In this document: positions 1-64,000 of the stretch, piece by piece
Position numbering within the stretch: position 1 is the first letter of the stretch
How the letters are laid out: each line of letters starts with the position of its first letter
Assembly: GCA_963665845.2 (NCBI GenBank)
Contig: OY762492.1
Span: 3,040,001 to 3,104,000, forward strand
Source of the DNA: Candidatus Poribacteria bacterium
Lineage (GTDB): Bacteria; Poribacteria; WGA-4E; GCA-2687025
Length of the DNA stretch: 64,000 nt
Direction of reading: 5' to 3'
Translations under genes and position numbers: made by a program
Notes under the pieces: generated by a model
Told to the model about the DNA's origin: nothing
The model's input: the letters and a program-made list of their open reading frames with translations, nothing else
Databases searched by the model: none

Positions 1-2
1 AC

Positions 3-656
3 AAGTCGGGCGCGCTTTCATGCGTCGGCTACCAGACGCGGTACAACCGCTTTCTGAACGCTGTGCGCGAGTTTGTCAAAGACAAGACGATCGGCATGGC
101 GGTCACGGAGCGCTGGGGCGGCATCGCCGGCGGGCCGGCGCACTGGTGGCGCGTCATGGACAAGTCGGGCGGCATGCTGCATGAGCAGGCGACGCATCAG
201 CTGGACATGCTCCGTTTCTGCGCCGGCGACATCTCCGAAGTGTACGCGCTGCACGCCCGCCTCATCAACAACGAGCAGGAGAACCATGACATACCGGACG
301 CGGAGGTTGTGACGCTTCAGTTTGCCGGCGGCGCGGTCGGCTACATCACGACCACCTCCGCGCTCATCAGGGGCGGCGGCGGCTCCCGCGTGGAGCTGAT
401 TGTGGAGGGGCATCTGCGCGTTCAGTATTCGGGCAACAGCTCGCGCGTTCTCCCTGAAAGCGCCGGCCCGCTGCCTGAATACGAGGAGCCGCTCCCCGCG
501 TCCATCGACCATGCGTTCATTGAAGCGATACGAACGGGCGACCAATCCATCGTCAAGTCGGACTACACGGACGGGCTGAAGACATGCGCCGTCACCATCG
601 CGGCGCTGGAGTCGGCGGCGAGCGGAAAGCCTGCCGCCGTCCACCCTGTAGACTAA
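3..656 (+). CDS. Gfo/Idh/MocA family oxidoreductase, 5'-truncated by window edge
   Basis: Frame is open from position 3 (KSGALSCVGYQTRY...); contains GGMLHEQATHQLD, typical of the Gfo/Idh/MocA C-terminal domain. Confidence 0.85.
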   Translation, partial: KSGALSCVGYQTRYNRFLNAVREFVKDKTIGMAVTERWGGIAGGPAHWWRVMDKSGGMLHEQATHQLDMLRFCAGDISEVYALHARLINNEQENHDIPDAEVVTLQFAGGAVGYITTTSALIRGGGGSRVELIVEGHLRVQYSGNSSRVLPESAGPLPEYEEPLPASIDHAFIEAIRTGDQSIVKSDYTDGLKTCAVTIAALESAASGKPAAVHPVD

Positions 657-678
657 AACGCCGAACGGGAGGGCGCAT

Positions 679-1866
679 ATGACATACGCTTCGATGTGGG
701 CGTATCCGTGGGACCTGCTGGACGATGGGCTTGAGGATGTGTTGTCCCGCCTGCGCGAAGAGGTCGGGCTGGACGCGGTGAGCGTCGCGGCAAGTTACCA
801 TTCGGTGACGCAGCTGCGCCTACATACGCGCTCCTCGCGGCGCATTTTTTCAACGAACGAAGGCGCCGTCTATTTTCAGCCGGACGCGGATCTTTGGCGC
901 GACTCGCCGATTCAACCGAACGCGCAGCCGCTGGACGGCGCCGACAACCCGCTGGAAACGATCGGCGCGGCGGCGGAAAAGATCGGGATCAAAACGGTCG
1001 CATGGACGGTCTGCCTGCATAACTCGCATCTTGGGCGAACCTATCCTGAAGCGGCGCAGCGGAACGTTTTTGGCGACATCTACCCGCATCATCTATGCCC
1101 GTCCAACGAAGACGCGCGCCGTTATGTTAAAACGATGGCGGAAGACCTGTCGCGCAACTATCCGCTTTTTGCGGTGGAGGCGGAGTCGCTTTCGTTCGGC
1201 GGGTTTGCGCATTTTCATGCGCATGAGAAGATCGGAATGCGGTTGGGCGCTCTTGGGAATTTTCTGCTGTCGCTCTGTTTTTGTGAAAGCTGCCGACGGC
1301 GGGCGCAGGAAGCGGGCATTGACGCGGACGGGCTGGCAGATCGGACGCGGCGCATGCTGCTCGCCATTTTTGAAAAGGGGGCGCCGTCGCCGTTTGACGG
1401 AGTTGCCACCGCGCGCGACCTTGAACAGGAGGATGCGGACCTCGCCGCGTTTTTGAAGATGCGCCGAGACGCCGTCGCGTCGCTTCATGAAGAGGTGAAA
1501 CAGGCGGCGGGCGACACGTTTTTAATCGCGATGAACATGGGCGACCCGACGGTCGCCGGTTTTGACAGCAAAAGATGCGCCGAGGCGGCGGACGCGCTGG
1601 AGCTGCTCTGTTACACGGCGGAGCCTGAAATGCTGGAGCAGCAGGTGGCGCATGCGAGCGGTTCGTTTTGCGGCGCGGACGATCTGATTGTCGGTTTGAG
1701 CGCCTATGCGCCGCACAGCCCGTCGCGCGGCGTCCTGGAACGAAACCTGGAGCGCGGGCTAGAGCTGGGCGTCCGCGCGTTTGCGTTTTACAACTACGGC
1801 ATCATGCCGGCGCCCCATCTGGACTGGGTACGCGGGTGCGTTGAGATTCTGCGCAAGGCGGAGTAG
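679..1866 (+). CDS. Conserved hypothetical protein, probable TIM-barrel glycoside-hydrolase-like fold
   Basis: 395 aa, GGAGG RBS upstream; YPWD, YH, WTVCLHN, LCPSN, CFCxxC, FYNYG motifs. Confidence 0.6.
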   Translation: MTYASMWAYPWDLLDDGLEDVLSRLREEVGLDAVSVAASYHSVTQLRLHTRSSRRIFSTNEGAVYFQPDADLWRDSPIQPNAQPLDGADNPLETIGAAAEKIGIKTVAWTVCLHNSHLGRTYPEAAQRNVFGDIYPHHLCPSNEDARRYVKTMAEDLSRNYPLFAVEAESLSFGGFAHFHAHEKIGMRLGALGNFLLSLCFCESCRRRAQEAGIDADGLADRTRRMLLAIFEKGAPSPFDGVATARDLEQEDADLAAFLKMRRDAVASLHEEVKQAAGDTFLIAMNMGDPTVAGFDSKRCAEAADALELLCYTAEPEMLEQQVAHASGSFCGADDLIVGLSAYAPHSPSRGVLERNLERGLELGVRAFAFYNYGIMPAPHLDWVRGCVEILRKAE

Positions 1867-1905
1867 CGGAAAGCGCGGAGATGAGCCGTCCCCGCGCTTT
1901 CAACC

Positions 1906-2376
1906 TTGACCTCATGCATAAAGTTGGGACGCCAATAGACAGCGGAAAACTGCCGCCCACTTGTCGTCCCCCGCTTCCCCGTTTTCACGAGGACATGCCC
2001 GCGAGGACATGCATTCCCGCGCCCCCTTTTCGTCATTCCCGCGCCCCCTTTTCGTCATTCCCGCGCCCTCTTTTCGTCATTCCCGCGTAAGCGGGAATCC
2101 AGAGGCGACGCCGAAACCGTCCGCGTCCCCCCAAGCGTCCATCCTACCCGCCGTCCCCGCTTCCCCGTTTTCACGAGGACATGCCCGCGAGGACATGCAT
2201 TCCCGCGTAAGCGGGAATCTTAGACGCCGTAGACTCCGTCCCCCGCGGAAAACCCCCCCAGCCCCCCTTTTCAAGGGGGGAGTCTAGGAACCCGCGCCCT
2301 TACGCGCTGTCGTAGGGCGGCCCGTCATTCCCGCGTAAGCGGGAATCTTACGTCATGCCGACATTGTCCCAACTAA
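1906..2376. repeat. Composite intergenic repeat cluster (MITE-like end, three ATTCCC-N8-GGGAAT hairpins, 22-bp x3 tandem, ~55-bp direct duplication, CCCCCTTTTCAAGGGGG hairpin)
   Basis: Hairpins at ~2079, 2199 and 2327; CCCGCGCCCCCTTTTCGTCATT unit at 2016, 2038, 2060; ~1966-2022 repeated at ~2153-2207. Confidence 0.9.
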
Positions 2377-2383
2377 GCTGCCG

Positions 2384-3247
2384 CTATTCAGCAACCATGA
2401 TGATTTCGACGCGCCGGCTGGCGGCTCTCCCTTCGCTGGAGGATTGCGTCCCGGCGGTTTCAAAATGTCCGCGTCCTCGGACGACGAGTTTGTTGCTGAC
2501 GCCTTTGGATCGGAGATATTTCGCCGCGGCGTTGGCTCTCGCCTCGGAAAGTTGCAGGTTGGTGAGAAACGCGCCGCTCAAGATCGGCGTCGAGTCGGCA
2601 TGCCCGGTGACGACGACGGTCGCGCTCGGCCGTTTTTTGACGGCGGCCGCGGCGGCGTCCAGCATGTTCTTCGCCTTGGCGGAAAGTCGGGTGGAGCCTG
2701 TGCTGAAATAGACGGTGGAGACCTTCGTCGGAATCGCTTTGTGAAGCATCTCCGCGGTTTCCGCTCGGAACGCTTTCATGTCGGAAGCCGATTTTGCCTG
2801 CAATTCGTTCAGCTGCGCCATGACCGACTTGGCCGATTTCGCCAGCGCCGCGTCCACCTCTTTTTTCATGGCTTTGTCGGCGCGGTTTGCGGACGCCATG
2901 GCGGCTTTTTTGCCTGCCGCAATCGCTTCGTCCAGCTCCATTCGGAGCGTCTTGTCGGCTTTCATCGCCGCTTCAAGCGTGTCGGCGTCGCCCTGCTCCG
3001 AGGCGGCGATGGCGTCGTTCTTCGCGTCCTCAATCGCCGTCTGCTGCATCTTGTCGGCGTTTTGAAGCGCGCTGATGTCCGAGGCGGTCTTCGCGTCCGC
3101 CGACGAGAGCGCCGAGAACCTGTCCTCATTTTCCGCCTTATACGCTTCGTATTCCGGCAGAAATTCGTCTTTTTTTAGATTGCCGCATCCGATCATGGCG
3201 CCGACTGCAAAGATTCCTGCAACCGCTGCCCAGAGAGTTCGTTTCAT
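2384..3247 (-). CDS. OmpA-family lipoprotein with Ala-rich coiled-coil N-terminal region
   Basis: Lipobox MIGC; C-terminal VYFSTGS...GHADS...NLQLSEARA...RRVEI peptidoglycan-binding domain. Confidence 0.9.
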   Translation of the reverse strand: MKRTLWAAVAGIFAVGAMIGCGNLKKDEFLPEYEAYKAENEDRFSALSSADAKTASDISALQNADKMQQTAIEDAKNDAIAASEQGDADTLEAAMKADKTLRMELDEAIAAGKKAAMASANRADKAMKKEVDAALAKSAKSVMAQLNELQAKSASDMKAFRAETAEMLHKAIPTKVSTVYFSTGSTRLSAKAKNMLDAAAAAVKKRPSATVVVTGHADSTPILSGAFLTNLQLSEARANAAAKYLRSKGVSNKLVVRGRGHFETAGTQSSSEGRAASRRVEIIMVAE

Positions 3248-3302
3248 GAGCGTCCTTCCTAAACCGATGAAATCTGAAACACGTATACACGTTCACAGCG
3301 CA

Positions 3303-3331
3303 ATTATAGACGAAGGTTTTTCAGACGTCAA
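3303..3331 (-). promoter_or_regulatory. sigma70-type promoter for the OmpA-family gene
   Basis: Minus strand TTGACG-N17-TATAAT. Confidence 0.7.
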
Positions 3332-3607
3332 CTGGGGCAGATTCGAGGCGGTCTATAAACGGCACGATTCGGTATGGCAGAAAACGGCTTTCATAAGCGG
3401 GTCTGCGCCCCCGTCATTCTTCACGGGAATCTTGGTTTTGAACTAGGATGAAAGGATTATTAAGATTGCCAAGAGCGCCGCGCACGGGAATTTTCTTGGC
3501 AATCTTTTCAATCTTGGCAATCCTAGTTCAGACGGCAACAGCGGCTAAGATTCCCGCTTACGCGGGAATGACTCCCCTTGAAAAGGGGGCAGGGGGGTTT
3601 CCGCCGT

Positions 3608-3636
3608 TTGCCAATGGGGCGGCGCGCGTGTACAAT
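3608..3636 (+). promoter_or_regulatory. sigma70-type promoter for rpiB-glpK
   Basis: TTGCCA-N17-TACAAT. Confidence 0.6.
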
Positions 3637-3672
3637 GCGCATGTGGACGTTGACGAACCCGAAGAGGAACCC

Positions 3673-4128
3673 ATGAAAATAGCGGTCGGAAACGATCATC
3701 CCGCTTACGAACTGAAATGCGCCGTCAAAAAACGGCTTGAAGAACGCGGACACGAGGCGCTTGACGTCGGCTCCCACAGCGCCGAATCGACCGACTATCC
3801 GATCTACGCCGCCGCCGTCGGCGAGCTGGTCGCGTCTGGAGAGGCGGACCTGGGCGTCGTCATGTGCGGAACCGGCATCGGCATTTCCATCGCCGCCAAC
3901 AAGACGCCGGGGGTCCGCGCCGCGCTTTGCTGGAACATCACGACCGCCAGAGCCTCCCGCGAACACAACGACGCGAATGTGCTGGCGCTCGGCGCCCGCC
4001 TGACCGCCGCGCCGCTCGCCCTAGAGATACTGGATGCATGGCTGGACGCCGACTTTGAGGGCGGACGGCATGCCCGCCGCGTCGGACAGATTAGCGATAT
4101 GGACGCCCGGCGCGGCGACGGCGGCTAA
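3673..4128 (+). CDS. rpiB: Ribose-5-phosphate isomerase B
   Basis: MKIAVGNDH, DYP, CGTGIG, ANK, HNDANVLALG, FEGGRH; start placed at ATG 3673 after GAGG. Confidence 0.95.
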   Translation: MKIAVGNDHPAYELKCAVKKRLEERGHEALDVGSHSAESTDYPIYAAAVGELVASGEADLGVVMCGTGIGISIAANKTPGVRAALCWNITTARASREHNDANVLALGARLTAAPLALEILDAWLDADFEGGRHARRVGQISDMDARRGDGG

Positions 4129-4133
4129 ACCGC

Positions 4134-5603
4134 ATGGGCAGTCTGCTCGCCATCGACGCGGGAACGACCGGCGTCACCGCGCTGTTGATCGACGAGAGCG
4201 GCGCGGTTGTTCAGCGCGGTTACCGCGAGTTTCCGCAGTACTTCCCGCAGCCCGGCTGGGTAGAGCATGACGCGGACGAAATATGGGCGGCGGCGTCGCA
4301 GGCATGCGCGGAGGCGCTGTCAAACGGCGCGGAATTGGACGGAATCGGCGTCGCCAATCAGCGCGAAACGACGGTACTGTGGCATCGAGAAACGGGCAAA
4401 CCCGCAGCCCGCGCCATCGTGTGGCAATGCCGCCGGACAGCTGAACGGTGCGGCGAACTGATCGAACAGGGACTGGCGCCGCGCGTCTATGAAAAGACGG
4501 GGCTGACCATCGACCCGTATTTTTCCGCCGCCAAGCTGGAGTGGACGCTCAACCATGTTTCAGAGGCGCGCCGCTTTCCAAGCCGCTTCGCGTTTGGGAC
4601 GGTCGACTCTTGGCTCATCTGGAAGCTGACCGGCGGACGGGCGCATCTCACCGACATGACGAACGCTTCGCGCTCCATGCTTTTCAATATCGACGCGCGC
4701 GAGTGGGACGGAGAGCTGCTGGAGCTGTTCGGCGTCCCGCGGGCTTTGCTGCCGTCGGTTCAGACCTCGTCCGGCTATTTTGGGGAGACGCGCGGCGTCG
4801 GCTTCGCGCCGGACGGCGTCCCGATACGGAGCGCGGTCGGCGATCAACAGGCGGCGCTGTTTGGGCAAGCCCGTTTCAAACGGGGCGAAGCGAAAAACAC
4901 CTACGGAACCGGCTGCTTTCTGCTCATGAACGCCGGCGCCGAACGTCCAAAAGGCGGCGGGCGGCTGTTGACGACGCTTGCATGCGGGGCGGACGGCTCC
5001 CCCGTCTATGCGTCGGAGGGAAGCGTCTTCACAGCGGGGTCGACGATTCAGTGGCTTCGGGACGGGCTGGGGATACTGAAGTCGGCGGCGGAGTCGGAGC
5101 CGCTGGCGCTGTCGGTCGAGAACGCGGGCGGCGTGACGCTGATACCGGCTTTGGCGGGTTTAGGGGCGCCGTATTGGGACCCGCATGCGCGCGGCGCCAT
5201 TTTCGGCATTACGCGCGGGACGACGCGGGCGCACCTTGTCCGCGCCGCGTTAGAGGGGATCGCCCACCGTTCCGCCGACGCGCTCGAAGCGATGGAGCAA
5301 GAGACGGGCGCGCGGCTGCCGCAGCTTCAGGTGGACGGGGGCGCCGCCGCCAACAACTTTCTGATGCAGACGCAGGCGGACCTGCTGGGCGTCCCGGTGA
5401 ATCGACCGGCGCAGGTGGAGACGACCGCTCTAGGCGCGGCGTATCTCGCAGGGCTGCAGACCGGCGCATGGAGCGCGGCGGACCTCCGAGGCTTAAACCC
5501 GCTGGAACGCCGCTTTGAGCCAGAAATCAGCCCTGACGAACGCGCGGAGAAACGGCAAAACTGGCGCGAAGCGGTGGAACGGACGCTGACGCGGCGGAGA
5601 TAA
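4134..5603 (+). CDS. glpK: Glycerol kinase
   Basis: AIDAGTT, NQRET, GDQQAALFG, KNTYGTG, GLGAPYWD, VDGG motifs. Confidence 0.95.
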   Translation: MGSLLAIDAGTTGVTALLIDESGAVVQRGYREFPQYFPQPGWVEHDADEIWAAASQACAEALSNGAELDGIGVANQRETTVLWHRETGKPAARAIVWQCRRTAERCGELIEQGLAPRVYEKTGLTIDPYFSAAKLEWTLNHVSEARRFPSRFAFGTVDSWLIWKLTGGRAHLTDMTNASRSMLFNIDAREWDGELLELFGVPRALLPSVQTSSGYFGETRGVGFAPDGVPIRSAVGDQQAALFGQARFKRGEAKNTYGTGCFLLMNAGAERPKGGGRLLTTLACGADGSPVYASEGSVFTAGSTIQWLRDGLGILKSAAESEPLALSVENAGGVTLIPALAGLGAPYWDPHARGAIFGITRGTTRAHLVRAALEGIAHRSADALEAMEQETGARLPQLQVDGGAAANNFLMQTQADLLGVPVNRPAQVETTALGAAYLAGLQTGAWSAADLRGLNPLERRFEPEISPDERAEKRQNWREAVERTLTRRR

Positions 5604-5656
5604 ATCAATGCGCGCGGCGCGGTTCCGCCGCTTGTCAAATGAAACGGAGAAAACGG

Positions 5657-7039
5657 ATGCGCCGAAAGTCCATGACCATGATCGTTCTAACGGCTGTCTG
5701 CTTTATGACGGGCTGTGAAGAATCTGTCCAGACGGAACCGCCGCAGGACGCCTTCGCCCGCCGTCTAGACGACGCTCTCCACGGTTTAACAAGGACAAGA
5801 GAGGATATCATCGAAAATTTTCCGCGCTCCGATCTTGCCCATAGACTGGCGAACCTTCTTAGCGATACACGGTTGGACCTGCGCTCATACGACAACCATC
5901 TCCGCAAGCAAAATCTGCCCCGACAGGAGCGGGTCGCGCGATTGAGGGAACGCTGCATCGAGTCCTTGAAGAACATGCATCGCATGGGAGAGGACGAGAA
6001 CTCCCGTCTGCGGTACAATGACCGGCATTTTGAGTTCACCTTCTCTCATTCAGACAGTAAAGCAAATAGAACCACGATCAAATCTGCCGCTTTTTTGATC
6101 GAATGGTTTCTGGATCTGGATCAGGGCGTTGACCCTGTCGCGCGCGATCTGAACGCCGCTCTCGCCGATTTTGGCGCGGTCTATTGGCGCATTAAGGATT
6201 TGGACAACAATTTCCATTTTCTACATCATTCCAGAGCTTTAAGCCACATCAAAAACGTCGGCAAGATCCTGACTGACTACGACAATGAACTCGCCGCCGA
6301 AGGTCTATCGAGAGAAGAGCATGTCGCCAAGCTGCGGGAACGTTTTCTGTCTAGCGTCAAAAAGGCGGGCGGATCAATGATACGGTATGATGAAGCGACC
6401 TCCAGTCTGCATTTTTTTGACAAGAGCGGCGCCCCGTTTCTCGTGGACGGCCAGCCCGCTCATTACGCCATGCCGATCCGTCTCACAGAGTTTCTGAAAC
6501 TGCCCGCCCCAAGCGGAACGCCGCTCATCATTCATTCGGACGCGCTCTCGATGGAGCTGGAGAAGGCGGTCAAGGAACTGAAACAGCGGCGCGAGAGCGC
6601 CTTCAGCGACCCGCCGACATCGGAAGCCGCCCAGGAAATCGTTGAAATCTTTGTCGAAATCGAAGATGAGACGTCCAGAGACGACGCCGAGCTGCGCCGC
6701 AAGAACATCCAGCAGGACAGGCGCATCGTCATGCTGAAAGGGCGTCTCCTGTACCGCATTCGTCTGTTCGACGCGCTGGAGCCTGAGGTTGTTTTTAGCC
6801 GGCGAGAGGATGGCAGCTATTTTGTGCGTTACGCTCCGCCCGATGCGCCGGACAAAAGCGTTGTTCTGGAGATGCCTGCAGGGCTTGCCAAGATTTTGAA
6901 TGTGGAGTCGTCGTCGCCGCCGCCGCATCATCAGCATGCGCTGCGCATGCCCCTTCATTTCGTTCTTGGATTGGCGGGGGGAGCCGTTCTGGTTGCGCTG
7001 GCGCTTCTATATTTTATCATTGCGCAAAGATCCAGATGA
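5657..7039 (+). CDS. Hypothetical lipoprotein with C-terminal transmembrane helix
   Basis: Lipobox FMTGC; hydrophobic C-terminal segment followed by QRSR; start uncertain. Confidence 0.6.
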   Translation: MRRKSMTMIVLTAVCFMTGCEESVQTEPPQDAFARRLDDALHGLTRTREDIIENFPRSDLAHRLANLLSDTRLDLRSYDNHLRKQNLPRQERVARLRERCIESLKNMHRMGEDENSRLRYNDRHFEFTFSHSDSKANRTTIKSAAFLIEWFLDLDQGVDPVARDLNAALADFGAVYWRIKDLDNNFHFLHHSRALSHIKNVGKILTDYDNELAAEGLSREEHVAKLRERFLSSVKKAGGSMIRYDEATSSLHFFDKSGAPFLVDGQPAHYAMPIRLTEFLKLPAPSGTPLIIHSDALSMELEKAVKELKQRRESAFSDPPTSEAAQEIVEIFVEIEDETSRDDAELRRKNIQQDRRIVMLKGRLLYRIRLFDALEPEVVFSRREDGSYFVRYAPPDAPDKSVVLEMPAGLAKILNVESSSPPPHHQHALRMPLHFVLGLAGGAVLVALALLYFIIAQRSR

Positions 7040-7082
7040 ACGCTCCAACGGCAGCGCCTCTTAAAACGGCGTTTCTATTGTA

Positions 7083-7895
7083 TCAGGGGGCTTCGGACGA
7101 ATCGGCGGATTGAAGCGCATTCCCCGCCCAGTTGTTGAAAATATCCAGCGCGACCTCCGCTCGATTGAGGCGGTCGTTGTAGACCTGCATCCAGATCCCG
7201 ATGCGCCCGCCCGTTACAGCATGTTTCAAGATCACAGGATCGTATCCGAGCTTTCCCGTTCCAAAAGCCGTTTCCAGCGTCCAGTTCTTGTCCTGCGCAA
7301 TTTGACCCGCTGAAAAAGACCTGTTCGAAATGAACAGACCGAGGCTAGAAACGCACAACTCCGCCTCTCTAGTCGGTTGAACCGCGTTGTCGTCTGTCCA
7401 TAGATGAAATTTAGCGTCGGCGATGTTCTGCAGTCCTTCAGCGCCGTTGACCGCGCCGCCCTTCGACACATAGAAGATGTAGTCGCCGGTGTTCATGACG
7501 AAGTTGCCGTCATCTATAAACTTCTCCACAAGCGACCCGTCCGGCTGGCTGTTTCCCGGCGGATAGATCGTTTCGGGCAGATAGCCGAAAAGGACGAGGC
7601 AGTCGATGTCGCCGTCCCCCGTATTCTGTTCGACCCATTCAGCGATTTCACCCGTATTGTACGCTCTTGGGTCTTCAAACGTTTCGACGCCGGCGAGAAT
7701 CGCTTCGCCAATTTCCTCTGCCTTCTTTTGGCTTATCCAAACAGATTGTTCATAAAAGAGAGCCATTTGTCCAGCGGCGGAAACTCCCGGCTTCTCCTTG
7801 CACGGATTTGAAAAGGGCGTAACGGTGTCATCGCTGCCGCATGACGCCGCAATGAACATTAGAGCCGCGCAAACGATGTTGACTGCTTTCCGCAT
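7083..7895 (-). CDS. Hypothetical lipoprotein
   Basis: MRKAVNIVCAALMFIAASC signal/lipobox; ORF-track 5' extension runs into repeat DNA. Confidence 0.7.
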   Translation of the reverse strand: MRKAVNIVCAALMFIAASCGSDDTVTPFSNPCKEKPGVSAAGQMALFYEQSVWISQKKAEEIGEAILAGVETFEDPRAYNTGEIAEWVEQNTGDGDIDCLVLFGYLPETIYPPGNSQPDGSLVEKFIDDGNFVMNTGDYIFYVSKGGAVNGAEGLQNIADAKFHLWTDDNAVQPTREAELCVSSLGLFISNRSFSAGQIAQDKNWTLETAFGTGKLGYDPVILKHAVTGGRIGIWMQVYNDRLNRAEVALDIFNNWAGNALQSADSSEAP

Positions 7896-8020
7896 GGCGA
7901 ACTCCTGCGTTGATGGCTCCCCGTCTATATGGAAGCGAATGCGAAAGCGCGGGGCATGACCGCTGCGCCCTTCGCTTCCTTTATGTAGTGTGCCGCCCTT
8001 CGCCATGAACTGCAAGGTAC

Positions 8021-8188
8021 CTGACCTGACGCCTAAAGTTGGGACATTTGAACCGACCATCGCTCTATTCATGGGTTAAAGGCGTCATCAACCGGGTCGT
8101 CATTCCCGCGTAAGCGGGAATCCAGAGTCTACCCCGAAACCGTCCGCGTTCACAACCAGAATTGTCCCAACTCTAAGGGTGTGGTCAG
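8021..8188. mobile_element. MITE-like element with ~25-bp terminal inverted repeats and internal ATTCCC-N8-GGGAAT hairpin
   Basis: Starts CTGACCTGACGCCTAAAGTTGGGACA, ends TGTCCCAACTCTAAGGGTGTGGTCAG; related copies elsewhere in window. Confidence 0.75.
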
Positions 8189-8487
8189 CAAGGTACTACC
8201 TCCAAGCGCAGTACCTACAGGCTATGACATTCATTTTGCGCGACGGCCGATTCATGCCTTAAGATTCCCGCGTACGCGGGAATCTTAAGGCATCGCAGCC
8301 GTCGCGCCATCTTAAACCCCCTAGCCCCTTTTCAAGGGGGAATCGGACGCGGCGGCTTTTCCTCTGGCCATCGCAGTCTTTGCGACGATGTCTCAACTTT
8401 ATCCATGAGATCAGCCGCTCCGTTTCCTGAAACGGAAGCATGCCTTCGACTCGTTTAAACGGCAGGAGCAGCCTCTGGAGGGCGTCT

Positions 8488-9576
8488 GTGGAGAACTTTA
8501 TACGGATTGAGGATCTGACCCGCGCGGAGATGCTCCGCTTTTTTGAGCTTGCCCGCGACATGGAGATCATGCGCGAGATGGGTTCCGACCTGTGCAAAGG
8601 GCGCATCTTGGGCGCCATGTTTTATGAACCCAGCACGCGGACCCGCCTTTCGTTTGAAAGCGCCATGTTCAGATTGGGCGGCAATGTGCTGGGCTTCGCC
8701 GACCCGAATTTCACCTCCTTTGCCAAAAAAGAGACGCTCGCCGACACGATTCATATGCTCTGCAACTACGCGGATGTGCTGGTCATTCGGCATTTCTGGG
8801 CGGGCGCGGCGCGGCTCGCAACGCTGCATTCCACGGCGCCGGTCATCAACGCGGGCGACGACGCGAACCAGCACCCGACGCAGACCTTGACCGACCTGTA
8901 CACGCTCTGGAAGGCGCGGGAAAATCTGTCGGGAATGACGGTCGGGGTGTGCGGCGATCTTCGTTTTGGACGGGCGGCGCATTCGCTGGTGTACGGCTTG
9001 GCGGCGTTCGATGTCAACATCGTTCTGATTGCCCCAGAGGGTCTTGAACTTCCTGAAGAGGAGAGGTGGCGTTTAGATCAGCAGTACGGCGCGAAGGTGT
9101 CGCTCGCGCGCCATCCTGGGCATGTGATTGAAGACCTGGACGCGATCTATGTGAACCGCCTTCAAAAAGAACGGCTGCCGGACGATCTGGACGCCGAGGA
9201 GATACAGCGGATTGCCAGTCAATACCGCATCGACGCGGCGCTGATTGCGCGGGCGAAGCCGACCTGCTTGACGCTGCATCCGCTTCCGCGCGTGGATGAG
9301 CTGGCGCGCGAGCTGGACGACGACCCGCGCGCCGTCTATTTTGAGCAGTCGTCCAACGGCGTTCCGGTGCGCATGGCGCTGCTGGCTCTCGCTCTCGGCA
9401 GGGCGACGCGCAACCCGTTTGAACCCAAAAAGATAGAGGCGCAGACGCATGCCGCCCCTGTTTGCCGATCCAAATCATGCGTCTCGGCGCATGAGCCGGA
9501 CGTTCCCGCGCTAACGGAGACAGTCGGGCTGGCGGCGCCTCGGCGCGTCTGCCACTTCTGCGGCAGATTCGTCTAA
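8488..9576 (+). CDS. pyrB: Aspartate carbamoyltransferase catalytic subunit with C-terminal PyrI-like Zn-binding extension
   Basis: FYEPSTRTRLSF, HPTQ, GDL, RLQKER, HPLPR; tail CRSKSC...CHFC; GTG start at 8488 after GGAGG. Confidence 0.92.
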   Translation: MENFIRIEDLTRAEMLRFFELARDMEIMREMGSDLCKGRILGAMFYEPSTRTRLSFESAMFRLGGNVLGFADPNFTSFAKKETLADTIHMLCNYADVLVIRHFWAGAARLATLHSTAPVINAGDDANQHPTQTLTDLYTLWKARENLSGMTVGVCGDLRFGRAAHSLVYGLAAFDVNIVLIAPEGLELPEEERWRLDQQYGAKVSLARHPGHVIEDLDAIYVNRLQKERLPDDLDAEEIQRIASQYRIDAALIARAKPTCLTLHPLPRVDELARELDDDPRAVYFEQSSNGVPVRMALLALALGRATRNPFEPKKIEAQTHAAPVCRSKSCVSAHEPDVPALTETVGLAAPRRVCHFCGRFV

Positions 9577-9579
9577 CGC

Positions 9580-10620
9580 ATGAAAAGAGAACTTTTAGAG
9601 CGCATTTTGACGCGCCTTCCGCGCAAGACGATCGCGGTTGTCGGCGATTTTTTTCTGGACAAGTATCTCATCATCGATCCGTCTTTGGATGAACCGTCCA
9701 TCGAAACGGGCTTGACGGCGCATCAGATTGTCTCAAAGCGGCTCTCTCCCGGCGCCGCCGGAACAATAACCGCCAATTTGAGCGCTCTCGGCGTCGGAAC
9801 CGTTCTCGCTGTCGGAATCATCGGACAGGACGGCGAAGGTTATGAGCTAAAACGCGGGCTGAACGGCATCAACGTCTCAACCGAATATCTGGTGGAAACG
9901 CCGAAGCGCATGACGCCGACTTACACAAAGCCGATGCGCCTATCGGAAGACGGATCGGAAACGGAGATGAACCGCCAGGACATCAAAAACCGCGCGCCGA
10001 CGCCGCCCGAACTGGAGGCGAAACTGATTGAGCGGCTGCGGGGAGCCGTTGCGTCCGCCGACGCGGTCATCGTGATGGATCAGGTCTCGGAGCCGAATTG
10101 CGGCGTTGTTACCGACACGGCGCGCGCCGAGATCGCCGCTCTCGCCCGCGCCTATCCTGAAACGATCTTTCTCGGCGACAGCCGAGAACGGGTCGGGCAA
10201 TACCGCGGCGTCTATATCAAGCCGAACCGGCAGGAGGCGGTCCGCGCCGTGTATCCTGACTGGAGCGGCGGAGAGCCTCCGCTTTCAACGGTGAAGGAGT
10301 GCGCGGAGACGCTCGCGCAGCGAACAGGCAAGCCGCTTTTTGTGACGATGGGCGAAGAGGGGGTCTTGACGTACGACGGCATGCGTTTCCGCGTCAGCCC
10401 GGCGATGCGGTTGACGGGTCCGATCGATATTGTCGGCGCGGGCGACAGCGCGTCGTCGGCGATCGCGTCGGCGCTCTGCTGCGGCGCGTTGATGCATGAA
10501 GCGGCGGCGCTCGGCAACATTGCCGCCTCGATCGTCGTTCAGCAGATCGGAACGACCGGAACCGCCTCGCCGACGCAGATACGAAAACGCTGGGCAGAAT
10601 TTGAAGCCGCCGACCGCTAA
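9580..10620 (+). CDS. PfkB-family carbohydrate kinase (HldE/RfaE kinase-domain-like)
   Basis: VVGDFFLDKY, PGAAG, KPN, DIVGAGD. Confidence 0.85.
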   Translation: MKRELLERILTRLPRKTIAVVGDFFLDKYLIIDPSLDEPSIETGLTAHQIVSKRLSPGAAGTITANLSALGVGTVLAVGIIGQDGEGYELKRGLNGINVSTEYLVETPKRMTPTYTKPMRLSEDGSETEMNRQDIKNRAPTPPELEAKLIERLRGAVASADAVIVMDQVSEPNCGVVTDTARAEIAALARAYPETIFLGDSRERVGQYRGVYIKPNRQEAVRAVYPDWSGGEPPLSTVKECAETLAQRTGKPLFVTMGEEGVLTYDGMRFRVSPAMRLTGPIDIVGAGDSASSAIASALCCGALMHEAAALGNIAASIVVQQIGTTGTASPTQIRKRWAEFEAADR

Positions 10621-10657
10621 CCGCGTCCAATTCTCCCCTTGAAAAGGGGCTAAGGGG

Positions 10658-10843
10658 TTTCTGGATTCCGACCTTGAAAAGGGGTGTTTCTGGATTCCCC
10701 CCTTCAAAGAGGGGATTTCTGGATTCCCCCCTTCAAAGAGGGTGTTTCTGGATTCCCCCCTTCAAAGAGGGTGTTTCTGGATTCCCCCCTTCAAAGAGGG
10801 GATTTCTGGATTCCCCCCTTGAAAAGGGGGGTTAGGGGGGTTT
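10658..10843. repeat. 29-bp tandem repeat x6 built from a CCCCCTT..AAGGGG hairpin unit
   Basis: TTTCTGGATTCCCCCCTTCAAAGAGGGGA-like units start at 10658, 10687, 10716, 10745, 10774, 10803; no spacers. Confidence 0.95.
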
Positions 10844-11036
10844 TAGCCGCGCGGACTGCCTTTCCCCGTGAAAACGGGAGTCATTCCCGCGCAAGCGGGA
10901 ATCTTAACTTATCAAAACCTATTTATCGATTTCCACGCTATGCGCCGAGAAAAAATAACAGCGCATTAGTTTGTTTTTGTGTAATCGAATCGCGCCCGTT
11001 CGTCGTTTAATAAGCAAACGGGCGAAGGAGAACGCG

Positions 11037-11276
11037 ATGGATACGCTGCGGAAAGAAACCTGGGAACGGTACGGAATGATGGCGCAGGCGGTGATGGCGG
11101 CGGCATGCCGAGACGCGTTGCCGGGTTCATCCGCCCCGGCGGAGATGCGGGAGGACGCGCGCGCGTTTTTGCATTCTGACGAGGCGCAGATATGGGCAAA
11201 AGGCGCCCGCCTTGACCTAAGGCGCATCCGCGAGCTGATGGCGGAAAAAGAGAGAGAAGCGAACGAACTGAACTGA
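11037..11276 (+). CDS. Small hypothetical protein
   Basis: 79 aa, AAGGAG RBS; AQAV..A..D...A..FL.S pattern recalls small phage-associated proteins (unverified). Confidence 0.55.
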   Translation: MDTLRKETWERYGMMAQAVMAAACRDALPGSSAPAEMREDARAFLHSDEAQIWAKGARLDLRRIRELMAEKEREANELN

Positions 11277-11327
11277 TCTGGAGCGGGAGGCTGTGCCGCG
11301 TACAGCCGCCGGGCGTTTCTTAAAAAC

Positions 11328-11702
11328 CTAACGCCGGCGATCCCGCTCCACCGGCTCCACATCCATCAGCCCCAGCTCAAACTTCGCCTCGTCCGACATC
11401 CGCTCCATCGTCCACGGCGGATCCCAGACCACGTTCACCTCCGCCTCCGTCACGCCCGGCGCCGAGGCGACCTTGTCCTTCACCGCCAGCGGAAGCGACT
11501 GCGCGACGGGGCATGCGGGGCTTGTCAGCGTCATGTTCACCGTCGCCGCGCCCGCCTCGTCCACTTCAATCTCGTAGATGAGACCCATGTCGTAGATGTT
11601 GACAGGTATCTCTGGGTCGTACACCGTCTTGAGCGCCTCAACGATCTCCTCTGCGATCTGCTCGGCGCCGACAAGGTCGGTCAGCTGCGCTTTTTTTCCC
11701 AT
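11328..11702 (-). CDS. sufT: SUF Fe-S assembly protein SufT (DUF59)
   Basis: VYDPEIPVNIYDMGLIY, MTLTSPACP, VWDPPW. Confidence 0.92.
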   Translation of the reverse strand: MGKKAQLTDLVGAEQIAEEIVEALKTVYDPEIPVNIYDMGLIYEIEVDEAGAATVNMTLTSPACPVAQSLPLAVKDKVASAPGVTEAEVNVVWDPPWTMERMSDEAKFELGLMDVEPVERDRRR

Positions 11703-11727
11703 GTCCGTCTCTTTCGTTTATCTCTGG

Positions 11728-12180
11728 TCATTCCGTCGTGACGGTCGCCGTCTCTTGATTGAGCGCCGCTTTGAAGGTGTGCCATGCCAGCGTCGCGCAT
11801 TTGACGCGCATCGGGTAGGCGCGGACGCCCGCAAACACAGCCAGCTTGCCCATCGACTCGACCGCGTCCATCGCGTCCTGCCGCGTCGTTACCAGCTCCT
11901 GAAAACCGGCGAACAGCGCTTCCGCTTCCGCAAGCGTCTTGCCAATCAGCGCCTCGGTCATGAGCGACGCGGAGGCGGTCGAGATGGCGCACCCGGACCC
12001 TTCGAACTGCGCGCCGCGTATGATGTCGCCGTCCAGCGCCACATAAACCCGCACCTTGTCGCCGCAGAGCGGGTTGTGTCCGTCCGCTTCTCCGTCCGCG
12101 TTTTCTAGGGCGCCGTAGTTGCGCGGGTTGCGGTTATGGTCGAGTATCACCTGCTGATACAGCTCGTTTAAATCGGACAT
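11728..12180 (-). CDS. sufU: SUF NifU-family protein SufU
   Basis: LYQQVILDH, NPLCGD, GCAIS, RVKCATLAW. Confidence 0.95.
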   Translation of the reverse strand: MSDLNELYQQVILDHNRNPRNYGALENADGEADGHNPLCGDKVRVYVALDGDIIRGAQFEGSGCAISTASASLMTEALIGKTLAEAEALFAGFQELVTTRQDAMDAVESMGKLAVFAGVRAYPMRVKCATLAWHTFKAALNQETATVTTE

Positions 12181-12193
12181 GCGCGTTTATACC

Positions 12194-13438
12194 CTAACCT
12201 AAGATTTCAGTCACCTTGTTGAGGCTGCGCGCCAGCGCGTCAATATCGTCCGTCGTGTTGTAAAGGCCGATGGAGGCGCGCGCTGTCGCCGGGACGCCGA
12301 GGCGGTCCATCGCCGGCTGCGCGCAGTGATGCCCCGTGCGGATGGCGACCCCGTCGCTGTCCAGTATGGTGCCGATGTCATGCGGATGCGCGCTGTCCAT
12401 CACAAACGAGACGACGCCCGCCTTTTCCGCCGCCGTCCCGACGAGCTGAACCCGCCGGTTGAACGACAGCGTCTCATGGGCGTACTCCAACAGCCGCTTC
12501 TCATGCGCGGCGATGCGCTCCACGCCGATCGACATAACATAATCCAGCGCCGCTTCCAGCGCCGCCGCCCCGGCGATGTTCGGCGTCCCCGCTTCAAACT
12601 TATGCGGCGGGTCGTTGTAGGTCGTCTTTTCAAACGAGACGGAGAGGATCATCTCTCCCCCGCCCTCGTACGGCTCCATCGACTCCAGATGCGCCTGCTT
12701 GCCGTAAAGAATTCCGATGCCGGTCGGTCCGTAGATCTTATGTCCAGAAAAGGCGTAAAAGTCGGCGTTCAGTTCTTGGACATCCACCTGTATATGCTGA
12801 ACCGCCTGCGCCCCGTCCACCATAAAAACGGCGCCGTATTCATGCGCCATCCGCCCGATTTCATGAACAGGGTTCACCGTCCCCAGCGCGTTCGAGACAT
12901 GAACGACGGAGACGATGCGCGTTTTTTCGTTTAAAAGCGGTTCATACTCCTCCATGATCAGCTCGCCGCGGTCGTTCATCGGTATGACGCGCAGGCGCGC
13001 CCCAGTCGCTTGGCATACCAGCTGCCACGGGACGATGTTGGAGTGATGCTCCATCGCGGTAACGACGATTTCGTCGCCCGGTTGGAGGCGCGGGCGCGCG
13101 TAGGCGTTCGCCACAAGGTTGACCGCTTCGGTCGTTCCGCGGACGAAGACGCATTCGCTGGCGCGTTCAGCGTTTAAAAACTGGCGCGCTTTTTCCCGCC
13201 CCGATTCGTACGCTTCCGTCGCGCGCTGGGCGAGAAGATGCACCGCCCGATGAATGTTCGCGTTGGAAGTGGCGTAATAGTTTTGAACTGCGTCCAGAAC
13301 CGCCTGCGGCTTTTGAGTGGTGGCGGCGTTGTCCAGGTAGGCGAGCGGCTTTCCGCGTATGCGCTGTTGAAGCGCCGGAAAATCGCCGCGTATCTTGTCG
13401 ATGTTGTAGCCGGGCGGCGTTGCGGGGGCGGCGCGCAT
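12194..13438 (-). CDS. sufS: Cysteine desulfurase SufS
   Basis: YLDNAATTQKP, EHHSN, FSGHK, RTGHHCA. Confidence 0.96.
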   Translation of the reverse strand: MRAAPATPPGYNIDKIRGDFPALQQRIRGKPLAYLDNAATTQKPQAVLDAVQNYYATSNANIHRAVHLLAQRATEAYESGREKARQFLNAERASECVFVRGTTEAVNLVANAYARPRLQPGDEIVVTAMEHHSNIVPWQLVCQATGARLRVIPMNDRGELIMEEYEPLLNEKTRIVSVVHVSNALGTVNPVHEIGRMAHEYGAVFMVDGAQAVQHIQVDVQELNADFYAFSGHKIYGPTGIGILYGKQAHLESMEPYEGGGEMILSVSFEKTTYNDPPHKFEAGTPNIAGAAALEAALDYVMSIGVERIAAHEKRLLEYAHETLSFNRRVQLVGTAAEKAGVVSFVMDSAHPHDIGTILDSDGVAIRTGHHCAQPAMDRLGVPATARASIGLYNTTDDIDALARSLNKVTEILG

Positions 13439-14730
13439 CAGAACGCCTCCCGCGCCGCGGCGCCTTCAGGCAGCCAGGCAAACAATTCATCTTGAAGCTT
13501 GGAACGCAGCGGTTCAGGTTTCACCTGATCAATCACCTCGCTGGCGAAAGCGTAAATGAGCAAACTGCGCGCCGCCGGTCCGCCGATGCAGCGCGACTGC
13601 AGATAAAACAGCGCCTCCTCGTCCAGCTCCCCGACGGTCGCCCCGTGGCTGCATTTGACCTGGTCGGCGTAGATTTCCAATTGCGGCTTCGTGTTGACGC
13701 GCGCCTTTTTTGTCAGCAGCAGGTTCTCGTTTTGCTGATACGAGTCGGTGTCTTGGGCGTCCTGCTTGACCAGTATGCGCCCATGGAAAACGGCGCGCGA
13801 GGCGTCGTCCAAAACGCCTTTATACACCTCGCGGCTGTTGCAGTTCTCGCGCGCATGAACAAGCGTCGTGAAATGGTCCACATGCTGATTTCCGGTCGCC
13901 AGATAAAACGCATGGAGCGTCGCCGAGGCGCCGGGTCCATCCAAGGTCGCCGTCAGATTGTTTCGAAGAAGCCCTGCGCCGAGCGTGATCGTGTGCGTCG
14001 CAAAGGAGCTGTCGCGCTCTTGGCGCGAGCGGGTTGAGCCGATATGGAACGCCCCTTCCGCTTCCGCCTGCAGTTTGTAATGGTCGACAACCGCGCCGCG
14101 CTGACAGACGATTTCGGTTACAGGGTTGGTGAAATACGGCGCGCCGTTTGAGCCGTCCAAGCAGAGATGCGACTCGATGACGGTCAGCTGGCTGCTTTCT
14201 CCCGCGGCGATGAGCGTCCGCGGGTGGCAAGCGGCGGGTTCGTCCGCCGGCGTTGTGAGATAAACCAGATGCAGGGGCGTTTCAACCGCCTTTCCAGGGG
14301 CGGCGCGTACGACAACGCCTTCGCTTGCGAGCGCCGCGTTCAGCGCGTCGAAGATGTCGCTTTTCGATTCGTCCGCCGATCCAAGCTCCGCGTCCTCATT
14401 CAGCGGCGCCGTTGAGACGCCGTCCGCCTCCTCCGCGTTCGACAGGTTAGGGGCGTAACGCCCGTTCACAAACACGGCGCGCGGAAAGCCGAGGTCCGCG
14501 AATTCAACTGCGTTCAGCTCATCCAGCGAAAGGCGCGCCTCCGGGGCGGGTTCAAACGGGATTTGAAGAAAATTGCGCAGGTTGGTGAACCGCCACTCCT
14601 CCGTCTTCGTCGTTGGGAACTGCATGCCGCGGAAGGCGTCCAGCGCGCTTTTCCTGCGGACAGAGAGGCTTGAACCGTTTTGAACGCCGTTCAAGAAACG
14701 TTGTTTCTGATCAGCCGCCATGGGCATCAT
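13438..14730 (-). CDS. sufD: Fe-S cluster assembly protein SufD
   Basis: EEWRFT, KPQLEIYADQVKCSHGATVG, LFYLQSR. Confidence 0.95.
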   Translation of the reverse strand: MMPMAADQKQRFLNGVQNGSSLSVRRKSALDAFRGMQFPTTKTEEWRFTNLRNFLQIPFEPAPEARLSLDELNAVEFADLGFPRAVFVNGRYAPNLSNAEEADGVSTAPLNEDAELGSADESKSDIFDALNAALASEGVVVRAAPGKAVETPLHLVYLTTPADEPAACHPRTLIAAGESSQLTVIESHLCLDGSNGAPYFTNPVTEIVCQRGAVVDHYKLQAEAEGAFHIGSTRSRQERDSSFATHTITLGAGLLRNNLTATLDGPGASATLHAFYLATGNQHVDHFTTLVHARENCNSREVYKGVLDDASRAVFHGRILVKQDAQDTDSYQQNENLLLTKKARVNTKPQLEIYADQVKCSHGATVGELDEEALFYLQSRCIGGPAARSLLIYAFASEVIDQVKPEPLRSKLQDELFAWLPEGAAAREAF

Positions 14731-15472
14731 CCCGCTCGGTTAGCCAGCTGTACCCTTTTTCTTCCAGCTCTTCCGCCAGCTCCTTGCCGCCGGAGCGGAC
14801 GATCTTGCCGTCGTTCAGCACATGAACATAATCCGGCACAATGTAGTTCAAAAGCCGCTGGTAGTGGGTGATGACGATAAAACCTCTGCCGTTCCCGCGC
14901 AGGCTGTTGATGCCGTCGGCGACCACCTTGAGCGCGTCAATGTCCAGCCCCGAATCGGTCTCGTCCATGATCGCAAGGCGCGGGTCCAACATCGCCATCT
15001 GAAAAATTTCGTTCCGCTTCTTTTCGCCGCCGGAGAAGCCGTCGTTCACAGGGCGGTTCAAAAGAGCCGTGTCGATGTTCAGCGCCTTCGATTTGTCCTT
15101 CACCAGCTGCATGAACTCAAAAGCGTCGATCTCTTGATCGCCGTTGTATTTCCGCTTCGCGTTGATGGCGGCTTTTAAAAAGTAGGTGTTGCTGACGCCG
15201 GGGATGGAGACAGGGTATTGAAACGCCAGAAAAACGCCTTCGCATGCGCGTTCTTCAGGCGCCATCTCCAGCAGGTCTTGCCCAAGATACTGGACGCTGC
15301 CGGCGGTCGCCTCATACTCCTCCTTGCCGGCAAGCACATGCGCGAGAGTGCTTTTGCCCGAACCGTTCGGACCCATGATGGAATGGACCTCGCCGGCGTT
15401 CACCGCGAGCGACAATCCTTTCAGGATCGGCGCCCCGTCCACGCCCGCCCAGAGCTCTTTGATTTCAAGCAT
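14711..15472 (-). CDS. sufC: Fe-S cluster assembly ATPase SufC
   Basis: GPNGSGKST, GFSGGEKKRNE, DETDSGLD. Confidence 0.97.
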   Translation of the reverse strand: MLEIKELWAGVDGAPILKGLSLAVNAGEVHSIMGPNGSGKSTLAHVLAGKEEYEATAGSVQYLGQDLLEMAPEERACEGVFLAFQYPVSIPGVSNTYFLKAAINAKRKYNGDQEIDAFEFMQLVKDKSKALNIDTALLNRPVNDGFSGGEKKRNEIFQMAMLDPRLAIMDETDSGLDIDALKVVADGINSLRGNGRGFIVITHYQRLLNYIVPDYVHVLNDGKIVRSGGKELAEELEEKGYSWLTERDDAHGG

Positions 15473-15496
15473 CGCGGTCTATATCTCCCGTCTGGT

Positions 15497-16948
<1,452 letters not shown>

Positions 16949-16996
16949 GAACAACCCTTTCTGTTTGCCGCTGCGCGCTCTTGCCTGTTGATTCAT

Positions 16997-17025
16997 AGTT
17001 TAACGCGCGCTGGAGCGTTTGTCAA
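16997..17025 (-). promoter_or_regulatory. sigma70-type promoter of suf operon
   Basis: Minus strand TTGACA-N17-TAAACT. Confidence 0.65.
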
Positions 17026-17320
17026 ATCCCTCTGCGCTGAGACAGTACGCTCATGCGATGAACTTCATTTTTTGACCGTAAAGCGTCGGCGCCGCCTGAC
17101 GTCATTCCCGCGTAAGCGGGAATCTTAAGGCATCGCAGCCACTCGCGCCTTAAACCCCCCTAGCCCCCCTTTTCAAGGGGGGAATCGGACGCGGCGGCGC
17201 GAATATCCCCGTATGAGCGCTCTAACTTTCAGCGCGGCATGCCCTAACCTAAACGCGAACGCCGCAATCACAATTGCGCAAACGGCGCGCAGATGCCATC
17301 ATGCAGGGGGAGGTATGCAT

Positions 17321-18763
17321 ATGAGAGCCGCGCATTTAGCCGTTCCGCTGGCGCTGTTGACGATGTTGACCGGCTGTTTCATGTTCCGTTCATGGGAGGT
17401 GGATGAAGCCGCCGTTGAAGATTCTGCGTCCGCCGTTCAGAGCGTCGAGAGGCGTTTGAGAGGCGCCCGCCTGCTGTCCGAGCGTTTTGAGGCGGAGCCT
17501 GACATGTCAAGATGGCCGCCCGAGCGGGTCGAAGCGCATGAAAAGGCGCGGGCGTCCGTAGAGGCGTATGCGGCGGCGGAACAGGAGCTGTTGACCATTG
17601 AAACGGCGCTGCTGTCCGCCCTACAGGACAAGTCGGTGTCGTTTGAAAAGAGAGGCGCGGCGCTTGAAACGGCGCGTCAAGCCGAGATGAACGCCTACAG
17701 CGCCCTCGGAAGCGCCGTCCAAGCGTTGTCGGAATGGACGCCTCCGCCCTTGCCGGCGGGACGGAAAACCGAGTCGGTTGGGCGCGCCGCCTATCTAGAG
17801 GCGTTCGACCGCCTGCGCGCCGCCGAGAGAGAGCTGGAGCAAGGAAGCGGGGCGGAAGAAGCGCTGCGCGCCGCCGTTCAGGAAGCGCGCGAAGCGTTCT
17901 GGACGGTGAAGGATCGGGCGGGCGTTCTCGTTTGGGGATGGGAGCCGCCCGCCGCGTCGGAACCTGCCGATTACATTGGTTCGCCGCTGGAGCGCGCCGA
18001 ACGGGAGATGGAGCGCGCCCTGCGCGAAACGCAGAAATACGCCGTCTACAAATGGGAAAGTCCGCATCGAGACCGGTCGCTGCGCCGGCGCGGTTGGCAT
18101 CATCCCGAACGCAGATGGGACGCCGAGCGGATCGCGCTGCATAAGGCGGTGGCGCAGGCGGCTTTGCGCTGGGGTTTGGCGGCGCGCGGCTGGCGCGATA
18201 CGCTCATCGCGGGAGCGTCCAACAAAGAGGCGGCGGAAGCGGAAGAGCGGACGGACGCCATGCGCAGCCAATGGGACGCGGCGAGGCAGTCGCCCAAGTT
18301 TTTAAGAGCGCGGCTCGGCTGGGAACGGCGCGAGGAGATCCGCTGCGCAAACGAGGTTCTGGAGAACGCCTACAGGTCGGTCGATGCGCATACGATCTCA
18401 ACAAACATGTTGCTCTGGGACGCCGACAAGATGGAGCAGCTGGAGTTGCCGCCTGAAGAAAAGCGGGCGGAGTTTCGCGCCGACATGGAGAAGCTGGCGT
18501 ACTATCTGCACCATCTGTGCGCGGCGAAGGTTTGGCGCTCCACCTTGACCGACATCAACGCCGATGAAGACGCCAAGCGCGTCGCCCAAAGCGAAGCGAC
18601 CCTCTCTAGATTCATGGACGGCCCTTTCGAGGACAAGTTCAGGGGGCATATGGAGTTGTACGGGTTCAAGGACGACCGCGTCAACTGGGATCAACCAATG
18701 GAGCCGCTCATGGCGCCAATTCAACCGAAAAAGGGAGACGCTCCCGCTTCGGCGGGGCGGTAG
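17321..18763 (+). CDS. Hypothetical helical lipoprotein
   Basis: GGAGG RBS; lipobox MLTGC; Ala/Glu/Arg-rich. Confidence 0.65.
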   Translation: MRAAHLAVPLALLTMLTGCFMFRSWEVDEAAVEDSASAVQSVERRLRGARLLSERFEAEPDMSRWPPERVEAHEKARASVEAYAAAEQELLTIETALLSALQDKSVSFEKRGAALETARQAEMNAYSALGSAVQALSEWTPPPLPAGRKTESVGRAAYLEAFDRLRAAERELEQGSGAEEALRAAVQEAREAFWTVKDRAGVLVWGWEPPAASEPADYIGSPLERAEREMERALRETQKYAVYKWESPHRDRSLRRRGWHHPERRWDAERIALHKAVAQAALRWGLAARGWRDTLIAGASNKEAAEAEERTDAMRSQWDAARQSPKFLRARLGWERREEIRCANEVLENAYRSVDAHTISTNMLLWDADKMEQLELPPEEKRAEFRADMEKLAYYLHHLCAAKVWRSTLTDINADEDAKRVAQSEATLSRFMDGPFEDKFRGHMELYGFKDDRVNWDQPMEPLMAPIQPKKGDAPASAGR

Positions 18764-18772
18764 ACAAACTGA

Positions 18773-20935
18773 ATGAAACAACGATTGAAAAGAGCCGCCT
18801 CCTCCGCCTTCGTCCGAGCGTTCTTGATACTTGCGGCGGCGGCTGCGTTGGCGGTGTGGGCGTTCCTTTCCGCCTTTGAACCGTCCATAGGCATGAGGCA
18901 GACGCTTGAGGGGCATACGATGACGGTTTTTGCGGTCGCCTATTCGCCGGACGGAAAGCGTCTCGCCAGCGGCAGTAGGGACAATACGATTCGCATCTGG
19001 GATCTCAAAACGGGCGAGACGCTCGAAACGCTTGAGGGGCATACGGACGCGGTTAGAACGATCGTCTATTCGCCGGACGGAACGCAGCTTGCCAGCGCCG
19101 GCCAGGACGGCGTCATGCGCATCTGGAACCTCGATACAGGGATGTCGATGCAGATGACGGAGGCGAGTAGGAATTTCATCGTTACCGTTGCGTATTCGCC
19201 GGACGGGACGAAAATTGCCGCTCCAGACATCCATACGATTCACACTTGGAATCCTAGGACAGGGGCGCCGCTGCAATCGATCAAAACAGAGACGGACCGA
19301 AGCGCGCCGATGGTCCTTTCCGTTGCCTATTCGCCGGACGGGACGAAACTCGCCAGCGCCGGACATTCGTTGAAGATCTGGGACGCCGAAACAGGCGCGC
19401 TTCTCCGAACGCTTGAAGGGCATCTACTCCACGTTCGCTGCGCCGCCTTTTCGCCGGACGGGACGAAACTCGCCAGCGCCGGCGCGGACAAAACGATTCG
19501 CATTTGGGACGCCGAAACAGGCGCGCTTCTCCGAACGTTCAAAGGCGCTCCAGCCTATGCCATCGCTTTTTCTCCGGACGGAAAGACGCTCGCTCGCGCT
19601 GGCTCTGGTCAGACGATTCGGATCATGGACACTTTTTCTGGTACGATTCTTCAAACCTACACGGGGGATAAAGGGCCCGTTTATTGTATCGCTTACTCGC
19701 CCGACGGGGCGGCGTTTGCCAGCAGCAACTTCCACAATACAATTCAAATTTGGGACGCCCCGCCCGCCCCAAGCGGCGCCTCTGTGAGAATCGACGGAGA
19801 GCAGGAACATGGCGAGGGAGCCTTTGATGTGTCGATCGTCTTCAGCGAGAGCATAAAAGGTTTTGAGCGGTCCGACATTCACGTTGAAAACGGCTCGATA
19901 ACCGCCTTCAGCGGCTCAAAAGATTCCTATACGGCGACCATTCAGCCCTCAGACGTTGACACGGTGCGCGTGCGGGTTCCAGAGAAAACCGCCGGCAACC
20001 ACGGGCGTTCCAACATGTTTGCCTTCTACCCGGCGTTGAGAACGACGCTGACAGATCCGTATTATAACTGGTCAGCCGCCTTTTCGCTGGACGGCTCCAT
20101 GCTTGCCATCGCCAACGCTCGCACCATGATTCAAATTAGAGAGTTAGCGACCGGCGAGACGATCCGAAATTTCGGCGGACAGGGTTTTTCGACAGACGCA
20201 GGCAATCATATCCTTTATTCGCCGGACGGTTCTATGCTCGCCGCCGGCAACCGCGACATACTAATTTGGGACGCCGACACCTTTAAGGATATTCATATTC
20301 TCAAAGAGCCTAAGAGGGAAACCGTCAGATCCGTTGCTATTTCGCCGGACAGTACGATGCTTGCCAACAGCAGCGGCAGCGATGTTCGCATCTGGAATCT
20401 CAAAACGGGCGAGGAGATTCGAACGCTCACAGGTTTTAAGAACGATGTTTTTTCGGTCGCGTTTTCTTCAGACGGAAAAACGGTTGCAAGCGCCAGCAGA
20501 AACGATGTCATTCGGTTCTGGAATGTCGACACAGGCGAAGAGCTGCGGACGATTCAGATGCAGTTCGGCAGGGCTGAAGCGGTCGTCTTTTCGCCGGACG
20601 GTTCCATGCTTGCCGGCGGCGGTCAAGACGATGTCGTCCGCATCTGGAGCGCTGAAACAGGCGAAGAGATCCGAACGCTCACTGGACATACGGATGACGT
20701 TACATGCGCCGCCTTTTCGCCGGACGGCGCCATTCTCGCCAGCGGCAGCGAAGACGGTACCGTCCGCATCTGGAACCCGACGACCGGCGAGACGCTCCAA
20801 ACGCTTGAGGGGCATCTAGGGGAGATTCGGTCAGTCGCGTTTTCATCGGACGGTTCGCAACTGGTTGTCTGCAGCGACGATGTCCTCATTCGCATCTGGG
20901 ATATTGTCTCCGCGCAGTCATGGAGCTCGAAATGA
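18773..20935 (+). CDS. Membrane-anchored WD40 protein, two beta-propellers separated by an Ig-like domain
   Basis: N-terminal hydrophobic helix; ~14 GH..V..VAFSPDG..LAS...D.TIRIWD repeats; central FSE..GF..SDI.V.NG..FSGS..YT Ig-like segment. Confidence 0.92.
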   Translation: MKQRLKRAASSAFVRAFLILAAAAALAVWAFLSAFEPSIGMRQTLEGHTMTVFAVAYSPDGKRLASGSRDNTIRIWDLKTGETLETLEGHTDAVRTIVYSPDGTQLASAGQDGVMRIWNLDTGMSMQMTEASRNFIVTVAYSPDGTKIAAPDIHTIHTWNPRTGAPLQSIKTETDRSAPMVLSVAYSPDGTKLASAGHSLKIWDAETGALLRTLEGHLLHVRCAAFSPDGTKLASAGADKTIRIWDAETGALLRTFKGAPAYAIAFSPDGKTLARAGSGQTIRIMDTFSGTILQTYTGDKGPVYCIAYSPDGAAFASSNFHNTIQIWDAPPAPSGASVRIDGEQEHGEGAFDVSIVFSESIKGFERSDIHVENGSITAFSGSKDSYTATIQPSDVDTVRVRVPEKTAGNHGRSNMFAFYPALRTTLTDPYYNWSAAFSLDGSMLAIANARTMIQIRELATGETIRNFGGQGFSTDAGNHILYSPDGSMLAAGNRDILIWDADTFKDIHILKEPKRETVRSVAISPDSTMLANSSGSDVRIWNLKTGEEIRTLTGFKNDVFSVAFSSDGKTVASASRNDVIRFWNVDTGEELRTIQMQFGRAEAVVFSPDGSMLAGGGQDDVVRIWSAETGEEIRTLTGHTDDVTCAAFSPDGAILASGSEDGTVRIWNPTTGETLQTLEGHLGEIRSVAFSSDGSQLVVCSDDVLIRIWDIVSAQSWSSK

Positions 20936-23124
20936 AACAACGATTGAAAAGAGCCGCCTCCTCCGCCTTTGTCCGAGCGTTCTTGATACTTGCGGCAGCG
21001 GTTGCGTTGGCGGTGTGGGCGTTCCTTTCCGCCTTTGAGCCGTCCATGAGGCAGACGCTTGAAGGGCATAGGAAGTCGGTACGCGCCATCGCCTATTCGC
21101 CGGACGGAACGCAGCTCGCCAGCGGCAGTTGGGACAATGACATTTGCATCTGGGATCTCAAGACCGGCGAGACGATCCGAACGCTTAAAGGGCATACAGA
21201 CGCGGTCAGAACCGTCGCCTTTTCGCCGGACGGAAAGCGTCTCGCCAGCGGCAGTTCGGACAATACCATCCGCATCTGGAACGCCGAAACCGGGGAGGCG
21301 ATCCGAACGCTTGAAGGGCATACGAACGCGGTCGTAACGGTCGCCTATTCGCCGAACGGAATGCAACTCGCCAGCTCCGGCAGGAACGAAGGAACCATTC
21401 GCATCTGGAACCCCGATACAGGAGAACCGCAGCAAACGTTCGATTCGGGTAGACGGTCTGCTCTCTATTCGATTTCTTATTCGCCGGACGGGGTGAAACT
21501 TGCCGCCGCCTACGGCGACAAAAAGATTCGCATCTGGGACGCCAAAACCGGCGCGCTTCTCAAAACGCTGACGGGACATGCGAACCATGTCGAATGCGTC
21601 GCCTATTCGCCGGACGGAACGAAACTTGTCAGCGTTAGTCCAACGGGCAATAAAAGGATTCATATCTGGGACGCCGAGACCGGCGCGTTCCTCCGAACGC
21701 TCAAAAGGTTTCTACACTCCGCCGCTATGGTCGCCTTTTCGCCGGACGGAAAAATGCTCGCCGGCGCCGGCAAAGATAGAACGATTCGGGTATGGGAGTT
21801 TTTCTCGGGAGAGATTCTTCAAACATATACGACAGATGGGAGCGTCTTGTCCATCGCCTTTTCGCCGGACGGGGCGGCGCTTGCCAGCAGCTCGCGCCGT
21901 CTTAGAGGTAAAGATGCGGTTCAAATCTGGGACGCCCCGTCCGCCCCAGCCGGCGCCTCGGTGAGAATCGAGGGCGAGCGGGAACATGGCGCGGGAGCCT
22001 TCGACGTGTCGATTGTCTTCAGCGAGAGCATGAAAAGTTTTGAACGGTCCGATATTCAGGTTGAAAACGGATCGGTAACCGCCTTCAGCGGCTCTGGGGA
22101 TTCCTATACAGCGGCCATACAGCCCTCTGGAATTCACACCGCGCGCGTATGGATTCCAAAGAAAGCCGCCGGCAACCATGGGCGTTCCAACACATTCGCC
22201 TTCTATCCGGCATTGAGAACGGCGATGGAGGAGAATGAGTATTTTAGGGCAGCCGCCTTTTCACCGGACGGCTCCATGCTTGCCAGCGCCGGCGCTTTTT
22301 CCAAGGTTCGAATTAGAGAGCTAGCGACCGGCAAGACGCAGCGCAGGCTTGACAGCGACGGACAACTCCGCATTGGCAGAAAGTACAGCGGAGTCAATTC
22401 GATTCTCTATTCGCCGGATGGCTCCATGCTCGCTGTCGGCAACATAGACATTCTGATTTGGGACGCCGCTGACTTTAAGAAGCTCCATACGCTCAAAAGA
22501 AGAGCGGAAGAAACCGTCTTGTCCATCGCTTTTTCGCCGGACAGCGCCATACTCGCCAGCGGCGGCGATGACGGTACCGTTCGCATCTGGAACCCGATCA
22601 CAGGCGAGCTGCTGCGAACGTTCACAGGGCGTCCAAGCGAGGTACAGCCGGTCGCGTTTTCGCCGGACGGAACCAAACTTGCCAGCTGCGCCCGCCGTAC
22701 GATTCACATCATGAATGTCAAAACAGGCGAAGAGCTGCGGACGATTCAGATGCAGTTCGGCAGGGCTGAAGCGGTTGTCTTTTCGCCGGACGGCTCCATG
22801 CTTGCCGGCGGCGGTCAAGACGATGTCGTCCGCATCTGGAGCGTCGAAACAGGCGAGGAGCTGCGAACGCTCACTGGACATACAGGCGCCGTTACATGCG
22901 CCGCCTTCTCGCCGGACGGCGCGATTCTCGCCAGCGGCAGCAGAGACGGTACCGTCCGCATCTGGAACCCGACAACCGGCGAGACTCTCCAAATGCTTGA
23001 AGGGCATCTAGGATGGATTGGGTCGGTCGTCTTTTCGCCGGACGGCTCCCAGCTTGCCGTTCTCAACTATGACCTTGAGCGCGCGATTTGCATTTGGGAT
23101 ATTGTCCCCTCGCCCGATCTTTAA
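20932..23124 (+). CDS. Membrane-anchored WD40 protein, tandem paralog of upstream gene
   Basis: Same architecture; ATGA start/stop overlap at 20932-20935; near-identical N-terminus. Confidence 0.92.
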   Translation: MKQRLKRAASSAFVRAFLILAAAVALAVWAFLSAFEPSMRQTLEGHRKSVRAIAYSPDGTQLASGSWDNDICIWDLKTGETIRTLKGHTDAVRTVAFSPDGKRLASGSSDNTIRIWNAETGEAIRTLEGHTNAVVTVAYSPNGMQLASSGRNEGTIRIWNPDTGEPQQTFDSGRRSALYSISYSPDGVKLAAAYGDKKIRIWDAKTGALLKTLTGHANHVECVAYSPDGTKLVSVSPTGNKRIHIWDAETGAFLRTLKRFLHSAAMVAFSPDGKMLAGAGKDRTIRVWEFFSGEILQTYTTDGSVLSIAFSPDGAALASSSRRLRGKDAVQIWDAPSAPAGASVRIEGEREHGAGAFDVSIVFSESMKSFERSDIQVENGSVTAFSGSGDSYTAAIQPSGIHTARVWIPKKAAGNHGRSNTFAFYPALRTAMEENEYFRAAAFSPDGSMLASAGAFSKVRIRELATGKTQRRLDSDGQLRIGRKYSGVNSILYSPDGSMLAVGNIDILIWDAADFKKLHTLKRRAEETVLSIAFSPDSAILASGGDDGTVRIWNPITGELLRTFTGRPSEVQPVAFSPDGTKLASCARRTIHIMNVKTGEELRTIQMQFGRAEAVVFSPDGSMLAGGGQDDVVRIWSVETGEELRTLTGHTGAVTCAAFSPDGAILASGSRDGTVRIWNPTTGETLQMLEGHLGWIGSVVFSPDGSQLAVLNYDLERAICIWDIVPSPDL

Positions 23125-23127
23125 ACC

Positions 23128-23349
23128 CTGACCTCATGCTTAAAGTTGGGACATCTCGGCATGGAAACGCGGACGGTTTCGGGGTGGACTCTGGATTCCC
23201 GCTTACGCGGGAATGACAGTCTGGTTGGCGGCGCATCGTCTTGTCAATCTTTCAAATCTTTTCATCTGAGTTTAAAGCTTAGGGAGCGGTTGCGAAGCCT
23301 TAAGATTCCCGCCCGTTTACCGCAGGGGCGGGAATGACGCTCTGGTCAG
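23128..23349. repeat. MITE-like/REP repeat copy; uninterrupted homolog of the IS110 insertion site
   Basis: Reverse complement of 23128-23234 closely matches the joined flanks 33450-33472 + 35012-35095. Confidence 0.85.
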
Positions 23350-23359
23350 GCGAAAGAAT

Positions 23360-23388
23360 TTGCCAAAACCAAAACGGCGCGCTATATT
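23360..23388 (+). promoter_or_regulatory. sigma70-type promoter for tRNA-Arg
   Basis: TTGCCA-N17-TATATT, 8 nt upstream of the tRNA. Confidence 0.7.
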
Positions 23389-23396
23389 AAATGCAG

Positions 23397-23472
23397 GCGT
23401 CCATAGCTCAACGGATAGAGCATCAGACTTCGGATCTGAGGGTTGGGGGTTCGAATCCTCCTGGGCGCGCCA
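23397..23472 (+). tRNA. tRNA-Arg (anticodon TCG)
   Basis: 76 nt; acceptor GCGTCCA/TGGGCGC, anticodon arm TCAGA-CTTCGGA-TCTGA, GGTTCGAATCC T-arm, encoded CCA. Confidence 0.95.
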
Positions 23473-23561
23473 ACGCGATGGAGCGCCCCTCTCCGAACGA
23501 TCTCGACCGCGCGCAAAAACCTATGGGCGCAAGCCATGCCGACCCAAGACGGAGGGCGTAC

Positions 23562-24665
23562 ATGTCAGAGCAGTCAACAGCGTGGAAAGACGACTGGCGC
23601 GATCTCTTCAAAAACGGCGTCAAAAAAGCGGACGACCTGGAGCCGTTTCTCACCCCCGAAGAGATGGAGGAAGCCAGGCGAATCGAAAAAGAATTCCCGG
23701 TGCGAATCAACCAGTACTACATGGGACTCATCGAAGAAAAAGACGACCCGATCTGGAAACAGGTCGTCCCCGACAAACTGGAACTGATCGACACCTACGG
23801 ATGCGAAGACCCGCTCGATGAGGAGGGCGACAGCCCCGTCCTGAACCTCACGCACCGCTACCCGGACCGCGTTCTGTTTTACATCAACCATCAATGCCCG
23901 ATCTACTGCCGATTTTGCACCCGAAAGCGGAAAGTCGGCGACCCGCACTCTCTCCCGAAAGACGAAATCCTGCGCGGCATCGAATATATCCGCGAGCATA
24001 CCGAAATACGCGACATCGTCATCTCCGGCGGCGACGCGCTCATGCTGTCCGACAACCGCATCGAGTGGGTTCTGCAGCAGCTGCGCAGCGTTCCGCATCT
24101 GGAAATCCTGCGCATCGCGTCGCGCATTCCGTGCGCTCTGCCGCAGCGCGTCACCCCAGAGCTGTGCGATATGCTGCGCAAATACCACCCGCTTTACATC
24201 AACACCCATTTCAACCATCCGCGCGAGGTCACGCCGGAAGCGGCGAAGGCGTGCGGAATGCTGGCGGACGCGGGCATCCCGCTCGGCTGTCAAACCGTCC
24301 TGCTGAAAGGCGTCAACGACGACCCTGAAGTGATGAAAGAGCTGATGCAGAAGCTGCTGAGCATCCGCGTCAAGCCGTACTACATCTATCAGGCGGATCT
24401 GGTGTACGGGACGGAGCATTTTCGCACATCGGTTGAAAAGGGGCTGGAGATCATCCGCGCGTTGCGGGGGCATACATCGGGAATGGCGGTGCCGCATTAT
24501 GTGATCGACGCGCCGGGCGGCGGCGGCAAAATCGCCCTGACGCCCGAAGCGGTGGTCGACTGGAACGAGAACGAGATCGTCCTGCGCAACTATGAAGGCA
24601 AGATCTACCGGTATCCGAACCTGAACGACGCCGGCGGCGCTCTCTCCGCGTTCAACGCCGATTGA
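23562..24665 (+). CDS. kamA: KamA-family radical SAM protein (lysine 2,3-aminomutase-like)
   Basis: THRYPDR, CPIYCRFC, SGGD, HFNHP, APGGGGK; start moved to ATG 23562 after GGAGG. Confidence 0.9.
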   Translation: MSEQSTAWKDDWRDLFKNGVKKADDLEPFLTPEEMEEARRIEKEFPVRINQYYMGLIEEKDDPIWKQVVPDKLELIDTYGCEDPLDEEGDSPVLNLTHRYPDRVLFYINHQCPIYCRFCTRKRKVGDPHSLPKDEILRGIEYIREHTEIRDIVISGGDALMLSDNRIEWVLQQLRSVPHLEILRIASRIPCALPQRVTPELCDMLRKYHPLYINTHFNHPREVTPEAAKACGMLADAGIPLGCQTVLLKGVNDDPEVMKELMQKLLSIRVKPYYIYQADLVYGTEHFRTSVEKGLEIIRALRGHTSGMAVPHYVIDAPGGGGKIALTPEAVVDWNENEIVLRNYEGKIYRYPNLNDAGGALSAFNAD

Positions 24666-24671
24666 ACCGCC

Positions 24672-25088
24672 ATGGGCGACTGCGTCATGCTGCGGGGCGT
24701 CCGATTTTTCGGCAGGCACGGCGTCAGCCGGAGCGAACGCAAGGTTGGGCAATGGTACTCGGTTGACATAGACCTCCGCTTGGACTTAACCCGCGCCGGC
24801 GAAACGGACGACCTGAAGCAGACGGTCGACTATGCGGAGGTGTGCAAGCTGATTGTCAAAACGGGAACGCGCCGGCGGTTTCGGTTGATGGAGGCGCTGG
24901 CGCATCAGATGGCGCAGGAGATTTTTAAGGCGCATCCGTCCGTTGAAAACGCGCGCGTTCGCGTTGTCAAGACGCCGCCGGCGGGTCTCGTCGCTGACCT
25001 GCATCGCGCGGGGACGCTGGAATACGCCGCCGTCGAAATTGAACGGGTCAACGAACCTGAAGCCGAATCGCTGGACGAAGAAAAATGA
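24672..25088 (+). CDS. folB: Dihydroneopterin aldolase
   Basis: GRHGV..ER..GQ, DDL..TVDY, LMEALA, VVK. Confidence 0.92.
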   Translation: MGDCVMLRGVRFFGRHGVSRSERKVGQWYSVDIDLRLDLTRAGETDDLKQTVDYAEVCKLIVKTGTRRRFRLMEALAHQMAQEIFKAHPSVENARVRVVKTPPAGLVADLHRAGTLEYAAVEIERVNEPEAESLDEEK

Positions 25089-25969
25089 ATCGAGAGCGCT
25101 CCATCGCTGTCATTGTGAACCCGGCGGCTGGAAAAGGACGCGCCAAACGGTATGCGAATCAGGTTCAGCAGGCGATCCCGCATGCCGAAATTCTTTTTAC
25201 CGAACGCCCAGGGCATGGGACGGAGATTGCTAAAGAAGCGGCGGAACGCGGCGTTGAAATCGCGGCGGCTCTCGGCGGGGACGGCACGGTGCGCGAGACA
25301 GCCGCCGGCCTCTTCGGCTCCGAGACGGCGCTCGGCGTCCTTCCCCTCGGCTCCGGCAACGACTTCGCCCGCGCGCTCAACATATCGCTTCAGCTGGACA
25401 AGGCGCTGGACGCGCTTCTGAACGCCGAATACCGCCAGGTCGATGTCGGCGAGGATGCGGACGGGCTTTTTGTGTGTATGAGCGGCGTCGGCTTCGCGTC
25501 CGAGGTGACGCGCAACGCCGCCAACGCGCGCCTCTTTCGCGGTCCCGCCGCTTACGCCTACGGCGTCGTCAAAGCGCTTCTCCAAATGCGCCCCGTTCCG
25601 ATACGGCTGCATCTGGACGGCGACACGCGCGAAATGGAAGCGCTGTTCGTCCTGGCGCAGAACATACCTTACTGCGGCGGCGGACAGCTGATGGCGCCGG
25701 ACGCGCTGATGGACGACGGAAAGCTGGATGCGGTCGTAGTGGAACCGGTCGGTCGGCTGGAGCTGCTGCGCATTTTCCCGCGCGTCTATTCAGGGCGGCA
25801 CATAGAGCATCCCGCATGCCATGTGTTTCGATCCAGCGCCGTACGGATCGAGAGCGAGCGTCCGTTATTGAAGCTGCTGGACGGCGACCTGACAGGCGAC
25901 GCGCCGCTCGATTCGCGTATTCATTCACGGGCGTTGAGAGTCGCGGCGCCGTCCTCTTCCTCCTCCTGA
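25085..25969 (+). CDS. Diacylglycerol/lipid kinase family (YegS/BmrU-like)
   Basis: VNPAAGKG, GGDGT, PLGSGNDFA, DDGKLD. Confidence 0.92.
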   Translation: MNRERSIAVIVNPAAGKGRAKRYANQVQQAIPHAEILFTERPGHGTEIAKEAAERGVEIAAALGGDGTVRETAAGLFGSETALGVLPLGSGNDFARALNISLQLDKALDALLNAEYRQVDVGEDADGLFVCMSGVGFASEVTRNAANARLFRGPAAYAYGVVKALLQMRPVPIRLHLDGDTREMEALFVLAQNIPYCGGGQLMAPDALMDDGKLDAVVVEPVGRLELLRIFPRVYSGRHIEHPACHVFRSSAVRIESERPLLKLLDGDLTGDAPLDSRIHSRALRVAAPSSSSS

Positions 25970-27318
25970 CCCTCCATCTGCTCTAATCGTCGATACAGCG
26001 TCCGCAAGCCGATGCCGAGTATGCGCGCCGCTTCCGATTTATTGCCGCCCGCCGCCTTCAGCGTTTCCATGATCGCCATCTTTTCGATCTCCTCCATGCG
26101 CATGCCGACCTGAAAAACGGCGCCTTTGGCGGCAAGCTGCGACGGCGCGTCCGGCAGATCGGAGGGGCGTATCTCGGACCCGTCCACATTCAGCGCGAGA
26201 TACTGTACGGTGTTGCGCAGCTGGCGCACATTGCCCGACCAGCCGCGCGCCTGCAGAATGCGCACGGTCGCCGCGTCCATGCGCTTCGGGGCGACGCCAT
26301 GCTCCTCAATCGCTTTTTCTAAAAAATGCTCAATCAGCAGCGGTATGTCGTCCCGCCGGTCGCGCAGCGGGGGCATCGTGATCGGAAACACATTGAGCCG
26401 ATGAAACAGGTCTTCGCGGAACTCCCCCTCCGCCGCCGTTTTTTCAAGATCGCGGTTCGTTGAGGCGAGGATGCGCGCGTCAATCCGTATCGGGCGCGTT
26501 CCGCCGACGCGCATGATCTCTTTTTCTTCTAGGACGCGCAGCAGCTTTGCCTGCGCTTCCAGCGTCATTTCGCCGATCTCGTCCAGCAGGAGCGTTCCGC
26601 CGTCCGCCTCTTCAAAATAACCGGGCTTGTCGCGCGCCGCCCCGGTGAACGCGCCGCGCATATAACCGAACAGCTCGCTCTCGACCAGCTCGCGCGTCAC
26701 CGCCGCGCAGTTGAACGCGAGAAAACGCCGCTCCCGCCGCGGGCTAAGGTTATGAACGGCGCGCGCCGCCAGCTCTTTCCCCGTCCCGCTTTCGCCCATG
26801 ATCAGCGCTGTCACGTTGGTCGGGGCGACCCGCCGTATCTCCTGATACACGTTGCGCATCGCGCTGGAGCGCCCGATCATGTTTTCTAAGCCGAAGGCGG
26901 AGTCCAGCTGCGACTGCAGCTCTTCGTTCTGCCGTTCCAGCTCATATTTTTCTAGCGCTTTTTGGACGCGCGCCCGCGCCGCGTCGATGTTGAGCGGCTT
27001 TTCTAAAAAATCGAGCGCCCCCGCCTGCATCGCCGACACCGCGTCCTCAATGGAGCCGTATCCGCTCATGACGATCATCTGAACGTTCGGGCGCGCTTTT
27101 TTCGCTTTTGAAAGCAGCTCATGCCCGCTCATAGAGGGCATTTTCAGGTCGGTCAACACGGCGGCGACCTGCTCTTTTTTCAGTATCTTGAGCGCTTCTT
27201 CGCCGCTTCCCGCCTGCCGCGTTTGCACCTTTTCACGCCTAAAGATGCGCGCGACCGCCTCCCGCTCCGAGGCTTGGTCGTCCACAATCAACACGATCGG
27301 CTGCGTCTCGCTGCTCAT
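25921..27318 (-). CDS. sigma54-dependent response regulator (NtrC family)
   Basis: Receiver domain, GESGTGKE, GAFTGA, LLLDEIGE, C-terminal Fis-type HTH; start placed at MSSETQP. Confidence 0.95.
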   Translation of the reverse strand: MSSETQPIVLIVDDQASEREAVARIFRREKVQTRQAGSGEEALKILKKEQVAAVLTDLKMPSMSGHELLSKAKKARPNVQMIVMSGYGSIEDAVSAMQAGALDFLEKPLNIDAARARVQKALEKYELERQNEELQSQLDSAFGLENMIGRSSAMRNVYQEIRRVAPTNVTALIMGESGTGKELAARAVHNLSPRRERRFLAFNCAAVTRELVESELFGYMRGAFTGAARDKPGYFEEADGGTLLLDEIGEMTLEAQAKLLRVLEEKEIMRVGGTRPIRIDARILASTNRDLEKTAAEGEFREDLFHRLNVFPITMPPLRDRRDDIPLLIEHFLEKAIEEHGVAPKRMDAATVRILQARGWSGNVRQLRNTVQYLALNVDGSEIRPSDLPDAPSQLAAKGAVFQVGMRMEEIEKMAIMETLKAAGGNKSEAARILGIGLRTLYRRLEQMEGQEEEEDGAATLNARE

Positions 27319-27328
27319 CGTTCCCCGT

Positions 27329-28117
27329 TCATCGTTTTGACAACTCTCGAATCGGCCAGCGGAACTCCACCAGCGCGCCGCCTCCCCCTGGGCGGTTTCC
27401 CGCCTCAACGGTTCCGCCGTGCAGCTCCGCCGCCTGCCGCGCGACCGACATGCCGAGTCCGGTGCCGCCGGGCTTTGTGGAAAAGAACGGCTCAAAAATG
27501 CGCCCCTCCGCCTCCTGAGCGATGCCGATGCCGGCGTCCGTAAACAGAACCTGTACAGACGAGGGAGACTCGCTGTCGTCCTGGCGCGCCTCCACCTTCA
27601 ATTCGCCGCCGTCCTGCATCGCCTGAAAAGCGTTCAGAATCACATTCAAAAACGCTTGCTGAAGCAGCTTCGGGTCCGCCGCCATAACCGGCAACGGTTC
27701 AATCTCTCGAACAATCTCGATGCCGCTCTGCTCCGCCGTCGGCGTCATGAAGTCTAACGTATCCTCGATGAGTTGACCAATATCGGCCGCTTCGGCGCGC
27801 ATCATGATTCGCGCGTAACGCTGAAAATCGGACAGCACCGCCTCAAGCCGCTCCGCTTCGTTGCGGATGAGACCAAGCTGCGCCTTCAGATCCTCCTTGT
27901 CGATCTCGTCCTCTTTCAGGTCTTCTTCCAGAAGCTGAACCGTGACGCTCATCGCGTTCAGCGGGTTGCGTATTTCATGCGCCAGCCCGCGCATGACCTC
28001 ATACTGCGGCGGCGCCCAGGGGAGCGCGTCCCGTTTTGGCAGGCGCGTACGAAGCAGCGCCATCAGAGCGGCGCCGCCGCAAAACCCGACCAAGCCCGCG
28101 ATGATCCACCAACCCAA
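27329..28117 (-). CDS. Two-component sensor histidine kinase (one TM, minimal sensor)
   Basis: LAHEIRNPL, N box, DAGIG, FFSTKPGGTGLG. Confidence 0.9.
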   Translation of the reverse strand: MGWWIIAGLVGFCGGAALMALLRTRLPKRDALPWAPPQYEVMRGLAHEIRNPLNAMSVTVQLLEEDLKEDEIDKEDLKAQLGLIRNEAERLEAVLSDFQRYARIMMRAEAADIGQLIEDTLDFMTPTAEQSGIEIVREIEPLPVMAADPKLLQQAFLNVILNAFQAMQDGGELKVEARQDDSESPSSVQVLFTDAGIGIAQEAEGRIFEPFFSTKPGGTGLGMSVARQAAELHGGTVEAGNRPGGGGALVEFRWPIRELSKR

Positions 28118-28122
28118 CGATT

Positions 28123-29379
28123 TCAGCCCGTCTCGGCGATGCGTTCCGACTCGCGCCGGTACGCGTTTTCATTAAACAGCAGAAAAAACGCCGCCGCCGC
28201 AACGACCGTCAACGCAATGGGAACCATATAAATCCATGTCCATTCGTATCCGCCGTCCGGCAGTTTGTAACGCCCATGGATCCATCCGCTCAAAAAATGT
28301 CCAGCCAGCATGCCAAGCCCGTTCGTGGCGAAGACGATCAACCCTTGCGCGCTCGCGCGGATGTCGGACGGGCTAAGGCGCTCCACGGCGACCATTCCGC
28401 CCACAAAGAAAAAGGCGTAGCAGACGCCATGCAGCGCCTGCGATCCGATCACCAGCCAGGTTGGCTCCCCCAGCGCGAAGATGGTATAACGAATGGGCCA
28501 GGCAAGTATCCCTAACAGGATCGTTGTTTTCATGCCGAGGCGCCGTATCGACGGAAACAGCAGCAGCATGACCAGTATCTCGGCTACCTGTCCGATCGTC
28601 ATGGCGAAGGTTGCCGAACTGCTTGGGAGGCCGATTCCCGCCGCCGCGTCCGTAAAGAAAAGAAAGGTGAGGTTGTAGTAAAACGGCAGCTCAATCGCCA
28701 CCAGAAACGAGATGATGAGCAGCGCCGCAAAGTTGCGGTTGCGCATCAACGAGAGCGCTTCTAGGAACGCATACGGGTTTTTCGCCTCTTTGGCGGGGGG
28801 CGTTTTCGGAAGCGTGAGGCAGTAGACGCCCATCAGAACGCCGACGCAGGCGGCAAGAAGCAGCGAATCCCCCACCTTGCCGCCGCTCATCCCTTGCCCT
28901 TCCCAGTGAGCCAGATACCGCGCCAACGCCCAGTTGACCGCGATCCAGCCGATCGTTCCCCAAACGCGGACGGCGCCGAACTTCTCCGATTCGCCCAGAT
29001 GCCGAAACGCGACCGCGTTGGTGAGCGCGACGGTCGGCATATACAGAATGGCGTGGATCAGAATCGCCGTCCAGAACGGCGCGAACTCGGTCTGTCGATG
29101 CGTAAAGAACAGCGCGCCGGCAGAGAGAAAATGCGACGCGGCGGCGAAGTATTGAGCCGAGACGAATCGGTCGGCGATCCAACCGGCAATCAACGGCGAC
29201 AGCAGCGAGCCGAACGCTGTCGTGCCAAACACGAGCGCCATCTGAAACTCGGTGAATTCCAGATACTGCATATGCCCCGCAATCACCGGCGCCCAGAAAC
29301 CCCAAATCGCGAACTGGAGCAGCATCATGAGGGAGAGGCGCGGGTATGCAAGGCGCGTTTGAGGCATCGTCATTCTCAC
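28123..29379 (-). CDS. MFS nucleoside:H+ symporter family transporter
   Basis: LQFAIWGFW, IADRF, VRVWGTIGW, GQVAE, ASAQG. Confidence 0.9.
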   Translation of the reverse strand: MRMTMPQTRLAYPRLSLMMLLQFAIWGFWAPVIAGHMQYLEFTEFQMALVFGTTAFGSLLSPLIAGWIADRFVSAQYFAAASHFLSAGALFFTHRQTEFAPFWTAILIHAILYMPTVALTNAVAFRHLGESEKFGAVRVWGTIGWIAVNWALARYLAHWEGQGMSGGKVGDSLLLAACVGVLMGVYCLTLPKTPPAKEAKNPYAFLEALSLMRNRNFAALLIISFLVAIELPFYYNLTFLFFTDAAAGIGLPSSSATFAMTIGQVAEILVMLLLFPSIRRLGMKTTILLGILAWPIRYTIFALGEPTWLVIGSQALHGVCYAFFFVGGMVAVERLSPSDIRASAQGLIVFATNGLGMLAGHFLSGWIHGRYKLPDGGYEWTWIYMVPIALTVVAAAAFFLLFNENAYRRESERIAETG

Positions 29380-29427
29380 AGGAACGAAGCGCCCCGGCGA
29401 AACCGAGGCGCTTCAGTCAGGGTCGGT

Positions 29428-30231
29428 TCACTGCGTCTTGACCGCCGCCCATGTGGAGGTCAATTTGCCGGCAGGATCGACCGATGTCGGCACGTCGGTG
29501 ACACTGTCGGCGAGCGTGTGCGCGTCGTCCAGACCGCCGGAGCCGACCGCCAAGTAGAACGCGATCGGGTCGCTTGTCTGCCCTGCGGTCAGGTCTTGGG
29601 ACAGGTTGTCATGGATAAGGTGCATCCGCCCGTCCGCCTGCCATGCGTCATTCACCGCCGCCGTTCCGTTCTCGGTGTACATGGCAAAGTACCCGTCGCT
29701 GTTTGCGAAGGCGACATGGTGGAATGGGTCTTCCCACAGCATATACTGATTTTCAGCGCCTTTTCCGTTGCGCGGTTCGCACATCGGCTCATGCCCGTTG
29801 GTGAGCGATGCCAAGGCGGCGCTCGCTTCAATGGCGAGCTCATGCTTGAAGTAGGGGACGCCGTCCCAGTAGGTGGCGGTGACATGGTACAGCTTGCTGC
29901 CGCCGTCGTTCATGACATATTTCATGACAAGGTAGCCGCCTCCTTCTTCGACGATGTTCACCTCAGCGGCGGCTCCCCAGTCGCGCCATCCGCCGTAGTT
30001 GGAGGAGTGGTAGAAATTGCGCCCCTGGTCGGCTCCGAGAAGGCTGCCCCCGTCCACAATCGCTTGCGAGTAGCCGGCTTGCGCCGCCACTTTGAAGTGA
30101 ACCGTGTACCCGTCCGTTTCAATGATCCAGACGCCGTTGTCTTCCGAAACTGACACCGCCGACGCATGGCTGACTCCGAGCGCCATGACAACGGAAATGA
30201 GAAGGCTCAACAGCGTTTTACGAATGTTCAT
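29428..30231 (-). CDS. Secreted protein, family A paralog 1, C-terminal VDPAGKLTSTWAAVK motif
   Basis: Signal peptide MNIRK...ASA; homologous to three other genes in the window. Confidence 0.85.
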   Translation of the reverse strand: MNIRKTLLSLLISVVMALGVSHASAVSVSEDNGVWIIETDGYTVHFKVAAQAGYSQAIVDGGSLLGADQGRNFYHSSNYGGWRDWGAAAEVNIVEEGGGYLVMKYVMNDGGSKLYHVTATYWDGVPYFKHELAIEASAALASLTNGHEPMCEPRNGKGAENQYMLWEDPFHHVAFANSDGYFAMYTENGTAAVNDAWQADGRMHLIHDNLSQDLTAGQTSDPIAFYLAVGSGGLDDAHTLADSVTDVPTSVDPAGKLTSTWAAVKTQ

Positions 30232-30285
30232 GCGATTCCTTTCAGTAGTTGCGCCGCGCCTCAACTGCGCGGCATTTGAGTGAGA

Positions 30286-31101
30286 TTACCGTTTCAATTG
30301 CGCCCAGCGGGTCGCAAGCTTGTCTTTTGGATCGACCGAGAGCGAGGCGGGTTCTTCGGTGACCTGATCAGCCAGTTCATGCGCATCGTCCAAGTCGCCA
30401 GGTCCGAGCGCAAGGTAGTACACAAGCGGATCGCTTGATTCGTCCTCCTTCAGATTGACGCCCTGTTCATTGTGAAGCAGATGCATGCGTCCGTCTCCCC
30501 CGCCCCCCCAAGCGGCATTGAACGCCGTTGCGCCGACTTCGGTGTACATGGCAAAATAAGAGCCGTCGGTCTCCATCGCCACATGGGGGAACGGGTCGTC
30601 CCACTCCATATATTGGTTGCCTGCGCCTTTGCCGTTGTGCGGCTCCACCATCGGTTCGTGACCGTGGCTGAGCGACAACACCGGATTTTTCGCCGTCACG
30701 ACCAGCTCATGTTTGAAATACGGCGCGCCGTCCCAGTAGGTGGCGGTGACTTCATAAACTTTGCTTTTGTTGTCGTCCACGGTGTATTTCATGATGAGCG
30801 TTTTGTTGGTGTTGGAAATCTCTTTCACATCCACCGCCATTCCCCAGTCTGTCCAGCCGGCGTAGTTGGCGGAATGGTAGAAATTGCGCCCTGCCGCTCC
30901 GAAGAGCGACTCCGCCCCCGCTTCAGTGGAGGGGAACGCTTGCGAGTAGCCCGCCTGCGCCGCTACTTTGAAATGCAGCACATAACTATCGGTTTGGATG
31001 GTCCAGACGCCGCCGTTTTCATCCACTTCCACGGCGCCGAGATCCGATGCGAACGCCACCAAAAAGCAAAGGGCGGCGGCAGCCGTCAACAGCCTTTTCA
31101 T
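30286..31101 (-). CDS. Secreted protein, family A paralog 2, C-terminal VDPKDKLATRWAQLK motif
   Basis: Signal peptide; shared FYH..Y.GW..WG, TYWDG.PY, HEPM, DGRMHL motifs. Confidence 0.85.
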   Translation of the reverse strand: MKRLLTAAAALCFLVAFASDLGAVEVDENGGVWTIQTDSYVLHFKVAAQAGYSQAFPSTEAGAESLFGAAGRNFYHSANYAGWTDWGMAVDVKEISNTNKTLIMKYTVDDNKSKVYEVTATYWDGAPYFKHELVVTAKNPVLSLSHGHEPMVEPHNGKGAGNQYMEWDDPFPHVAMETDGSYFAMYTEVGATAFNAAWGGGGDGRMHLLHNEQGVNLKEDESSDPLVYYLALGPGDLDDAHELADQVTEEPASLSVDPKDKLATRWAQLKR

Positions 31102-31224
31102 TTTTCAGCCTCCTTTCAATCAGCCAGCCGAGCCTCCCGCTGAAAAGGAAACTCGGCGTAAAATAGAATGAACGCCTTTTTTTACCATATCTTATCGGCG
31201 GCGTCAACATACAATGCAAAGCGT

Positions 31225-31380
31225 CGCGCGGCTAAAACCCCCCTAGCCCCCCTTTTCAAGGGGGGAATCGGACGCGGCGCCTTCAAGGGGGAATCGAGCG
31301 CCGCGCTTTCAAGGGGGAATCGAACGCCGCGCGGCTAAAACCCCCCTAACCCCCTTTTCAAGGGGGAATCGGATGCGGCG
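31225..31380. repeat. Cluster of CCCCCCTAGCCCCCCTTTTCAAGGGGGGAATCG repeats
   Basis: Four TTCAAGGGGGAATCG units in ~150 bp. Confidence 0.85.
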
Positions 31381-31386
31381 CCGTAC

Positions 31387-32205
31387 TCAAAACGAGCGTT
31401 TCAAATCCGCCCAGCGCATCGCCAGCTTCTCCGCCGGGTCAACCGACAGCGACGCCGGCTCCTGCGTAACCTGTTCAGCCAGATCATGCGCGTCGTCCAG
31501 ATCGCCCGTTCCCGCCGCCATGTAGTACACCAGCGGATCGCTCGAATCGCCCTCTTTTAGTTGGACGCCAAGATCGTTGTGGCTCAGATGCATGCGCCCG
31601 TCCGGCGCCCATCCGCCGGCAGCGATGGCGGTTCCCATCTCCGTATACAACGCGAAAAAGCCGTTCTCATTCGCAAACGCCGCATGCGCAATCGGAGCGT
31701 CCCAAGCCTGATATTCGTTGTCGGCGCCCATGCCGTTTCGAGGCTCGCTCATCGGCTCATGGTTGTCTGAAAACGAAACGACAGGCTTTTTCGCCTTCAC
31801 AACCACCTCATGTTTCCAGTACGGCGCGCCGTCCCAGTAGGTGGCGGTGACCTCATACACTTTGCTGTCGCCGTCGTCCAAGGTGTAGCGCATGATGAGC
31901 GTGTTGTTGGCGTTGGAAATCTCCTCCACATCCACCGCGGTTCCCCAGTCTATCCAACCGTTGTAATTGGCGGCGTGGTAGAATGTTCGCGGCTGCCCCG
32001 CGCCGAAGAGCGACTCCGCCCCCGCTTCAATGGAGGGGAACGCTTGAGAGTAGCCCGCCCGCGCCTCTACTTTGAAATGCAACGCGTAACGATCGGTTTG
32101 GATGGTCCAGACGCCGCCGTTTTCATCCACTTCCACGGCGCCGAGATCCGATGCGAACGCCGCCAAAAAGCAAAGGGCGGCGGCAATCGTCAACAGCCTT
32201 TTCAT
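31387..32205 (-). CDS. Secreted protein, family A paralog 3 (mosaic), C-terminal VDPAEKLAMRWADLK motif
   Basis: N-terminus near-identical to paralog 2, C-terminal half near-identical to paralog 4. Confidence 0.85.
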   Translation of the reverse strand: MKRLLTIAAALCFLAAFASDLGAVEVDENGGVWTIQTDRYALHFKVEARAGYSQAFPSIEAGAESLFGAGQPRTFYHAANYNGWIDWGTAVDVEEISNANNTLIMRYTLDDGDSKVYEVTATYWDGAPYWKHEVVVKAKKPVVSFSDNHEPMSEPRNGMGADNEYQAWDAPIAHAAFANENGFFALYTEMGTAIAAGGWAPDGRMHLSHNDLGVQLKEGDSSDPLVYYMAAGTGDLDDAHDLAEQVTQEPASLSVDPAEKLAMRWADLKRSF

Positions 32206-32321
32206 CTATCAGCCTCCTTTCAATCAGCCCGTCAAGCCTCCGGCTGAAAGGAAACTCGGCGCAAAGTAAAACGAACGCCTTTTTACCATATCTTATCGGA
32301 GGCGTCAACATCCAATGCAAA

Positions 32322-33346
32322 GGGGACTACTTACTTAACTAACCTCGCGTTTTGCGCTAGTATACATGCTAGTCATGGCACAAGGAGCAATCCGATGCAG
32401 TTTAGCAGCCTTTACGATTTATTCGAGCAGATTCCAAACGAGAAAGCAGCCGCGCGGTTCTTTGAGCAGCATCGCTGGCCAGACGGCAGATGCTGTCCCA
32501 AATGCGGCTCCAAAAACACGATGCGCGTCCAAAATGTGAAACCGATGCCGTTTCGATGCCGAACCTGCCGCAAGCATTTTAGCGTCCGGACCGAAACCTT
32601 GATGGCGAACAGCAGGCTTGCGCTCCGCAAGTGGATCTTAGCGATTTACCTGATGCATACCTCGCGCATGGGCATCTCCAGCGTTGAGATGGCAAAAAAG
32701 ATCGGAACGACGCAGAAGACGGCATGGTCCCTAGGCCACCGCATTCGAGCCGCAATGGTGAGCGACGACGAAATGCTGAGCGGCATCGTGGAGGCGGACG
32801 AGACCTACATCGGCGGCATCGAGACAAAAAAGCATCGCAGGAAAAAGCTGGGCATCGGAAGCGGAACCAGCGGGAAGCAGCCTGTGATGGGCATGCGTCA
32901 AAGAAACGGCGAGATCCGCGCATTTCTGCTGGACAATGAGCTCAAGAAAACGCTGCAGGATGCTGTAAGGGCGAACGTGGCGTCCGGTTCGTCCCTTTAT
33001 ACCGACGCTCTTTCGTCTTACCAGGGCATGCTGGAATACAGGCATGCCTATGTCTCGCATCAGAAAGGCGAGTATGTTCGCGGCGATGTTCACACCAACA
33101 GCATCGAGTCGTTCTGGGCCGTGCTGAAACGCGGGTATCGCGGCGTTTACCATTTCATGTCGTTTAAACATCTGGGTCGCTACGTCAGCGAATTTGTGTA
33201 TCGTTTCAATGTTGGCGTCGACAACAGCTTGGACACGATCGGCAAGCTGATTCCGCGCATGGTTGGCAAATGCCTTACTTACGCGGAGCTGAAAGGAGAA
33301 GGCGGCGTAAAACGACAGCAAAAGGCTATCTAGGGATATAGGCCCC
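32322..33346 (+). mobile_element. IS1595-family insertion sequence
   Basis: Imperfect TIRs GGGGACTACTTACTTAACT / GGGGCCTATATCCCTAGAT; no target-site duplication seen; ends approximate. Confidence 0.7.
32395..33333 (+). CDS. IS1595-family transposase
   Basis: RWPDG..CPKC..CRTC zinc ribbon, HTH, VEADETYIGG, YTD, HTNSIESFW, YVSEFVYRFN. Confidence 0.95.
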   Translation: MQFSSLYDLFEQIPNEKAAARFFEQHRWPDGRCCPKCGSKNTMRVQNVKPMPFRCRTCRKHFSVRTETLMANSRLALRKWILAIYLMHTSRMGISSVEMAKKIGTTQKTAWSLGHRIRAAMVSDDEMLSGIVEADETYIGGIETKKHRRKKLGIGSGTSGKQPVMGMRQRNGEIRAFLLDNELKKTLQDAVRANVASGSSLYTDALSSYQGMLEYRHAYVSHQKGEYVRGDVHTNSIESFWAVLKRGYRGVYHFMSFKHLGRYVSEFVYRFNVGVDNSLDTIGKLIPRMVGKCLTYAELKGEGGVKRQQKAI

Positions 33347-33484
33347 TTTTCAAGGGGGAATCGGACGAGGCGCCTTCAAGGGGGGAATCTGACCTCATGC
33401 TTAAAGTTGGGACATTTGAACCGACAATCGCTCTATTCATGGGAAAAAGGCGCCGCCAACCAGACCGTCATTTGTATGATGACA

Positions 33485-33676
33485 TTGCCCCTCGAGTTAG
33501 CGCATACTTAAGGGGTAGCGCGGTGAGACTCCAGACCGTCTTGGGCGCGTTGCTTCGCAGCGGCGCCGTGCGGGAGTATCGAGAGCCGCGCAAAGAAGAC
33601 AAGAAAGACCGGAGGCTCCGCACAGATACCGTGTTCTTGTTACAGAATACAAGTAAGGAGGCCGGTCCTTCTTGTC
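33485..33676 (+). ncRNA. Predicted IS110 bridge RNA (5' stem-loop, target-binding loop, donor-binding loop)
   Basis: Guides CCAGACCGTC (33531-33540), GCGGGAGTATC (33570-33580), CACAGATAC (33621-33629), ATACAAGTA (33647-33655) match flanks/ends; enclosing stems visible; exact transcript ends unknown. Confidence 0.85.
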
Positions 33677-33701
33677 CTTTTCTCCCGAAAGGAGAACGAA
33701 A

Positions 33702-34891
33702 ATGAACATACCACGCCACGACGAAAACAGCAACAAATCGCCGCCGGAATCGACGTGTCCAAAGACACGCTTGAAATCTCCATCAACGGCGGGGAAACCT
33801 CCACCATTAAAAACGCCGCGAGCCCCATCAAGCGGTTCATCAAACGCCTCCTGACGACCCACTCCAACATCAACATGGTCGTCTTTGAACCGACCGGCGG
33901 ATACGAGCGGAAACTGGCGTCGCTGCTCGCCGAAGCAGAGATCCCTTACCGCCGCTGCCATCCAAACTTTGCCCATAACTTCATCCGCTCCTACAGCGTC
34001 CGCGCCAAGACCGACGCGCTGGACGCCAAGATGCTCGCGCTGTATGGGCTGAGCCGCGATCTGGAACCAACGAAACCGATCGATCCGGTCGTGAAAAAGG
34101 CTCGCCGCTGGATGACGATACGCATGCAGCTGGTGAAAACGATCACTCAGTGGACCAATCGGAAGCATCTGCTGGACGGCGAGGCGACCAAGGATGCGAC
34201 CGAAGAGATCATCCAGTCCCTGAAAGAGAGGCGCGACGCGGCGGAGCGGGAAGCTCTGGCATTGGTCAAGAAAGAGGCAGAGCTTCGCGAGAAGTTCAGC
34301 CTGTTGAAGAGCATTCCGGGCTTCGGGGCTCTCATTTCCGCGTATCTGGTTCTTTATGTGCCGGAGTTGGGCAATCGGAGCGGCCGTCAGATCTGTTCCC
34401 TGCTTGGTTTGGCTCCTTGGGCGCGCGAGAGCGGGAAGTTGACAGGTCGCCGCCGCATTTGGGGCGGTCGGAGCGATGTTCGCGCGCTTCTGTATATGTC
34501 GGCGATGTCGGCGATACAGTATAACCCGGACATGAAGGCGTTTTACGAGCGTCTGACGGATCGCGGCAAGCCTGGGAAGGTCGCGCTTACGGCGGTGATG
34601 CGGAAGTTGGCGGTTCTTGCGAACGCGATTCTGAAGCGTGGAACGCCTTGGGTTCCCTTGGATGAGTTGCATTCTTTGATTTCATCGGAAGAGTCGGCGT
34701 CTTCCGATGAGCAGGATGAAACAGCGGCTGCGGCGCCATCGGAAGAGTCGGGGTCTTCCGATGCGTCGGTCGCGGCGCCGACCGGAACATCTGCGTCTTT
34801 GGATGAAGCTGACGGGGAGGCGCTGCCGGCGCCTGGAGAAGCGCCGGCGGCGTCTTCCGATCCGCAGTCAAGCGACAGGACGCAAGGCTGA
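33702..34891 (+). CDS. IS110-family DEDD recombinase/transposase with an apparent frameshift near the 5' end
   Basis: GIDVSK, FEPTG, KTDALDA, ESGK; RBS+ATG at 33702 is out of frame with the main ORF by one base near 33735. Confidence 0.88.
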
Positions 34892-35217
34892 TGAAAACAT
34901 CTTTCCGAAATTTCGCTGCGGCGGCTCCTTCGGTTCTGCCGAAAAAGATCCGCCGCGGCGACTTTCTGGACTACGGAGAACGAGATATGGTTGACTTTGA
35001 ACACAGATACTCCCGCGCAAGCGGGAATCCAGAGTCCACCTCGAAACCGTCCGCGTTTCCATGCCGACATGTCCCTACTTTAGGCGTGAGGTAAGAGACT
35101 CCCCCTTGAAAAGGCGTTTACGGGCGCGGCGTCCGATTCCCCCTTGAAAAGGGGGCTAGGGGGGTTTTCTGCGCCGCCTTAAGATTCCCGCGCGTTTTAC
35201 CGCAAGGGCGGGGATGT

Positions 35218-36546
35218 TCATGTCCAAGACGCAAAAACGGCGTTGTATTCAGGGTCGGTGCGATGGTTCCAAGGGACGGTCAGATCTTGCCAAAGACAGC
35301 TGTACGCGGCGGGATTGACCGAGCGCATTGCATCGGCGTATTCCACCGTAAAACGCCGGCAAGCGGAGCATTCGTTCAGCGCGGCAGTTTCATCGGCAAA
35401 CGCGCGCAGGCGCACGGCTGTCGACGGATACGCCGCCTCAACCGCTTCAACCGCCCGGCGCGGCGCGCCGAGATGCATCGCCAGCGCGAGCGGATCCAAC
35501 GTATAGGCGAGCAGCGTCTTGCTGACGGAACGCCCGCGAACGTCCCCCAGCGGATACTCGGTGAACCAGCAGCATGGGTAGGCGTATCCGCCGTTGACGG
35601 CGATCTGGTCGTCCCCGTCGGAACCGAGAAAGCCGCGCGCCCCCGCATGCCGGCTGCAGTATCGAACGCCGTTGTCCCGCTCTGAAATCAGCCCGGCGCG
35701 CACAGCGCGGATGTTCGGCGCCAGGTCTTCAATGATGAACCCGTCAAAACGGTTCTGAATGTCGGCTCCGAAAAAGTGAACGGAGAGAACGCGCGGATCG
35801 TCCGGCAGCTCCTGAAAATTGCCGCTTTTGACAACGACCGTTTGAATTTGTTTCAGGTTCTCTTGGATGCGCGCATAATGTCGAAGCCGCTCCTCAAACT
35901 GCTCCTGCGTCGACGAACCGCGCCCATGGTAGATGTCCATGCTGGCGATGACGAGACGGCGCAGACCGCAGCGTTGAAGCGCCCGTATCGTCTCGACGCA
36001 TCGGCGCGGCGACAGGAGAAAATCGCCGTTCGTTTGGAGCGACAGCATCAGATTGGGGCCGTAACGCTCGAAGCAGAGGCGCAGCGTGTGGAGTGTCAAC
36101 GGAAGCGTCTCTGGCATGAGCGTCTCCCCGCCGCTGATTTCGATCTCCCGCAGCGGAAATGGCAGGAAAGCGACCGTCTCTTCGATCTCCCGCTCTGTCA
36201 TGGAGACGCCGTTCGGGCCGGAGCCGTTCAGGCAGTGGGCGCATGTTCGGAATTGGACGCCGCCGTTGTCGTCTGCATAGGCGCGTCCGTTGTTGCAGCG
36301 GGTTGTGATGACGAAATAGACCGAGTCTTTACGGGCAAGGTCGGGCGGCAGGACAGCGTTTTCCAGCGCGTTCCAGAAGGACGGCTCCGCCGCGGCGCGC
36401 GTCAAGCGGGCAAATCCATCGGCGCCGAGACCCGCCTCTTCAGCCGCCTCTTCGATGCGCAGATTCAGCGGGCGATCGTCGTTCCGATTTAAAAACGAAG
36501 GCGACCGAACCGCCCTAGCCCAAGCGTATAAATTCTCAAGCGCCAT
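35218..36546 (-). CDS. Radical SAM protein with non-canonical CX17CX2C motif and C-terminal Cys cluster
   Basis: ITTRC-17aa-CAHC, SGGE, QTNG, SMDIYH, YC...YPCC...LGDV...CSAC; GAGGAG RBS. Confidence 0.8.
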   Translation of the reverse strand: MALENLYAWARAVRSPSFLNRNDDRPLNLRIEEAAEEAGLGADGFARLTRAAAEPSFWNALENAVLPPDLARKDSVYFVITTRCNNGRAYADDNGGVQFRTCAHCLNGSGPNGVSMTEREIEETVAFLPFPLREIEISGGETLMPETLPLTLHTLRLCFERYGPNLMLSLQTNGDFLLSPRRCVETIRALQRCGLRRLVIASMDIYHGRGSSTQEQFEERLRHYARIQENLKQIQTVVVKSGNFQELPDDPRVLSVHFFGADIQNRFDGFIIEDLAPNIRAVRAGLISERDNGVRYCSRHAGARGFLGSDGDDQIAVNGGYAYPCCWFTEYPLGDVRGRSVSKTLLAYTLDPLALAMHLGAPRRAVEAVEAAYPSTAVRLRAFADETAALNECSACRRFTVEYADAMRSVNPAAYSCLWQDLTVPWNHRTDPEYNAVFASWT

Positions 36547-36582
36547 CCGCTCTCCTCTTTACCCCGATAAGTTTAGGTTAAC

Positions 36583-36749
36583 GGACCTTACGTCTTTAGT
36601 TGGATCGTTCCACTTGGCAAACGCGAACGTCTTCTGAGGCGCCTCTAGATTCCCGCTTGCGCGGGAATGACGCCTCGCGGGGCGGAGGCTTTTCTACTGA
36701 CCATCGCGGCTCGTTCATGACGATGTCCCAACTTTACGCATGAGGTCAG
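36583..36749. repeat. MITE-like element copy
   Basis: GACCTTACGTCTTTAGTTGG ... TGTCCCAACTTTACGCATGAGGTCAG with internal hairpin. Confidence 0.75.
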
Positions 36750-36867
36750 CCATCCGCCTCCCCTTTACGCTCATAGTGTAGGTTAAAAAGGAGCGCGGCG
36801 CAAACTTGACGCAGCCGACCCTTTCATGTAGCATGCCGACGCTAAGCAGATCGAATGGAGGAAGCGT

Positions 36868-37680
36868 ATGAAACGGTTGTTATGCGCCGCCGCCGTATTG
36901 ACCGCGGTCGGCGCGGTTGAGGCGTTTGCCGTGAACGTAACCGAAAACAACGGCGTCTGGATCATTGAAACCGATACGTATGTACTGCATTTCAGAGAGG
37001 AGAACCGCGCCGGTTATTCAGAAATCTACCCGTCCAGGCTGTTGGACGCGACATCGCTTGTGGGTCCCGATCAGCCGCGCTCGTTTTACCATTCGGCGCA
37101 GTACGACGGATGGGTTCAGTGGGGCAACGCGGTGAGCGTTGACGAGGTCTTAAACGAAAAGAAAACGCTCATCATGGAGTATCAGGTGGACGACGGGAAC
37201 AGCAAGCGGTATCTCGTCACGGCAACCTACTGGGACGGCGCGCCGTACTGGAAACATGAGGTGGTTGTGAAGGCGAAAAAGCCTGTCGTTTCGTTTTCAG
37301 ACAACCATGAGCCGATGAGCGAGCCGCGCAACGGCATGGGCGCCGACAACGAATACCAGGCTTGGGACGCTCCGATTGCGCATGCGGCGTTTGCGAATGA
37401 GAACGGCTTTTTCGCGTTGTATACGGAGATGGGAACCGCCATCGCTGCCGGCGGATGGGCGCCGGACGGGCGCATGCATCTGAGCCACAACGATCTTGGC
37501 GTCCAACTAAAAGAGGGCGATTCGAGCGATCCGCTGGTGTACTACATGGCGGCGGGAACGGGCGATCTGGACGACGCGCATGATCTGGCTGAACAGGTTA
37601 CGCAGGAGCCGGCGTCGCTGTCGGTCAACCCGGCGGAGAAGCTGGCGGCGCATTGGGCGGAGTTAAAACGCTCGTTTTGA
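36868..37680 (+). CDS. Secreted protein, family A paralog 4, C-terminal VNPAEKLAAHWAELK motif
   Basis: GGAGG RBS, signal peptide, family motifs; TTGACG-N17-TAGCAT at 36806-36834. Confidence 0.85.
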   Translation: MKRLLCAAAVLTAVGAVEAFAVNVTENNGVWIIETDTYVLHFREENRAGYSEIYPSRLLDATSLVGPDQPRSFYHSAQYDGWVQWGNAVSVDEVLNEKKTLIMEYQVDDGNSKRYLVTATYWDGAPYWKHEVVVKAKKPVVSFSDNHEPMSEPRNGMGADNEYQAWDAPIAHAAFANENGFFALYTEMGTAIAAGGWAPDGRMHLSHNDLGVQLKEGDSSDPLVYYMAAGTGDLDDAHDLAEQVTQEPASLSVNPAEKLAAHWAELKRSF

Positions 37681-37703
37681 GTACGGCGCCGCATCCGATT
37701 CCC

Positions 37704-37893
37704 CTGACCTTACGTCTTAAGTTGGGACATGTCGGCATGCGAACGCGGACGTCTTCTGCGGCGCCTCTAGATTCCCGCTTACGCGGGAATGCATGTCCTC
37801 GCGTAAGCGGGGGACGGTTTGGTTGGCTGCGCCTTTTTCCCATGAATAAAGCGATTGTCGGTTCAAATGTCCCAACTTTATGCATGAGGTCAG
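37704..37893. mobile_element. MITE-like element copy, reverse orientation to the 8021 copy
   Basis: CTGACCTTACGTCTTAAGTTGGGACA ... TGTCCCAACTTTATGCATGAGGTCAG. Confidence 0.8.
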
Positions 37894-38032
37894 CGGACAT
37901 CTTCTACGGGGCCTCTGGATTCCCGCTTACGCGGGAATGACGATCTGCGGAGAAGAGGGCGGGTCCAAATGCGCAGGGATGACAGGACAGGCGGCGGGCT
38001 GTATGCTTTGACCAAAACCGAAAGGGCGGAAT

Positions 38033-41000
38033 ATGGACGCAAAGACGCTGGTCGCGGCGGCGGGAATCGGATTGCTCGCGTTTCTGTTTTATCCGAGAAC
38101 GGACGAGACGACAACGACGGGGACTGCCGAATGGGTCGAGACCGCGAAGCAGATCGACGGGGAACCCATCAAGCTTGCCAGCTGGGGGAGAGACGATCCG
38201 CCGTCCGCAACACTCGACCTCCGCTTCATCTATCGGCTGGATAGGGCGCAGATCGAGTTTGAAAACGCCGCTGAAGACGGACCGAGAGCGTATGAGATCG
38301 TTGTCAGCAAGGAGAGAAGCGAGGGGTTTCAGCGCGTCTTTACCTTCAAAAGCTCCTCCCGAAACTATCCATACGCCGCGCTCGAATTTCAAAACCGACA
38401 AGAAGGGCGATGGGTTCAGGCGGCGGTCAATGACTGGTTCAGCGTCAAGCCCGCTGTCAAGGCGTTTCGGGTTGGCGCTGTCTATACGCGCGGCTGGAGT
38501 CCGATAGCGCGCGTCGATACTTCCCACAACAGAGCTGACGCCAACCGGCTCATGGACGGCGTCTTGGCGGAGGAGTCGATCTGGGCGGGCGCGGAGGCGT
38601 CGTCAGAAGAAAAAGAAGGCGAAACGGCAACGCCGTTTCAAACGCCCGCTGAACAGGTGTGGGCGGTTGTGGAGCTGAAGGAGGCGGCGGTTGTGTATGG
38701 AATGCGCGTCGCAACAGGGGGAGCTGGCAACGGCGTTCGCGCTTATCGGGCGTATGCGAGTTTGGACGGGGAGCGGTATCGTCTCATGGGTTCGGCGTCT
38801 GATCTGGCGGATGAGCCGATATTGAGCCGTCTGATGTTTCAAGAACCTGTGAAGGCGCGGTATCTGCGCGTCGAGATCAAACAAGACGAATGGCATGGGT
38901 CTTATCCTGCGCTGCGGGAGATCGAAGCGTTCACCGATTCTTACCGCCCCGCGCCGTCCGTTCAACCGCATGGAGAACAGGATGGCGCAGACGGCGTCAG
39001 CTTCATACAGATACGGCGGGACAACTGCGGACGGAGCCTGGAGCGTTCGCCGCATCTGACGCAGGGCTTTCCGTATGACCGAGGCGAAGGCGTCGGCGCG
39101 TCTGACGTTTCACCGCAAAATCGATACGGATGGATCGAAAAGGAAGAAATCGAGGGCGAGGCGGAGGAGAACCTGCGGACGTTCGCTTACCATTACGACG
39201 CAGTCCGTTTTCATTATGACGGGCTTTCAAAGGAGCGCCGCTACACCTTATATGTGTCGTATCTGCAGAATGTTGGCGGGGGCCGCCGTCAAAATCTGAT
39301 TGTGGACGGGTATCTGCTGCATGGGGATTTGCCGGTTCCGACGGCTGCTCAGCCTCCGCGCGTGTTTGCGGTTCCGCCGCAGGCCGTGGAAGACGGGGAG
39401 CTGGTTGTGTCGGTCAATCGGCTGGCGGGACCGAACGCGGTTGTTTCTGAAATCTCGCTTTATGAGTCGGCGCGGTCGGCGGACGAAGCGGTCGCCGATG
39501 AACGCCGAACCGCCAAGATACTCCAAGCGCATGCGCCGATGATCATCGACGGCAAGCTGGACGACTGGAGCCGACTGCATCCGCTGGGCGTCGGGGAGGG
39601 GGAACCGTCTGTCTGGGCGGAATGGGACGAAGCGGCGCTGTATGTGGCGCTGTCGATACCGACGGGGCTTCTCTCGGAGGCGCCGTCGCTGCAGGACGCC
39701 TTTGACCTGTTCATCGACGCGCGGGTGGACGACGCGGAGCATGCGCCGTCGCTTGCCGCCTATCAGAAAGGCGACATTCATATACGGCTGCTGCGCGTCG
39801 GCGCGAAGTTTCCAGCGGCGCGGTATGTGCGTCATGAGACGGGGCAGGGGGCGTCGGCGCCGTTGGGGTTGCCGGCGGTTCAAACGGCGGCGCGCGTGGA
39901 AGGCGGGATTTACACGCTGGAGATCCAGCTGCCGAAAGAGGGCGCGCTTCCCGACTGGGAGCCGAAAATCGACCGCCTGATTGGTTTGAACTACATCCTA
40001 TCGCTTCCGAACACGGAGACGGGGCTTTGGCATCTGTCGGCGCGGCGTCCGCATGATCCGCCGATGCGCTGGCGGCGCTGTCGGCTGATCGGATCGATTC
40101 AGGGGCGTCTGCAGTTCGGCTCCGCGCCGGTCGATTTTGAAACGGCGGACGGCGGCGTCTTTCCATACTTCGCCGGCGGAAGCCTCTGGGCGATGGCGTA
40201 CGATCCGGACGCGAACCGCGACCCGTCCGTTCAGGAGTCGATCTCCGCCGTCGTTATCGGCGCCTTTGACGAGCGGATGCGCCTTGAGCTGCGGGAGGGA
40301 GCGCTGGTTGTTGGAGAGGGGGGCGAAGTAGAGCTGGAGCCGTCCGCCGACAGCGAGCGGTTTTTTGCGCCTGTTCAGACCGAATACGCCGAGGCCCCGT
40401 TGAACGCCCCGGACCGCATCTCGGCGCGGGGGGGAGAGCTGTTGACCGTCTCATACGAGGACTCGTTCGCGCGGCCGGACGGGTCGGCGGAAACCGCCTC
40501 GGCGCAGGCGTCCGCCGTAACAGGCGCGGACGGAGAGATTCAACTGGAACCTGCCGGACGGTTCACCGCCGGCGACATGCTGCGCATCACAGCCGTTGAC
40601 GGCGACGAACATGGGCTGCTTGAAATCGTAGAAGAAACGGCGGCTGAAGATGCCAACGAAACGGCAGAAGACGGTTCCAATGAGGCGGCGGAGGTTCCGA
40701 CTCCGGCTAACGAAGAGGCGGCGGAGGTTCCGACTCCGGCTAATGAGGAGGCGGCGGAGGTTCCGACTCCGGTTAAAAAAAAGGGGCGCGAGGCGGTTGT
40801 GTCGGCGCTGGATCTGGGCGAGGCGCGGGATGTTGAAACGATCCTTTTAAAAGAGAATGAGAGCGGCGCGTATGAAGGCGCGTTGCCGACCGTATACAGC
40901 ATGGAGCCTATCAGGGGGGACGGCGTCTTGCAGATTGCGGGAAATCAGATTGCGCTGGCGGCGTATGTCGACAAGGCGCGGGCAAGCGGAGAAACGGAGG

Positions 41001-43870
41001 TTTCCGTAACCGCCTCGTCGCGCGCCGCGGCGGGGGACACGGCGCGTCTCCAAATACGCATGCCCGGCGGGTCTTTTGAGAAGGGCGCCGTCGACTCGAC
41101 CGCTCTCTTTAGGGCGGGGTCGCCGCTTATTGTGCGCGTGCGCGACGCCGACTTAAACAAAGACTCGTCCGCCGCCGATACAGCGGTCATTCAGGCGGGA
41201 GGCTCCGTTTTGAACGATTCTTTGACGATTGGATTGACCGAGATATTGCCGAATTCCGGGCTTTTTGAAGGCGCTGTCCCGACGCGCTACGGCGTTCAAG
41301 CGGAAGAAAATGAGAGCATCGAAGCGGCGGGCGGGGAACGCATCGTCTTCAAACATCTGGACGCGCTGCAAGCGACGGGCGAGCCGAACGTTCTGGTGGA
41401 GGCGTATGCTGAAGCGGAAACGGGCGGCGACGGACGGCTCGCCGTTGTGCGCGATGACGGCGCGACCGAAACGGCGCTTTTCAACGCCGGCGACCGGCTC
41501 CATCTGCGCTTAGAAGAGCCGGACGACATCGGGCAAGAGGCGCTGGTTCTGCTTGAAACGCGCGGCGACAACGGACAGGCGCTCGACTCCGAGACCGTCA
41601 TTTTGCGCCGCGCCGCCGGCGACTCGACGCTTTATCTTGGGTTCATTGCGACCGCATACGGCGCGGCTGTTCCGTCGGACGATACGATCCAAGCGCGAGG
41701 GGGCGTTGTCGTTCGGGCTGTGTATCGAGACGCGCTGCGCGTCAGCGGCGAAACGAATGTGGAGGCGTTTGCGTCGGCGTCGGCGAACGCGGGGAGCGAC
41801 GGAATAGTGCGGGCGCTTGACCTGTTTGGAGAGGCGGAGACGGACGCTTTCCGCGCGGGTGAAGCGATACTCATTGAGGTGAGGGACGACGACCTGAACG
41901 CGTCGGACGAGGCGATTGAAACGGCGTCGGCGACGGCGCGGGAGGCTTTTTTGGGGGACTCGGTCGTCGTCGTTCTGCGGGAGACGAGCGGGAGCAGCGG
42001 CGTGTTTCGGGGGGAGCTGCGGACGGCGTATGCGGACGCGGCAGTGGAGGACAATGTGCTTCAGGCGCGGGGGCAAAGTTATGCGGTCATTGAGTATATT
42101 GATGCGCTGTCGGGGGACGGGGAGGCGGGGGCTATGCGGACGGCGGCTCTGTATGCGGCGGCGGGCGAGCGGGGGCGCGTCATGGCGTTGACGCTGGACG
42201 GGGGGCGGCGCGTCGGGAACCTCGCGCCGAACGGAACGGCGCTCATACGGGTTGTGGACGGCGATCTGAATGTTGACCCGCTGTTTCGGGAGTCGACCGA
42301 GGTAACAGCGGAGGGCAACCTGCTGGGCGACCAGTTACGGCTTGCGCTGCGTGAAACTGGGGCGGACACGGGCGTGTTTGAGGCGCGGCTGGCGACGGAA
42401 CTTTCTAGCGAGGCGAACCGAAGCGATCTGCTTTTACAGACGGCGGAGCAGGAGACGGTGACGGTCGTTTATGTTGATGGGTTGACCGACGCAGGCGAGC
42501 CGAACGCGCCTGCGAGCGTCCGCCTTGTCGTCGCTGGTTCTAGTCCGGGGCGCATTGAGATTGTGGAGGCGGACGGGTCGGAGATGACAGCGTTTACGGC
42601 GGGGGATTTTCTCTATGTGAGGGTTCAGGATTTGCTTTTGGCGGCGGATCCGAACATTCGCCCTGCGGCGCTGTTCACGGCGTCTGAATCAGGAGACCAG
42701 GCGCGGACCGTTCTGGAGCCTGTTCCAGGGGGAGCGGGGCAATTTTGGGGGCGGATATCGACGCGGTACAGCTTGCTGCCATCAAGGGACGACACGCTGG
42801 ATGTTCGCGGCGGGGAGACGGTCGCGGCAACCTATGCGCCGGAAGGGCTGTTTGGGCGGGTCATCGCGGATGAGACGACGGCGCGGCGGGGTCAACGCGG
42901 TCAACTGACAGCGGCGATGGCGGACGGGTCGCCGCTTCTGGAGCTGGCGCCGGGGGATACGGCGATGGCGCTGTTGTATGACGGCGACCGAAACGCGGAC
43001 CCGTTCGCCGTTGAGACGGTCGAGGCGACGGCGTCGGCGCAGGGAGGAGCGGAACCGATACCTATAGTACTGCAGGAGACGGCGGCGAATTCTGGGGTTT
43101 TTCAAGGCGCGGTTCTCACCTCCTACGGTAGAGAGGCGGATGCGGGAGTCATCGGTCTCACAGGCGGCGAAACAATCAAGGTCGCCTACGTTGATCCGCT
43201 GACGGATACGGGCGAAGCGGGCGTTGAGATTGAAACGACGGTTCGAGTCCGCAAGGTGGGGTTTGCGCCGTATTCTGAAAACAGAGTATCGGTGGACGGC
43301 GTCCCGAACCTGTGGGCTTTGGAGCGGGCGATGAGTTCGTCGGGGGAGGAGATACGGGTTTGGGCGTTGTGGACGCGCGACGCGCTCTATTTTTTCATTC
43401 AGGTTAAAGACGAGTCGATTGTTGTGGAGGATGTGACGCGCTGGCATATCGGCTCCGATGCGGTGGAGCTGCACTTGACGCCGTTTCAGGAGGAGCGGGA
43501 TTTGCCGGGGCATCTGCTGTCGGCGGGGGCGTCGGCGCCTGGGTCTGTTTTTTGGATATGTCCGCGAGGGGGCGGGTATTCAGGCGATCAGCCCTATATC
43601 GGTCAGGCGGCGCCGCGGCGCGTTTATAACCTGTCGGGACGGGCGGGCGCGGGGCTGGCGGTCAAGACGGGGGACGGATACTGGACGCTGGAAGCGCGGC
43701 TGCCGTACGGGGCGGCGCTGGGCGGGTTCGATCCGTTCACGTCTCGGAAGCGGCGGAAGATCGGGTTCAACGTTCTGCTGTACCGCTCGGACGCGGCGCA
43801 GGTCTGGTGGGCGGAACCGCTGCGGCGACCGAGCGGGGCGGGCGTTCTGTATCTGGAGGGCGGTCCGTGA
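38033..43870 (+). CDS. Giant exported/surface protein: discoidin-like domains, two CBM9-like domains and eight ~120-aa acidic repeats
   Basis: 1945 aa; N-terminal hydrophobic helix; LMDG...ARYLRV; IDGKLDDW; repeated D.DLN.D...L.ET...SGVF.G...GGE...Y.D. Confidence 0.8.
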   Translation: MDAKTLVAAAGIGLLAFLFYPRTDETTTTGTAEWVETAKQIDGEPIKLASWGRDDPPSATLDLRFIYRLDRAQIEFENAAEDGPRAYEIVVSKERSEGFQRVFTFKSSSRNYPYAALEFQNRQEGRWVQAAVNDWFSVKPAVKAFRVGAVYTRGWSPIARVDTSHNRADANRLMDGVLAEESIWAGAEASSEEKEGETATPFQTPAEQVWAVVELKEAAVVYGMRVATGGAGNGVRAYRAYASLDGERYRLMGSASDLADEPILSRLMFQEPVKARYLRVEIKQDEWHGSYPALREIEAFTDSYRPAPSVQPHGEQDGADGVSFIQIRRDNCGRSLERSPHLTQGFPYDRGEGVGASDVSPQNRYGWIEKEEIEGEAEENLRTFAYHYDAVRFHYDGLSKERRYTLYVSYLQNVGGGRRQNLIVDGYLLHGDLPVPTAAQPPRVFAVPPQAVEDGELVVSVNRLAGPNAVVSEISLYESARSADEAVADERRTAKILQAHAPMIIDGKLDDWSRLHPLGVGEGEPSVWAEWDEAALYVALSIPTGLLSEAPSLQDAFDLFIDARVDDAEHAPSLAAYQKGDIHIRLLRVGAKFPAARYVRHETGQGASAPLGLPAVQTAARVEGGIYTLEIQLPKEGALPDWEPKIDRLIGLNYILSLPNTETGLWHLSARRPHDPPMRWRRCRLIGSIQGRLQFGSAPVDFETADGGVFPYFAGGSLWAMAYDPDANRDPSVQESISAVVIGAFDERMRLELREGALVVGEGGEVELEPSADSERFFAPVQTEYAEAPLNAPDRISARGGELLTVSYEDSFARPDGSAETASAQASAVTGADGEIQLEPAGRFTAGDMLRITAVDGDEHGLLEIVEETAAEDANETAEDGSNEAAEVPTPANEEAAEVPTPANEEAAEVPTPVKKKGREAVVSALDLGEARDVETILLKENESGAYEGALPTVYSMEPIRGDGVLQIAGNQIALAAYVDKARASGETEVSVTASSRAAAGDTARLQIRMPGGSFEKGAVDSTALFRAGSPLIVRVRDADLNKDSSAADTAVIQAGGSVLNDSLTIGLTEILPNSGLFEGAVPTRYGVQAEENESIEAAGGERIVFKHLDALQATGEPNVLVEAYAEAETGGDGRLAVVRDDGATETALFNAGDRLHLRLEEPDDIGQEALVLLETRGDNGQALDSETVILRRAAGDSTLYLGFIATAYGAAVPSDDTIQARGGVVVRAVYRDALRVSGETNVEAFASASANAGSDGIVRALDLFGEAETDAFRAGEAILIEVRDDDLNASDEAIETASATAREAFLGDSVVVVLRETSGSSGVFRGELRTAYADAAVEDNVLQARGQSYAVIEYIDALSGDGEAGAMRTAALYAAAGERGRVMALTLDGGRRVGNLAPNGTALIRVVDGDLNVDPLFRESTEVTAEGNLLGDQLRLALRETGADTGVFEARLATELSSEANRSDLLLQTAEQETVTVVYVDGLTDAGEPNAPASVRLVVAGSSPGRIEIVEADGSEMTAFTAGDFLYVRVQDLLLAADPNIRPAALFTASESGDQARTVLEPVPGGAGQFWGRISTRYSLLPSRDDTLDVRGGETVAATYAPEGLFGRVIADETTARRGQRGQLTAAMADGSPLLELAPGDTAMALLYDGDRNADPFAVETVEATASAQGGAEPIPIVLQETAANSGVFQGAVLTSYGREADAGVIGLTGGETIKVAYVDPLTDTGEAGVEIETTVRVRKVGFAPYSENRVSVDGVPNLWALERAMSSSGEEIRVWALWTRDALYFFIQVKDESIVVEDVTRWHIGSDAVELHLTPFQEERDLPGHLLSAGASAPGSVFWICPRGGGYSGDQPYIGQAAPRRVYNLSGRAGAGLAVKTGDGYWTLEARLPYGAALGGFDPFTSRKRRKIGFNVLLYRSDAAQVWWAEPLRRPSGAGVLYLEGGP
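40682..40773 (+). repeat. 33-bp in-frame tandem repeat, about three copies (EAAEVPTPANE)
   Basis: GAGGCGGCGGAGGTTCCGACTCCGG occurs three times at 33-bp spacing. Confidence 0.95.
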
Positions 43871-43973
43871 GTTTCTAAAAATTTGGTCAAAATAAATAAA
43901 ACGCTTGCAATGCGCGGCGAGTTACAGTAAGTTACTGAGTAACGGCATCGGAAGACGATAGGCTCAAGCATGA

Positions 43974-46070
43974 GTGGGGCATGAGATGGCGCATCTGGAG
44001 AAGATTTCAGCGATTCTCAGGGATAGCAATTACCGCCTAGATTTGTTCACCGACGATGAAGTCCGAAATCTGGACGATAAAATCAAAATGCTAAAAAGCA
44101 GGAGCGTTCCGCTTATTGAATGCACCTTTCGGAAAAAGTCGGTTCAAGCAAAGCCGGAGGAGCTGGTTCGCCAACTCTACGCGGACCGCCTCTGGGATTA
44201 CTACGGCTATCAGGATCGCATCAGGTTTGAGCATCTTGTGAACTTCGGACGCGAACGAAAGCGCGCCGATATCGTCATCCTCGACAAGGAAAGGGAGGAG
44301 TATCCTTATATCATCGTTGAGGTGAAGAAGCCGAAGCTGCAAGATGGTAAGGCGCAGCTGCGTTCTTACACAAACGCAACAGGCGCGCCTATCGCTGTCT
44401 GGACCAACGGAGAGAAAATTTCTCACTACTATCGCAGGGACCCGAACTACTTTGAGGAAATCACCGACATTCCGAAGGCGGACCAGACGCTCGCGGACAT
44501 TATCAAGGAACGGTTTACGCTTAAAAATCTCATTCTCAAAGACAAGCTGTTCACGGAGCGCAAATCCTTAAAGGATGTCATTTTAGACCTGGAGGATGAG
44601 GTGCTGGCGAACGCCGGGGTTGACGTCTTTGAGGAGGTGTTCAAGCTGATCTTCACGAAGCTCTACGACGAGTTCAAAAGTCGCGACGACAAAGAATTTA
44701 TCAACCGCATCTTGCGTCAAAAAGCGAACGTCGAAATCCGAGAATCTAGCGCGCCATACGGTTCTGGCGTACCCGATCATGAAACCATCAGAAATGCGGT
44801 TGCGGATATTTCAGATGATGATTTTCGTCGTATGGAATTTCGCAACACCGGGCAAACCGATGCCGAGCTCAATGCAAAAATACACAGGCTATTCAAAGAA
44901 GCAAAAAGCCAATGGAGCGGCGTCTTCCCGGACTATTCAGAGTTTGAGCTTTCGGACAGCCACCTCGCCGTTTGCGTGTCCAGCTTGCAGGATGTAAGAT
45001 TGTTCAACTCCAACCTGCAGATTGTTGATGAAGCGTTTGAGTACCTTGTCAGCAAATCGGCGAAAGGCAAAAAGGGGCAGTACTTCACCCCGCGCCACGT
45101 GATCGATATGTGCGTCAAAATGCTGAACCCGAAACGCGGCGAATACATGATTGACACGGCGGCGGGAAGCTGCGGCTTTCCGGTGCATACCATTTTCAAG
45201 CTAACTGGTACGCTTTTCACGAACGCGGAAATTCCAAAAGAGGATAAGGAAAACGTCCTCAAGGTGTTCGGCATCGATTTCGATGAAAAAGCTGTAAGGG
45301 TCGCGCGGACGCTTAACCTGATTGCAGGCGATGGCGAAACAAATGTCCTGCATCTCAACACGCTCGACTATAAGCGGTGGAACGAGCGGACAGAACGGTG
45401 GATAAAGACATACGGCAAAGGATATGATCGGCTCAGAGACAGAGCGTCGCCCCGCGGACAGAACAAAACGTTCGACTTCGATATTCTGATGGCGAATCCT
45501 CCATTTGCCGGCGACATCAAGGAGAGTCGCATCCTCCATCAATACAGCATCAGCTTCAGAGAAAACGGCAAAGCGTATTCGAAAGTCGGGCGCGACATTC
45601 TGTTCATTGAGCGAAATCTGGATTTCTTGAAACCCGGCGGACGCATGGCGATCGTGTTGCCGCAAGGAAGATTCAACAACACAACCGATCAACGCATCCG
45701 AGAGTTTGTCGCGGAGCGCGCCCGCATCTTGGCGGTTGTCAGTCTGCATGTCAACACATTCAAGCCGCATACGGGGACGAAAACTAGCGTTCTGTTTCTG
45801 CAGAAGTGGGACGCAGAATCAACTGAGGAGCCGGTCTGCCCCAAAGTAAGCGACTACCCGATCTTTTTTGCGGTCAGCGAAAAAAGCGGCAAAGACAACT
45901 CCGGCAAGTATGTGTATCTTGAAAGCAGCGGCGGGAAATACAAAATGGATCGAAATGGCCACCTGATTGTGGAGCACGATCTGCACAATCACGATGGCGA
46001 ACTGCCCGACGGCGTCGCCGAAGCGTTTATCGAATGGGCGAAAAAAGAAAAACTGAGTTTCTGGTCATGA
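43974..46070 (+). CDS. Fused restriction nuclease (HsdR_N-like PD-(D/E)XK) / N6-adenine methyltransferase
   Basis: PEELVRQ, RADIV...IVEVK, WTNG; GQYFTPR, DTAAGSCGF, ANPPF. Confidence 0.92.
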   Translation: MGHEMAHLEKISAILRDSNYRLDLFTDDEVRNLDDKIKMLKSRSVPLIECTFRKKSVQAKPEELVRQLYADRLWDYYGYQDRIRFEHLVNFGRERKRADIVILDKEREEYPYIIVEVKKPKLQDGKAQLRSYTNATGAPIAVWTNGEKISHYYRRDPNYFEEITDIPKADQTLADIIKERFTLKNLILKDKLFTERKSLKDVILDLEDEVLANAGVDVFEEVFKLIFTKLYDEFKSRDDKEFINRILRQKANVEIRESSAPYGSGVPDHETIRNAVADISDDDFRRMEFRNTGQTDAELNAKIHRLFKEAKSQWSGVFPDYSEFELSDSHLAVCVSSLQDVRLFNSNLQIVDEAFEYLVSKSAKGKKGQYFTPRHVIDMCVKMLNPKRGEYMIDTAAGSCGFPVHTIFKLTGTLFTNAEIPKEDKENVLKVFGIDFDEKAVRVARTLNLIAGDGETNVLHLNTLDYKRWNERTERWIKTYGKGYDRLRDRASPRGQNKTFDFDILMANPPFAGDIKESRILHQYSISFRENGKAYSKVGRDILFIERNLDFLKPGGRMAIVLPQGRFNNTTDQRIREFVAERARILAVVSLHVNTFKPHTGTKTSVLFLQKWDAESTEEPVCPKVSDYPIFFAVSEKSGKDNSGKYVYLESSGGKYKMDRNGHLIVEHDLHNHDGELPDGVAEAFIEWAKKEKLSFWS

Positions 46071-46894
46071 CATACATCGGAAATGAACTCCAGTGGAAGC
46101 AGCTTGTCGAGGTTGACTGGTTGGGACAGTACGTTAAAGCATGGGTCGCCTTCAACGCTTGGTATAGCAATAATTTCAGGCATCCGGACGCGGGAAAACG
46201 CTTTAGAGATCGCGAAATCATCGAAAAAATCAAAAACGATGAAGGCAATGTCCGTTCAAAAGTAGAGCGTTTGCTATCAGGGGAAGGATCCGACCAAAAG
46301 TCTTTCCAGACAAACTTGGCGGACCTTCACAAATCCTTGGGAGATGTTACTGTGAAGTTGAGTGGGATACGTGTTTCATTCGAAGAAGTTGAAGATTATA
46401 AATCCGCAAAATCTATCGATAGAAAGCATTTCGGGATACAATACAATATAGAAGTTAATCCCGACAAAAGAAATCGGTTAATAACGGTTAAAAACAGAGC
46501 GAATACGAATATTTTCGATGAAGTTATTACGTCAAGCGATGAGGAAAAGTTTAAAGGCGTTAAATGGTTTGAGGATTTGAGGGAAAGTGGGTTTTTTGTA
46601 AAACTAAACCCCCATCAAATGAAATATCTTAGGACTTATATTACAGAATCGACACCCATCCACAATTTATTATACAAACATGTCGGTGATTTCACCGATC
46701 CCGACGTGTCTTACATAGATATTGGACAGTATAAATTTATTAACGATAAAGTTTTAATTGCGCGATCGCTCATTGAAATTTTATACAAATTAAGAAATTC
46801 GCTCTTCCATGGTGAAGTTGTGCCGAATGATGTCCAAAATGTGTACCAAAACGCTTATTTGATCTTGAAATATATAATACCTGATGGAGTATGA
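46067..46894 (+). CDS. Putative HEPN-domain protein
   Basis: WVAFNAWY near N-terminus and LYKLRNSLFHG (RxxxxH) near C-terminus; ATGA overlap with methyltransferase stop; AT-rich. Confidence 0.75.
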   Translation: MTYIGNELQWKQLVEVDWLGQYVKAWVAFNAWYSNNFRHPDAGKRFRDREIIEKIKNDEGNVRSKVERLLSGEGSDQKSFQTNLADLHKSLGDVTVKLSGIRVSFEEVEDYKSAKSIDRKHFGIQYNIEVNPDKRNRLITVKNRANTNIFDEVITSSDEEKFKGVKWFEDLRESGFFVKLNPHQMKYLRTYITESTPIHNLLYKHVGDFTDPDVSYIDIGQYKFINDKVLIARSLIEILYKLRNSLFHGEVVPNDVQNVYQNAYLILKYIIPDGV

Positions 46895-46897
46895 TCT

Positions 46898-48310
46898 TTG
46901 CGACATTCAGCCGTTAATTCCTCAGAAGTTGCGCGCGTCGGCGGATTTAGAATCGACGCAGATTATTGGGATCCTGTCTATATTGAAAACAGCAAACTGG
47001 TTTCATCTGGGTACAGGTTGAAAGATTTTGTATCTCCGCATATCGCCAACATCAAAACTTCCCCTGTCAACCGAGACTTCGAGTATCTGGAAATCTCCCG
47101 AATCTCGATGACCAACGTTGAATATCGAACAGCTACGGTGGCGCAAGGTGCAGCGCCGGACCGCGCCCGTCACATCTTACAGAAAGGGGATGTGGTCGTG
47201 TCTACCGTCAGGCCTAACCGAAACGCTGTCGCCCTGATTGAAGAGGATGGCGTGGTCGGTAGCAGCGGCTTGTCGGTTCTAAGACCGAGTGCCACTGTCT
47301 TAAGAGGCAAGATAGAAAGCGAGTACTTGTTTGCGTTTTGCAAGACCCGCTACTTTGTAAACTGCCTAATGCGGGCAAACAAGGCGAGCATGTACCCGGC
47401 TGTTTCAAACGCTGATGTGCTGAATACGCCATTTTATAGTGCTTCCGAATCTTTCAGAAATCAAGTCGCGCGGATAGTCCGACGCTCTATTTCCTGTCTA
47501 TCTGAAGCTAAGACGCAGCGCGCTGAAGCCGAAGCGATACTCCTCTCTGAAGTCGGCTTAGCCGACTGGCGTCCGGAGCAGGAGCTCGCTTTCGTCAAAA
47601 ACTACTCTGACGCGTGGCACGTTGAACGCATAGACGCCGACTACTTCCAGCCGAAATACGACGAAATCGTTGACGCGATCAAGGCGTATCCGGATGGCTG
47701 GGATACGCTGGGGAATCTATGTTCAACAAAAAGAGGTTCTTTAATCAAAGATTCATTCTATGATAAAAAAGAAGGAACACCTTATATTCGAGGAGGTAAC
47801 TTCTCTGGCGGCGTATTATCATACAAAAACATGGTTTATATCAATTCTGAATTTAAGCATTCAAAGGAGACACAAGTATATGAAAATGACATTGTTTTTT
47901 CCTTAATTGGCAGCGTCGGGGAATCTGCGCTTGTTACAAAAGAATTCCATGGCGCATATATATCAAACAATACTGGCAAAATAGAATGTAAATCGCTCAT
48001 TTTTGCTACTTTTCTCCAAATTTTACTTGCGTCAATTGTCGGGAAATCGTATTTTGAGAAGTATAAAACCCAAACTGCCCAGCCAAAAATATCGGACAAA
48101 GATTTGCATAATTTTGTTATTCCTATTCTGTCTACAGACAAGCAACGCCAAATTGAGCGAAAGGTCGCCGAGGTCTCTGAATCTCTCAACCTGCGCCAGC
48201 GTTCCAAAGAGCTTTTGGAATGCGCCAAGCGCGCTGTAGAGATCGCCATTGAGCAGGATGAGCAAACCGCCATCGACTGGCTGCGTCAAAAGACGGAGGG
48301 CGGCGCCTAA
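46898..48310 (+). CDS. hsdS: Restriction-modification specificity (S) subunit, two TRDs
   Basis: RIDADY repeated twice, STVRP, coiled-coil spacer, C-terminal SKELLECAKRAVEIAIE. Confidence 0.88.
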   Translation: MRHSAVNSSEVARVGGFRIDADYWDPVYIENSKLVSSGYRLKDFVSPHIANIKTSPVNRDFEYLEISRISMTNVEYRTATVAQGAAPDRARHILQKGDVVVSTVRPNRNAVALIEEDGVVGSSGLSVLRPSATVLRGKIESEYLFAFCKTRYFVNCLMRANKASMYPAVSNADVLNTPFYSASESFRNQVARIVRRSISCLSEAKTQRAEAEAILLSEVGLADWRPEQELAFVKNYSDAWHVERIDADYFQPKYDEIVDAIKAYPDGWDTLGNLCSTKRGSLIKDSFYDKKEGTPYIRGGNFSGGVLSYKNMVYINSEFKHSKETQVYENDIVFSLIGSVGESALVTKEFHGAYISNNTGKIECKSLIFATFLQILLASIVGKSYFEKYKTQTAQPKISDKDLHNFVIPILSTDKQRQIERKVAEVSESLNLRQRSKELLECAKRAVEIAIEQDEQTAIDWLRQKTEGGA

Positions 48311-48375
48311 GATTCCCGCGCGTTACGTTTACCGCAAGGGGCAAGGGCGGGAATGACCGACCGGACGCGCGCTCA

Positions 48376-48687
48376 TCATTCATCCTGCGGCTCATCCGGC
48401 TCTTCAGGCGGAAGCGGAGGCGGAGTCGCCGCCTCGACAGCGCGCGGCGTCCGGTCGTCCACGGCAAGCAGTATGTCCACCAGCGCCTCGCGGTCAACCT
48501 CCCGCGCGTCGCGCAGCGCCTGCATCGACTCGTTCAGCGTTTCCATCTCGTTGCGCAGCGCCGCGATCTCCTTCCGCTGCTTTCCCTTAGAGAAGACGTG
48601 AACGCCGCGCGAACGGTAATGCATATAGATCGCAAACAGCCCCGTCAGCGTTCCCCCAGCCGCAAGAATCGTAAAGCACTCCATCAT
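48376..48687 (-). CDS. Small membrane-anchored hypothetical protein
   Basis: N-terminal TM, short coiled coil; overlaps recX stop. Confidence 0.6.
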   Translation of the reverse strand: MMECFTILAAGGTLTGLFAIYMHYRSRGVHVFSKGKQRKEIAALRNEMETLNESMQALRDAREVDREALVDILLAVDDRTPRAVEAATPPPLPPEEPDEPQDE

Positions 48688-49322
48688 CAGTCCGACTCTC
48701 CTCCAAAAACATCCCGCAGCGCCGCCGACACATCCTCGTATCGATAGCCGCGCCGCATGAGATACTGATACAGCCGCCGCCGCGCCGTTTCTCTCGGCAG
48801 GTTTTGGTAAAGGCGCATCTGTTTTTGCGCCAGTTTCAGCGCCGCTTCCCGCTCATCCTCGTCGCTCACCGCGCGCAGCGTCCGCTCGATTGTCAGCTTG
48901 TCGATTCCCTTCTGGCGCAGCTCTCGGCGCAGCGCCATCCGCCCTTTCGGTTTGGAACGCAAACGGCTTTCCACAAACGCCTCCGCAAACTCCTCATCCG
49001 AAATATACCCCAGCTCCTCGATGGCGGAGACGGCGCGCTCCGCCGCCTCGGCGCTGTAACCTTTGCGCCGCAGCTTGTCGGTCAGCTCTTTTCGGCTAAA
49101 GAGGCGCGCGCGCAGCATATCGAACCCGCTCGCCTTCGCGCGCGTCCACTCGTCCTCTTGGCGCAGCTCTTCCAGTTCCTCCTCGGTCAGGCGCGTCCCG
49201 ACCGCAAGCCGGCGCCGCGCGACCAGCGCCAGGTCCAGCGTGAACGCCTCGCCGTTGTCGAGCCGTATCTCGCGCCGGGACGATCGGCGCGGCAGATGGC
49301 GTATGTCCTCGATCATTCGCAT
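48687..49322 (-). CDS. recX: Regulatory protein RecX
   Basis: SRKEL..KL..KG, DEEFA, ELRQKG, YLMRRGY. Confidence 0.9.
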   Translation of the reverse strand: MRMIEDIRHLPRRSSRREIRLDNGEAFTLDLALVARRRLAVGTRLTEEELEELRQEDEWTRAKASGFDMLRARLFSRKELTDKLRRKGYSAEAAERAVSAIEELGYISDEEFAEAFVESRLRSKPKGRMALRRELRQKGIDKLTIERTLRAVSDEDEREAALKLAQKQMRLYQNLPRETARRRLYQYLMRRGYRYEDVSAALRDVFGGESD

Positions 49323-50005
49323 GCTGTCAGCTCCTTCACCCGCGCCACCACCGCCTCCGCCGCCTGCTCTATCGTGAGCGGCGTCGTGTCGATGACCAGC
49401 GCGTCCTGCGCGATCCGCAGCGGGCTGTGTTTGCGCGTTTGGTCTTGCATGTCCCGTTTGCGTATCTCCCGTTCAATCGCCTCCAGCGAGACCGTTTCGC
49501 CCGCCTCGGCGAGTTCTTTGTGCCGCCTCCGCGCCCGCTCTTCGATGCTCGCGTCCAGATAAAACTTTGCCTGCGCATACGGAAACACAACCGTTGTAAC
49601 ATCGCGCCCTTCGACGACCACATCGCCCTCCGCGGCGATCTTGCGCTGCTGCGCCGTCATCGCCTCCCGCACCGACGGATGGACAGCCGCTTTCGCCGCG
49701 GCCTCCGTCACGGCGCTCGTGTACAGCTCAACGCTCACATCCTCGCCGTTCAACAGAACTGCCCCGCCATGTCCAAAACGCATGTCGGCGTCTTCAGCCA
49801 GAGCGGACAAGCCCGCTTCGTCGTTCAACGCCGCGCGCCGCCGAAGCGCCAGCAGCGCGACGCACCGATACAACGCCCCGCTGTTGAGATGCGTATAGCC
49901 CAAAAGAGACGCCGACAGACGCGCCACCGAGCTTTTTCCCGACCCCGCCGGCCCGTCGATGGCGGCGATCATATGTTGACGCATGCTCCGCAGCTCCTCT
50001 GACAT
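49313..50005 (-). CDS. cmk: Cytidylate kinase
   Basis: AIDGPAGSGKS, SGALYR, VEGRD, RARRR; start uncertain by ~10 codons. Confidence 0.95.
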   Translation of the reverse strand: MSEELRSMRQHMIAAIDGPAGSGKSSVARLSASLLGYTHLNSGALYRCVALLALRRRAALNDEAGLSALAEDADMRFGHGGAVLLNGEDVSVELYTSAVTEAAAKAAVHPSVREAMTAQQRKIAAEGDVVVEGRDVTTVVFPYAQAKFYLDASIEERARRRHKELAEAGETVSLEAIEREIRKRDMQDQTRKHSPLRIAQDALVIDTTPLTIEQAAEAVVARVKELTACE

Positions 50006-50031
50006 TTTGACACTTTATACGCCGCGCCGCT

Positions 50032-51315
50032 TCATGACAAGCTCTCCAGCAGCTCCCAGAAGCCGGGAAAGGAGGTGTCGACGCAGCCGACATTTTGAAT
50101 CGTCGTCGGGCGGCGCGCCAAGAGACCGGCGACCGCCCCTGTCATCGCCATGCGGTGATCGCCTCGGCTGGAGCAGACCCCGCCTTGAATCTCCTGCGGT
50201 CCGTCAATGACGAACCCGTCCGCCCGCTCCTCCGCCTGAACGCCCAGTTTTCCAAGTTCTTCCACAACGGCGGAGATTCGGTCCGTCTCTTTGACGCGCA
50301 GTTCGGACGCCTCGCGCACTATTGTTCGCCCTTCCGCTTGGGACGCGCACAGCGCCAGTATCGGCATTTCATCGATCATGCGTACGACGATGTCTCCGCC
50401 GAACTCGACGCCGCGAAGGGCGCCTGAACGCGCGCGGATGTCCGCCGTCGGCTCAAACCCTTCCATGCGTTCGTTTTCAATGGCGATGTCGGCGCCCATC
50501 CGTTGAAGCGCGTCCAAAAAGCCGGTTCGCGTCGGGTTGACGCCCGCGTTTTCAACCGTGATTTCGGCGTCTTTCATCAGTACGCCCGCCGCAATGAAAA
50601 AAGCGGCTGAAGAGAGATCGGCGGGGATATGCATATCCCGCGCTTGAAGATCGGCGCCTGGATGTATCGCCGCGGTCAATCCGTCCCGTTCCAGATCGGC
50701 TCCCATAGCGGACAGCATCCGCTCCGTGTGGTCGCGCGAGAGATGCGGCTCCGTCGCCGAGACGGGCGAGTCGGCGTAGAGACCGGCAATCAGCACGGCG
50801 CTTTTCACCTGCGCGCTGGCGACCGGCGAGATGTAACGCATGCCGCGCAGTTGTCCGCCGCGTATGCGCAGGGGGGCGCGTTCGCCGTTTGCCGCGCCTT
50901 TGACCTGCGCGCCCATCATGCGCAGCGGCTGAACGATTCGCCCCATCGGGCGCCGGCGTATCGATTCATCGCCGGTGAGCGTCGTTTCAAACGGCTGCCC
51001 GGCGCACAAGCCGGACAAGAGGCGTATGCCCGTTCCAGAGTTGCCGACATCGATCGGACCGGCGGGCGGTTTGAAACCGCGCAAGCCGACGCCGCTTATC
51101 TGGACCGCATCGCGCTCCGCCTCAATCGGAACCGCCATCGCTTGAAGCGCTTGGAGCGTGTTGAGGCAGTCGGCGCTGTTGAGAAAGCCTGTTAAACGGG
51201 CGGAACCCTCCGCGGCGGCGTTCAAAAGGGCCGCGCGGTGCGAGATCGACTTGTCGCCGGGAACCTGAACGACCGCGCGCGTCCGCGTCCGCGGGGTGAC
51301 CGTTTTATTGATCAT
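50032..51315 (-). CDS. aroA: 3-phosphoshikimate 1-carboxyvinyltransferase
   Basis: PGDKSISHR, GNSGT, SAQVKS, RDHTE, RVKETDRI, DHRMAM. Confidence 0.96.
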   Translation of the reverse strand: MINKTVTPRTRTRAVVQVPGDKSISHRAALLNAAAEGSARLTGFLNSADCLNTLQALQAMAVPIEAERDAVQISGVGLRGFKPPAGPIDVGNSGTGIRLLSGLCAGQPFETTLTGDESIRRRPMGRIVQPLRMMGAQVKGAANGERAPLRIRGGQLRGMRYISPVASAQVKSAVLIAGLYADSPVSATEPHLSRDHTERMLSAMGADLERDGLTAAIHPGADLQARDMHIPADLSSAAFFIAAGVLMKDAEITVENAGVNPTRTGFLDALQRMGADIAIENERMEGFEPTADIRARSGALRGVEFGGDIVVRMIDEMPILALCASQAEGRTIVREASELRVKETDRISAVVEELGKLGVQAEERADGFVIDGPQEIQGGVCSSRGDHRMAMTGAVAGLLARRPTTIQNVGCVDTSFPGFWELLESLS

Positions 51316-52243
51316 TCCGCGCCCGCCGCGCTTCGTCCAGCCGTTTGTGTATTTCGCGCCCGTCGCCGTCGGCGAGCGCGTCCGCAAAGGCGGTCAGCTC
51401 CTTCGCATAACGCCGTATCAGTTTTTCAACCGGCTTCGCATTCATTCGCAGGATCGGTTCCCACAGATCGGCGGAGCCTTGCGCGATGCGCGTTGTGTCT
51501 AAATAACCGCCGCCGGCGAACGCGGTGGCGCGCAAGCCGTTTTCAGACGCCGCCCCAATCACAGACGCCAGAACCGCCGCCGCCGCATGCGGCAGATGGC
51601 TGGAAGCCGCCAGCAGCGCGTCATGCGTTTCAGGAGGCGTTTCGATGACGCGCATTCCCGCCAGCTCCCACATCTGTCGAACCAGCGCGGCCGCCGCCGG
51701 GCATGTCTCGGCGGTCGGCGTCAAAACGCAGACGCGCCCGTCAAACAGCTCCGCCTCCGCGGCGCCGGCGCCTGTCAAATGCGATCCCGCTATCGGATGC
51801 CCGCCAACAAAATTTCCCCCGGAAACAACCGACTCGCATGCGCGGACGATGGACGCCTTGACGCTTCCAACATCGGTGAACACGGCGCCGTCAGTCGCAT
51901 GCGCATGGAGGCGGCGTATCGAGTCGCTGATGAGATGAACGGGCGCGCCGGAGACGATCAGATCCGCGCCGTCCAGCGCCGGCGCCGCTTCCGTTTCCAG
52001 CGCATACTTGTCGATAGCGCCCTTCGCCTGGGCGATTTCCAGCGTCTCCGCCCGGCGCCCGACGCCGGCGATTTCGCCCAAAAAACCGGCGCGCCGCAGA
52101 GCCAGCCCCAGCGATCCATTGATCAAGCCGACCGCGTAAAGCGCGATCTTGCCGACCCGCTCATTGAACGGCGTATCCAACGCATCCGAGGAAGGCGCCT
52201 TACCGGATCGGCGCATCAGGCTCAACCGCCGGAATCTGTTCAA
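51305..52243 (-). CDS. tyrA: Prephenate/arogenate dehydrogenase
   Basis: DVGSVK, GGHPIAG, HD...SHLPH, DTTRIA; start uncertain. Confidence 0.92.
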   Translation of the reverse strand: MNRFRRLSLMRRSGKAPSSDALDTPFNERVGKIALYAVGLINGSLGLALRRAGFLGEIAGVGRRAETLEIAQAKGAIDKYALETEAAPALDGADLIVSGAPVHLISDSIRRLHAHATDGAVFTDVGSVKASIVRACESVVSGGNFVGGHPIAGSHLTGAGAAEAELFDGRVCVLTPTAETCPAAAALVRQMWELAGMRVIETPPETHDALLAASSHLPHAAAAVLASVIGAASENGLRATAFAGGGYLDTTRIAQGSADLWEPILRMNAKPVEKLIRRYAKELTAFADALADGDGREIHKRLDEARRARNDQ

Positions 52244-53324
52244 ACGACCGCTCCAGCGCTACTGTCAGCAGCGCGTTTTCAGGCGGCAAGCCGACCGTCA
52301 CTCGAATCGACTGCGGATAACGGTATCCGCTCATCGGGCGCACAATGATTCCTTGCCGCATGAGGCTCTCCGCCAGCGGCTCCGACGGACGCCCCGTGTG
52401 CGCTAAAATGAAATTCGCCGCGGACAGTTCATACTGAACGCCGAGCCGGTGGAACTCGCGCTGCAGATAGTCGAGACCATGGAGGTTCAGGGCGCGGCTA
52501 AGCTCCACATATTCAACGTCTTGAAGCGCGGCGCGCGCCGCCGCCTGCGCAATGATGTTCGCGTTGAACGGCTGACGAACGCGGTTCATCCAGTCGATGA
52601 TCTGCGGCGAAGCGACCGCATAACCGACGCGCAAGCCCGCCAGCCCGTACGCCTTTGAAAAGGTGCGCGTTACGACAACGTTCCGCCCCTGGCGCAGATA
52701 CTCCAGCCCGTCGGGATAATCAGGTTTGATCTGGGCGTACTCAAAATACGCCTCGTCCAGAACGACGATCGGCTCTTCAGGGATTGCGTCAAAGAAGCGG
52801 TCCATCTGCCGCTTGTTGACATAGGTTCCGGTCGGGTTGTTCGGGTTGGCGATGAAGACGATCTTCGTCGTTGGCTTGATCAGCTCCGCCAGCGCTTCCA
52901 TGTCGTTCGCCGCGTTTTGAAGCGGAGCCGTCAACGCTTTGACATTAAAAATCTTGGCTAAAATCGGATACATCACAAACGACTGATCCGAAAAAACGAT
53001 CTCATCGCCTGGATTTAAAAATGTCTCCGCCAGTATCTGCAGGGCGTCGCATGATCCGTTTCCGATCAAAAGGCGGTTCGGCTCAACATTCAGGAACGCC
53101 GCCAGATCGTTTTTGAGATAGTAGGCGTTTCCGTCGGGGTATCGATGCGTCGAATGCGCCGCCTCGGTCATCGCCTCCACTGCCGCCGGCGGCGGACCGA
53201 TCGGGTTCTCGTTCGAGGCGAGCTTGATAACGCTTTCAAGCCCGTAGTCGCGCTTCACCTCCTCGATGGGCTTGCCGCCTTCATAGGCGCGTATCGACAT
53301 GATGCCGGGCGTCGGCTGCGTCAA
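52200..53324 (-). CDS. hisC: Histidinol-phosphate aminotransferase
   Basis: KLASNENP, NPNNPTG, DEAY, RTFSKAYGLAGLRVG; TTG start proposed. Confidence 0.93.
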   Translation of the reverse strand: MTQPTPGIMSIRAYEGGKPIEEVKRDYGLESVIKLASNENPIGPPPAAVEAMTEAAHSTHRYPDGNAYYLKNDLAAFLNVEPNRLLIGNGSCDALQILAETFLNPGDEIVFSDQSFVMYPILAKIFNVKALTAPLQNAANDMEALAELIKPTTKIVFIANPNNPTGTYVNKRQMDRFFDAIPEEPIVVLDEAYFEYAQIKPDYPDGLEYLRQGRNVVVTRTFSKAYGLAGLRVGYAVASPQIIDWMNRVRQPFNANIIAQAAARAALQDVEYVELSRALNLHGLDYLQREFHRLGVQYELSAANFILAHTGRPSEPLAESLMRQGIIVRPMSGYRYPQSIRVTVGLPPENALLTVALERSFEQIPAVEPDAPIR

Positions 53325-53329
53325 CGCAT

Positions 53330-54427
53330 CTACCTCAACCGCGGATAAGAGCCGAGTATCTTGATCGACAGGCAGACGGAGCGCAGCTGCTGAATCGTTT
53401 CGTTCAGCGGCGACTCGGTCGAATGTCCGAGGCATTCGATGAAAAAGCCGTATTCCCACGATTCAATGCGCGACGGGCGCGACTGAATCAAGGTCAAACT
53501 GACATCGTGTTTGGCAAACTGCTCCAGGACGCGCATGAGCGCGCCCGCCTCATGCCGCGCCGTGAATAGAATGGAGGTCTTGTCGTCGCCGGACGGCGCG
53601 GCTCTGTCGTTGCCGATCGACAAAAAGCGGGTCGTATTGTCGCGCAGGTCTTCGATGCGCGCCTCCAGTATCTGCAGGTCGTACACCTGCGCCGCCAGTT
53701 CGCTGGCGATGGCCGCCGTCTTCGGCTCTTCCGCCGCTTTGCGCGCGCCCTCGGAGGTGCTGCTGACCGCGACCAGCTCCGCGTCCGGCAGGCGCGTCTG
53801 AAGCCAGGTGCGGCACTGCGCCAGCGCCTGCTGATGCGAATAGACCCGCTTCACCTCGCCCAGAGAGGAGCCGCTCATGATGTTATGCGAGATCGAAATC
53901 TCCGTCTCGCCGCAGATCTGAACGCTGGAGTCCACAAACTGATCAAGCGTGTCGACCACCACCCCATGCGTTGAGTTCTCAATCGGCACGACGCCTTGGT
54001 GGCAGACGCCGCGTTCGACGGCGCGGAAGATGTCCGCTTGGTCGCTTTGGGGAAGGTAACGCGCGCCTTCTCCAAAAAATCGGCGCGCCGCCATGTGCGT
54101 GAAGCTCGCTTCCGGACCCAGATACGCGATGGCGGAGGGCGCCTCTAAGGCGCGCGTCGCCGAGATGATCTCGCGGTAGATCGCCTTGACCGCATGGTTC
54201 GGATAGACGCCGTTGACATTCAGCGCTTCCACCCGCTCCAGCACATTCCGTTCGCGGTGCGGCGCGTAAATGGCGATGGATTCATCGTGCTTGGCGGCGC
54301 CAATCGCCTTGGCGGCGCGCCCCCGCTCATGAAGCAGCTCCATGATCTGCTGATCAATGTGATCAATGCGGCCGCGCAGCTCCTGAACGCGCGTTTCGTC
54401 CGCGTCGACCGGCTTTGAACGGCTCAT
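53330..54427 (-). CDS. pheA: Chorismate mutase / prephenate dehydratase (P-protein)
   Basis: N-terminal AroQ helices, YLGP, PIENS, TTRF, ACT domain QSRP, LGSYP. Confidence 0.95.
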   Translation of the reverse strand: MSRSKPVDADETRVQELRGRIDHIDQQIMELLHERGRAAKAIGAAKHDESIAIYAPHRERNVLERVEALNVNGVYPNHAVKAIYREIISATRALEAPSAIAYLGPEASFTHMAARRFFGEGARYLPQSDQADIFRAVERGVCHQGVVPIENSTHGVVVDTLDQFVDSSVQICGETEISISHNIMSGSSLGEVKRVYSHQQALAQCRTWLQTRLPDAELVAVSSTSEGARKAAEEPKTAAIASELAAQVYDLQILEARIEDLRDNTTRFLSIGNDRAAPSGDDKTSILFTARHEAGALMRVLEQFAKHDVSLTLIQSRPSRIESWEYGFFIECLGHSTESPLNETIQQLRSVCLSIKILGSYPRLR

Positions 54428-54428
54428 C

Positions 54429-54686
54429 TTATGAACGCTTGCCGCCTGTCAGCTCGCGTATCCGTTCGATCATCTGTTCGTCGGACGGGTTTTCTTTCAC
54501 CAGCTTGGTGAAATCTTCCGCCGAGATGCCCGTTTTTTGAAGCCATGCCTTGTCCGCCGGGCAGGGATAGATGTAGTCCCCCAGGCTGCCGTTCAGATGC
54601 GCCCGCGCCTTGTCAGTGATGCGCGGAAGCCAGCGGATGCCGCCGATAACGTTGTCTCTGCCGCGCGGTTTCCAGTCCAGCGCCAT
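54429..54686 (-). CDS. DUF5069-like small protein
   Basis: PR...GG..WLPR..DKARA...G.LGDY.YPCP.D. Confidence 0.75.
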   Translation of the reverse strand: MALDWKPRGRDNVIGGIRWLPRITDKARAHLNGSLGDYIYPCPADKAWLQKTGISAEDFTKLVKENPSDEQMIERIRELTGGKRS

Positions 54687-54753
54687 ATGTGTGCCTTTCC
54701 GTTCGTGACGTTTGGTTTATGTTGCCAAAGACGCGCGCCCGCGTCAAGAGCCG

Positions 54754-55377
54754 TCAGCGCGCTTTCAAGTCGCCCCAGACAGCCGCCGCTTTCCCTTCAG
54801 GGTCCACGGACGCCAGCGTCGGATCGAAATACGCCTGAATCTCGACCCAGTGCGACCATTGATTCGCGGTGCTGCCGCCGATCCAGGCATGCAGATACCG
54901 CGCCTCTACCGTGTCAAACAGGATCTTATGTCCAGCCGCCGACTCCGCGTAGGTATCGTCGTCCGCGTCGGTGTTGAAGACCGCTGTCAAATCGTCGATA
55001 CTGTCCAGGTTGTCCTTGTCGCCGTCCGCGACGTCGCCTTCGCCGAGCGCGGCGGACAACGCGATGATGTTGCCGTTGTAGGCGCGCCCGTCGCCCCAGT
55101 AGTGCCAGATGTGAATGCCGTTGATTTTGACGACTTCTTCAAAGTCGATGCCGACGCGGGTCGGACCGCCCAGATACGGGTCGGTTGCCGTGTTTCCGTC
55201 TGTCAGAAGTCCGACGTGTCCTTGACCTGGATTCCCGTTGGCCCACGCCGGTTTATCAAGCGCCAGGTTTTCGAGTCCTTCAAAGGAGATGTCGTCCTGC
55301 TCCTGCGCGTTCACGAAAGCGGCGCCCATTATGAGTAAAGCGGCCGCCGTTACAATTGTCATGATCTGAATTCTCAA
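54754..55377 (-). CDS. Secreted discoidin/galactose-binding-like protein, family B paralog 1, C-terminal VDPEGKAAAVWGDLK
   Basis: Signal peptide; ENLAL.KP, LTDG, IWHYWGDGR, ARY, WVEIQ. Confidence 0.82.
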   Translation of the reverse strand: MRIQIMTIVTAAALLIMGAAFVNAQEQDDISFEGLENLALDKPAWANGNPGQGHVGLLTDGNTATDPYLGGPTRVGIDFEEVVKINGIHIWHYWGDGRAYNGNIIALSAALGEGDVADGDKDNLDSIDDLTAVFNTDADDDTYAESAAGHKILFDTVEARYLHAWIGGSTANQWSHWVEIQAYFDPTLASVDPEGKAAAVWGDLKAR

Positions 55378-55483
55378 TGAATTCTCCCTTCAAAATGCGC
55401 TCCCGCTCATGAATCGCCGGGAGCTTTCTTGTTCTGATGGCGCCTTTCTATCTTATTCCCCGCCTGTTTGACGCAGGATCATG

Positions 55484-56110
55484 TCAGCGCGTTTTCAAAT
55501 TTCCCCAGACGGCAGCCGCTTTTCCTTTAGGGTCCACCGAGAGCAGATCAGGGTTGAAATACGCCTGAATCTCCACCCAGTGCGACCACTGGTTGGCGTT
55601 GCTTCCGCCGACCCAGGCATGCAGGTACTGGGCGTCAACCGTCTCAAAGATGATCTTATACCCCGCCTCCGACTCCGGGTAGGTTTCGTCGTCGGCGTCT
55701 GTGTTGAAGATCGTCACCATACCGGGGATATTGTCCAGTTTGTCCTTGTCGCCGTCATTTACATTGTCGAAGTCAAGCGTTTCGGACAGCGCGATGATGT
55801 TGCCGTTGTAGATGCGCCCGTCGCCCCAGTAGTGCCAGATGTGGATGCCGTTGACCTTGACGACCTCCTCAAAGTCGACGCCGACGCGGGTCGGACCGCC
55901 CAGATACGGGTCGGTCTCGGTTTTTCCGTCTGTCAAAAGCCCTGCGTGTCCTTGACCGGCTCCTCCGTTGATAAAGGTCGGCTTTTCAAGCGCTAGGTTT
56001 TCAAGTCCCTCAAAGGAGATCTCGTCCTGCCCCTGCGCGTTGGCGTCCAAAGCGGCTCCCAGTATCAGCGCGGCGACGGCCGCTGCAGTTGTCATGATCC
56101 GAAGTCGCAT
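55484..56110 (-). CDS. Secreted discoidin-like protein, family B paralog 2, C-terminal VDPKGKAAAVWGNLK
   Basis: GAGGAG RBS, signal peptide, strong similarity to neighbours. Confidence 0.82.
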   Translation of the reverse strand: MRLRIMTTAAAVAALILGAALDANAQGQDEISFEGLENLALEKPTFINGGAGQGHAGLLTDGKTETDPYLGGPTRVGVDFEEVVKVNGIHIWHYWGDGRIYNGNIIALSETLDFDNVNDGDKDKLDNIPGMVTIFNTDADDETYPESEAGYKIIFETVDAQYLHAWVGGSNANQWSHWVEIQAYFNPDLLSVDPKGKAAAVWGNLKTR

Positions 56111-56175
56111 GTATTCTCCTCTCAAAATGCGCTCGCTCTGTCGGACGCTAGAATAACAGAAACGCGCCCGCCATG

Positions 56176-56814
56176 TTACCGGGTTTTCAAATCGCCCCAG
56201 ACGGCGGCCGCTTTCCCTTCGGGGTTGACCGACAGCAGCGCGGGGTTGTAAAACGCTTGAATCTCCACCCAGTGCGACCACTGGTTCACATTGTTTCCGG
56301 CAAGCCAGGCATGCAGATACTGCGCCTCTATCGGCTCGAACACGATCTTCTTTCCCGCTTCGGTTTCAGGGTAGGTTTCGTCCCCGGCGTTCGTGTTGAA
56401 CACCGTCGTAATGCCTTCGATTTCATCCAGCCTGTCCTTGTCCTCGTCCGCTAGATCGTCGAAATGCAGCGCCTCGGACAGGGCGATAATGTTGCCTTCG
56501 TAGATCGGATTCGTCAGCCAGAAGTGCCAGATATGAACGCCGTTGATGAGGACAACTTCCTCAAAATCGATGCCGACGCGGGTCGGTCCGCCGAGATACG
56601 GATCGGACTCCGTATTTCCGTCGGTCAAAAGCTCTGGATGTCCCTGACCGATCCCCCCGTTTGTCCATACAGGCTTTTCAAACGCTAGATTTTCAAGCCC
56701 CTCAAAAGAGATGTTGTCGTCCTGCCATTCTTGACCGTTCGCGTTTGCGAGACAACAAAGCGCGGCAGCCGCCATGAAAACGCGCAGCGCCGCTTTTGCC
56801 GTATGAGACCGCAT
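56176..56814 (-). CDS. Secreted discoidin-like protein, family B paralog 3, C-terminal VNPEGKAAAVWGDLK
   Basis: AAGGAG RBS, signal peptide, strong similarity to neighbours. Confidence 0.82.
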   Translation of the reverse strand: MRSHTAKAALRVFMAAAALCCLANANGQEWQDDNISFEGLENLAFEKPVWTNGGIGQGHPELLTDGNTESDPYLGGPTRVGIDFEEVVLINGVHIWHFWLTNPIYEGNIIALSEALHFDDLADEDKDRLDEIEGITTVFNTNAGDETYPETEAGKKIVFEPIEAQYLHAWLAGNNVNQWSHWVEIQAFYNPALLSVNPEGKAAAVWGDLKTR

Positions 56815-56831
56815 TGATGCTCCTTTCAAAA

Positions 56832-58304
56832 TCACTCCCGCATGATCGAGTAGTTGGGAGCCTCTTCGGTGATGATCACATCGTGCGGATGGCTTTCTCG
56901 GACGCCCGCGGATGTGATTTGAACAAATTGCGCGTTGGCGCGCAGCTCCTCAATAGAGGCGGCGCCGCAGTAACCCATCGCCGACCGCAGCCCGCCAATC
57001 AGCTGGTAGGTCAGATCGGCAAGTTTGCCTTTATAGGGGACGCGCCCCTCAATGCCTTCTGGAACCAGTTTTGCCTGCTCCATCGTTCCGCCTTGAAAGT
57101 AGCGTTCGCGCCCGCCGCGCTCGCGCATGGCGCTCAATGAACCCATCGCGCGGTACACCTTAAAACTGCGCCCTTGGTAGATGACCGTGTCGCCGGGGCT
57201 TTCTTCGGAACCGGCAAAGAGCGATCCGATCATGACGGAACGGGCGCCCGCCCCAATCGCCTTCGCAATGTCGCCTGAATAACGGATGCCGCCGTCCGCG
57301 ATGATCGGTATGTCCGCCTCCGCCGCCGCTTCGACGCATTCCGCAATCGCTGTAACCTGCGGAACGCCGACCCCCGCCACAACGCGCGTTGTGCAGATGG
57401 AGCCTGGACCGACGCCGACCTTGACCGCGTCCGCGCCGGCGGCGATCAGGTCGCGCGCGCCTTCTTTTGTGGTTACATTGCCCGCCGCGATGGGGATATG
57501 TTCATGCCGCGCCCGTATCTTTTCGACCGTTTCAATGACCGCGAGCGAATGCCCGTGCGAGGCGTCCACCGCCAGCGCGTCCACATTCGCTTCAATGAGC
57601 GCGTCCGCCTCCTCCATATGAACAGGCGCCGAAACGGCCGCCGCGACGCGCAGCCGACCCTTTTCATCCTTGCAGGCGTTCGGATACTGAATGATCTTGT
57701 TGATGTCTTTGATCGTGATGAGTCCGCGTAGAATGCCTTCCTCATCCACAATCGGCAGCTTTTCAATGCGCCGTTCATGGAGAAGCCGCTTCGCTTCCTC
57801 CATCGTGACGCCCTCGCGCGCCGTGATGAGTCCGGCGCTTGTCATGACGGTATGCACCTCGGCGCTTTCATCGGCCACATAGCGCAGGTCGCGGTTCGTC
57901 ACGATGCCGACCATGCGCTCCTCCCCGTCTGTGACGGGAAAGCCGCCGATCCGGTACCGCTCCATCAGGTCCAGCGCATGGCGTATCGGCTGGTTCGGGC
58001 GGAGGGTGATCGGGTCGACGATCATGCCGCTTTCGGAGCGTTTCACATTGTCGACCATGCGCGCCTGCTCTTCGATGGAGCAGTTTCGGTGCAGGACGCC
58101 GATGCCGCCTTCCCGCGCGATGGCGATGGCGAGGTTGGAGTCGGTGACGGTGTCCATCGCGGCGCTGACAATCGGAATGTTGAGCGGTATCTGCTTGGTG
58201 AAGAGGGTACGCGCATCCACATCGGCTGGATGGACGCGCGATTTTTGAGGTACGAGCAGAACGTCGTCGAATGTGAGAGCCGTTTTGATGTTCATCGTCC
58301 GCAT
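56832..58304 (-). CDS. guaB: IMP dehydrogenase
   Basis: [13 protein letters not shown] pair, [23 protein letters not shown]. Confidence 0.97.
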
Positions 58305-58388
58305 CCTCCGCCTGCTTGCGCTGGGACCGCCTGTTCGGAAGTTGGCTTAATCATACATCTCGGCGCGGCGCATGGCAAGCCCGCGTCA

Positions 58389-58500
58389 CTGACCTTAGCG
58401 CTTTAGTTGGGACATGCCGCCTGGGGAACGCGGACGGTTTCTGCGGCGAAACCCCCCAGCCCCCTTTCAAGGGGAATCGGAGGCGGCGGCGCGGTTCGCC
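58389..58500. repeat. Partial MITE-like end plus CCCCCTTTCAAGGGG hairpin
   Basis: CTGACCTTAGCGCTTTAGTTGGGACA. Confidence 0.7.
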
Positions 58501-58515
58501 TTTCCTTTCGGGTTT

Positions 58516-59232
58516 CTAAAACGCCCTTTTGCTGGCTCGCTCAATTTGCTTCGCTTTTTTGCGGTCTCTTCTGGCTTTTTTATGCTTGCCCTTGTCGGCA
58601 TACGCCAAGCCGCGCTTTTGATAGGCGGCGCCAAAGTTTGGATTCAGCTCAATCGCCCTGCCGTAGTTTTTGATGGCGGCGCCAAGACGTCCCTTTTTGA
58701 AATAAGCGTCTCCGCGGCTTTTATAGGCGGCGTCAAAGTATGGCTTCAGCTCAATCGCCCTGTCATAGTCTTTGAAGGCGGCGTCAAGATCGTCTTTCTC
58801 GGCGTGAGCGATGCCGCGGTTGAAATAGGCGTCGGCGTATCTTGAATCGAGTGAGATCGCTTTGTTGTAATCCGCGATGGCGTTGTCCCATTCGCCCATT
58901 TTGGCATAGACCAACCCGCGATGGTAACGCGCGCCGGCGTGATCCGGTCGAAGCGCGATGGCCTCGGTGATATGGTGAAGAGCTTTTTCGTAATATTTAT
59001 TCGGTTTCGCGGTCATTTACGCCATCTCCCCTTTTGAGGCTAGCAACGGATTTATAAAGTTTTGTGTAAAAATCTATGTGAATGTCCTGATTTAAAATAA
59101 ACCCATGAACGTCGTTGTAGATGGATTCCGTGGAGACGCCATGATAATCCTGCAGCCATACCCGTATCGGCTCTTTCAGCGCCTATCGATTTTTTCTTGA
59201 ATATCGTCTCGGTCGGTTTTTTGATCGTTCAT
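58516..59232 (-). pseudogene. Degraded FRG-tail/TPR protein gene; TPR ORF 58516-59016 intact
   Basis: Four TPRs; upstream shifted frame reads LKEPIRVWLQDYHGVSTESIYNDVHGFILNQDIH; orphan start MNDQKT at 59232 in another frame. Confidence 0.6.
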
Positions 59233-59308
59233 GATCGTTCGCTCTATGTTGCGTTTCTAACACGCAATAATTTACGGCGCCCGCCGGCGTACGTCAACCC
59301 TGTGAATG

Positions 59309-59483
59309 TTGACCTTACGTCACGTTTTTAGTTGGGATATTCCGCTTCGAGAACGCGGACGTCTTCTGCGGCGCCTCTAGATTCCCGCTTGCGCGGGAAT
59401 GACGATGAGTGGGCGCGGCGGCTTTTCCGCTGGTCATCGCGGTTCTTTCGTCATGATGTCTCAACTTTCAGCGTGAAGGCAAG
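59309..59483. repeat. Degenerate MITE-like element copy
   Basis: TTGACCTTACG..TTAGTTGGGATA ... TGTCTCAACTTT; internal hairpin; similar to the 36583 copy. Confidence 0.7.
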
Positions 59484-59492
59484 CGGCGCGCT

Positions 59493-59521
59493 TTGACAAG
59501 AGGCGCGCCGCGCGTTATACT
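59493..59521 (+). promoter_or_regulatory. sigma70-type promoter for bioU
   Basis: TTGACA-N17-TATACT. Confidence 0.75.
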
Positions 59522-59579
59522 CGTCAGGAAGCGTATTGTTTTAAAAAGGGCGGCGGCGAAACGAAGGGAGCGGGGCTGA

Positions 59580-60581
59580 ATGCAAACGGCGGGCATTTCA
59601 CCGATGAGAATAGCGGTACTGGGAGCGGGCGGACTCGGCTCGGCGGCGGCGCGGATGCTGTCGCAAAAACGCGAACTGCGGCTGGACGCCCTCGTCGACA
59701 GCCGAGGCTTCGCCTTCGACCCTGAAGGTCTGGACGCCGAGGCGGTTCTCCATGCCGCCGCCGAAAGAGGAGGAGTCGCCTTCGCCCCCAAGACCGGCGC
59801 CCCGTCGGACGACCCGATTGGAGAGATCATCCGGCGCGCGGAGGCGTTCGACGGCGTCTTTCTGGCGCTGCCGAATCTGCCGAACGAGTTTGTGCCGGGG
59901 GTCGCGGCGCGCTTCGCCGCCGGCGGATACCGCGGCGTCATGGTGGACGCGCTCAAACGAACCTCCGCGGCGGAGCGCGTCCTGAAACTGGACGAGCTGT
60001 TTAAGTCGTCCGAGATTGTCTATATCGTCGGTTGCGGCGCGACGCCCGGTCTCTTGACCGCCGCCGCAAACCTTGCCGCGCAATCGTTTGCGGAGGTGGA
60101 ATCGGTTCGCATCTGGTTCGGCGTCGGCATCCAAAACTGGGAGGCGTACCGCGCGACGATACGCGAAGACATCGCCCATATGCCTGGGTTTGACGTCGAG
60201 TCGGCGCGCCGACTCACCGACGAGGAGGTCGGCGAACTGCTAGACGAACGGGGCGGCAAACTGATCCTCGAAGAGATGGAGCATGCGGACGACGCGATAC
60301 TGGAAGCGGCGGGCGTCGTCTCGCGCGATTGCGTCAGCGTCGGGGGCGTTGTCGACACGCGCAGCGCTCAAAAACCTGTCAGCACAACCGTCACGGTCGC
60401 AGGCATAACCTTTGAGGGTCGGCGCAGCGCGCACACCTTCACCCTCGGCGACGAGACCTCCATGGCGGCGAACGTATGCGGTCCCGCCTTCGGGTATATG
60501 AAAGCGGGGCGGTGGCTGCATGAGATCGGGGCGTACGGCGCGTTCTCATCCGCGGCGGTCATGCCGCGCTTCGTCCGCTAA
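59580..60581 (+). CDS. bioU: BioU-family biotin biosynthesis dehydrogenase
   Basis: GAGGLG, LALPNLPN, DALKRTSA, GCGATPGLLT, GVGI.NWEAYRATIREDIAH, ETSMAANV. Confidence 0.85.
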   Translation: MQTAGISPMRIAVLGAGGLGSAAARMLSQKRELRLDALVDSRGFAFDPEGLDAEAVLHAAAERGGVAFAPKTGAPSDDPIGEIIRRAEAFDGVFLALPNLPNEFVPGVAARFAAGGYRGVMVDALKRTSAAERVLKLDELFKSSEIVYIVGCGATPGLLTAAANLAAQSFAEVESVRIWFGVGIQNWEAYRATIREDIAHMPGFDVESARRLTDEEVGELLDERGGKLILEEMEHADDAILEAAGVVSRDCVSVGGVVDTRSAQKPVSTTVTVAGITFEGRRSAHTFTLGDETSMAANVCGPAFGYMKAGRWLHEIGAYGAFSSAAVMPRFVR

Positions 60582-60598
60582 ACAGGCGCGGCGGACGC

Positions 60599-61237
60599 AT
60601 GATCGCGCATGAGCAGCTGGCGCTTTTTCAACGTCAATCGGACCAGTTTTGGCGGTTCACTCTAGAGCAGTTTGAGGCGAAGGGCGGAACGGTCGCCTGC
60701 AAGGCGGGCTGCGTTCACTGCTGCAAGGCGTATGCGCAGTGTTCGGACGCGGAGGCGGATCAGATCGCCGCGGCGATGCGCGCCGACCCCGACGGGCTTG
60801 GGCGTTATGAGGCGCGCATTGACGCCTATCTGCGCGAGCTGGCGGAGAAATGGCGCGCCGCCGGCGATCCTGTCCCCGACTTTGAAACGCGGGCGGAGAT
60901 GCATTTTGGGCTGAATATGCGCTGCCCGTTTTTGACAGCGGAGGATCGGTGCGCCGTTTATGAAATGCGCCCGCAGGCATGCCGAACGCACTGGGCGGCG
61001 GGAACGAACGAGCTTTGCAAACGCCCGGAGACCGTCTCAAAGGCGTTGAAAATCGCGCCGACGGAGGAATCGACCCGACGGTTCGTCGAGGCGCTGCGCC
61101 GAGAGGGGCGGGCTGAAGAGTTTGCCGCATACGACCGCATTCAGGAAGCGCTGTCCCAAGAAGGGTCGTTGACGCTGATCGCCGCCGCTGTCAAAAGGGC
61201 GCTGATGCAGCGTCCGGAGCGCGGAGAGCCTGCCTGA
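60599..61237 (+). CDS. YkgJ-family cysteine cluster protein
   Basis: CKAGCVHCC, CPFL...C.VY..RP..CR. Confidence 0.9.
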   Translation: MIAHEQLALFQRQSDQFWRFTLEQFEAKGGTVACKAGCVHCCKAYAQCSDAEADQIAAAMRADPDGLGRYEARIDAYLRELAEKWRAAGDPVPDFETRAEMHFGLNMRCPFLTAEDRCAVYEMRPQACRTHWAAGTNELCKRPETVSKALKIAPTEESTRRFVEALRREGRAEEFAAYDRIQEALSQEGSLTLIAAAVKRALMQRPERGEPA

Positions 61238-61246
61238 AAGAAAGCC

Positions 61247-62677
61247 GTGATGGAACGCGCCGCGCCGGTCGATTTCACCTATACAAAGCTGCTGAAGAGG
61301 GTGGCGCCCGCCGCGGTTGCAGTCGCCGCTTGTTTATCGCTGCTCTTGCTTGGGAACTGGACGAATCAGCATGAATGGGCGGTCGGATGGCTTCGCCGGC
61401 GGTATGAATATCTAGACCCGATCCCGTTCACGCTCTGGATGGGGCTGGAGCGGGGCGGCGTCGTCATCGCGCTGGGCATCGTTGCGATTGCCGCTCATCT
61501 CATCCGCCGGCAAACGCCTCAAAACGCCAAAGAGAATGGAAGCGCCCCTGAGAACGCGGGATGGTTCAAACGGCTGGAAAACGGCGTCGGAGACGCGATC
61601 GGCTCCGCGCTTTCCTGCAGAACGTTGGCGATGTTCACGGTTCAAGCGGCGGCTGTCGTTCTATTGAAGCTGCTCGGCGCCGGCCCCGGAACGCTGGCGG
61701 CTGCGCTGTTCTGCGTGAGCGGCTGTTTTTCTTACAGGGATGTTGGCGGCTCCCGATGGATGAGAACCTTGCAGGGCGCCGCCGGCGGCATCTACATCGG
61801 TTACGCCTTCGCGCATTGGAGCGCCTTTTCTTGGTTGAGCGCGTTGTGGGTAACGGCGGTTCTCTTCGCAGCGGCGCGTTTGGCGCTGCTCGCGCCGCTG
61901 ACAGCGGAAGCTGCCGCAAGACAGATAAAGGAATTTATCCAAGTCGCCGTGAAAAATTGGAAATGGCTGGCGGCGCTTGCCGGCGCGGCGGCGTTATGGA
62001 TCTGGATTGACGGCTCGCTGGAATGGACGGTCGGCTGGCTGGAACGGCGGTATGAAAAGCATGACCCGTGGCCGTTTTGTTGGCGCATTACGGCGGAAAC
62101 GTTTCTCGTCTCTTGCGTCCTATTGATTCTCGTTTACTCCTTTGAAAGCAAACTTGAGGCGTTTAAGAGGCGGATTGAGACGCTTTTCCTTGACCGAAAG
62201 GCGGCGGAAAAAGAGACGGACTTCGAAAAAGAGGAGGATTCAGATTCAGAAGAACCGCCTGAAAAATTGGATAATGAACAGCTCAAGAATCTAATGTTTG
62301 CCGCGGTATTTGTCGCTCCCGTCGGCGAGACGCTCGCGCTGCAGGCTCTCATCATCGCCCCGTTGAGCGCTCTCGGAGCCGACATCGGAACGCAGACGGT
62401 CGTTTCGGCGCTGCTGTTTACGCTGATGCACTGGAGAGAGTCGCCCGTCAAAGGAATCGCCGCGGGGCTGCCGGGCGGGGTCTATTTTGGGTTTACGTTT
62501 GCGTACTGGTATCCTCAATCGGTCTGGACAGCTCTATGGGTCACGGCGTTGTCGCACGCATTGGGAAACCTGTTGGTTCCCGTAGCGGCTTTACCCGTCG
62601 GCATGATTAACTGGTTGCGCGGAAAGCATAAAAAGAGCGCGGAAAACGACAACCGCGTTGAAACAAAAGAAGCATGA
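61247..62677 (+). CDS. CPBP (Abi/Rce1) intramembrane protease-like protein with internally duplicated architecture
   Basis: APVGET, LF..MH, SH..GN in C-terminal half; EW.VGWL.RRY...DP.PF occurs twice. Confidence 0.75.
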   Translation: MMERAAPVDFTYTKLLKRVAPAAVAVAACLSLLLLGNWTNQHEWAVGWLRRRYEYLDPIPFTLWMGLERGGVVIALGIVAIAAHLIRRQTPQNAKENGSAPENAGWFKRLENGVGDAIGSALSCRTLAMFTVQAAAVVLLKLLGAGPGTLAAALFCVSGCFSYRDVGGSRWMRTLQGAAGGIYIGYAFAHWSAFSWLSALWVTAVLFAAARLALLAPLTAEAAARQIKEFIQVAVKNWKWLAALAGAAALWIWIDGSLEWTVGWLERRYEKHDPWPFCWRITAETFLVSCVLLILVYSFESKLEAFKRRIETLFLDRKAAEKETDFEKEEDSDSEEPPEKLDNEQLKNLMFAAVFVAPVGETLALQALIIAPLSALGADIGTQTVVSALLFTLMHWRESPVKGIAAGLPGGVYFGFTFAYWYPQSVWTALWVTALSHALGNLLVPVAALPVGMINWLRGKHKKSAENDNRVETKEA

Positions 62678-64000
62678 TGGAACGCGCCGCGCCGGTCGAT
62701 TTCACCTATACGAAGCTGCTGAAAAGGCTGGCGCCTGTGGCGGTTGCAGTCGCCGCTTGTTTATCGCTGCTCTTGCTTGGGAGCTGGACAAATCAGCATG
62801 AATGGGCGGTCGGCTGGCTTCGCCGGCGGTATGACGGGCTTGAACCGCTCCCGTTCACGTTTTGGGTAGGGCTGGAGCGCGGAGGCGTCCTGATTGCGTT
62901 GAGCGTCCTTGCCGCGCTCATTCGATTCATCCGCCAAATGGCGTCTTCAACCGAGCGGGAGAATGAAGAAACCGATTCGCCGATGGAACAGAAGCTGTTA
63001 CAAAGGTTCATGGTCTGTTTCGCTTCGTTCTTTTCTATCAACTCTCCCTTGATCTATGCGCTTCAGGTCCCCGCGCTCCTGCTGTTGAAGCTGCTGGGGG
63101 CGGGCGCCGGGACGCTGGCGGCGGCGTCGGTCTGCGTGTGCGCAGCGTTCGCTTACCAGAAAAAAGACTGCTCGCGTTGGTTGAGAACCCTGCAGGGCGC
63201 CGTCGGCGGCGTTTATACAGGCTTCGCCTTTGCGCATTGGTTTGCGTCCTCTTGGCGGACGGCGCTGTGGACGACCGCGGCTCTCTACGCCGTCTCGCTT
63301 CTGACGCTTTTTGCGCTTTACACATTGACAGCGGCGGCGCTTCAGATACGAGAGCTTTCCATGGCGGCGCTGGAACATTGGAAATGGACGGCGGGGGTCG
63401 CTGCCGCAACAGCGTTATGGCTCTGGCTCGGCGGCTCGCTTGAATGGACGGTCGGCTGGATTGAGTATAGATATATGGATCGCTCGGCATGGTCGTTCTG
63501 CTGGCGCGTTGCTGTGGAAAGGGTCGCCGTTACGCTCCTGCTCATTATTGCCATTCATCCTTTTAAAAAAAGGCTTGAGGCGCTTCTCCCTGACGCAAAA
63601 AAGAAAAAGAAGAAGTCCGATTCTAAAATGACGCCTGAAGAGACGGCGTCTGCCTTTGAATTGATATGCCACAGCGCCTTCAAGATTGTAGCTGTCGCTC
63701 CCGTCGGCGAGACGATCGCGCTGCAGGCTCTCATCATCGCGCCGTTGAGCGCTCTCGGCGCCGACATCGGAACGCAGACGATCGTTTCGGCGCTTCTGTT
63801 TGCGCTGGCGCATTGGAGAACATCGCCCGTCCAAGCGATCATCGCGGGGCTGCCGTGCGGGGTCTATTTCGGGTTTATGTTCGCGTTCTGGTATCCTCAG
63901 TCAATCTGGACAGCTCTATGGGTTACGGCGCTGTCGCACGCATTGACCAACCTGTTGTCGATCTTCTCAACAGCGCCCATCATCCTCTTCAAGATGCGGA
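62674..64000 (+). CDS. Tandem paralog of the CPBP-like protein, 3'-truncated by window edge (absent from ORF track)
   Basis: ATGA overlap; begins MMERAAPVDFTYTKLLKR; APVGET and SHAL.N present. Confidence 0.78.
   Translation, partial: MMERAAPVDFTYTKLLKRLAPVAVAVAACLSLLLLGSWTNQHEWAVGWLRRRYDGLEPLPFTFWVGLERGGVLIALSVLAALIRFIRQMASSTERENEETDSPMEQKLLQRFMVCFASFFSINSPLIYALQVPALLLLKLLGAGAGTLAAASVCVCAAFAYQKKDCSRWLRTLQGAVGGVYTGFAFAHWFASSWRTALWTTAALYAVSLLTLFALYTLTAAALQIRELSMAALEHWKWTAGVAAATALWLWLGGSLEWTVGWIEYRYMDRSAWSFCWRVAVERVAVTLLLIIAIHPFKKRLEALLPDAKKKKKKSDSKMTPEETASAFELICHSAFKIVAVAPVGETIALQALIIAPLSALGADIGTQTIVSALLFALAHWRTSPVQAIIAGLPCGVYFGFMFAFWYPQSIWTALWVTALSHALTNLLSIFSTAPIILFKMR

Follow-up and report, generated by a model that had tools for sequence, protein, structure and literature searches.

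A short C-terminal tag on predicted exported proteins of Poribacteria: a candidate stripped-down type IX sorting signal

Seven tagged genes in the window and the motif they share

The window, a stretch of 64,000 nucleotides from a Candidatus Poribacteria bacterium, carries seven genes whose products end in the same short tag. They belong to two families, called A and B here.

29428..30231, minus strand: family A protein 1, 267 aa, with a signal-peptide-like start; tag at 29431-29487
30286..31101, minus strand: family A protein 2, 271 aa; tag at 30289-30342
31387..32205, minus strand: family A protein 3, 272 aa; tag at 31390-31449
36868..37680, plus strand: family A protein 4, 270 aa, an inverted copy; tag at 37618-37677
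54754..55377, minus strand: family B protein 1, 207 aa, TTG start, F5/8 type C (discoidin)-like core; tag at 54757-54813
55484..56110, minus strand: family B protein 2, 208 aa, F5/8 type C-like core; tag at 55487-55543
56176..56814, minus strand: family B protein 3, 212 aa, F5/8 type C-like core; tag at 56179-56235

An earlier note on this DNA placed these seven open reading frames correctly, and all of them end in the motif plus one to three residues. The cores are 52-82% identical in pairwise comparisons within family A and 67-76% within family B. Family A proteins 3 and 4 share 85% DNA identity across 738 nt. The note described the two families as unrelated. We agree, since the best match between A and B cores reaches E=0.023 over 37 aa. 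The structure model of family A protein 2 presents a predicted beta-supersandwich core of the kind seen in the GH36 N-terminal, YidC periplasmic and mutarotase folds. By homology, the core of protein 1 probably has the same fold. The helix that the note proposed for the tail is predicted in protein 2 (residues 235-247), yet with low confidence (pLDDT 50-56). The tag is conserved in 21/21 homologues of family A and 33/33 of family B, down to about 46-47% identity. A search for longer fused forms of family B found none, which is weak evidence.

The tag is a 17-residue segment, and its second half reads G-K-x4-W-[GA]-x-[LIV]-K. The note knew it from two families only. In the whole source genome, 117 of 34,884 ORFs match the profile, and these proteins form 21 BLAST clusters by their cores at 72 separate loci. 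All 117 matches lie within 30 residues of the protein end, where about 24% of ORF positions fall, and internal matches are absent. The reversed ORFs of the genome gave no match at 12 bits or more. A profile made without the seven window proteins gives them 26-36 bits. Conversely, a profile from the seven window tags alone picks up a further 86 ORFs with 15 bits or more, each within 30 aa of its end. The held-out scores, the terminal-only matches and the empty reversed control mean that the motif is not a product of chance.

The strict C-terminal position expected for the tag holds in that it is never internal, but 41 of the 117 proteins extend 7-26 residues beyond it. After the last lysine, 67 proteins have one to three residues and 76 have up to six. 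The extended proteins are equal in number to the 41-member cluster that contains PD40 propellers. A few degenerate tails occur. The tryptophan is invariant in the free tags (117/117), partly by construction of the profile. The hydrophobic moment of the tag, 0.25, is not above that of shuffles (0.30 +/- 0.15) and does not justify calling it amphipathic, as the note did. Kyte-Doolittle means over 15 residues peak at 1.25 within the last 40 aa, so there is no transmembrane helix. NCBIfam returned no family for the seven proteins or for 65 tags. For the same sets, no Pfam model covers the tag, and the matches are scattered and weak. The tag is therefore unlike LPXTG, PEP-CTERM and GlyGly-CTERM, as previously stated, and is part of no domain catalogued in these collections. 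A literature search of titles and abstract openings found no published description of it.

A signal-peptide-like start is present in 109 of the 117 tagged proteins and in 972 of 2,615 other genes (37%), as called by a hydrophobicity heuristic and not by SignalP. The cargo consists mostly of lectin-like or propeller modules with no recognised catalytic domain; four members of the 41-member cluster were tested, and all are PD40 propellers. Tagged proteins have at most 486 aa, against more than 500 aa in 48 of the 52 proteins with a type IX C-terminal domain (CTD). The neighbours of the 72 loci include no recurring type IX secretion system (T9SS) gene family, dedicated enzyme or transporter.

The tag is present in 121/121 Poribacteria genomes searched. 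The note mentioned similar tails in this phylum, which is dominant in sponges, and the names of the homologues agree. A terminal position on signal-peptide proteins of many folds, the phylum-wide distribution and the lack of a catalogued model support its proposal of a sorting-type tag. A shorter cousin of the tag exists in Eisenbacteria, Krumholzibacteria, Latescibacteria and Zixibacteria. Five genomes with this cousin all have SprA and PorV-family genes, and the three tested for C25 genes have them. A search at a scale of 1.84 billion gave 71 matches at E<=0.001: 67 with the terminal motif, one near-motif and three repeat-rich chance matches. Ten were looked up, and the named ones are one from Poribacteria and one from Acinetobacter (chance). 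One match on a viral contig lies beside a CTD gene and adjoins phage-like genes. A host gene lying at the edge of a prophage is the probable explanation.

The tag segment before type A CTDs and the type IX genes of Poribacteria

The earlier note set the T9SS aside for the shortness of the tag. The tag is indeed short, yet many relatives have the same segment in front of a type A CTD. A pattern that joins the tag to the CTD opening motif occurs in 64 of the 121 genomes, with none in the reversed control. Among 35 CTD-opening sites translated from 32 loci, 24 show an in-frame tag segment before a full-length CTD. The CTD behind it scores above the TIGR04183 cut-off, and its model resembles FlgD-Ig and P. 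gingivalis PorU (6za2). These in-cis forms carry leucine in the place of tryptophan in 18 of 24 cases, which would be expected if the tryptophan is read solely in the absence of a following CTD. Both structure models, free and in cis, show the segment as flexible, and in cis its packing on the CTD lacks confidence (pLDDT 38-55).

The source genome has no full in-cis form by pattern search. A remnant, W-[SA]-[DE]-x-[KR], was read by eye in 17 of 47 of its CTD proteins. A 409-aa tagged protein has an N-terminal part of about 180 aa that is 77-82% identical to two CTD proteins of 1,500-1,600 aa in the same genome. One N-terminal domain thus occurs there with either ending, the tag or the CTD.

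The first half of the tag resembles a cleavage site. The dipeptide [GSA][VLI] is found at positions W-11/-10 in 107 of 117 tags, against a background of 3.75%, and 37 of the 44 tags from the G020/G031 loci have SV or AV. The site of PorU in P. gingivalis is given as X/(GSA)(VLI) (PMC4560394), and Prevotella intermedia cleaves at PT/GI within a flexible linker (PMC11969387). Among 22 distant family B homologues, 14 have Pro-Val in place of the dipeptide. In the shorter cousin, proline is the commonest residue at this place (45/114), and only 13 of 24 in-cis forms match [GSA][VLI].

An earlier study of Poribacteria found TIGR04183 domains without the structural Por genes (PMC3909097). The SprA-, PorU- and PorV-like genes described here across the phylum address this open point. 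The source genome has 51 TIGR04183 matches above cut-off. Its SprA-like protein (2,198 aa) scores 181.8 bits, below the NCBIfam cut-off of 200, and has homologues in 41/41 genomes. Two PorU-like C25 proteins keep both the histidine and the cysteine and score under the NCBIfam cut-offs; at least two C25 matches occur in 40 of 41 genomes. These counts of T9SS genes together with the tag were made among related genomes. The source genome also has 12 PorV-family matches, several of them standalone, including this one:

G000 C1:3740912-3741820: standalone PorV-family barrel

Full-length PorZ was not found in three Poribacteria genomes, in contrast with an Ignavibacteriaceae control genome (326 bits). 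GldM and GldN passed the cut-off in 0 of 21 cases and GldL in 0 of 5, and the controls were likewise silent. The PorV-family trees (42 rows with quick IQ-TREE, 66/68 rows with FastTree) resolve orthologue groups and single out no tag-specific shuttle. Group I has one copy in each of 58 of 61 genomes, and the source genus is too divergent for the threshold. The group is sister to one barrel of each cousin genome, with a support of only 0.64. The C25 tree (19 of 26 rows, seven dropped for length or stops) shows PorU1 orthology in two genomes and PorU2 in three.

Possible function of the tag

The tag closes 117 proteins and precedes type IX domains in relatives. On this basis, we consider it likely to be an uncatalogued, stripped-down T9SS sorting signal. 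On balance, we think that it acts alone, with no CTD, and it would likely direct small proteins of the sugar-binding type to the cell surface. These proteins would leave the cytoplasm by Sec, through the N-terminal signal peptide predicted by the heuristic. The second half of the tag, predicted to form a short helix on a flexible linker, would then be recognised by a T9SS part, most simply one standalone PorV-family barrel. Passage may follow through the SprA-like translocon, as its co-occurrence suggests. Finally, one of the two PorU-like enzymes would cut before the S/A-V dipeptide and transfer the protein to a surface glycan; this step is suggested by the match to the consensus and by a His-Cys pair that is intact. 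Against a T9SS signal, the tag has no beta-strands of motifs B, D and E. The Pro-Val replacements, the in-cis forms that deviate from the cleavage consensus, the lack of a full in-cis form in the source genome, the searches that did not find PorZ or motor genes (with silent motor controls), the SprA and PorU scores under cut-off, the kinship of the genomes compared and the absence of a recurring T9SS neighbour also weigh against it.

Part of the same evidence would suit a docking peptide. Such a tag would stay uncleaved, and its partner in a non-covalent bond would be a scaffold or a receptor in the outer membrane, for example a large CTD cargo or a surface layer. It would array the small binding modules, or let them ride on CTD-bearing carriers. 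The invariant tryptophan and lysine on a predicted short helix, the cargo mostly with no recognised catalytic domain, the Pro-Val variants and the tolerated extensions are all consistent with it. However, the packing of the in-cis segment on the CTD is not confident, the conserved small-residue-Val start lies at the linker position and resembles a PorU site, and no scaffold came to light. We regard docking, in both forms together, as unlikely. A reader independent of the T9SS seems quite improbable. It would be a protease or transpeptidase dedicated to the C-terminus (for example CPBP/Rce1-like) or another exporter, and the position before CTDs would reflect a shared processing step. The failure to find PorZ and motor genes (with silent motor controls) fits this idea, as do the sharp size split and two Rce1-like genes in the window at 61247-64092 (one scanned). 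Nevertheless, 4.4 kb separates these genes from family B, and such a family does not recur near the 72 loci. Membrane-protease signals such as MYXO-CTERM require a transmembrane helix, which the tag does not have. Finally, repeated loss of CTDs might have left a functionless linker, as the match with the pre-CTD linker and the degenerate tails could suggest. Conservation already largely refutes this explanation, whose chance is very slight: every family A and B homologue retains the tag, it occurs on 21 unrelated clusters and in all 121 genomes searched, and its tryptophan is better conserved in free tags than in cis.

Returning to a T9SS signal, a broader proposal is possible, and we make it tentatively. 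Poribacteria, and with the shorter form the four groups that have the cousin, may possess a second class of type IX signal that consists of a peptide only. It would be read by its own PorV-family shuttle and the second conserved PorU paralogue, in a T9SS whose PorL/M/N motor and PorZ are not recognisable. By definition, T9SS cargo carries a folded C-terminal domain. A helix-and-cleavage tag of 14-17 residues with no such domain would alter the model of minimal recognition. It would be the shortest export and anchoring signal of the T9SS at the outer membrane and would offer a very short tag for surface display. If so, the cell would be coated with 100 or more small binding modules. About 3.7% of called genes (117/3,167), mostly lectin-like modules, would be reassigned to the cell surface.

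Comparison with known C-terminal signals

LPXTG, PEP-CTERM, GlyGly-CTERM and MYXO-CTERM are short C-terminal signals found on unrelated exported proteins, each genome having dozens to hundreds of copies. They are tripartite, with a transmembrane helix and then basic residues. The tag is likewise short, C-terminal, present in many copies and carried by unrelated exported cargo, but it has neither the helix nor the basic cluster. Signals read at a free C-terminus (PDZ/Tsp-type, the BAM beta-signal) have a fixed position at the last residues. We rejected this class, given the 1 to 26 variable residues after the conserved lysine.

Within the T9SS, type B CTDs (TIGR04131) use dedicated PorP/SprF shuttles, and orphan cargo has an orphan shuttle (PMC12618676). 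They are a precedent for several signal classes with different barrel shuttles, as the 12 PorV-family matches of the source genome might allow. However, type B signals are long folded domains, usually beside their own shuttle, and the tagged genes have no recurring shuttle neighbour. The type A CTD (TIGR04183, PF18962, FlgD_ig PF13860) is similar to the tag in its C-terminal position on Sec-exported cargo of many folds, and genomes with the tag also carry SprA-, PorV- and PorU-like genes. In contrast, type A domains have 70-90 aa and the tag about 17. The tag is a predicted short helix, with no Ig-like sandwich, GxY or terminal beta-strand motifs, matches neither TIGR04183 nor PF18962, and is confined to proteins below about 500 aa in the source genome.

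P. intermedia has short CTDs, shrunken T9SS signals that are still cleaved and glycosylated (PMC11969387). With 40-55 aa, three beta-strands and motifs B, D and E, they are predicted to bind PorV like long CTDs (PMC11969387). Both they and the tag have a small-residue plus aliphatic motif in a flexible linker, a cleavage site in the short CTDs and a putative one in the tag, where Pro-Val often replaces it; compared with them, the tag retains the linker part only.

Sequence and cargo of the tag

The tag is a real, phylum-wide and uncatalogued C-terminal motif. Its consensus is [LT]-S-V-[DENSQ]-P-x-G-K-x4-W-[GA]-x-[LIV]-K. The seven open reading frames (ORFs) of the window, with their tails, are present as the earlier note had them. 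The cores of families A and B are dissimilar (best E=0.023), and the tag contains no transmembrane (TM) helix, as also claimed there. The proposed amphipathic helix was not borne out, since the hydrophobic moment shows no excess.

We searched 34,884 stop-to-stop ORFs of this genome with a two-round tag profile (threshold of at least 15 bits). It matched 117 ORFs, and every match lies within 30 aa of the ORF end. The leave-out, seven-only and reversed-ORF controls all held. By a heuristic call, a signal-peptide-like start is present in 109 of the 117 tagged ORFs versus 972 of 2,615 other genes (Fisher p about 1e-35, with paralogues not independent). Several of the eight remaining ORFs are fragments.

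The tagged cores form 21 BLAST clusters at 72 loci. Pfam matches were obtained for 26 of 38 scanned tagged proteins. They include LamG, 3-keto-disaccharide hydrolase-like, CBM9, CBM4/9 and NPCBM domains, PD40 propellers, PKD, a reprolysin-like protease and a redoxin. Tagged proteins reach at most 486 aa, and 48 of 52 proteins with the type A C-terminal domain (CTD) exceed 500 aa. For 65 tags alone, no NCBIfam family matched and four Pfam families did so weakly (1-2 members each). A literature search over titles and the openings of abstracts, mostly outside subscription journals, yielded no description of the tag.

The seven window proteins have no NCBIfam match and just two weak, unrelated Pfam matches. 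Family A has a predicted beta-supersandwich fold (pLDDT 87), like GH36 N-terminal, YidC periplasmic and mutarotase domains. The family B core is F5/8 type C-like. Family A copy 4 is inverted, and a same-genus genome (G001) carries a tandem array of three family A genes. Other genes of the window are:

18773-23124: tandem pair of WD40 double-propeller proteins (720-734 aa), N-termini near-identical, no match to tag or CTD
32395-36546: between family A copies 3 and 4, IS1595-family and IS110-family transposases and a radical SAM-like gene
38033-43870: protein of 1,945 aa whose only Pfam matches are F5/8 type C domains at its N-terminal end; it has no tag and no TIGR04183 match
43974-48310: restriction-modification-like genes, encoding a specificity subunit and an HsdR_N/N6 methylase fusion
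61247-64000: two similar membrane proteins in tandem; an Rce1-like (CPBP) domain is present in the first

Range of the tag and its shorter cousin

Tag alignment matches occur in all 121 Poribacteria genomes searched (up to 66 candidates scored per genome). All 54 profile matches at 33 loci from five further genomes are terminal. The source-named homologues (3 of 21 rows) are Candidatus Poribacteria.

A shorter cousin has roughly the form [PAS]-[VT]-E-x-T-[TS]-W-G-x-I-K-x-[LM]-[YF]-R. Its scan pattern matched at least 122 loci. Of these, 114 end a plausible open frame, which is no independent test of position because the pattern required the stop. Among the 80 matches listed, Eisenbacteria account for 25, Krumholzibacteria for 4, Zixibacteria for 3 and Latescibacteria for 2; six fall in other named taxa, at least three by chance. 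In this genome, a CBM9-like protein (L385:2262-2945) has the short cousin ending, and its family members have the long form. On an IMG/VR contig (L086:2986-5961), a CTD gene and a LamG-like gene with the tag lie beside phage-like genes. The contig is probably host DNA from the edge of a prophage.

Type IX secretion genes and the cis form

This genome has 51 matches to TIGR04183 over the cut-off, a SprA-like gene (2,198-aa product) and two PorU-like genes, both with His and Cys. A PorV-family gene follows one of them. PorV-family matches number 12, five over the cut-off. All 41 genomes searched have a SprA homologue, and two or more C25 matches turned up in 40 of 41. The five cousin-bearing genomes all have SprA and PorV-family genes. 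GldM, GldN and GldL were not found, in searches whose controls were equally silent. A search that detected full-length PorZ in a control genome did not find it in three Poribacteria. A study of Poribacteria single-cell genomes reported TIGR04183 without any structural Por genes (PMC3909097).

Two PorU-like C25 proteins (L014:10090-16278 and L016:12862-19771) have about 2,000 aa versus the 1,095 positions of the PorU model. A third C25 gene, present in genome family f8, encodes about 1,750 aa. Contig C3 (L018:1-15776) repeats the PorU1 region of contig C1 with frameshifts, which is likely an assembly artefact. At L384:673-2850, a SPOR domain is fused to the C-terminus of a PorV-family barrel. 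At L017:9398-11256, a divergent standalone PorV-family gene precedes a DUF5683 gene, and its orthologues in five other genomes also precede a similar-sized gene. Its product is a candidate reader of the tag.

The full tag stands directly upstream of the CTD in 3 of 31 CTD sites from relatives. A pattern of tag plus CTD start matched in 64 of 121 genomes, some matches out of frame (reversed control, 0). After translation, 24 of 35 sites have the tag in frame before a complete CTD; in these the Trp position is Leu (18), Trp (5) or Phe (1). This genome has no full cis form by that pattern. A remnant of the segment was seen by eye in 17 of 47 CTD proteins, and the same N-terminal domain occurs here with tag or with CTD. 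In a model of the cis form, the CTD is confidently predicted as a sandwich, resembling FlgD-Ig and PorU, and the tag segment before it comes out flexible (pLDDT 38-55).

Proposed route and known signals

What is observed is the position of the tag, its cargo, its cis form and the genes that accompany it. On balance and with moderate confidence, we read the tag as the cleavage linker of a type A signal, now working without the folded domain. Tagged proteins would be exported by Sec, a T9SS part would recognise the Trp helix, passage would be through SprA, and PorU would cut the tag and attach the protein. The tag starts with [GSA][VLI] in 107 of 117 cases, and the P. gingivalis PorU site is described as [GSA][VLI] (PMC4560394). 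Against this PorU site, 14 of 22 distant homologues of family B have Pro-Val, as do many cousins, and the dipeptide is off consensus in 11 of 24 cis forms. The tag might instead be an uncleaved docking peptide, which we consider unlikely.

Reading by a T9SS-independent system seems more doubtful still. That the tag is a vestige is very improbable; all 21 homologues of family A and all 33 of family B retain it.

Tripartite signals contain a TM helix, unlike the tag. Type A and short CTDs are described as keeping beta-strand motifs (PMC11969387), and the tag belongs to neither. T9SS has a described precedent of several signal classes and shuttle classes (PMC12618676). In the best reading, the tag would work as a T9SS signal does.

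Follow-up and report, generated by a model that had tools for sequence, protein, structure and literature searches.

An IS110 element with a predicted bridge RNA and unmatched cores at the NTS/dRS3 hairpin of a Poribacteria genome

Introduction

IS621 provides the reference for bridge RNAs of IS110 elements. Each loop of its RNA consists of a stem, a short linker, a left guide, an inner stem-loop, a 2-nt linker, a right guide with the core, two handshake bases and a final linker (PMC11208160, PMC11208158). In IS621 recombination, top-strand cleavage falls between positions 9 and 10, and bottom-strand cleavage two bases past the core (PMC11208158). The bottom strand is described as being left unligated and mismatched (PMC13626964), and integration by CazIS110 is reported to proceed mainly via the top strand (bioRxiv 10.1101/2025.10.25.684509). 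In the experiments of Durrant et al., cores were altered in donor and target together (PMC11208160), and Perry et al. required identical cores (bioRxiv 10.1101/2025.05.14.653916). Bridge recombinases are under development as genome editors, and the design published in the latter preprint pairs identical-core sites only. The targeting of REP repeats by IS110 elements is established. The NTS repeat has been described as an extension of the Neisseria dRS3 repeat (Chenal 2025 PMC11893778).

Here we describe an IS110 element in a 64,000-nt stretch of a Candidatus Poribacteria genome (contig OY762492.1, positions 3,040,001 to 3,104,000), which is called the window. Bare coordinates refer to the window, and other positions in the genome carry the prefix C1. 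The general bridge-recombinase system is already known, and the most informative feature of this element is its unmatched-core mode, in which the target carries the core TT and the donor the core CT.

The element, its boundaries and its neighborhood

On sequence grounds, the window element is a multi-copy, IS621-type IS110 insertion sequence. It spans 33473..35011 (1,539 bp) on the plus strand, as do the features given below, and its ends are common to nine full-length copies of 1,537-1,552 bp. The left target half (positions 1-7) and the target core TT, both host repeat DNA, precede it at 33464..33472, and the right target half CCCGC follows with the rest of the NTS/dRS3 hairpin at 35012..35033. 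At the left end, 33473..33480, the right donor arm TGTAT overlaps a -10 box, TATGAT (33475-33480). The right end, 34991..35011, holds a -35 box, TTGACT (34991-34996), the left donor arm ACAGATA (35003-35009) and the donor core CT (35010-35011). Joining the ends gives a sigma70-like TTGACT-17-TATGAT with a 17-nt spacer, a predicted promoter. With the element in place and its ends unjoined, only a weak 9/12 promoter-like site is found, at chance level. The target hairpin is carried by a MITE-like unit of about 170 bp, the terminal inverted repeats of which lie at 33389..33415 (left) and 35069..35095 (right).

Several other features surround the element. A long hairpin in its right end (34913-34961; region z = -3.28) is kept among copies. 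An intact IS1595-family transposase gene lies directly upstream (32395-33333), and a second abundant hairpin family (CCCCTT...AAGGGG, several hundred copies) is present on both sides of the locus (33345-33385 and 35100-35165). Four paralogous secreted-looking proteins of about 270 aa with a common C-terminal motif are encoded at 29428-32205 and 36868-37680; the scanned members of this set had no match in Pfam (two scanned) or NCBIfam (three scanned). A run labelled as sponge metagenome contains a 1,398-base relative of the window element.

The recombinase gene (33702..34891) is frameshifted and matches PF01548 (E 6e-18) and PF02371 (E 9e-17). The protein of an intact sister copy matches NCBIfam NF033542 with 186.7 bits (cut-off 140). 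The DEDD (D, E, D, D) and S catalytic residues and the wedge Y-M-M align with IS621, and ISCro4 also aligns over all catalytic residues; phmmer comparison of the element protein with IS621 and ISCro4 gave E values of 1e-27 to 1e-29. The IS621 core-reading residues N84 and A61 align with H and P in the window-type enzyme. An acidic low-complexity tail of about 75 aa (34660-34888) is present in the closest homologues P0006-P0008 and P0012 and missing in distant ones. The closest proteins, P0006-P0014, are 51-66% identical, and scans for related loci in genome and metagenome collections returned distant relatives only (23-37%). The frameshift lies just after the ATG (33702), in a run of three A in the window copy (33735-33737) against four A in the sisters. 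Contigs in three read runs break off precisely behind this short A run, which hints weakly at a genuine frameshift. Since the window gene is frameshifted, the recombinase would come from intact sister copies.

The predicted bridge RNA

The long left end of the element is non-coding and keeps the module order of the IS621 RNA, with four guides in order. A predicted 5' stem-loop (33486..33517) is followed by a target-binding loop (33518..33591) and a donor-binding loop (33608..33666). With the layout taken from IS621, the target loop would contain a left guide at 33535-33543, a right guide with the core at 33570-33576 and handshake bases at 33577-33578. The donor loop would contain a left guide at 33622-33629 (8/8 matching), a right guide with the core at 33647-33653 (7/7) and handshake bases at 33654-33655. 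A preliminary description of the locus had proposed this IS621 layout and placed four guide matches in it; the layout is supported, and each match lies at the position given for it. The donor, which the same description likened closely to that of IS621, is identical to it at 11 of 14 positions.

In 20,000 dinucleotide shuffles of this left end (33481-33700), all four core guide motifs never occurred together and three did so once. The fold of the 220-nt left end has a z-score of -4.85, and none of 200 shuffles folded as well. Two-sided change was seen in only 4 of the 58 consensus pairs among seven close copies. Rfam gave nothing meaningful, its four matches lying far below the gathering scores. 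Contigs from an RNA run cover 33466-33653; they carry no strand or level.

Folding revealed a strong structure and a mostly open donor loop, but when folded freely the target loop comes out closed. In the minimum-energy and consensus folds, the right target guide (unpaired probability <=0.07) and a part of the left target guide are base-paired within loop 1, the partners in free folds being the other target guide and the scaffold. The open target loop is therefore drawn from homology with IS621 and not from folding. Opening all guides costs 11.5 kcal/mol (-86.2 to -74.7); shuffles under the same constraint reached -45.3 +/- 4.7, and 0 of 200 were as low.

Two of the matches reported earlier have a composite make-up. 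The letters of the 10-nt match to the left flank are identical, but by the IS621 layout its first four bases are scaffold and linker, and the guide proper is 33535-33543. The 11-nt match to the right junction is present and is made of five bases of the right target guide, two of the core guide, two of the handshake and two of the linker. We also weighed, and set aside, the idea that the guide had been copied from the flank: just two of the four extra matching bases are non-scaffold, which makes the evidence for such copying weak.

In the target loop, the right guide matches at 5/5 positions plus the core AG. The left target guide, ACCGTCTTG, is mismatched with the target, ACCGTCATT, at positions 7 and 9, and the mismatch at position 7 is found in 9 of 10 copies. 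Two features of position 7 weigh against the bridge-RNA reading. One is the mismatch, as IS621 is described as preferring perfect guide matches. The other is that target and donor have position 7 in common, and a shared position 7 was avoided by Perry et al. as disturbing handshake pairing (bioRxiv 10.1101/2025.05.14.653916).

It is possible, though unlikely, that the left target guide is not mismatched at position 7 and instead pairs one base out of register (GACCGTC-TT) with target A7 bulged. Such pairing would have nine Watson-Crick pairs and would lengthen the 10-nt identity with the flank. An IS621-style count back from the inner stem (9-nt guide plus one linker base) gives this shifted register, whereas a count from the 5' stem plus a 3-nt linker gives the in-register guide. 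Two further copies in the genome (c9 and c10, described below) carry A at guide position 7, and most relatives pair only positions 1-8; both observations speak against the shift. Two empty sites, G000:C1:630772 (+) and 2683243 (-), consist of target 1-4 and donor 6-9 and lack one base, which is what a bottom-strand cut in shifted position would produce. They lie in similar MITE copies and are possible excision scars, perhaps one event copied. We use in-register pairing with a mismatch at position 7 in what follows.

Copies in the genome and their junctions

A blastn search of the genome found the element at 11 places, namely nine full-length elements, one 5' fragment (c7) and one RNA-only copy (c10). 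The full-length copies are 63-95% identical to the window copy. Their recombinase reading frame is open in four (397-400 aa) and broken in five, the window copy included; one of the intact copies lies at G000:C1:534426-535969. A covariance model (R1) built from seven copies detected 11 full-length RNAs in the genome, ten in elements and one in c10. Across 150 genomes of the class it detected only two end fragments, both in the congener G001; among relatives, L037 scored 45.5 bits and more distant ones scored weakly. A profile search of the genome found no IS110 gene outside the known places.

At all ten end-bearing places, which share one orientation, the left junction reads GTCA-TT followed by TGTAT (or TACAT, in c9) and the right junction CT-CC(C/T)G. 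Other copies had been expected to share the insertion site of the window copy, and all ten insertions do lie at GTCATT^CC(C/T)G in the genome's top repeat. Insertion is thus specific for site and orientation, at the same base and arm in 10/10 cases, without a long target duplication; a single T is common to both ends. The contigs of G001 are broken at the element. In a search of this genome with the core left free in the pattern, 8/8 left junctions read GTCA-TT and 7/7 right junctions read ACAGATA-CT-CCCGC. The end-to-end joint of a circle was not seen among the contig matches listed, which come from assembled contigs only.

It is extremely unlikely that these copies go back to one old insertion spread by duplication of the repeat or the MITE, and so are not independent targeting events. 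Five copies do share the same MITE flank, and copies are mosaics. Five others lie in other repeat contexts, and the differing flanks largely refute spread from a single insertion. Copies c8 and c9 are only 63-66% identical to the window copy, yet they are inserted at the same base, and the junction is repeated in G001 and in a further genome, G121. Repeated targeting of one site by separate elements is the reading that we retain.

The copies also vary in their parts. Copy c8 (L008) is a mosaic whose first ~100 bases are of the main type (96%) and whose body is c9-type (94-96%). Copies c3 and c6 (L003, L006) have a different donor loop in common. Copy c10 (G000:C1:2788109-2788315; L010:710-916) is a stand-alone bridge RNA that scores 85 bits with model R1 and has neither element ends nor a recombinase gene. 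Its guides still fit the target and donor of the other copies, with A at position 7 of the left guide. This RNA may act in trans.

The target hairpin

The exact empty target site, GTCATTCCCGC, occurs 997 times in the genome. Its family makes up the genome's top 12-, 16- and 20-mers, and the preliminary description was right to call it the most abundant repeat. The rejoined site fits the NTS consensus, with the palindrome ATTCCC-N8-GGGAAT, CGTC before it and CYRG after it. NTS that fit exactly number 174 in the genome, and a further 385 fit nearly exactly. The repeat used as target is thus already known, and only its host is new. The "new target specificity" claimed earlier was overstated, as the repeat is the described NTS/dRS3 hairpin and targeting of REP-type repeats is the norm for IS110 elements. 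It does hold that the exact 11-mer ending in CCCGC is not among the five GTCATTCCCG targets listed by Durrant et al. In the supplement to that study, GTCATTCCCG hairpin arms account for 5 of 5,485 natural targets of IS621 orthologues and are centred one base to the left, and the target loops of these five are mostly gapped (PMC11208160). A 102-aa GIY-YIG gene flanked by the hairpins at C1:2298872 is one that we infer to be SsnA. The element would connect RNA-guided insertion with the NTS/Ssn repeats. Having about a thousand landing sites of identical sequence would offer a large intergenic reservoir to the element and many rearrangement points to the host. The L037 element (G121:C86) targets the same hairpin. 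The G121 assembly (81% complete) is without an exact GTCATTCCCGC; its repeats may be unassembled, or the contig may be misbinned.

The MITE-like unit has 27-bp inverted ends around the NTS hairpin and well over 100 copies. On one C1 strand, its left ends number about 170 and its right ends about 155. No autonomous partner of it was identified. Half of the insertions lie in this unit, which holds 17% of the empty sites (P = 0.016). Enrichment of exact guide matches is confounded with a MITE subfamily (5/10 occupied versus 179/1,058 empty sites; within it 4/5, P = 0.065), and given the preference for MITE context, finer claims on target positions 1-3 are confounded as well. All insertions lie in the GTCATT arm, though the opposite arm is as common (769 versus 856; P = 5.6e-4).

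In a symmetric hairpin, strict use of a single arm bears on how the site is recognized. It makes it very unlikely that the enzyme finds the hairpin mainly by structure, with the RNA match secondary, and the guides of relatives, which track non-hairpin targets, argue in the same direction. A reading of structure would suit the favoured MITE context and the position of c9, which sits where its guide matches only 6/8; ISPpu10 is reported to need a target stem-loop besides pairing (bioRxiv 10.64898/2026.03.19.712850). Guidance by the bridge RNA, the explanation that we favour, leaves room for a contribution of structure in addition to pairing.

Guides track targets across relatives

Changes in guides go together with changes in sites within the genome. 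The left end of c9 is changed from TGTAT to TACAT, and its right donor guide from ATACA to ATGTA. Guide and site agree at position 2 in 8/9 main-type copies (background 45%; P = 0.009).

We examined 36 relative loci, and 13 distinct elements among them have both junctions readable; the other 23 have a missing or unreadable end or represent the same insertion as L170. For 12 elements (the window element and 11 of the 13), the best 8-nt match in the left end averaged 7.2/8 with the element's own target and 5.7 with foreign targets (0/50,000 permutations), the relatives being kin and not independent and the junction patterns having been chosen by the analyst. The junctions of L014 and L037, which stand outside this test, were read by eye. 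L174 is the one relative that matches its own target at only 5/8. L037 belongs to another family, with an enzyme 39% identical, and has the same target and cores; its guide matches positions 3-9. Comparison of these sequences, to which L032, L013 and L014 also contribute, supports covariation of guides with target and donor across relatives.

Another relative, L201, is an IS110 element on a Vibrio campbellii plasmid (NZ_CP030790.1). It has TT/CT cores and a left-end RNA, and cassette-like genes lie on either side of the insertion. We take its insertion site to resemble an integron attC-type site. A 14-mer scan of viral contigs for the right junction gave 120 matches, none with an IS110 hit and one with a loose hairpin; in view of the missing IS110 hits these loci were treated as chance.

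Unmatched cores and strand exchange

The TT and CT cores had been written out in the preliminary description, which did not draw the consequence of their difference. At 10/10 places of the genome, and at all 8 left and 7 right junctions of G001, TT from the target core is retained on the left and CT from the donor core on the right. An identical donor and target core at both ends, which would make the element IS621-like in the narrow sense, was not found. Unmatched cores are also present in 4 of the 13 relatives, as GT/CT in L014 and L169 and as TT/CT in L037 and L201, so that the feature is recurrent and not unique. In these four, position 8 of the left guide follows the target and the right guide core is AG. 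Relatives with matched and unmatched cores are intermixed. No description of natural unmatched cores was found in the openly readable literature searched, and an earlier mention is possible.

Very probably, the left-end bridge RNA guides the recombinase in joining the element ends to the NTS/dRS3 hairpin, with a likely top-strand exchange just 3' of the core T. The element would be copied or cut out as a circle. The circle would join TTGACT and TATGAT at the 17-nt spacing seen in the sequence and may thereby switch on the RNA and the enzyme. Complementarity is observed between the donor loop and ACAGATA-CT-TGTAT and between the target loop and xCCGTCA-TT-CCCGC, and each loop would pair accordingly. 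By analogy with the work on IS621 and CazIS110, the top strands would be cut between positions 9 and 10 and exchanged, and the bottom strand, unligated or mismatched, would be repaired from the top strand. A product dictated by the top strand should have target positions 1-9 (TT) at the left junction and donor positions 1-9 (CT) at the right one, as is the case in every junction. Position 8 of the left target guide is of the target type, and both right guides carry a donor-type G that would wobble on the target T. Exchange would gain one pair in the target loop and lose one in the donor loop, and hence provides no net drive. The window copy is handshake-neutral, as positions 6-8 give four Watson-Crick pairs before and after.

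If both strands were cut and overlapped by 1 nt at the shared T, position 8 would never be mismatched, and the constant TT/CT junctions would be explained directly. The H and P at the core-reading positions of IS621 N84/A61 would fit such a different chemistry. We nevertheless consider it quite unlikely. At mismatched positions 6-7, top-strand bases are kept in IS621 as well (PMC11208158, PMC13626964), so new chemistry is unneeded, and the intermixing of matched- and unmatched-core relatives also argues against it. Top-strand exchange with repair of the bottom strand is the reading that we prefer.

On balance, this clade probably recombines unequal first core bases as its normal mode, with only the core T shared. 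The "matching core" rule could then be dropped for it, and the genome studied here would record half-match events, guide-loop swaps and a stand-alone bridge RNA that possibly acts in trans. If this is true, natural joining of a TT or GT target with a CT donor widens the usable site pairs. The unmatched cores also lend genomic support to top-strand-dictated products, a debated point.

Candidate rearrangement scars

Half-junctions are present at two places. The end of an HNH-like host gene at C1:3739043 (+) is ACAGATA-CT, joined to a right hairpin half, with no IS body. At C1:523375 (+), the left hairpin half ending in TT is joined to TGTATG in a TolB-like gene, the paralogues of which are intact there. 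LD-only and RD-only half-match products have been described for IS621 (bioRxiv 10.64898/2026.08.31.748434). The two half-junctions resemble these products and are candidate half-match rearrangement scars, each a single case. An origin of LD-like and RD-like half-junctions from one split gene was ruled out, and so was the candidate left end at C1:523375 as a further IS copy. Two other places have bounds of a similar kind. A 12-base insert at C1:3524959 (+) obeys the TT...CT bounds, and the 5' fragment c7 (C1:469922-470372) has TT on its left and ends at an internal CT, a consistent joint being present also in contigs of run X1.

Comparison with known systems

The NTS/dRS3/SRM hairpins associated with the SsnA nuclease have the same repeat consensus as the target described here; the repeat in this genome is a landing site and not part of the element (PMC11893778). 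No description of an IS110 element linked to NTS/Ssn was found in the openly readable literature searched, though one may exist, and the main text of PMC11893778 does not mention IS110. The integrase of the Neisseria Nf1/MDA phage is an IS110-family enzyme that uses the same repeat family, dRS3 (PMC7058167). As described, it uses CT in the loop region of a dRS3 subtype (PMC7058167), whereas the window element cuts three bases into the left arm, which sets the two apart. ISPpu9 and ISPpu10 of Pseudomonas putida are repeat-targeting IS110 elements, and the stand-alone Ssr9 RNA copies are a parallel to c10 (PMC12288879; bioRxiv 10.64898/2026.03.19.712850), but their repeats differ from that of the window element.

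The likeness to IS621 and ISCro4 (IS622) extends to the domain order, the catalytic residues, the predicted left-end two-loop RNA and junction promoter, and the REP-type target (PMC11208160, PMC11208158, bioRxiv 10.1101/2025.05.14.653916). The window element differs from them in its repeat, in a contiguous 7-nt right donor guide, in a handshake-neutral copy, in the H and P at the N84/A61 positions and in the acidic tail of about 75 aa. IS621 and ISCro4 have the core CT in both donor and target, whereas the window element combines a TT target with a CT donor.

Follow-up and report, generated by a model that had tools for sequence, protein, structure and literature searches.

A restriction-modification (R-M) operon in the 64,000-nucleotide stretch of DNA analysed here (the window) contains a middle gene for which the chances appear evenly balanced that it encodes a PrrC-like back-up RNase, without an ABC domain and tied to a Type IIB-like R-M system. 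By analogy, such a HEPN RNase would remain dormant for as long as the restriction complex is functional, with anti-restriction as its trigger; when a phage disabled the complex, the RNase would cut host RNA, leading to abortive infection. Coupling would, on the same analogy, pass through the partner protein and not through an ATPase of its own.

The operon (43974..48310) consists of three ORFs on the same strand, in the order RM fusion, middle gene and specificity (S) subunit. An earlier reading of this DNA, made from the sequence only, had described a nuclease-methylase fusion, a 275-aa gene and an S subunit, and all three were found. The ATGA coupling it proposed was borne out by the overlap of the RM stop and the middle-gene start at 46067-46070, and S does start 3 bp past the middle-gene stop (46898 versus 46894). 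The RM fusion has an alternative GTG start at 43974, and contains HSDR_N_2 at aa 57-163 (Pfam PF13588, E 4.6e-23) and N6_Mtase (PF02384, E 9.9e-34). The S subunit matches PF01420 (E 1.4e-14), with PADLOC Specificity_I matches on both halves. GC content is 0.505 in RM, 0.383 in the middle gene and 0.47 in S; the main contig averages 0.597 and the genes on either side of the operon 0.63-0.64. Relative to its flanks the island is AT-rich, and the middle gene has the lowest GC of its whole genes. Towards its 3′ end, however, S is equally low (GC 0.375 at 47700-48200), so the middle gene shares its place as the most AT-rich part. A public-run contig, from a study that is shared with the other main holders and is possibly the source, covers 45170-48357 with 0 differences, so the order of the genes does not stem from a misjoin. 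No RNA dataset was listed as containing the locus.

Table 1. Features of the three-gene operon (positions in the window)
Feature	Position	Strand	Description
RM fusion	43986..46070	+	HSDR_N_2 + N6_Mtase, 694 aa, ATG start
Nuclease domain of RM	44154..44474	+	PD-(D/E)XK-type; E59, D95, E112, K114 intact
NPPF catalytic motif	45495..45506	+	Adenine methylase part of RM; read from sequence
Middle gene	46067..46894	+	275-aa predicted HEPN RNase, unnamed family
Beta-rich insert	46349..46747	+	aa 95-227, variable; between predicted HEPN helices 2 and 3 (AF2 model)
RNSLFHG motif	46793..46813	+	aa 243-249 (R243, H248); end of predicted helix 3
S subunit	46898..48310	+	470 aa, TTG start; specificity subunit, two target-recognition halves

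Judged by its genes, the host system is a Type IIB-like two-subunit R-M system, composed of a nuclease-methylase fusion and a separate S with two target-recognition domains, without a Type I motor. Among PDB sequences the RM fusion matched RM.BsaXI best (E 1.1e-18). BsaXI, which we take to be a Type IIB R-M system, shares with the window the RM fusion and separate S, the Type IIB class of the window being assigned from the genes alone. Type IIB enzymes cut either side of a bipartite site and excise short DNA fragments. The nuclease motif residues and the PPF of the methylase motif are each invariant in 47/47 family-linked RM proteins. The Type I hsd setting suggested by the earlier parallel with PrrC did not hold: no HsdR motor ORF was found between 36 and 56 kb in the window, and Type I membership was rejected for lack of a motor subunit gene. 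PF18766 was below cut-off throughout the genome (90% complete). MADS was also rejected, as MAD2 reached 282 bits (cut-off 720) and MAD5 109 bits (cut-off 400), and the island has three genes only.

The RNSLFHG motif lies in the 275-aa protein as claimed. R-x4-6-H was present in 69% of 10,000 shuffles of this protein, which is chance level, and R[NC]xxxHG in 0.14%; the motif therefore counts only through its conservation. Rx4-6H is kept in 100 of 101 homologues, and in an alignment of 131 diverse homologues (A4), all with the motif, R and H are the sole invariant columns. The AF2 model of the middle protein (pLDDT 91) contains helices at residues 18-36 and 75-93, the insert, and helices at 228-247 and 257-270, and a model of the family's short form (pLDDT 92) has the same order of helices and insert. 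HEPN domains are defined, in the available part of PMC3710099, as a helical bundle with an insert between helices 2 and 3, an R/H motif that closes helix 3, and a helix 4 after it; R and H lie at that place in the predicted models. The invariance and placement of R and H support the back-up reading. It is weakened by the VIA matches to HEPN structures, which were weak (Z 4.1-5.8; 1wwp, Z 5.8, rmsd 2.7, 89 aligned; 8xdj, Z 5.5, rmsd 2.1, 82 aligned), the unrelated 1zs9 ranking top at Z 6.4. With either of two independent models as query, HEPN chains came up again among the full-span VIA matches. The proposed Foldseek check, run with the family's models against PDB and BFVD, gave nothing at E ≤ 0.001, and so no known HEPN. 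The HEPN claim is thus supported by the homologue alignment and the predicted topology, but not by a significant structure match. From the models a HEPN fold is likely, the structure matches being suggestive, and by analogy the protein may act as a dimeric RNase.

Quite improbably, the middle protein could instead be a helical subunit with a regulatory or accessory role in the restriction operon and none in defence, its R-x4-H having some other use, such as trimming the operon mRNA. Such a subunit would fit the absence of any significant link to known HEPN proteins by sequence, profile or Foldseek, and also the residue after the motif Arg, which is Cys in 73 motif matches of alignment A4 and Asn in 58 (as in the window), HEPN proteins usually having N, D or H there (PMC3710099, available part). 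It is hard to reconcile with an invariant R/H pair at the HEPN position, with the recurrence of HEPN chains for both models, with a slot in which the gene alternates with members of a known HEPN defence family, or with the many RMs, the majority, that do without the gene.

The beta insert is the least conserved part of the protein (0.47 versus 0.65 and 0.77 in the rest), exists in two sizes, being much reduced in the short form, and is on the models a candidate sensor or binding domain. Its matches to PUR/PC4/Whirly were weak (Z 4.2-5.2, background level). Restriction products or activity, for example short excised DNA on the insert, might switch the RNase on, so that it fires when restriction is busy. 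The weak likeness to the single-stranded nucleic-acid binders PUR-alpha, PC4 and Whirly, the intact nuclease motif of all linked RMs and the generally known excision of short fragments by Type IIB enzymes are consistent with this amplifying role. We consider it very unlikely, given the background Z values, a short form without most of the insert, and a second partner type (DUF262, below) without an HNH motif.

The middle protein matched nothing in Pfam, PADLOC or NCBIfam, and no named family recurred across 97-131 homologues (Pfam, NCBIfam and PADLOC, including ApeA, Swt1-like and HEC-08); HEPN_Swt1 touched 5 of 97 (best E 4e-4) and Cas13-ApeA a single member of 131 (E 0.001). A PDB sequence search with the family gave no named match, ESM Atlas returned unnamed clusters only for homologue P0126, and tblastn gave no match in a phage collection and one record among plasmids. 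The family comprises 697 clusters at 50% identity, with members across many phyla, plasmids and viral contigs. As the sequence-only reading had concluded, the protein is not PrrC or RloC, having no Walker A and no ABC-ATPase match. RAZR identity was rejected on the absence of Cys and of a PF13643 match, and on an hhalign probability of 0.5% against DUF4145 proteins from the same slot. No published description of the family or its partner pairings was found in a literature search that most subscription journals lie outside. The module remains possibly undescribed in that no library model names the family, including the PADLOC models that were to be checked; the idea of an R-M-guarding HEPN RNase is itself published (PMC3710099, available part).

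Linkage to R-M extended to the homologues surveyed. Among the matches listed, a restriction-type gene adjoins the family member at 58/58 full-length GTDB loci, at 19/19 matches of the window's phylum and at 85/90 further loci, the remaining 5 being contig-truncated with at most 322 bp upstream; these sets overlap partly and include kin, and the counts leave out the contexts of roughly 550 clusters. Excluded from the 58 were seven partial GTDB matches (L046, L058, L061-L065), three beside RM or S genes and four showing none. No solo copy with readable flanks occurred among the matches listed in the GTDB, phylum, viral and metagenome sets; since the matches were found by conserved-motif patterns and the best of them retained, distant solo members may escape. 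The family shares near-exclusive restriction linkage with PrrC, and a restriction-type neighbour at all loci with readable flanks supports the back-up reading. The link holds in both RM clades and in each of the three gene orders. RM-S-HEPN is the order in 42/58 GTDB loci, and the HEPN gene lies between RM and S in 5/58, so that the wedged position noted in the window is real there and a minority order among homologues. The family gene is intact beside a split RM or S at L023, L030, L175, L193, L239 and L242, where assembly errors are possible; this argues against simple toxin-antitoxin neutralisation by M or S and counts against the back-up reading.

From the RM side, the family gene is optional and swappable. 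Among 89 RM-S slots in the window's phylum, 19 hold this family, 11 hold RAZR-like HEPN genes carrying ZnF-DUF4145, and most are empty. RMs that are 87-97% identical carry different tenants, and on a carefully built RM tree the long-form carriers do not group (4 rows require 4 changes), the clustering hinted at by a quick tree having disappeared. Together these leave no RM specialisation visible, which weakens the back-up reading. HEPN and RM trees correlate (Spearman 0.76, 47 pairs), which was not counted as co-evolution, since related carriers have the two genes in common. RAZR is a one-protein defence system, and its relatives in the same slot mean that embedding by itself does not show guarding; this too weakens the back-up reading, as does the presence of the family in 4/4 tested genomes where no P0002-type RM was found. 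The main competing explanation, which we regard as unlikely, is an autonomous sensor-effector RNase with RAZR/HepS logic, whose beta insert senses a phage product and whose gene is co-transferred, co-expressed restriction cargo. The RAZR-like tenants, the poorly conserved insert of two sizes and the persistence of the gene without a P0002-type RM all point that way, and independent systems are often embedded. Most embedded defence systems are nevertheless found mainly non-embedded, PrrC being almost exclusively embedded (10.1101/2024.01.29.577857, available part), and this contrast speaks for the back-up reading. The RAZR-like control showed 3 full-length copies without an RM or S gene in 1.5-kb flanks among 17 matches, and the family's listed matches with readable flanks showed none, which favours the back-up reading over an autonomous RNase.

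One sub-lineage of the family has no adjacent RM or S, and its partner is a GmrSD-like DUF262 protein. The NTPase motif DGQQR is present in 12/12 of these partners and the HNH motif [ED]H-x-P in 0/12. HEC-06 is the best PADLOC match in 12/12, and requires its EHICP HNH motif according to the available part of its description; in contrast, the DUF262 partner appears, from its motifs, to be nuclease-dead, a state that fits poorly with an RNase independent of its partner. DUF262-linked members group on the family tree (2 changes versus 9.8 shuffled). With its NTPase motif kept and its HNH motif lost, the partner may have a sensor role only. Somewhat tentatively, we suggest that the family comprises cross-phylum ATPase-free HEPN RNases that are unable to act alone and use a restriction-type protein as sensor. 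In most lineages the sensor would be an active Type IIB-like RM-S complex; another lineage would rely on a GmrSD-like NTPase that serves as a nuclease-dead decoy.

PrrC, from the EcoprrI Type IC locus, is similarly a HEPN gene found nearly only at R-M operons, optional to them and a proposed back-up (PMC3710099, 10.1101/2024.01.29.577857, available parts). It differs in being a multi-domain protein with an ABC-ATPase and in its Type I host with a motor, whereas the family's gene position varies and a second, GmrSD-like partner type exists. In 2013, at least 16 R-M-linked HEPN clades were counted (ApeA/BMEI1217, Abi2, Ymh, DUF4145, EC042_2821 and others) and release of their proteins upon R-M neutralisation was put forward, PrrC being the sole biochemical example given in the available text (PMC3710099). 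These clades resemble the family in their linkage; compared via Pfam models only, none matches the 131 members at E ≤ 0.01. RAZR (PD-T7-4) is likewise a small single protein combining sensor and HEPN, but has a Cys4 zinc finger and DUF4145, neither of which the window protein contains, and works alone. In Ronin (HsdMS decoy and RonA), the effector is always R-M-linked and is triggered by anti-restriction (10.1101/2023.04.06.535777, available part). The family shares the linkage, and the decoy logic resembles the HNH-less DUF262 pairing. The window system was nevertheless rejected as Ronin, since its RM nuclease motif is intact and its effector is a soluble-type helical protein predicted to be an RNase, unlike the 61-aa membrane protein of Ronin.

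These results describe an ATPase-free, R-M-linked, predicted HEPN family that no model in Pfam, NCBIfam or PADLOC detects. Near-identical RMs that are empty, carry this gene or carry a RAZR-like gene provide natural controls, as does the two-gene DUF262 version, so that moving two or three genes into E. coli would suffice to test guard against hitch-hiker. If the partner is indeed the sensor, guard/decoy immunity would come to include Type IIB and GmrSD-like systems. The family would then offer a minimal three-gene (or two-gene) model in which an RNase reads out restriction failure.

The window sequence contains all three open reading frames of the island, with the ATGA overlap and the 3-bp gap between them, and the RNSLFHG motif of the middle protein. 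The sequence-only reading took the RxxxxH within this motif as the signature of a HEPN RNase. The motif stands, but 69% of shuffled sequences also yield an R-x4-6-H string, and it therefore required independent support. Searches with the middle protein found 100 close homologues, and 697 clusters at 50% identity (E<=0.001). R243 and H248, both within the motif, are the sole invariant columns across 131 diverse members of this family (the H family). None of the Pfam, NCBIfam and PADLOC models names the protein or its relatives, and the RefSeq-derived records seen call them 'hypothetical protein'.

In AlphaFold models both of the window protein (pLDDT 91) and of a short form of 175 aa (pLDDT 92), the motif closes a long helix; the variable insert precedes that helix and a last helix follows the motif, the same arrangement as the HEPN layout in PMC3710099. 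A Foldseek search with H-family models gave nothing significant. In a VIA structure search the first-ranked chain was unrelated, and HEPN chains recurred among the full-span rows; 1wwp scored Z 5.8 (rmsd 2.7 over 89), 8xdj Z 5.5 (rmsd 2.1 over 82), and Cas13 HEPN, AbiA and 7ae2 Z 4.1-5.0. The structure search on these models is only suggestive of a HEPN fold; overall, the middle protein is very probably a HEPN protein. Its beta insert weakly resembles PUR/PC4/Whirly domains, a lead only. Short forms of 188-221 aa, with most of the insert missing, occur at L072-L075, L090, L100, L107, L133, L143-L145 and L148; several loci carry the motif variants RCALFHA and RNILIHG, and at L088 the short-form gene is split.

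Coordinates of the island and of related features (window positions unless a genome is named)
Feature	Position	Strand	Remark
1945-aa protein	38033-43870	+	directly 5' of island
21-nt direct repeat, first copy	43855-43875		overlaps upstream gene's stop
RM (P0002)	43986-46070	+	nuclease-methylase fusion
H (middle gene)	46067-46894	+	275 aa, predicted HEPN RNase
S (P0003)	46898-48310	+	specificity subunit
21-nt direct repeat, second copy	48295-48315		overlaps S stop
Match to run X5 contig 19	45567-48310		about 87% alike
Exchanged part of S	47692-48170		second target-recognition region
Distant HSDR_N_2-methylase paralogue	G000:C1:2397480-2399243		window's genome; 28% identity
Tandem RM locus L128	G079:C1:3776000-3789000

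The GC content is 0.505 for RM, 0.383 for the middle gene and 0.47 for S, against 0.597 for the contig. The island is unmatched in the one same-genus genome searched, where both flanks are matched on separate contigs. This absence fits a cassette gained by horizontal transfer. A contig from a public run covers the end of RM to the end of S with zero differences. The direct repeat at the island ends is imperfect (76%), and is possibly an insertion scar, possibly chance. The upstream protein, also present in the same-genus genome, carries internal repeats, F5/8 type C and weak CBM9/Ig-like domains.

P0002 contains HSDR_N_2 and N6_Mtase domains, and its top solved relative by sequence is RM.BsaXI, a Type IIB enzyme. 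No motor subunit was found in 20 kb around the island, and no HsdR-type PF18766 match exceeded the cut-off across the window's genome. In all 47 RMs linked to the H family, the methylase motif and nuclease residues E59, D95, E112 and K114 show no variation. Judged from sequence, the R-M system is apparently intact and Type IIB-like, a setting different from PrrC's Type I locus. Assignment to MADS was rejected, the MADS models falling under cut-off. A related RM-HEPN-S locus from another study (run X5 contig 19) has 458 other letters in place of part of S; its sequence reads as an exchange of specificity in which the HEPN gene was retained. L128 and L117 (G108) carry two or three RM genes in tandem, some with a half-S fusion.

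Among 151 Poribacteria genomes, 76 carried a P0002-type RM and 19 the H family, every one of the 19 copies directly following RM. After four duplicates were dropped, 89 distinct RM 3' ends were tallied: 6 were followed by long-form H, 13 by short-form H, 11 by ZnF-DUF4145 genes and 8 by other inserts (3 DUF5677-like, under cut-off, 1 PIN and 4 without assignment); 45 had no evident same-strand tenant and 6 were RM-half-S fusions without one. HEPN-type genes of two unrelated families thus fill 30 of 38 occupied slots. The tenant differs among RMs 87-97% identical to each other, and on a careful tree of 30 RMs the short form clusters while long form and DUF4145 are scattered. RM does not require the H gene. 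The DUF5677-like gene (about 420 aa; L130, L134 and L139, three genomes) is a candidate defence gene. A recurrent repeat-rich insert of 400-630 bp, with no credible same-strand gene, lies between RM and S at L111, L123, L137, L141 and L156.

GTDB searches collected 65 loci, of which the 58 full-length ones were counted: 42 RM-S-H, 5 RM-H-S, 3 H then an RM-S fusion, 1 H-RM, 3 S-H lying at contig edges, and another 4 that lack both RM and S and have a DUF262 gene abutting H (at most 6 bp). Named hosts include Poribacteria, Bacteroidota, Bacillota, Cyanobacteria, Gammaproteobacteria, Chloroflexota, Aquificota and Campylobacterota. In 85 of 90 further loci (the best 80 of 438 confirmed in metagenomes, 8 viral and 2 from a 401-genome Bacteroidota sample), RM, S or DUF262 lay <=300 bp from H; the remaining five had just 0-322 bp of upstream sequence. 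The locus sets partly overlap (L001-L005 are also phylum hits, L040 is L173) and include kin. The proposed link of homologues to R-M loci was borne out, RM, S or DUF262 standing beside H wherever flanks were readable in these sets. Members are uncommon: 2 of the 401 Bacteroidota genomes carry one, and one of these two is the seed. Eight IMG/VR viral contigs (L165-L172) carry S-H or RM-S-H, the H gene being split on two of them; the module therefore also moves on prophage-like elements. A conjugative plasmid (L164, NZ_LR890357.1) carries consecutively an N6-methylase, S, H ('hypothetical protein') and two DUF262 genes.

H could instead, though this is unlikely, be an autonomous RNase hitch-hiking on restriction loci. 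The ZnF-DUF4145 genes of the same slot have the architecture of RAZR, described in PMC13017515 and PMC13434031 as a single-protein defence that senses phage rings, so embedding by itself proves nothing. Of 17 RAZR-like matches, 11 were at P0002-type RMs, 1 followed a distant M/S gene, 2 were fragments and 3 were full-length without an RM or S gene in 1.5-kb flanks, whereas the H family showed no solo copy with readable flanks in the loci surveyed, which were collected with motif patterns that distant solo members may escape. This control sets the two tenants apart only modestly. According to Payne et al. (10.1101/2024.01.29.577857), most embedded systems occur mainly non-embedded and PrrC is almost exclusively embedded; on that axis the H family resembles PrrC.

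DUF262 genes stood beside H without RM or S at 10 loci, 7 of them with at least 3.9 kb of upstream sequence. The H members so linked group together in the FastTree phylogeny of the family (2 changes versus 9.8 shuffled), and a P0002 query found no P0002-type RM in four of four such genomes. The order RM-S-H-DUF262, read at two further loci (L057 and L060), is plausibly intermediate. All 12 DUF262 partners keep DGQQR and none has the HNH motif [ED]H-x-P; GmrSD_C matched none of six tested, and a weak alignment to PDB 9jfl (6.2 bits) puts a degenerate stretch over its EHI motif. Their top PADLOC match is HEC-06, which depends on that HNH motif. On the simplest reading of the sequences, the DUF262 partner would be a nuclease-dead sensor and the HEPN protein the effector, recalling Ronin (10.1101/2023.04.06.535777).

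Our preferred reading, held with evenly balanced confidence, is that H is a HEPN RNase that stays latent, is coupled to a restriction-type partner (RM-S or DUF262), and would be released or switched on if that partner were blocked. A non-defence role and switching on by the products of restriction both seem improbable. The kind is already known, since PMC3710099 counts 16 or more HEPN clades linked to R-M and puts forward the same mechanism. Of the 'possibly undescribed' R-M-guarding module, the idea was thus anticipated there, while the family itself held up as new to our literature search, which found no description of it, of HEPN genes with Type IIB-like systems or of an HNH-less DUF262 pairing. 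It may already be catalogued, for instance among the four HEPN systems validated by DefensePredictor (PMC13092281). Intact H copies occur beside split RM or S genes, and also in RM-less genomes; if the splits are real, this suggests that the preferred coupling would work by switching on an enzyme that is off by default, not by neutralizing a default-on toxin.
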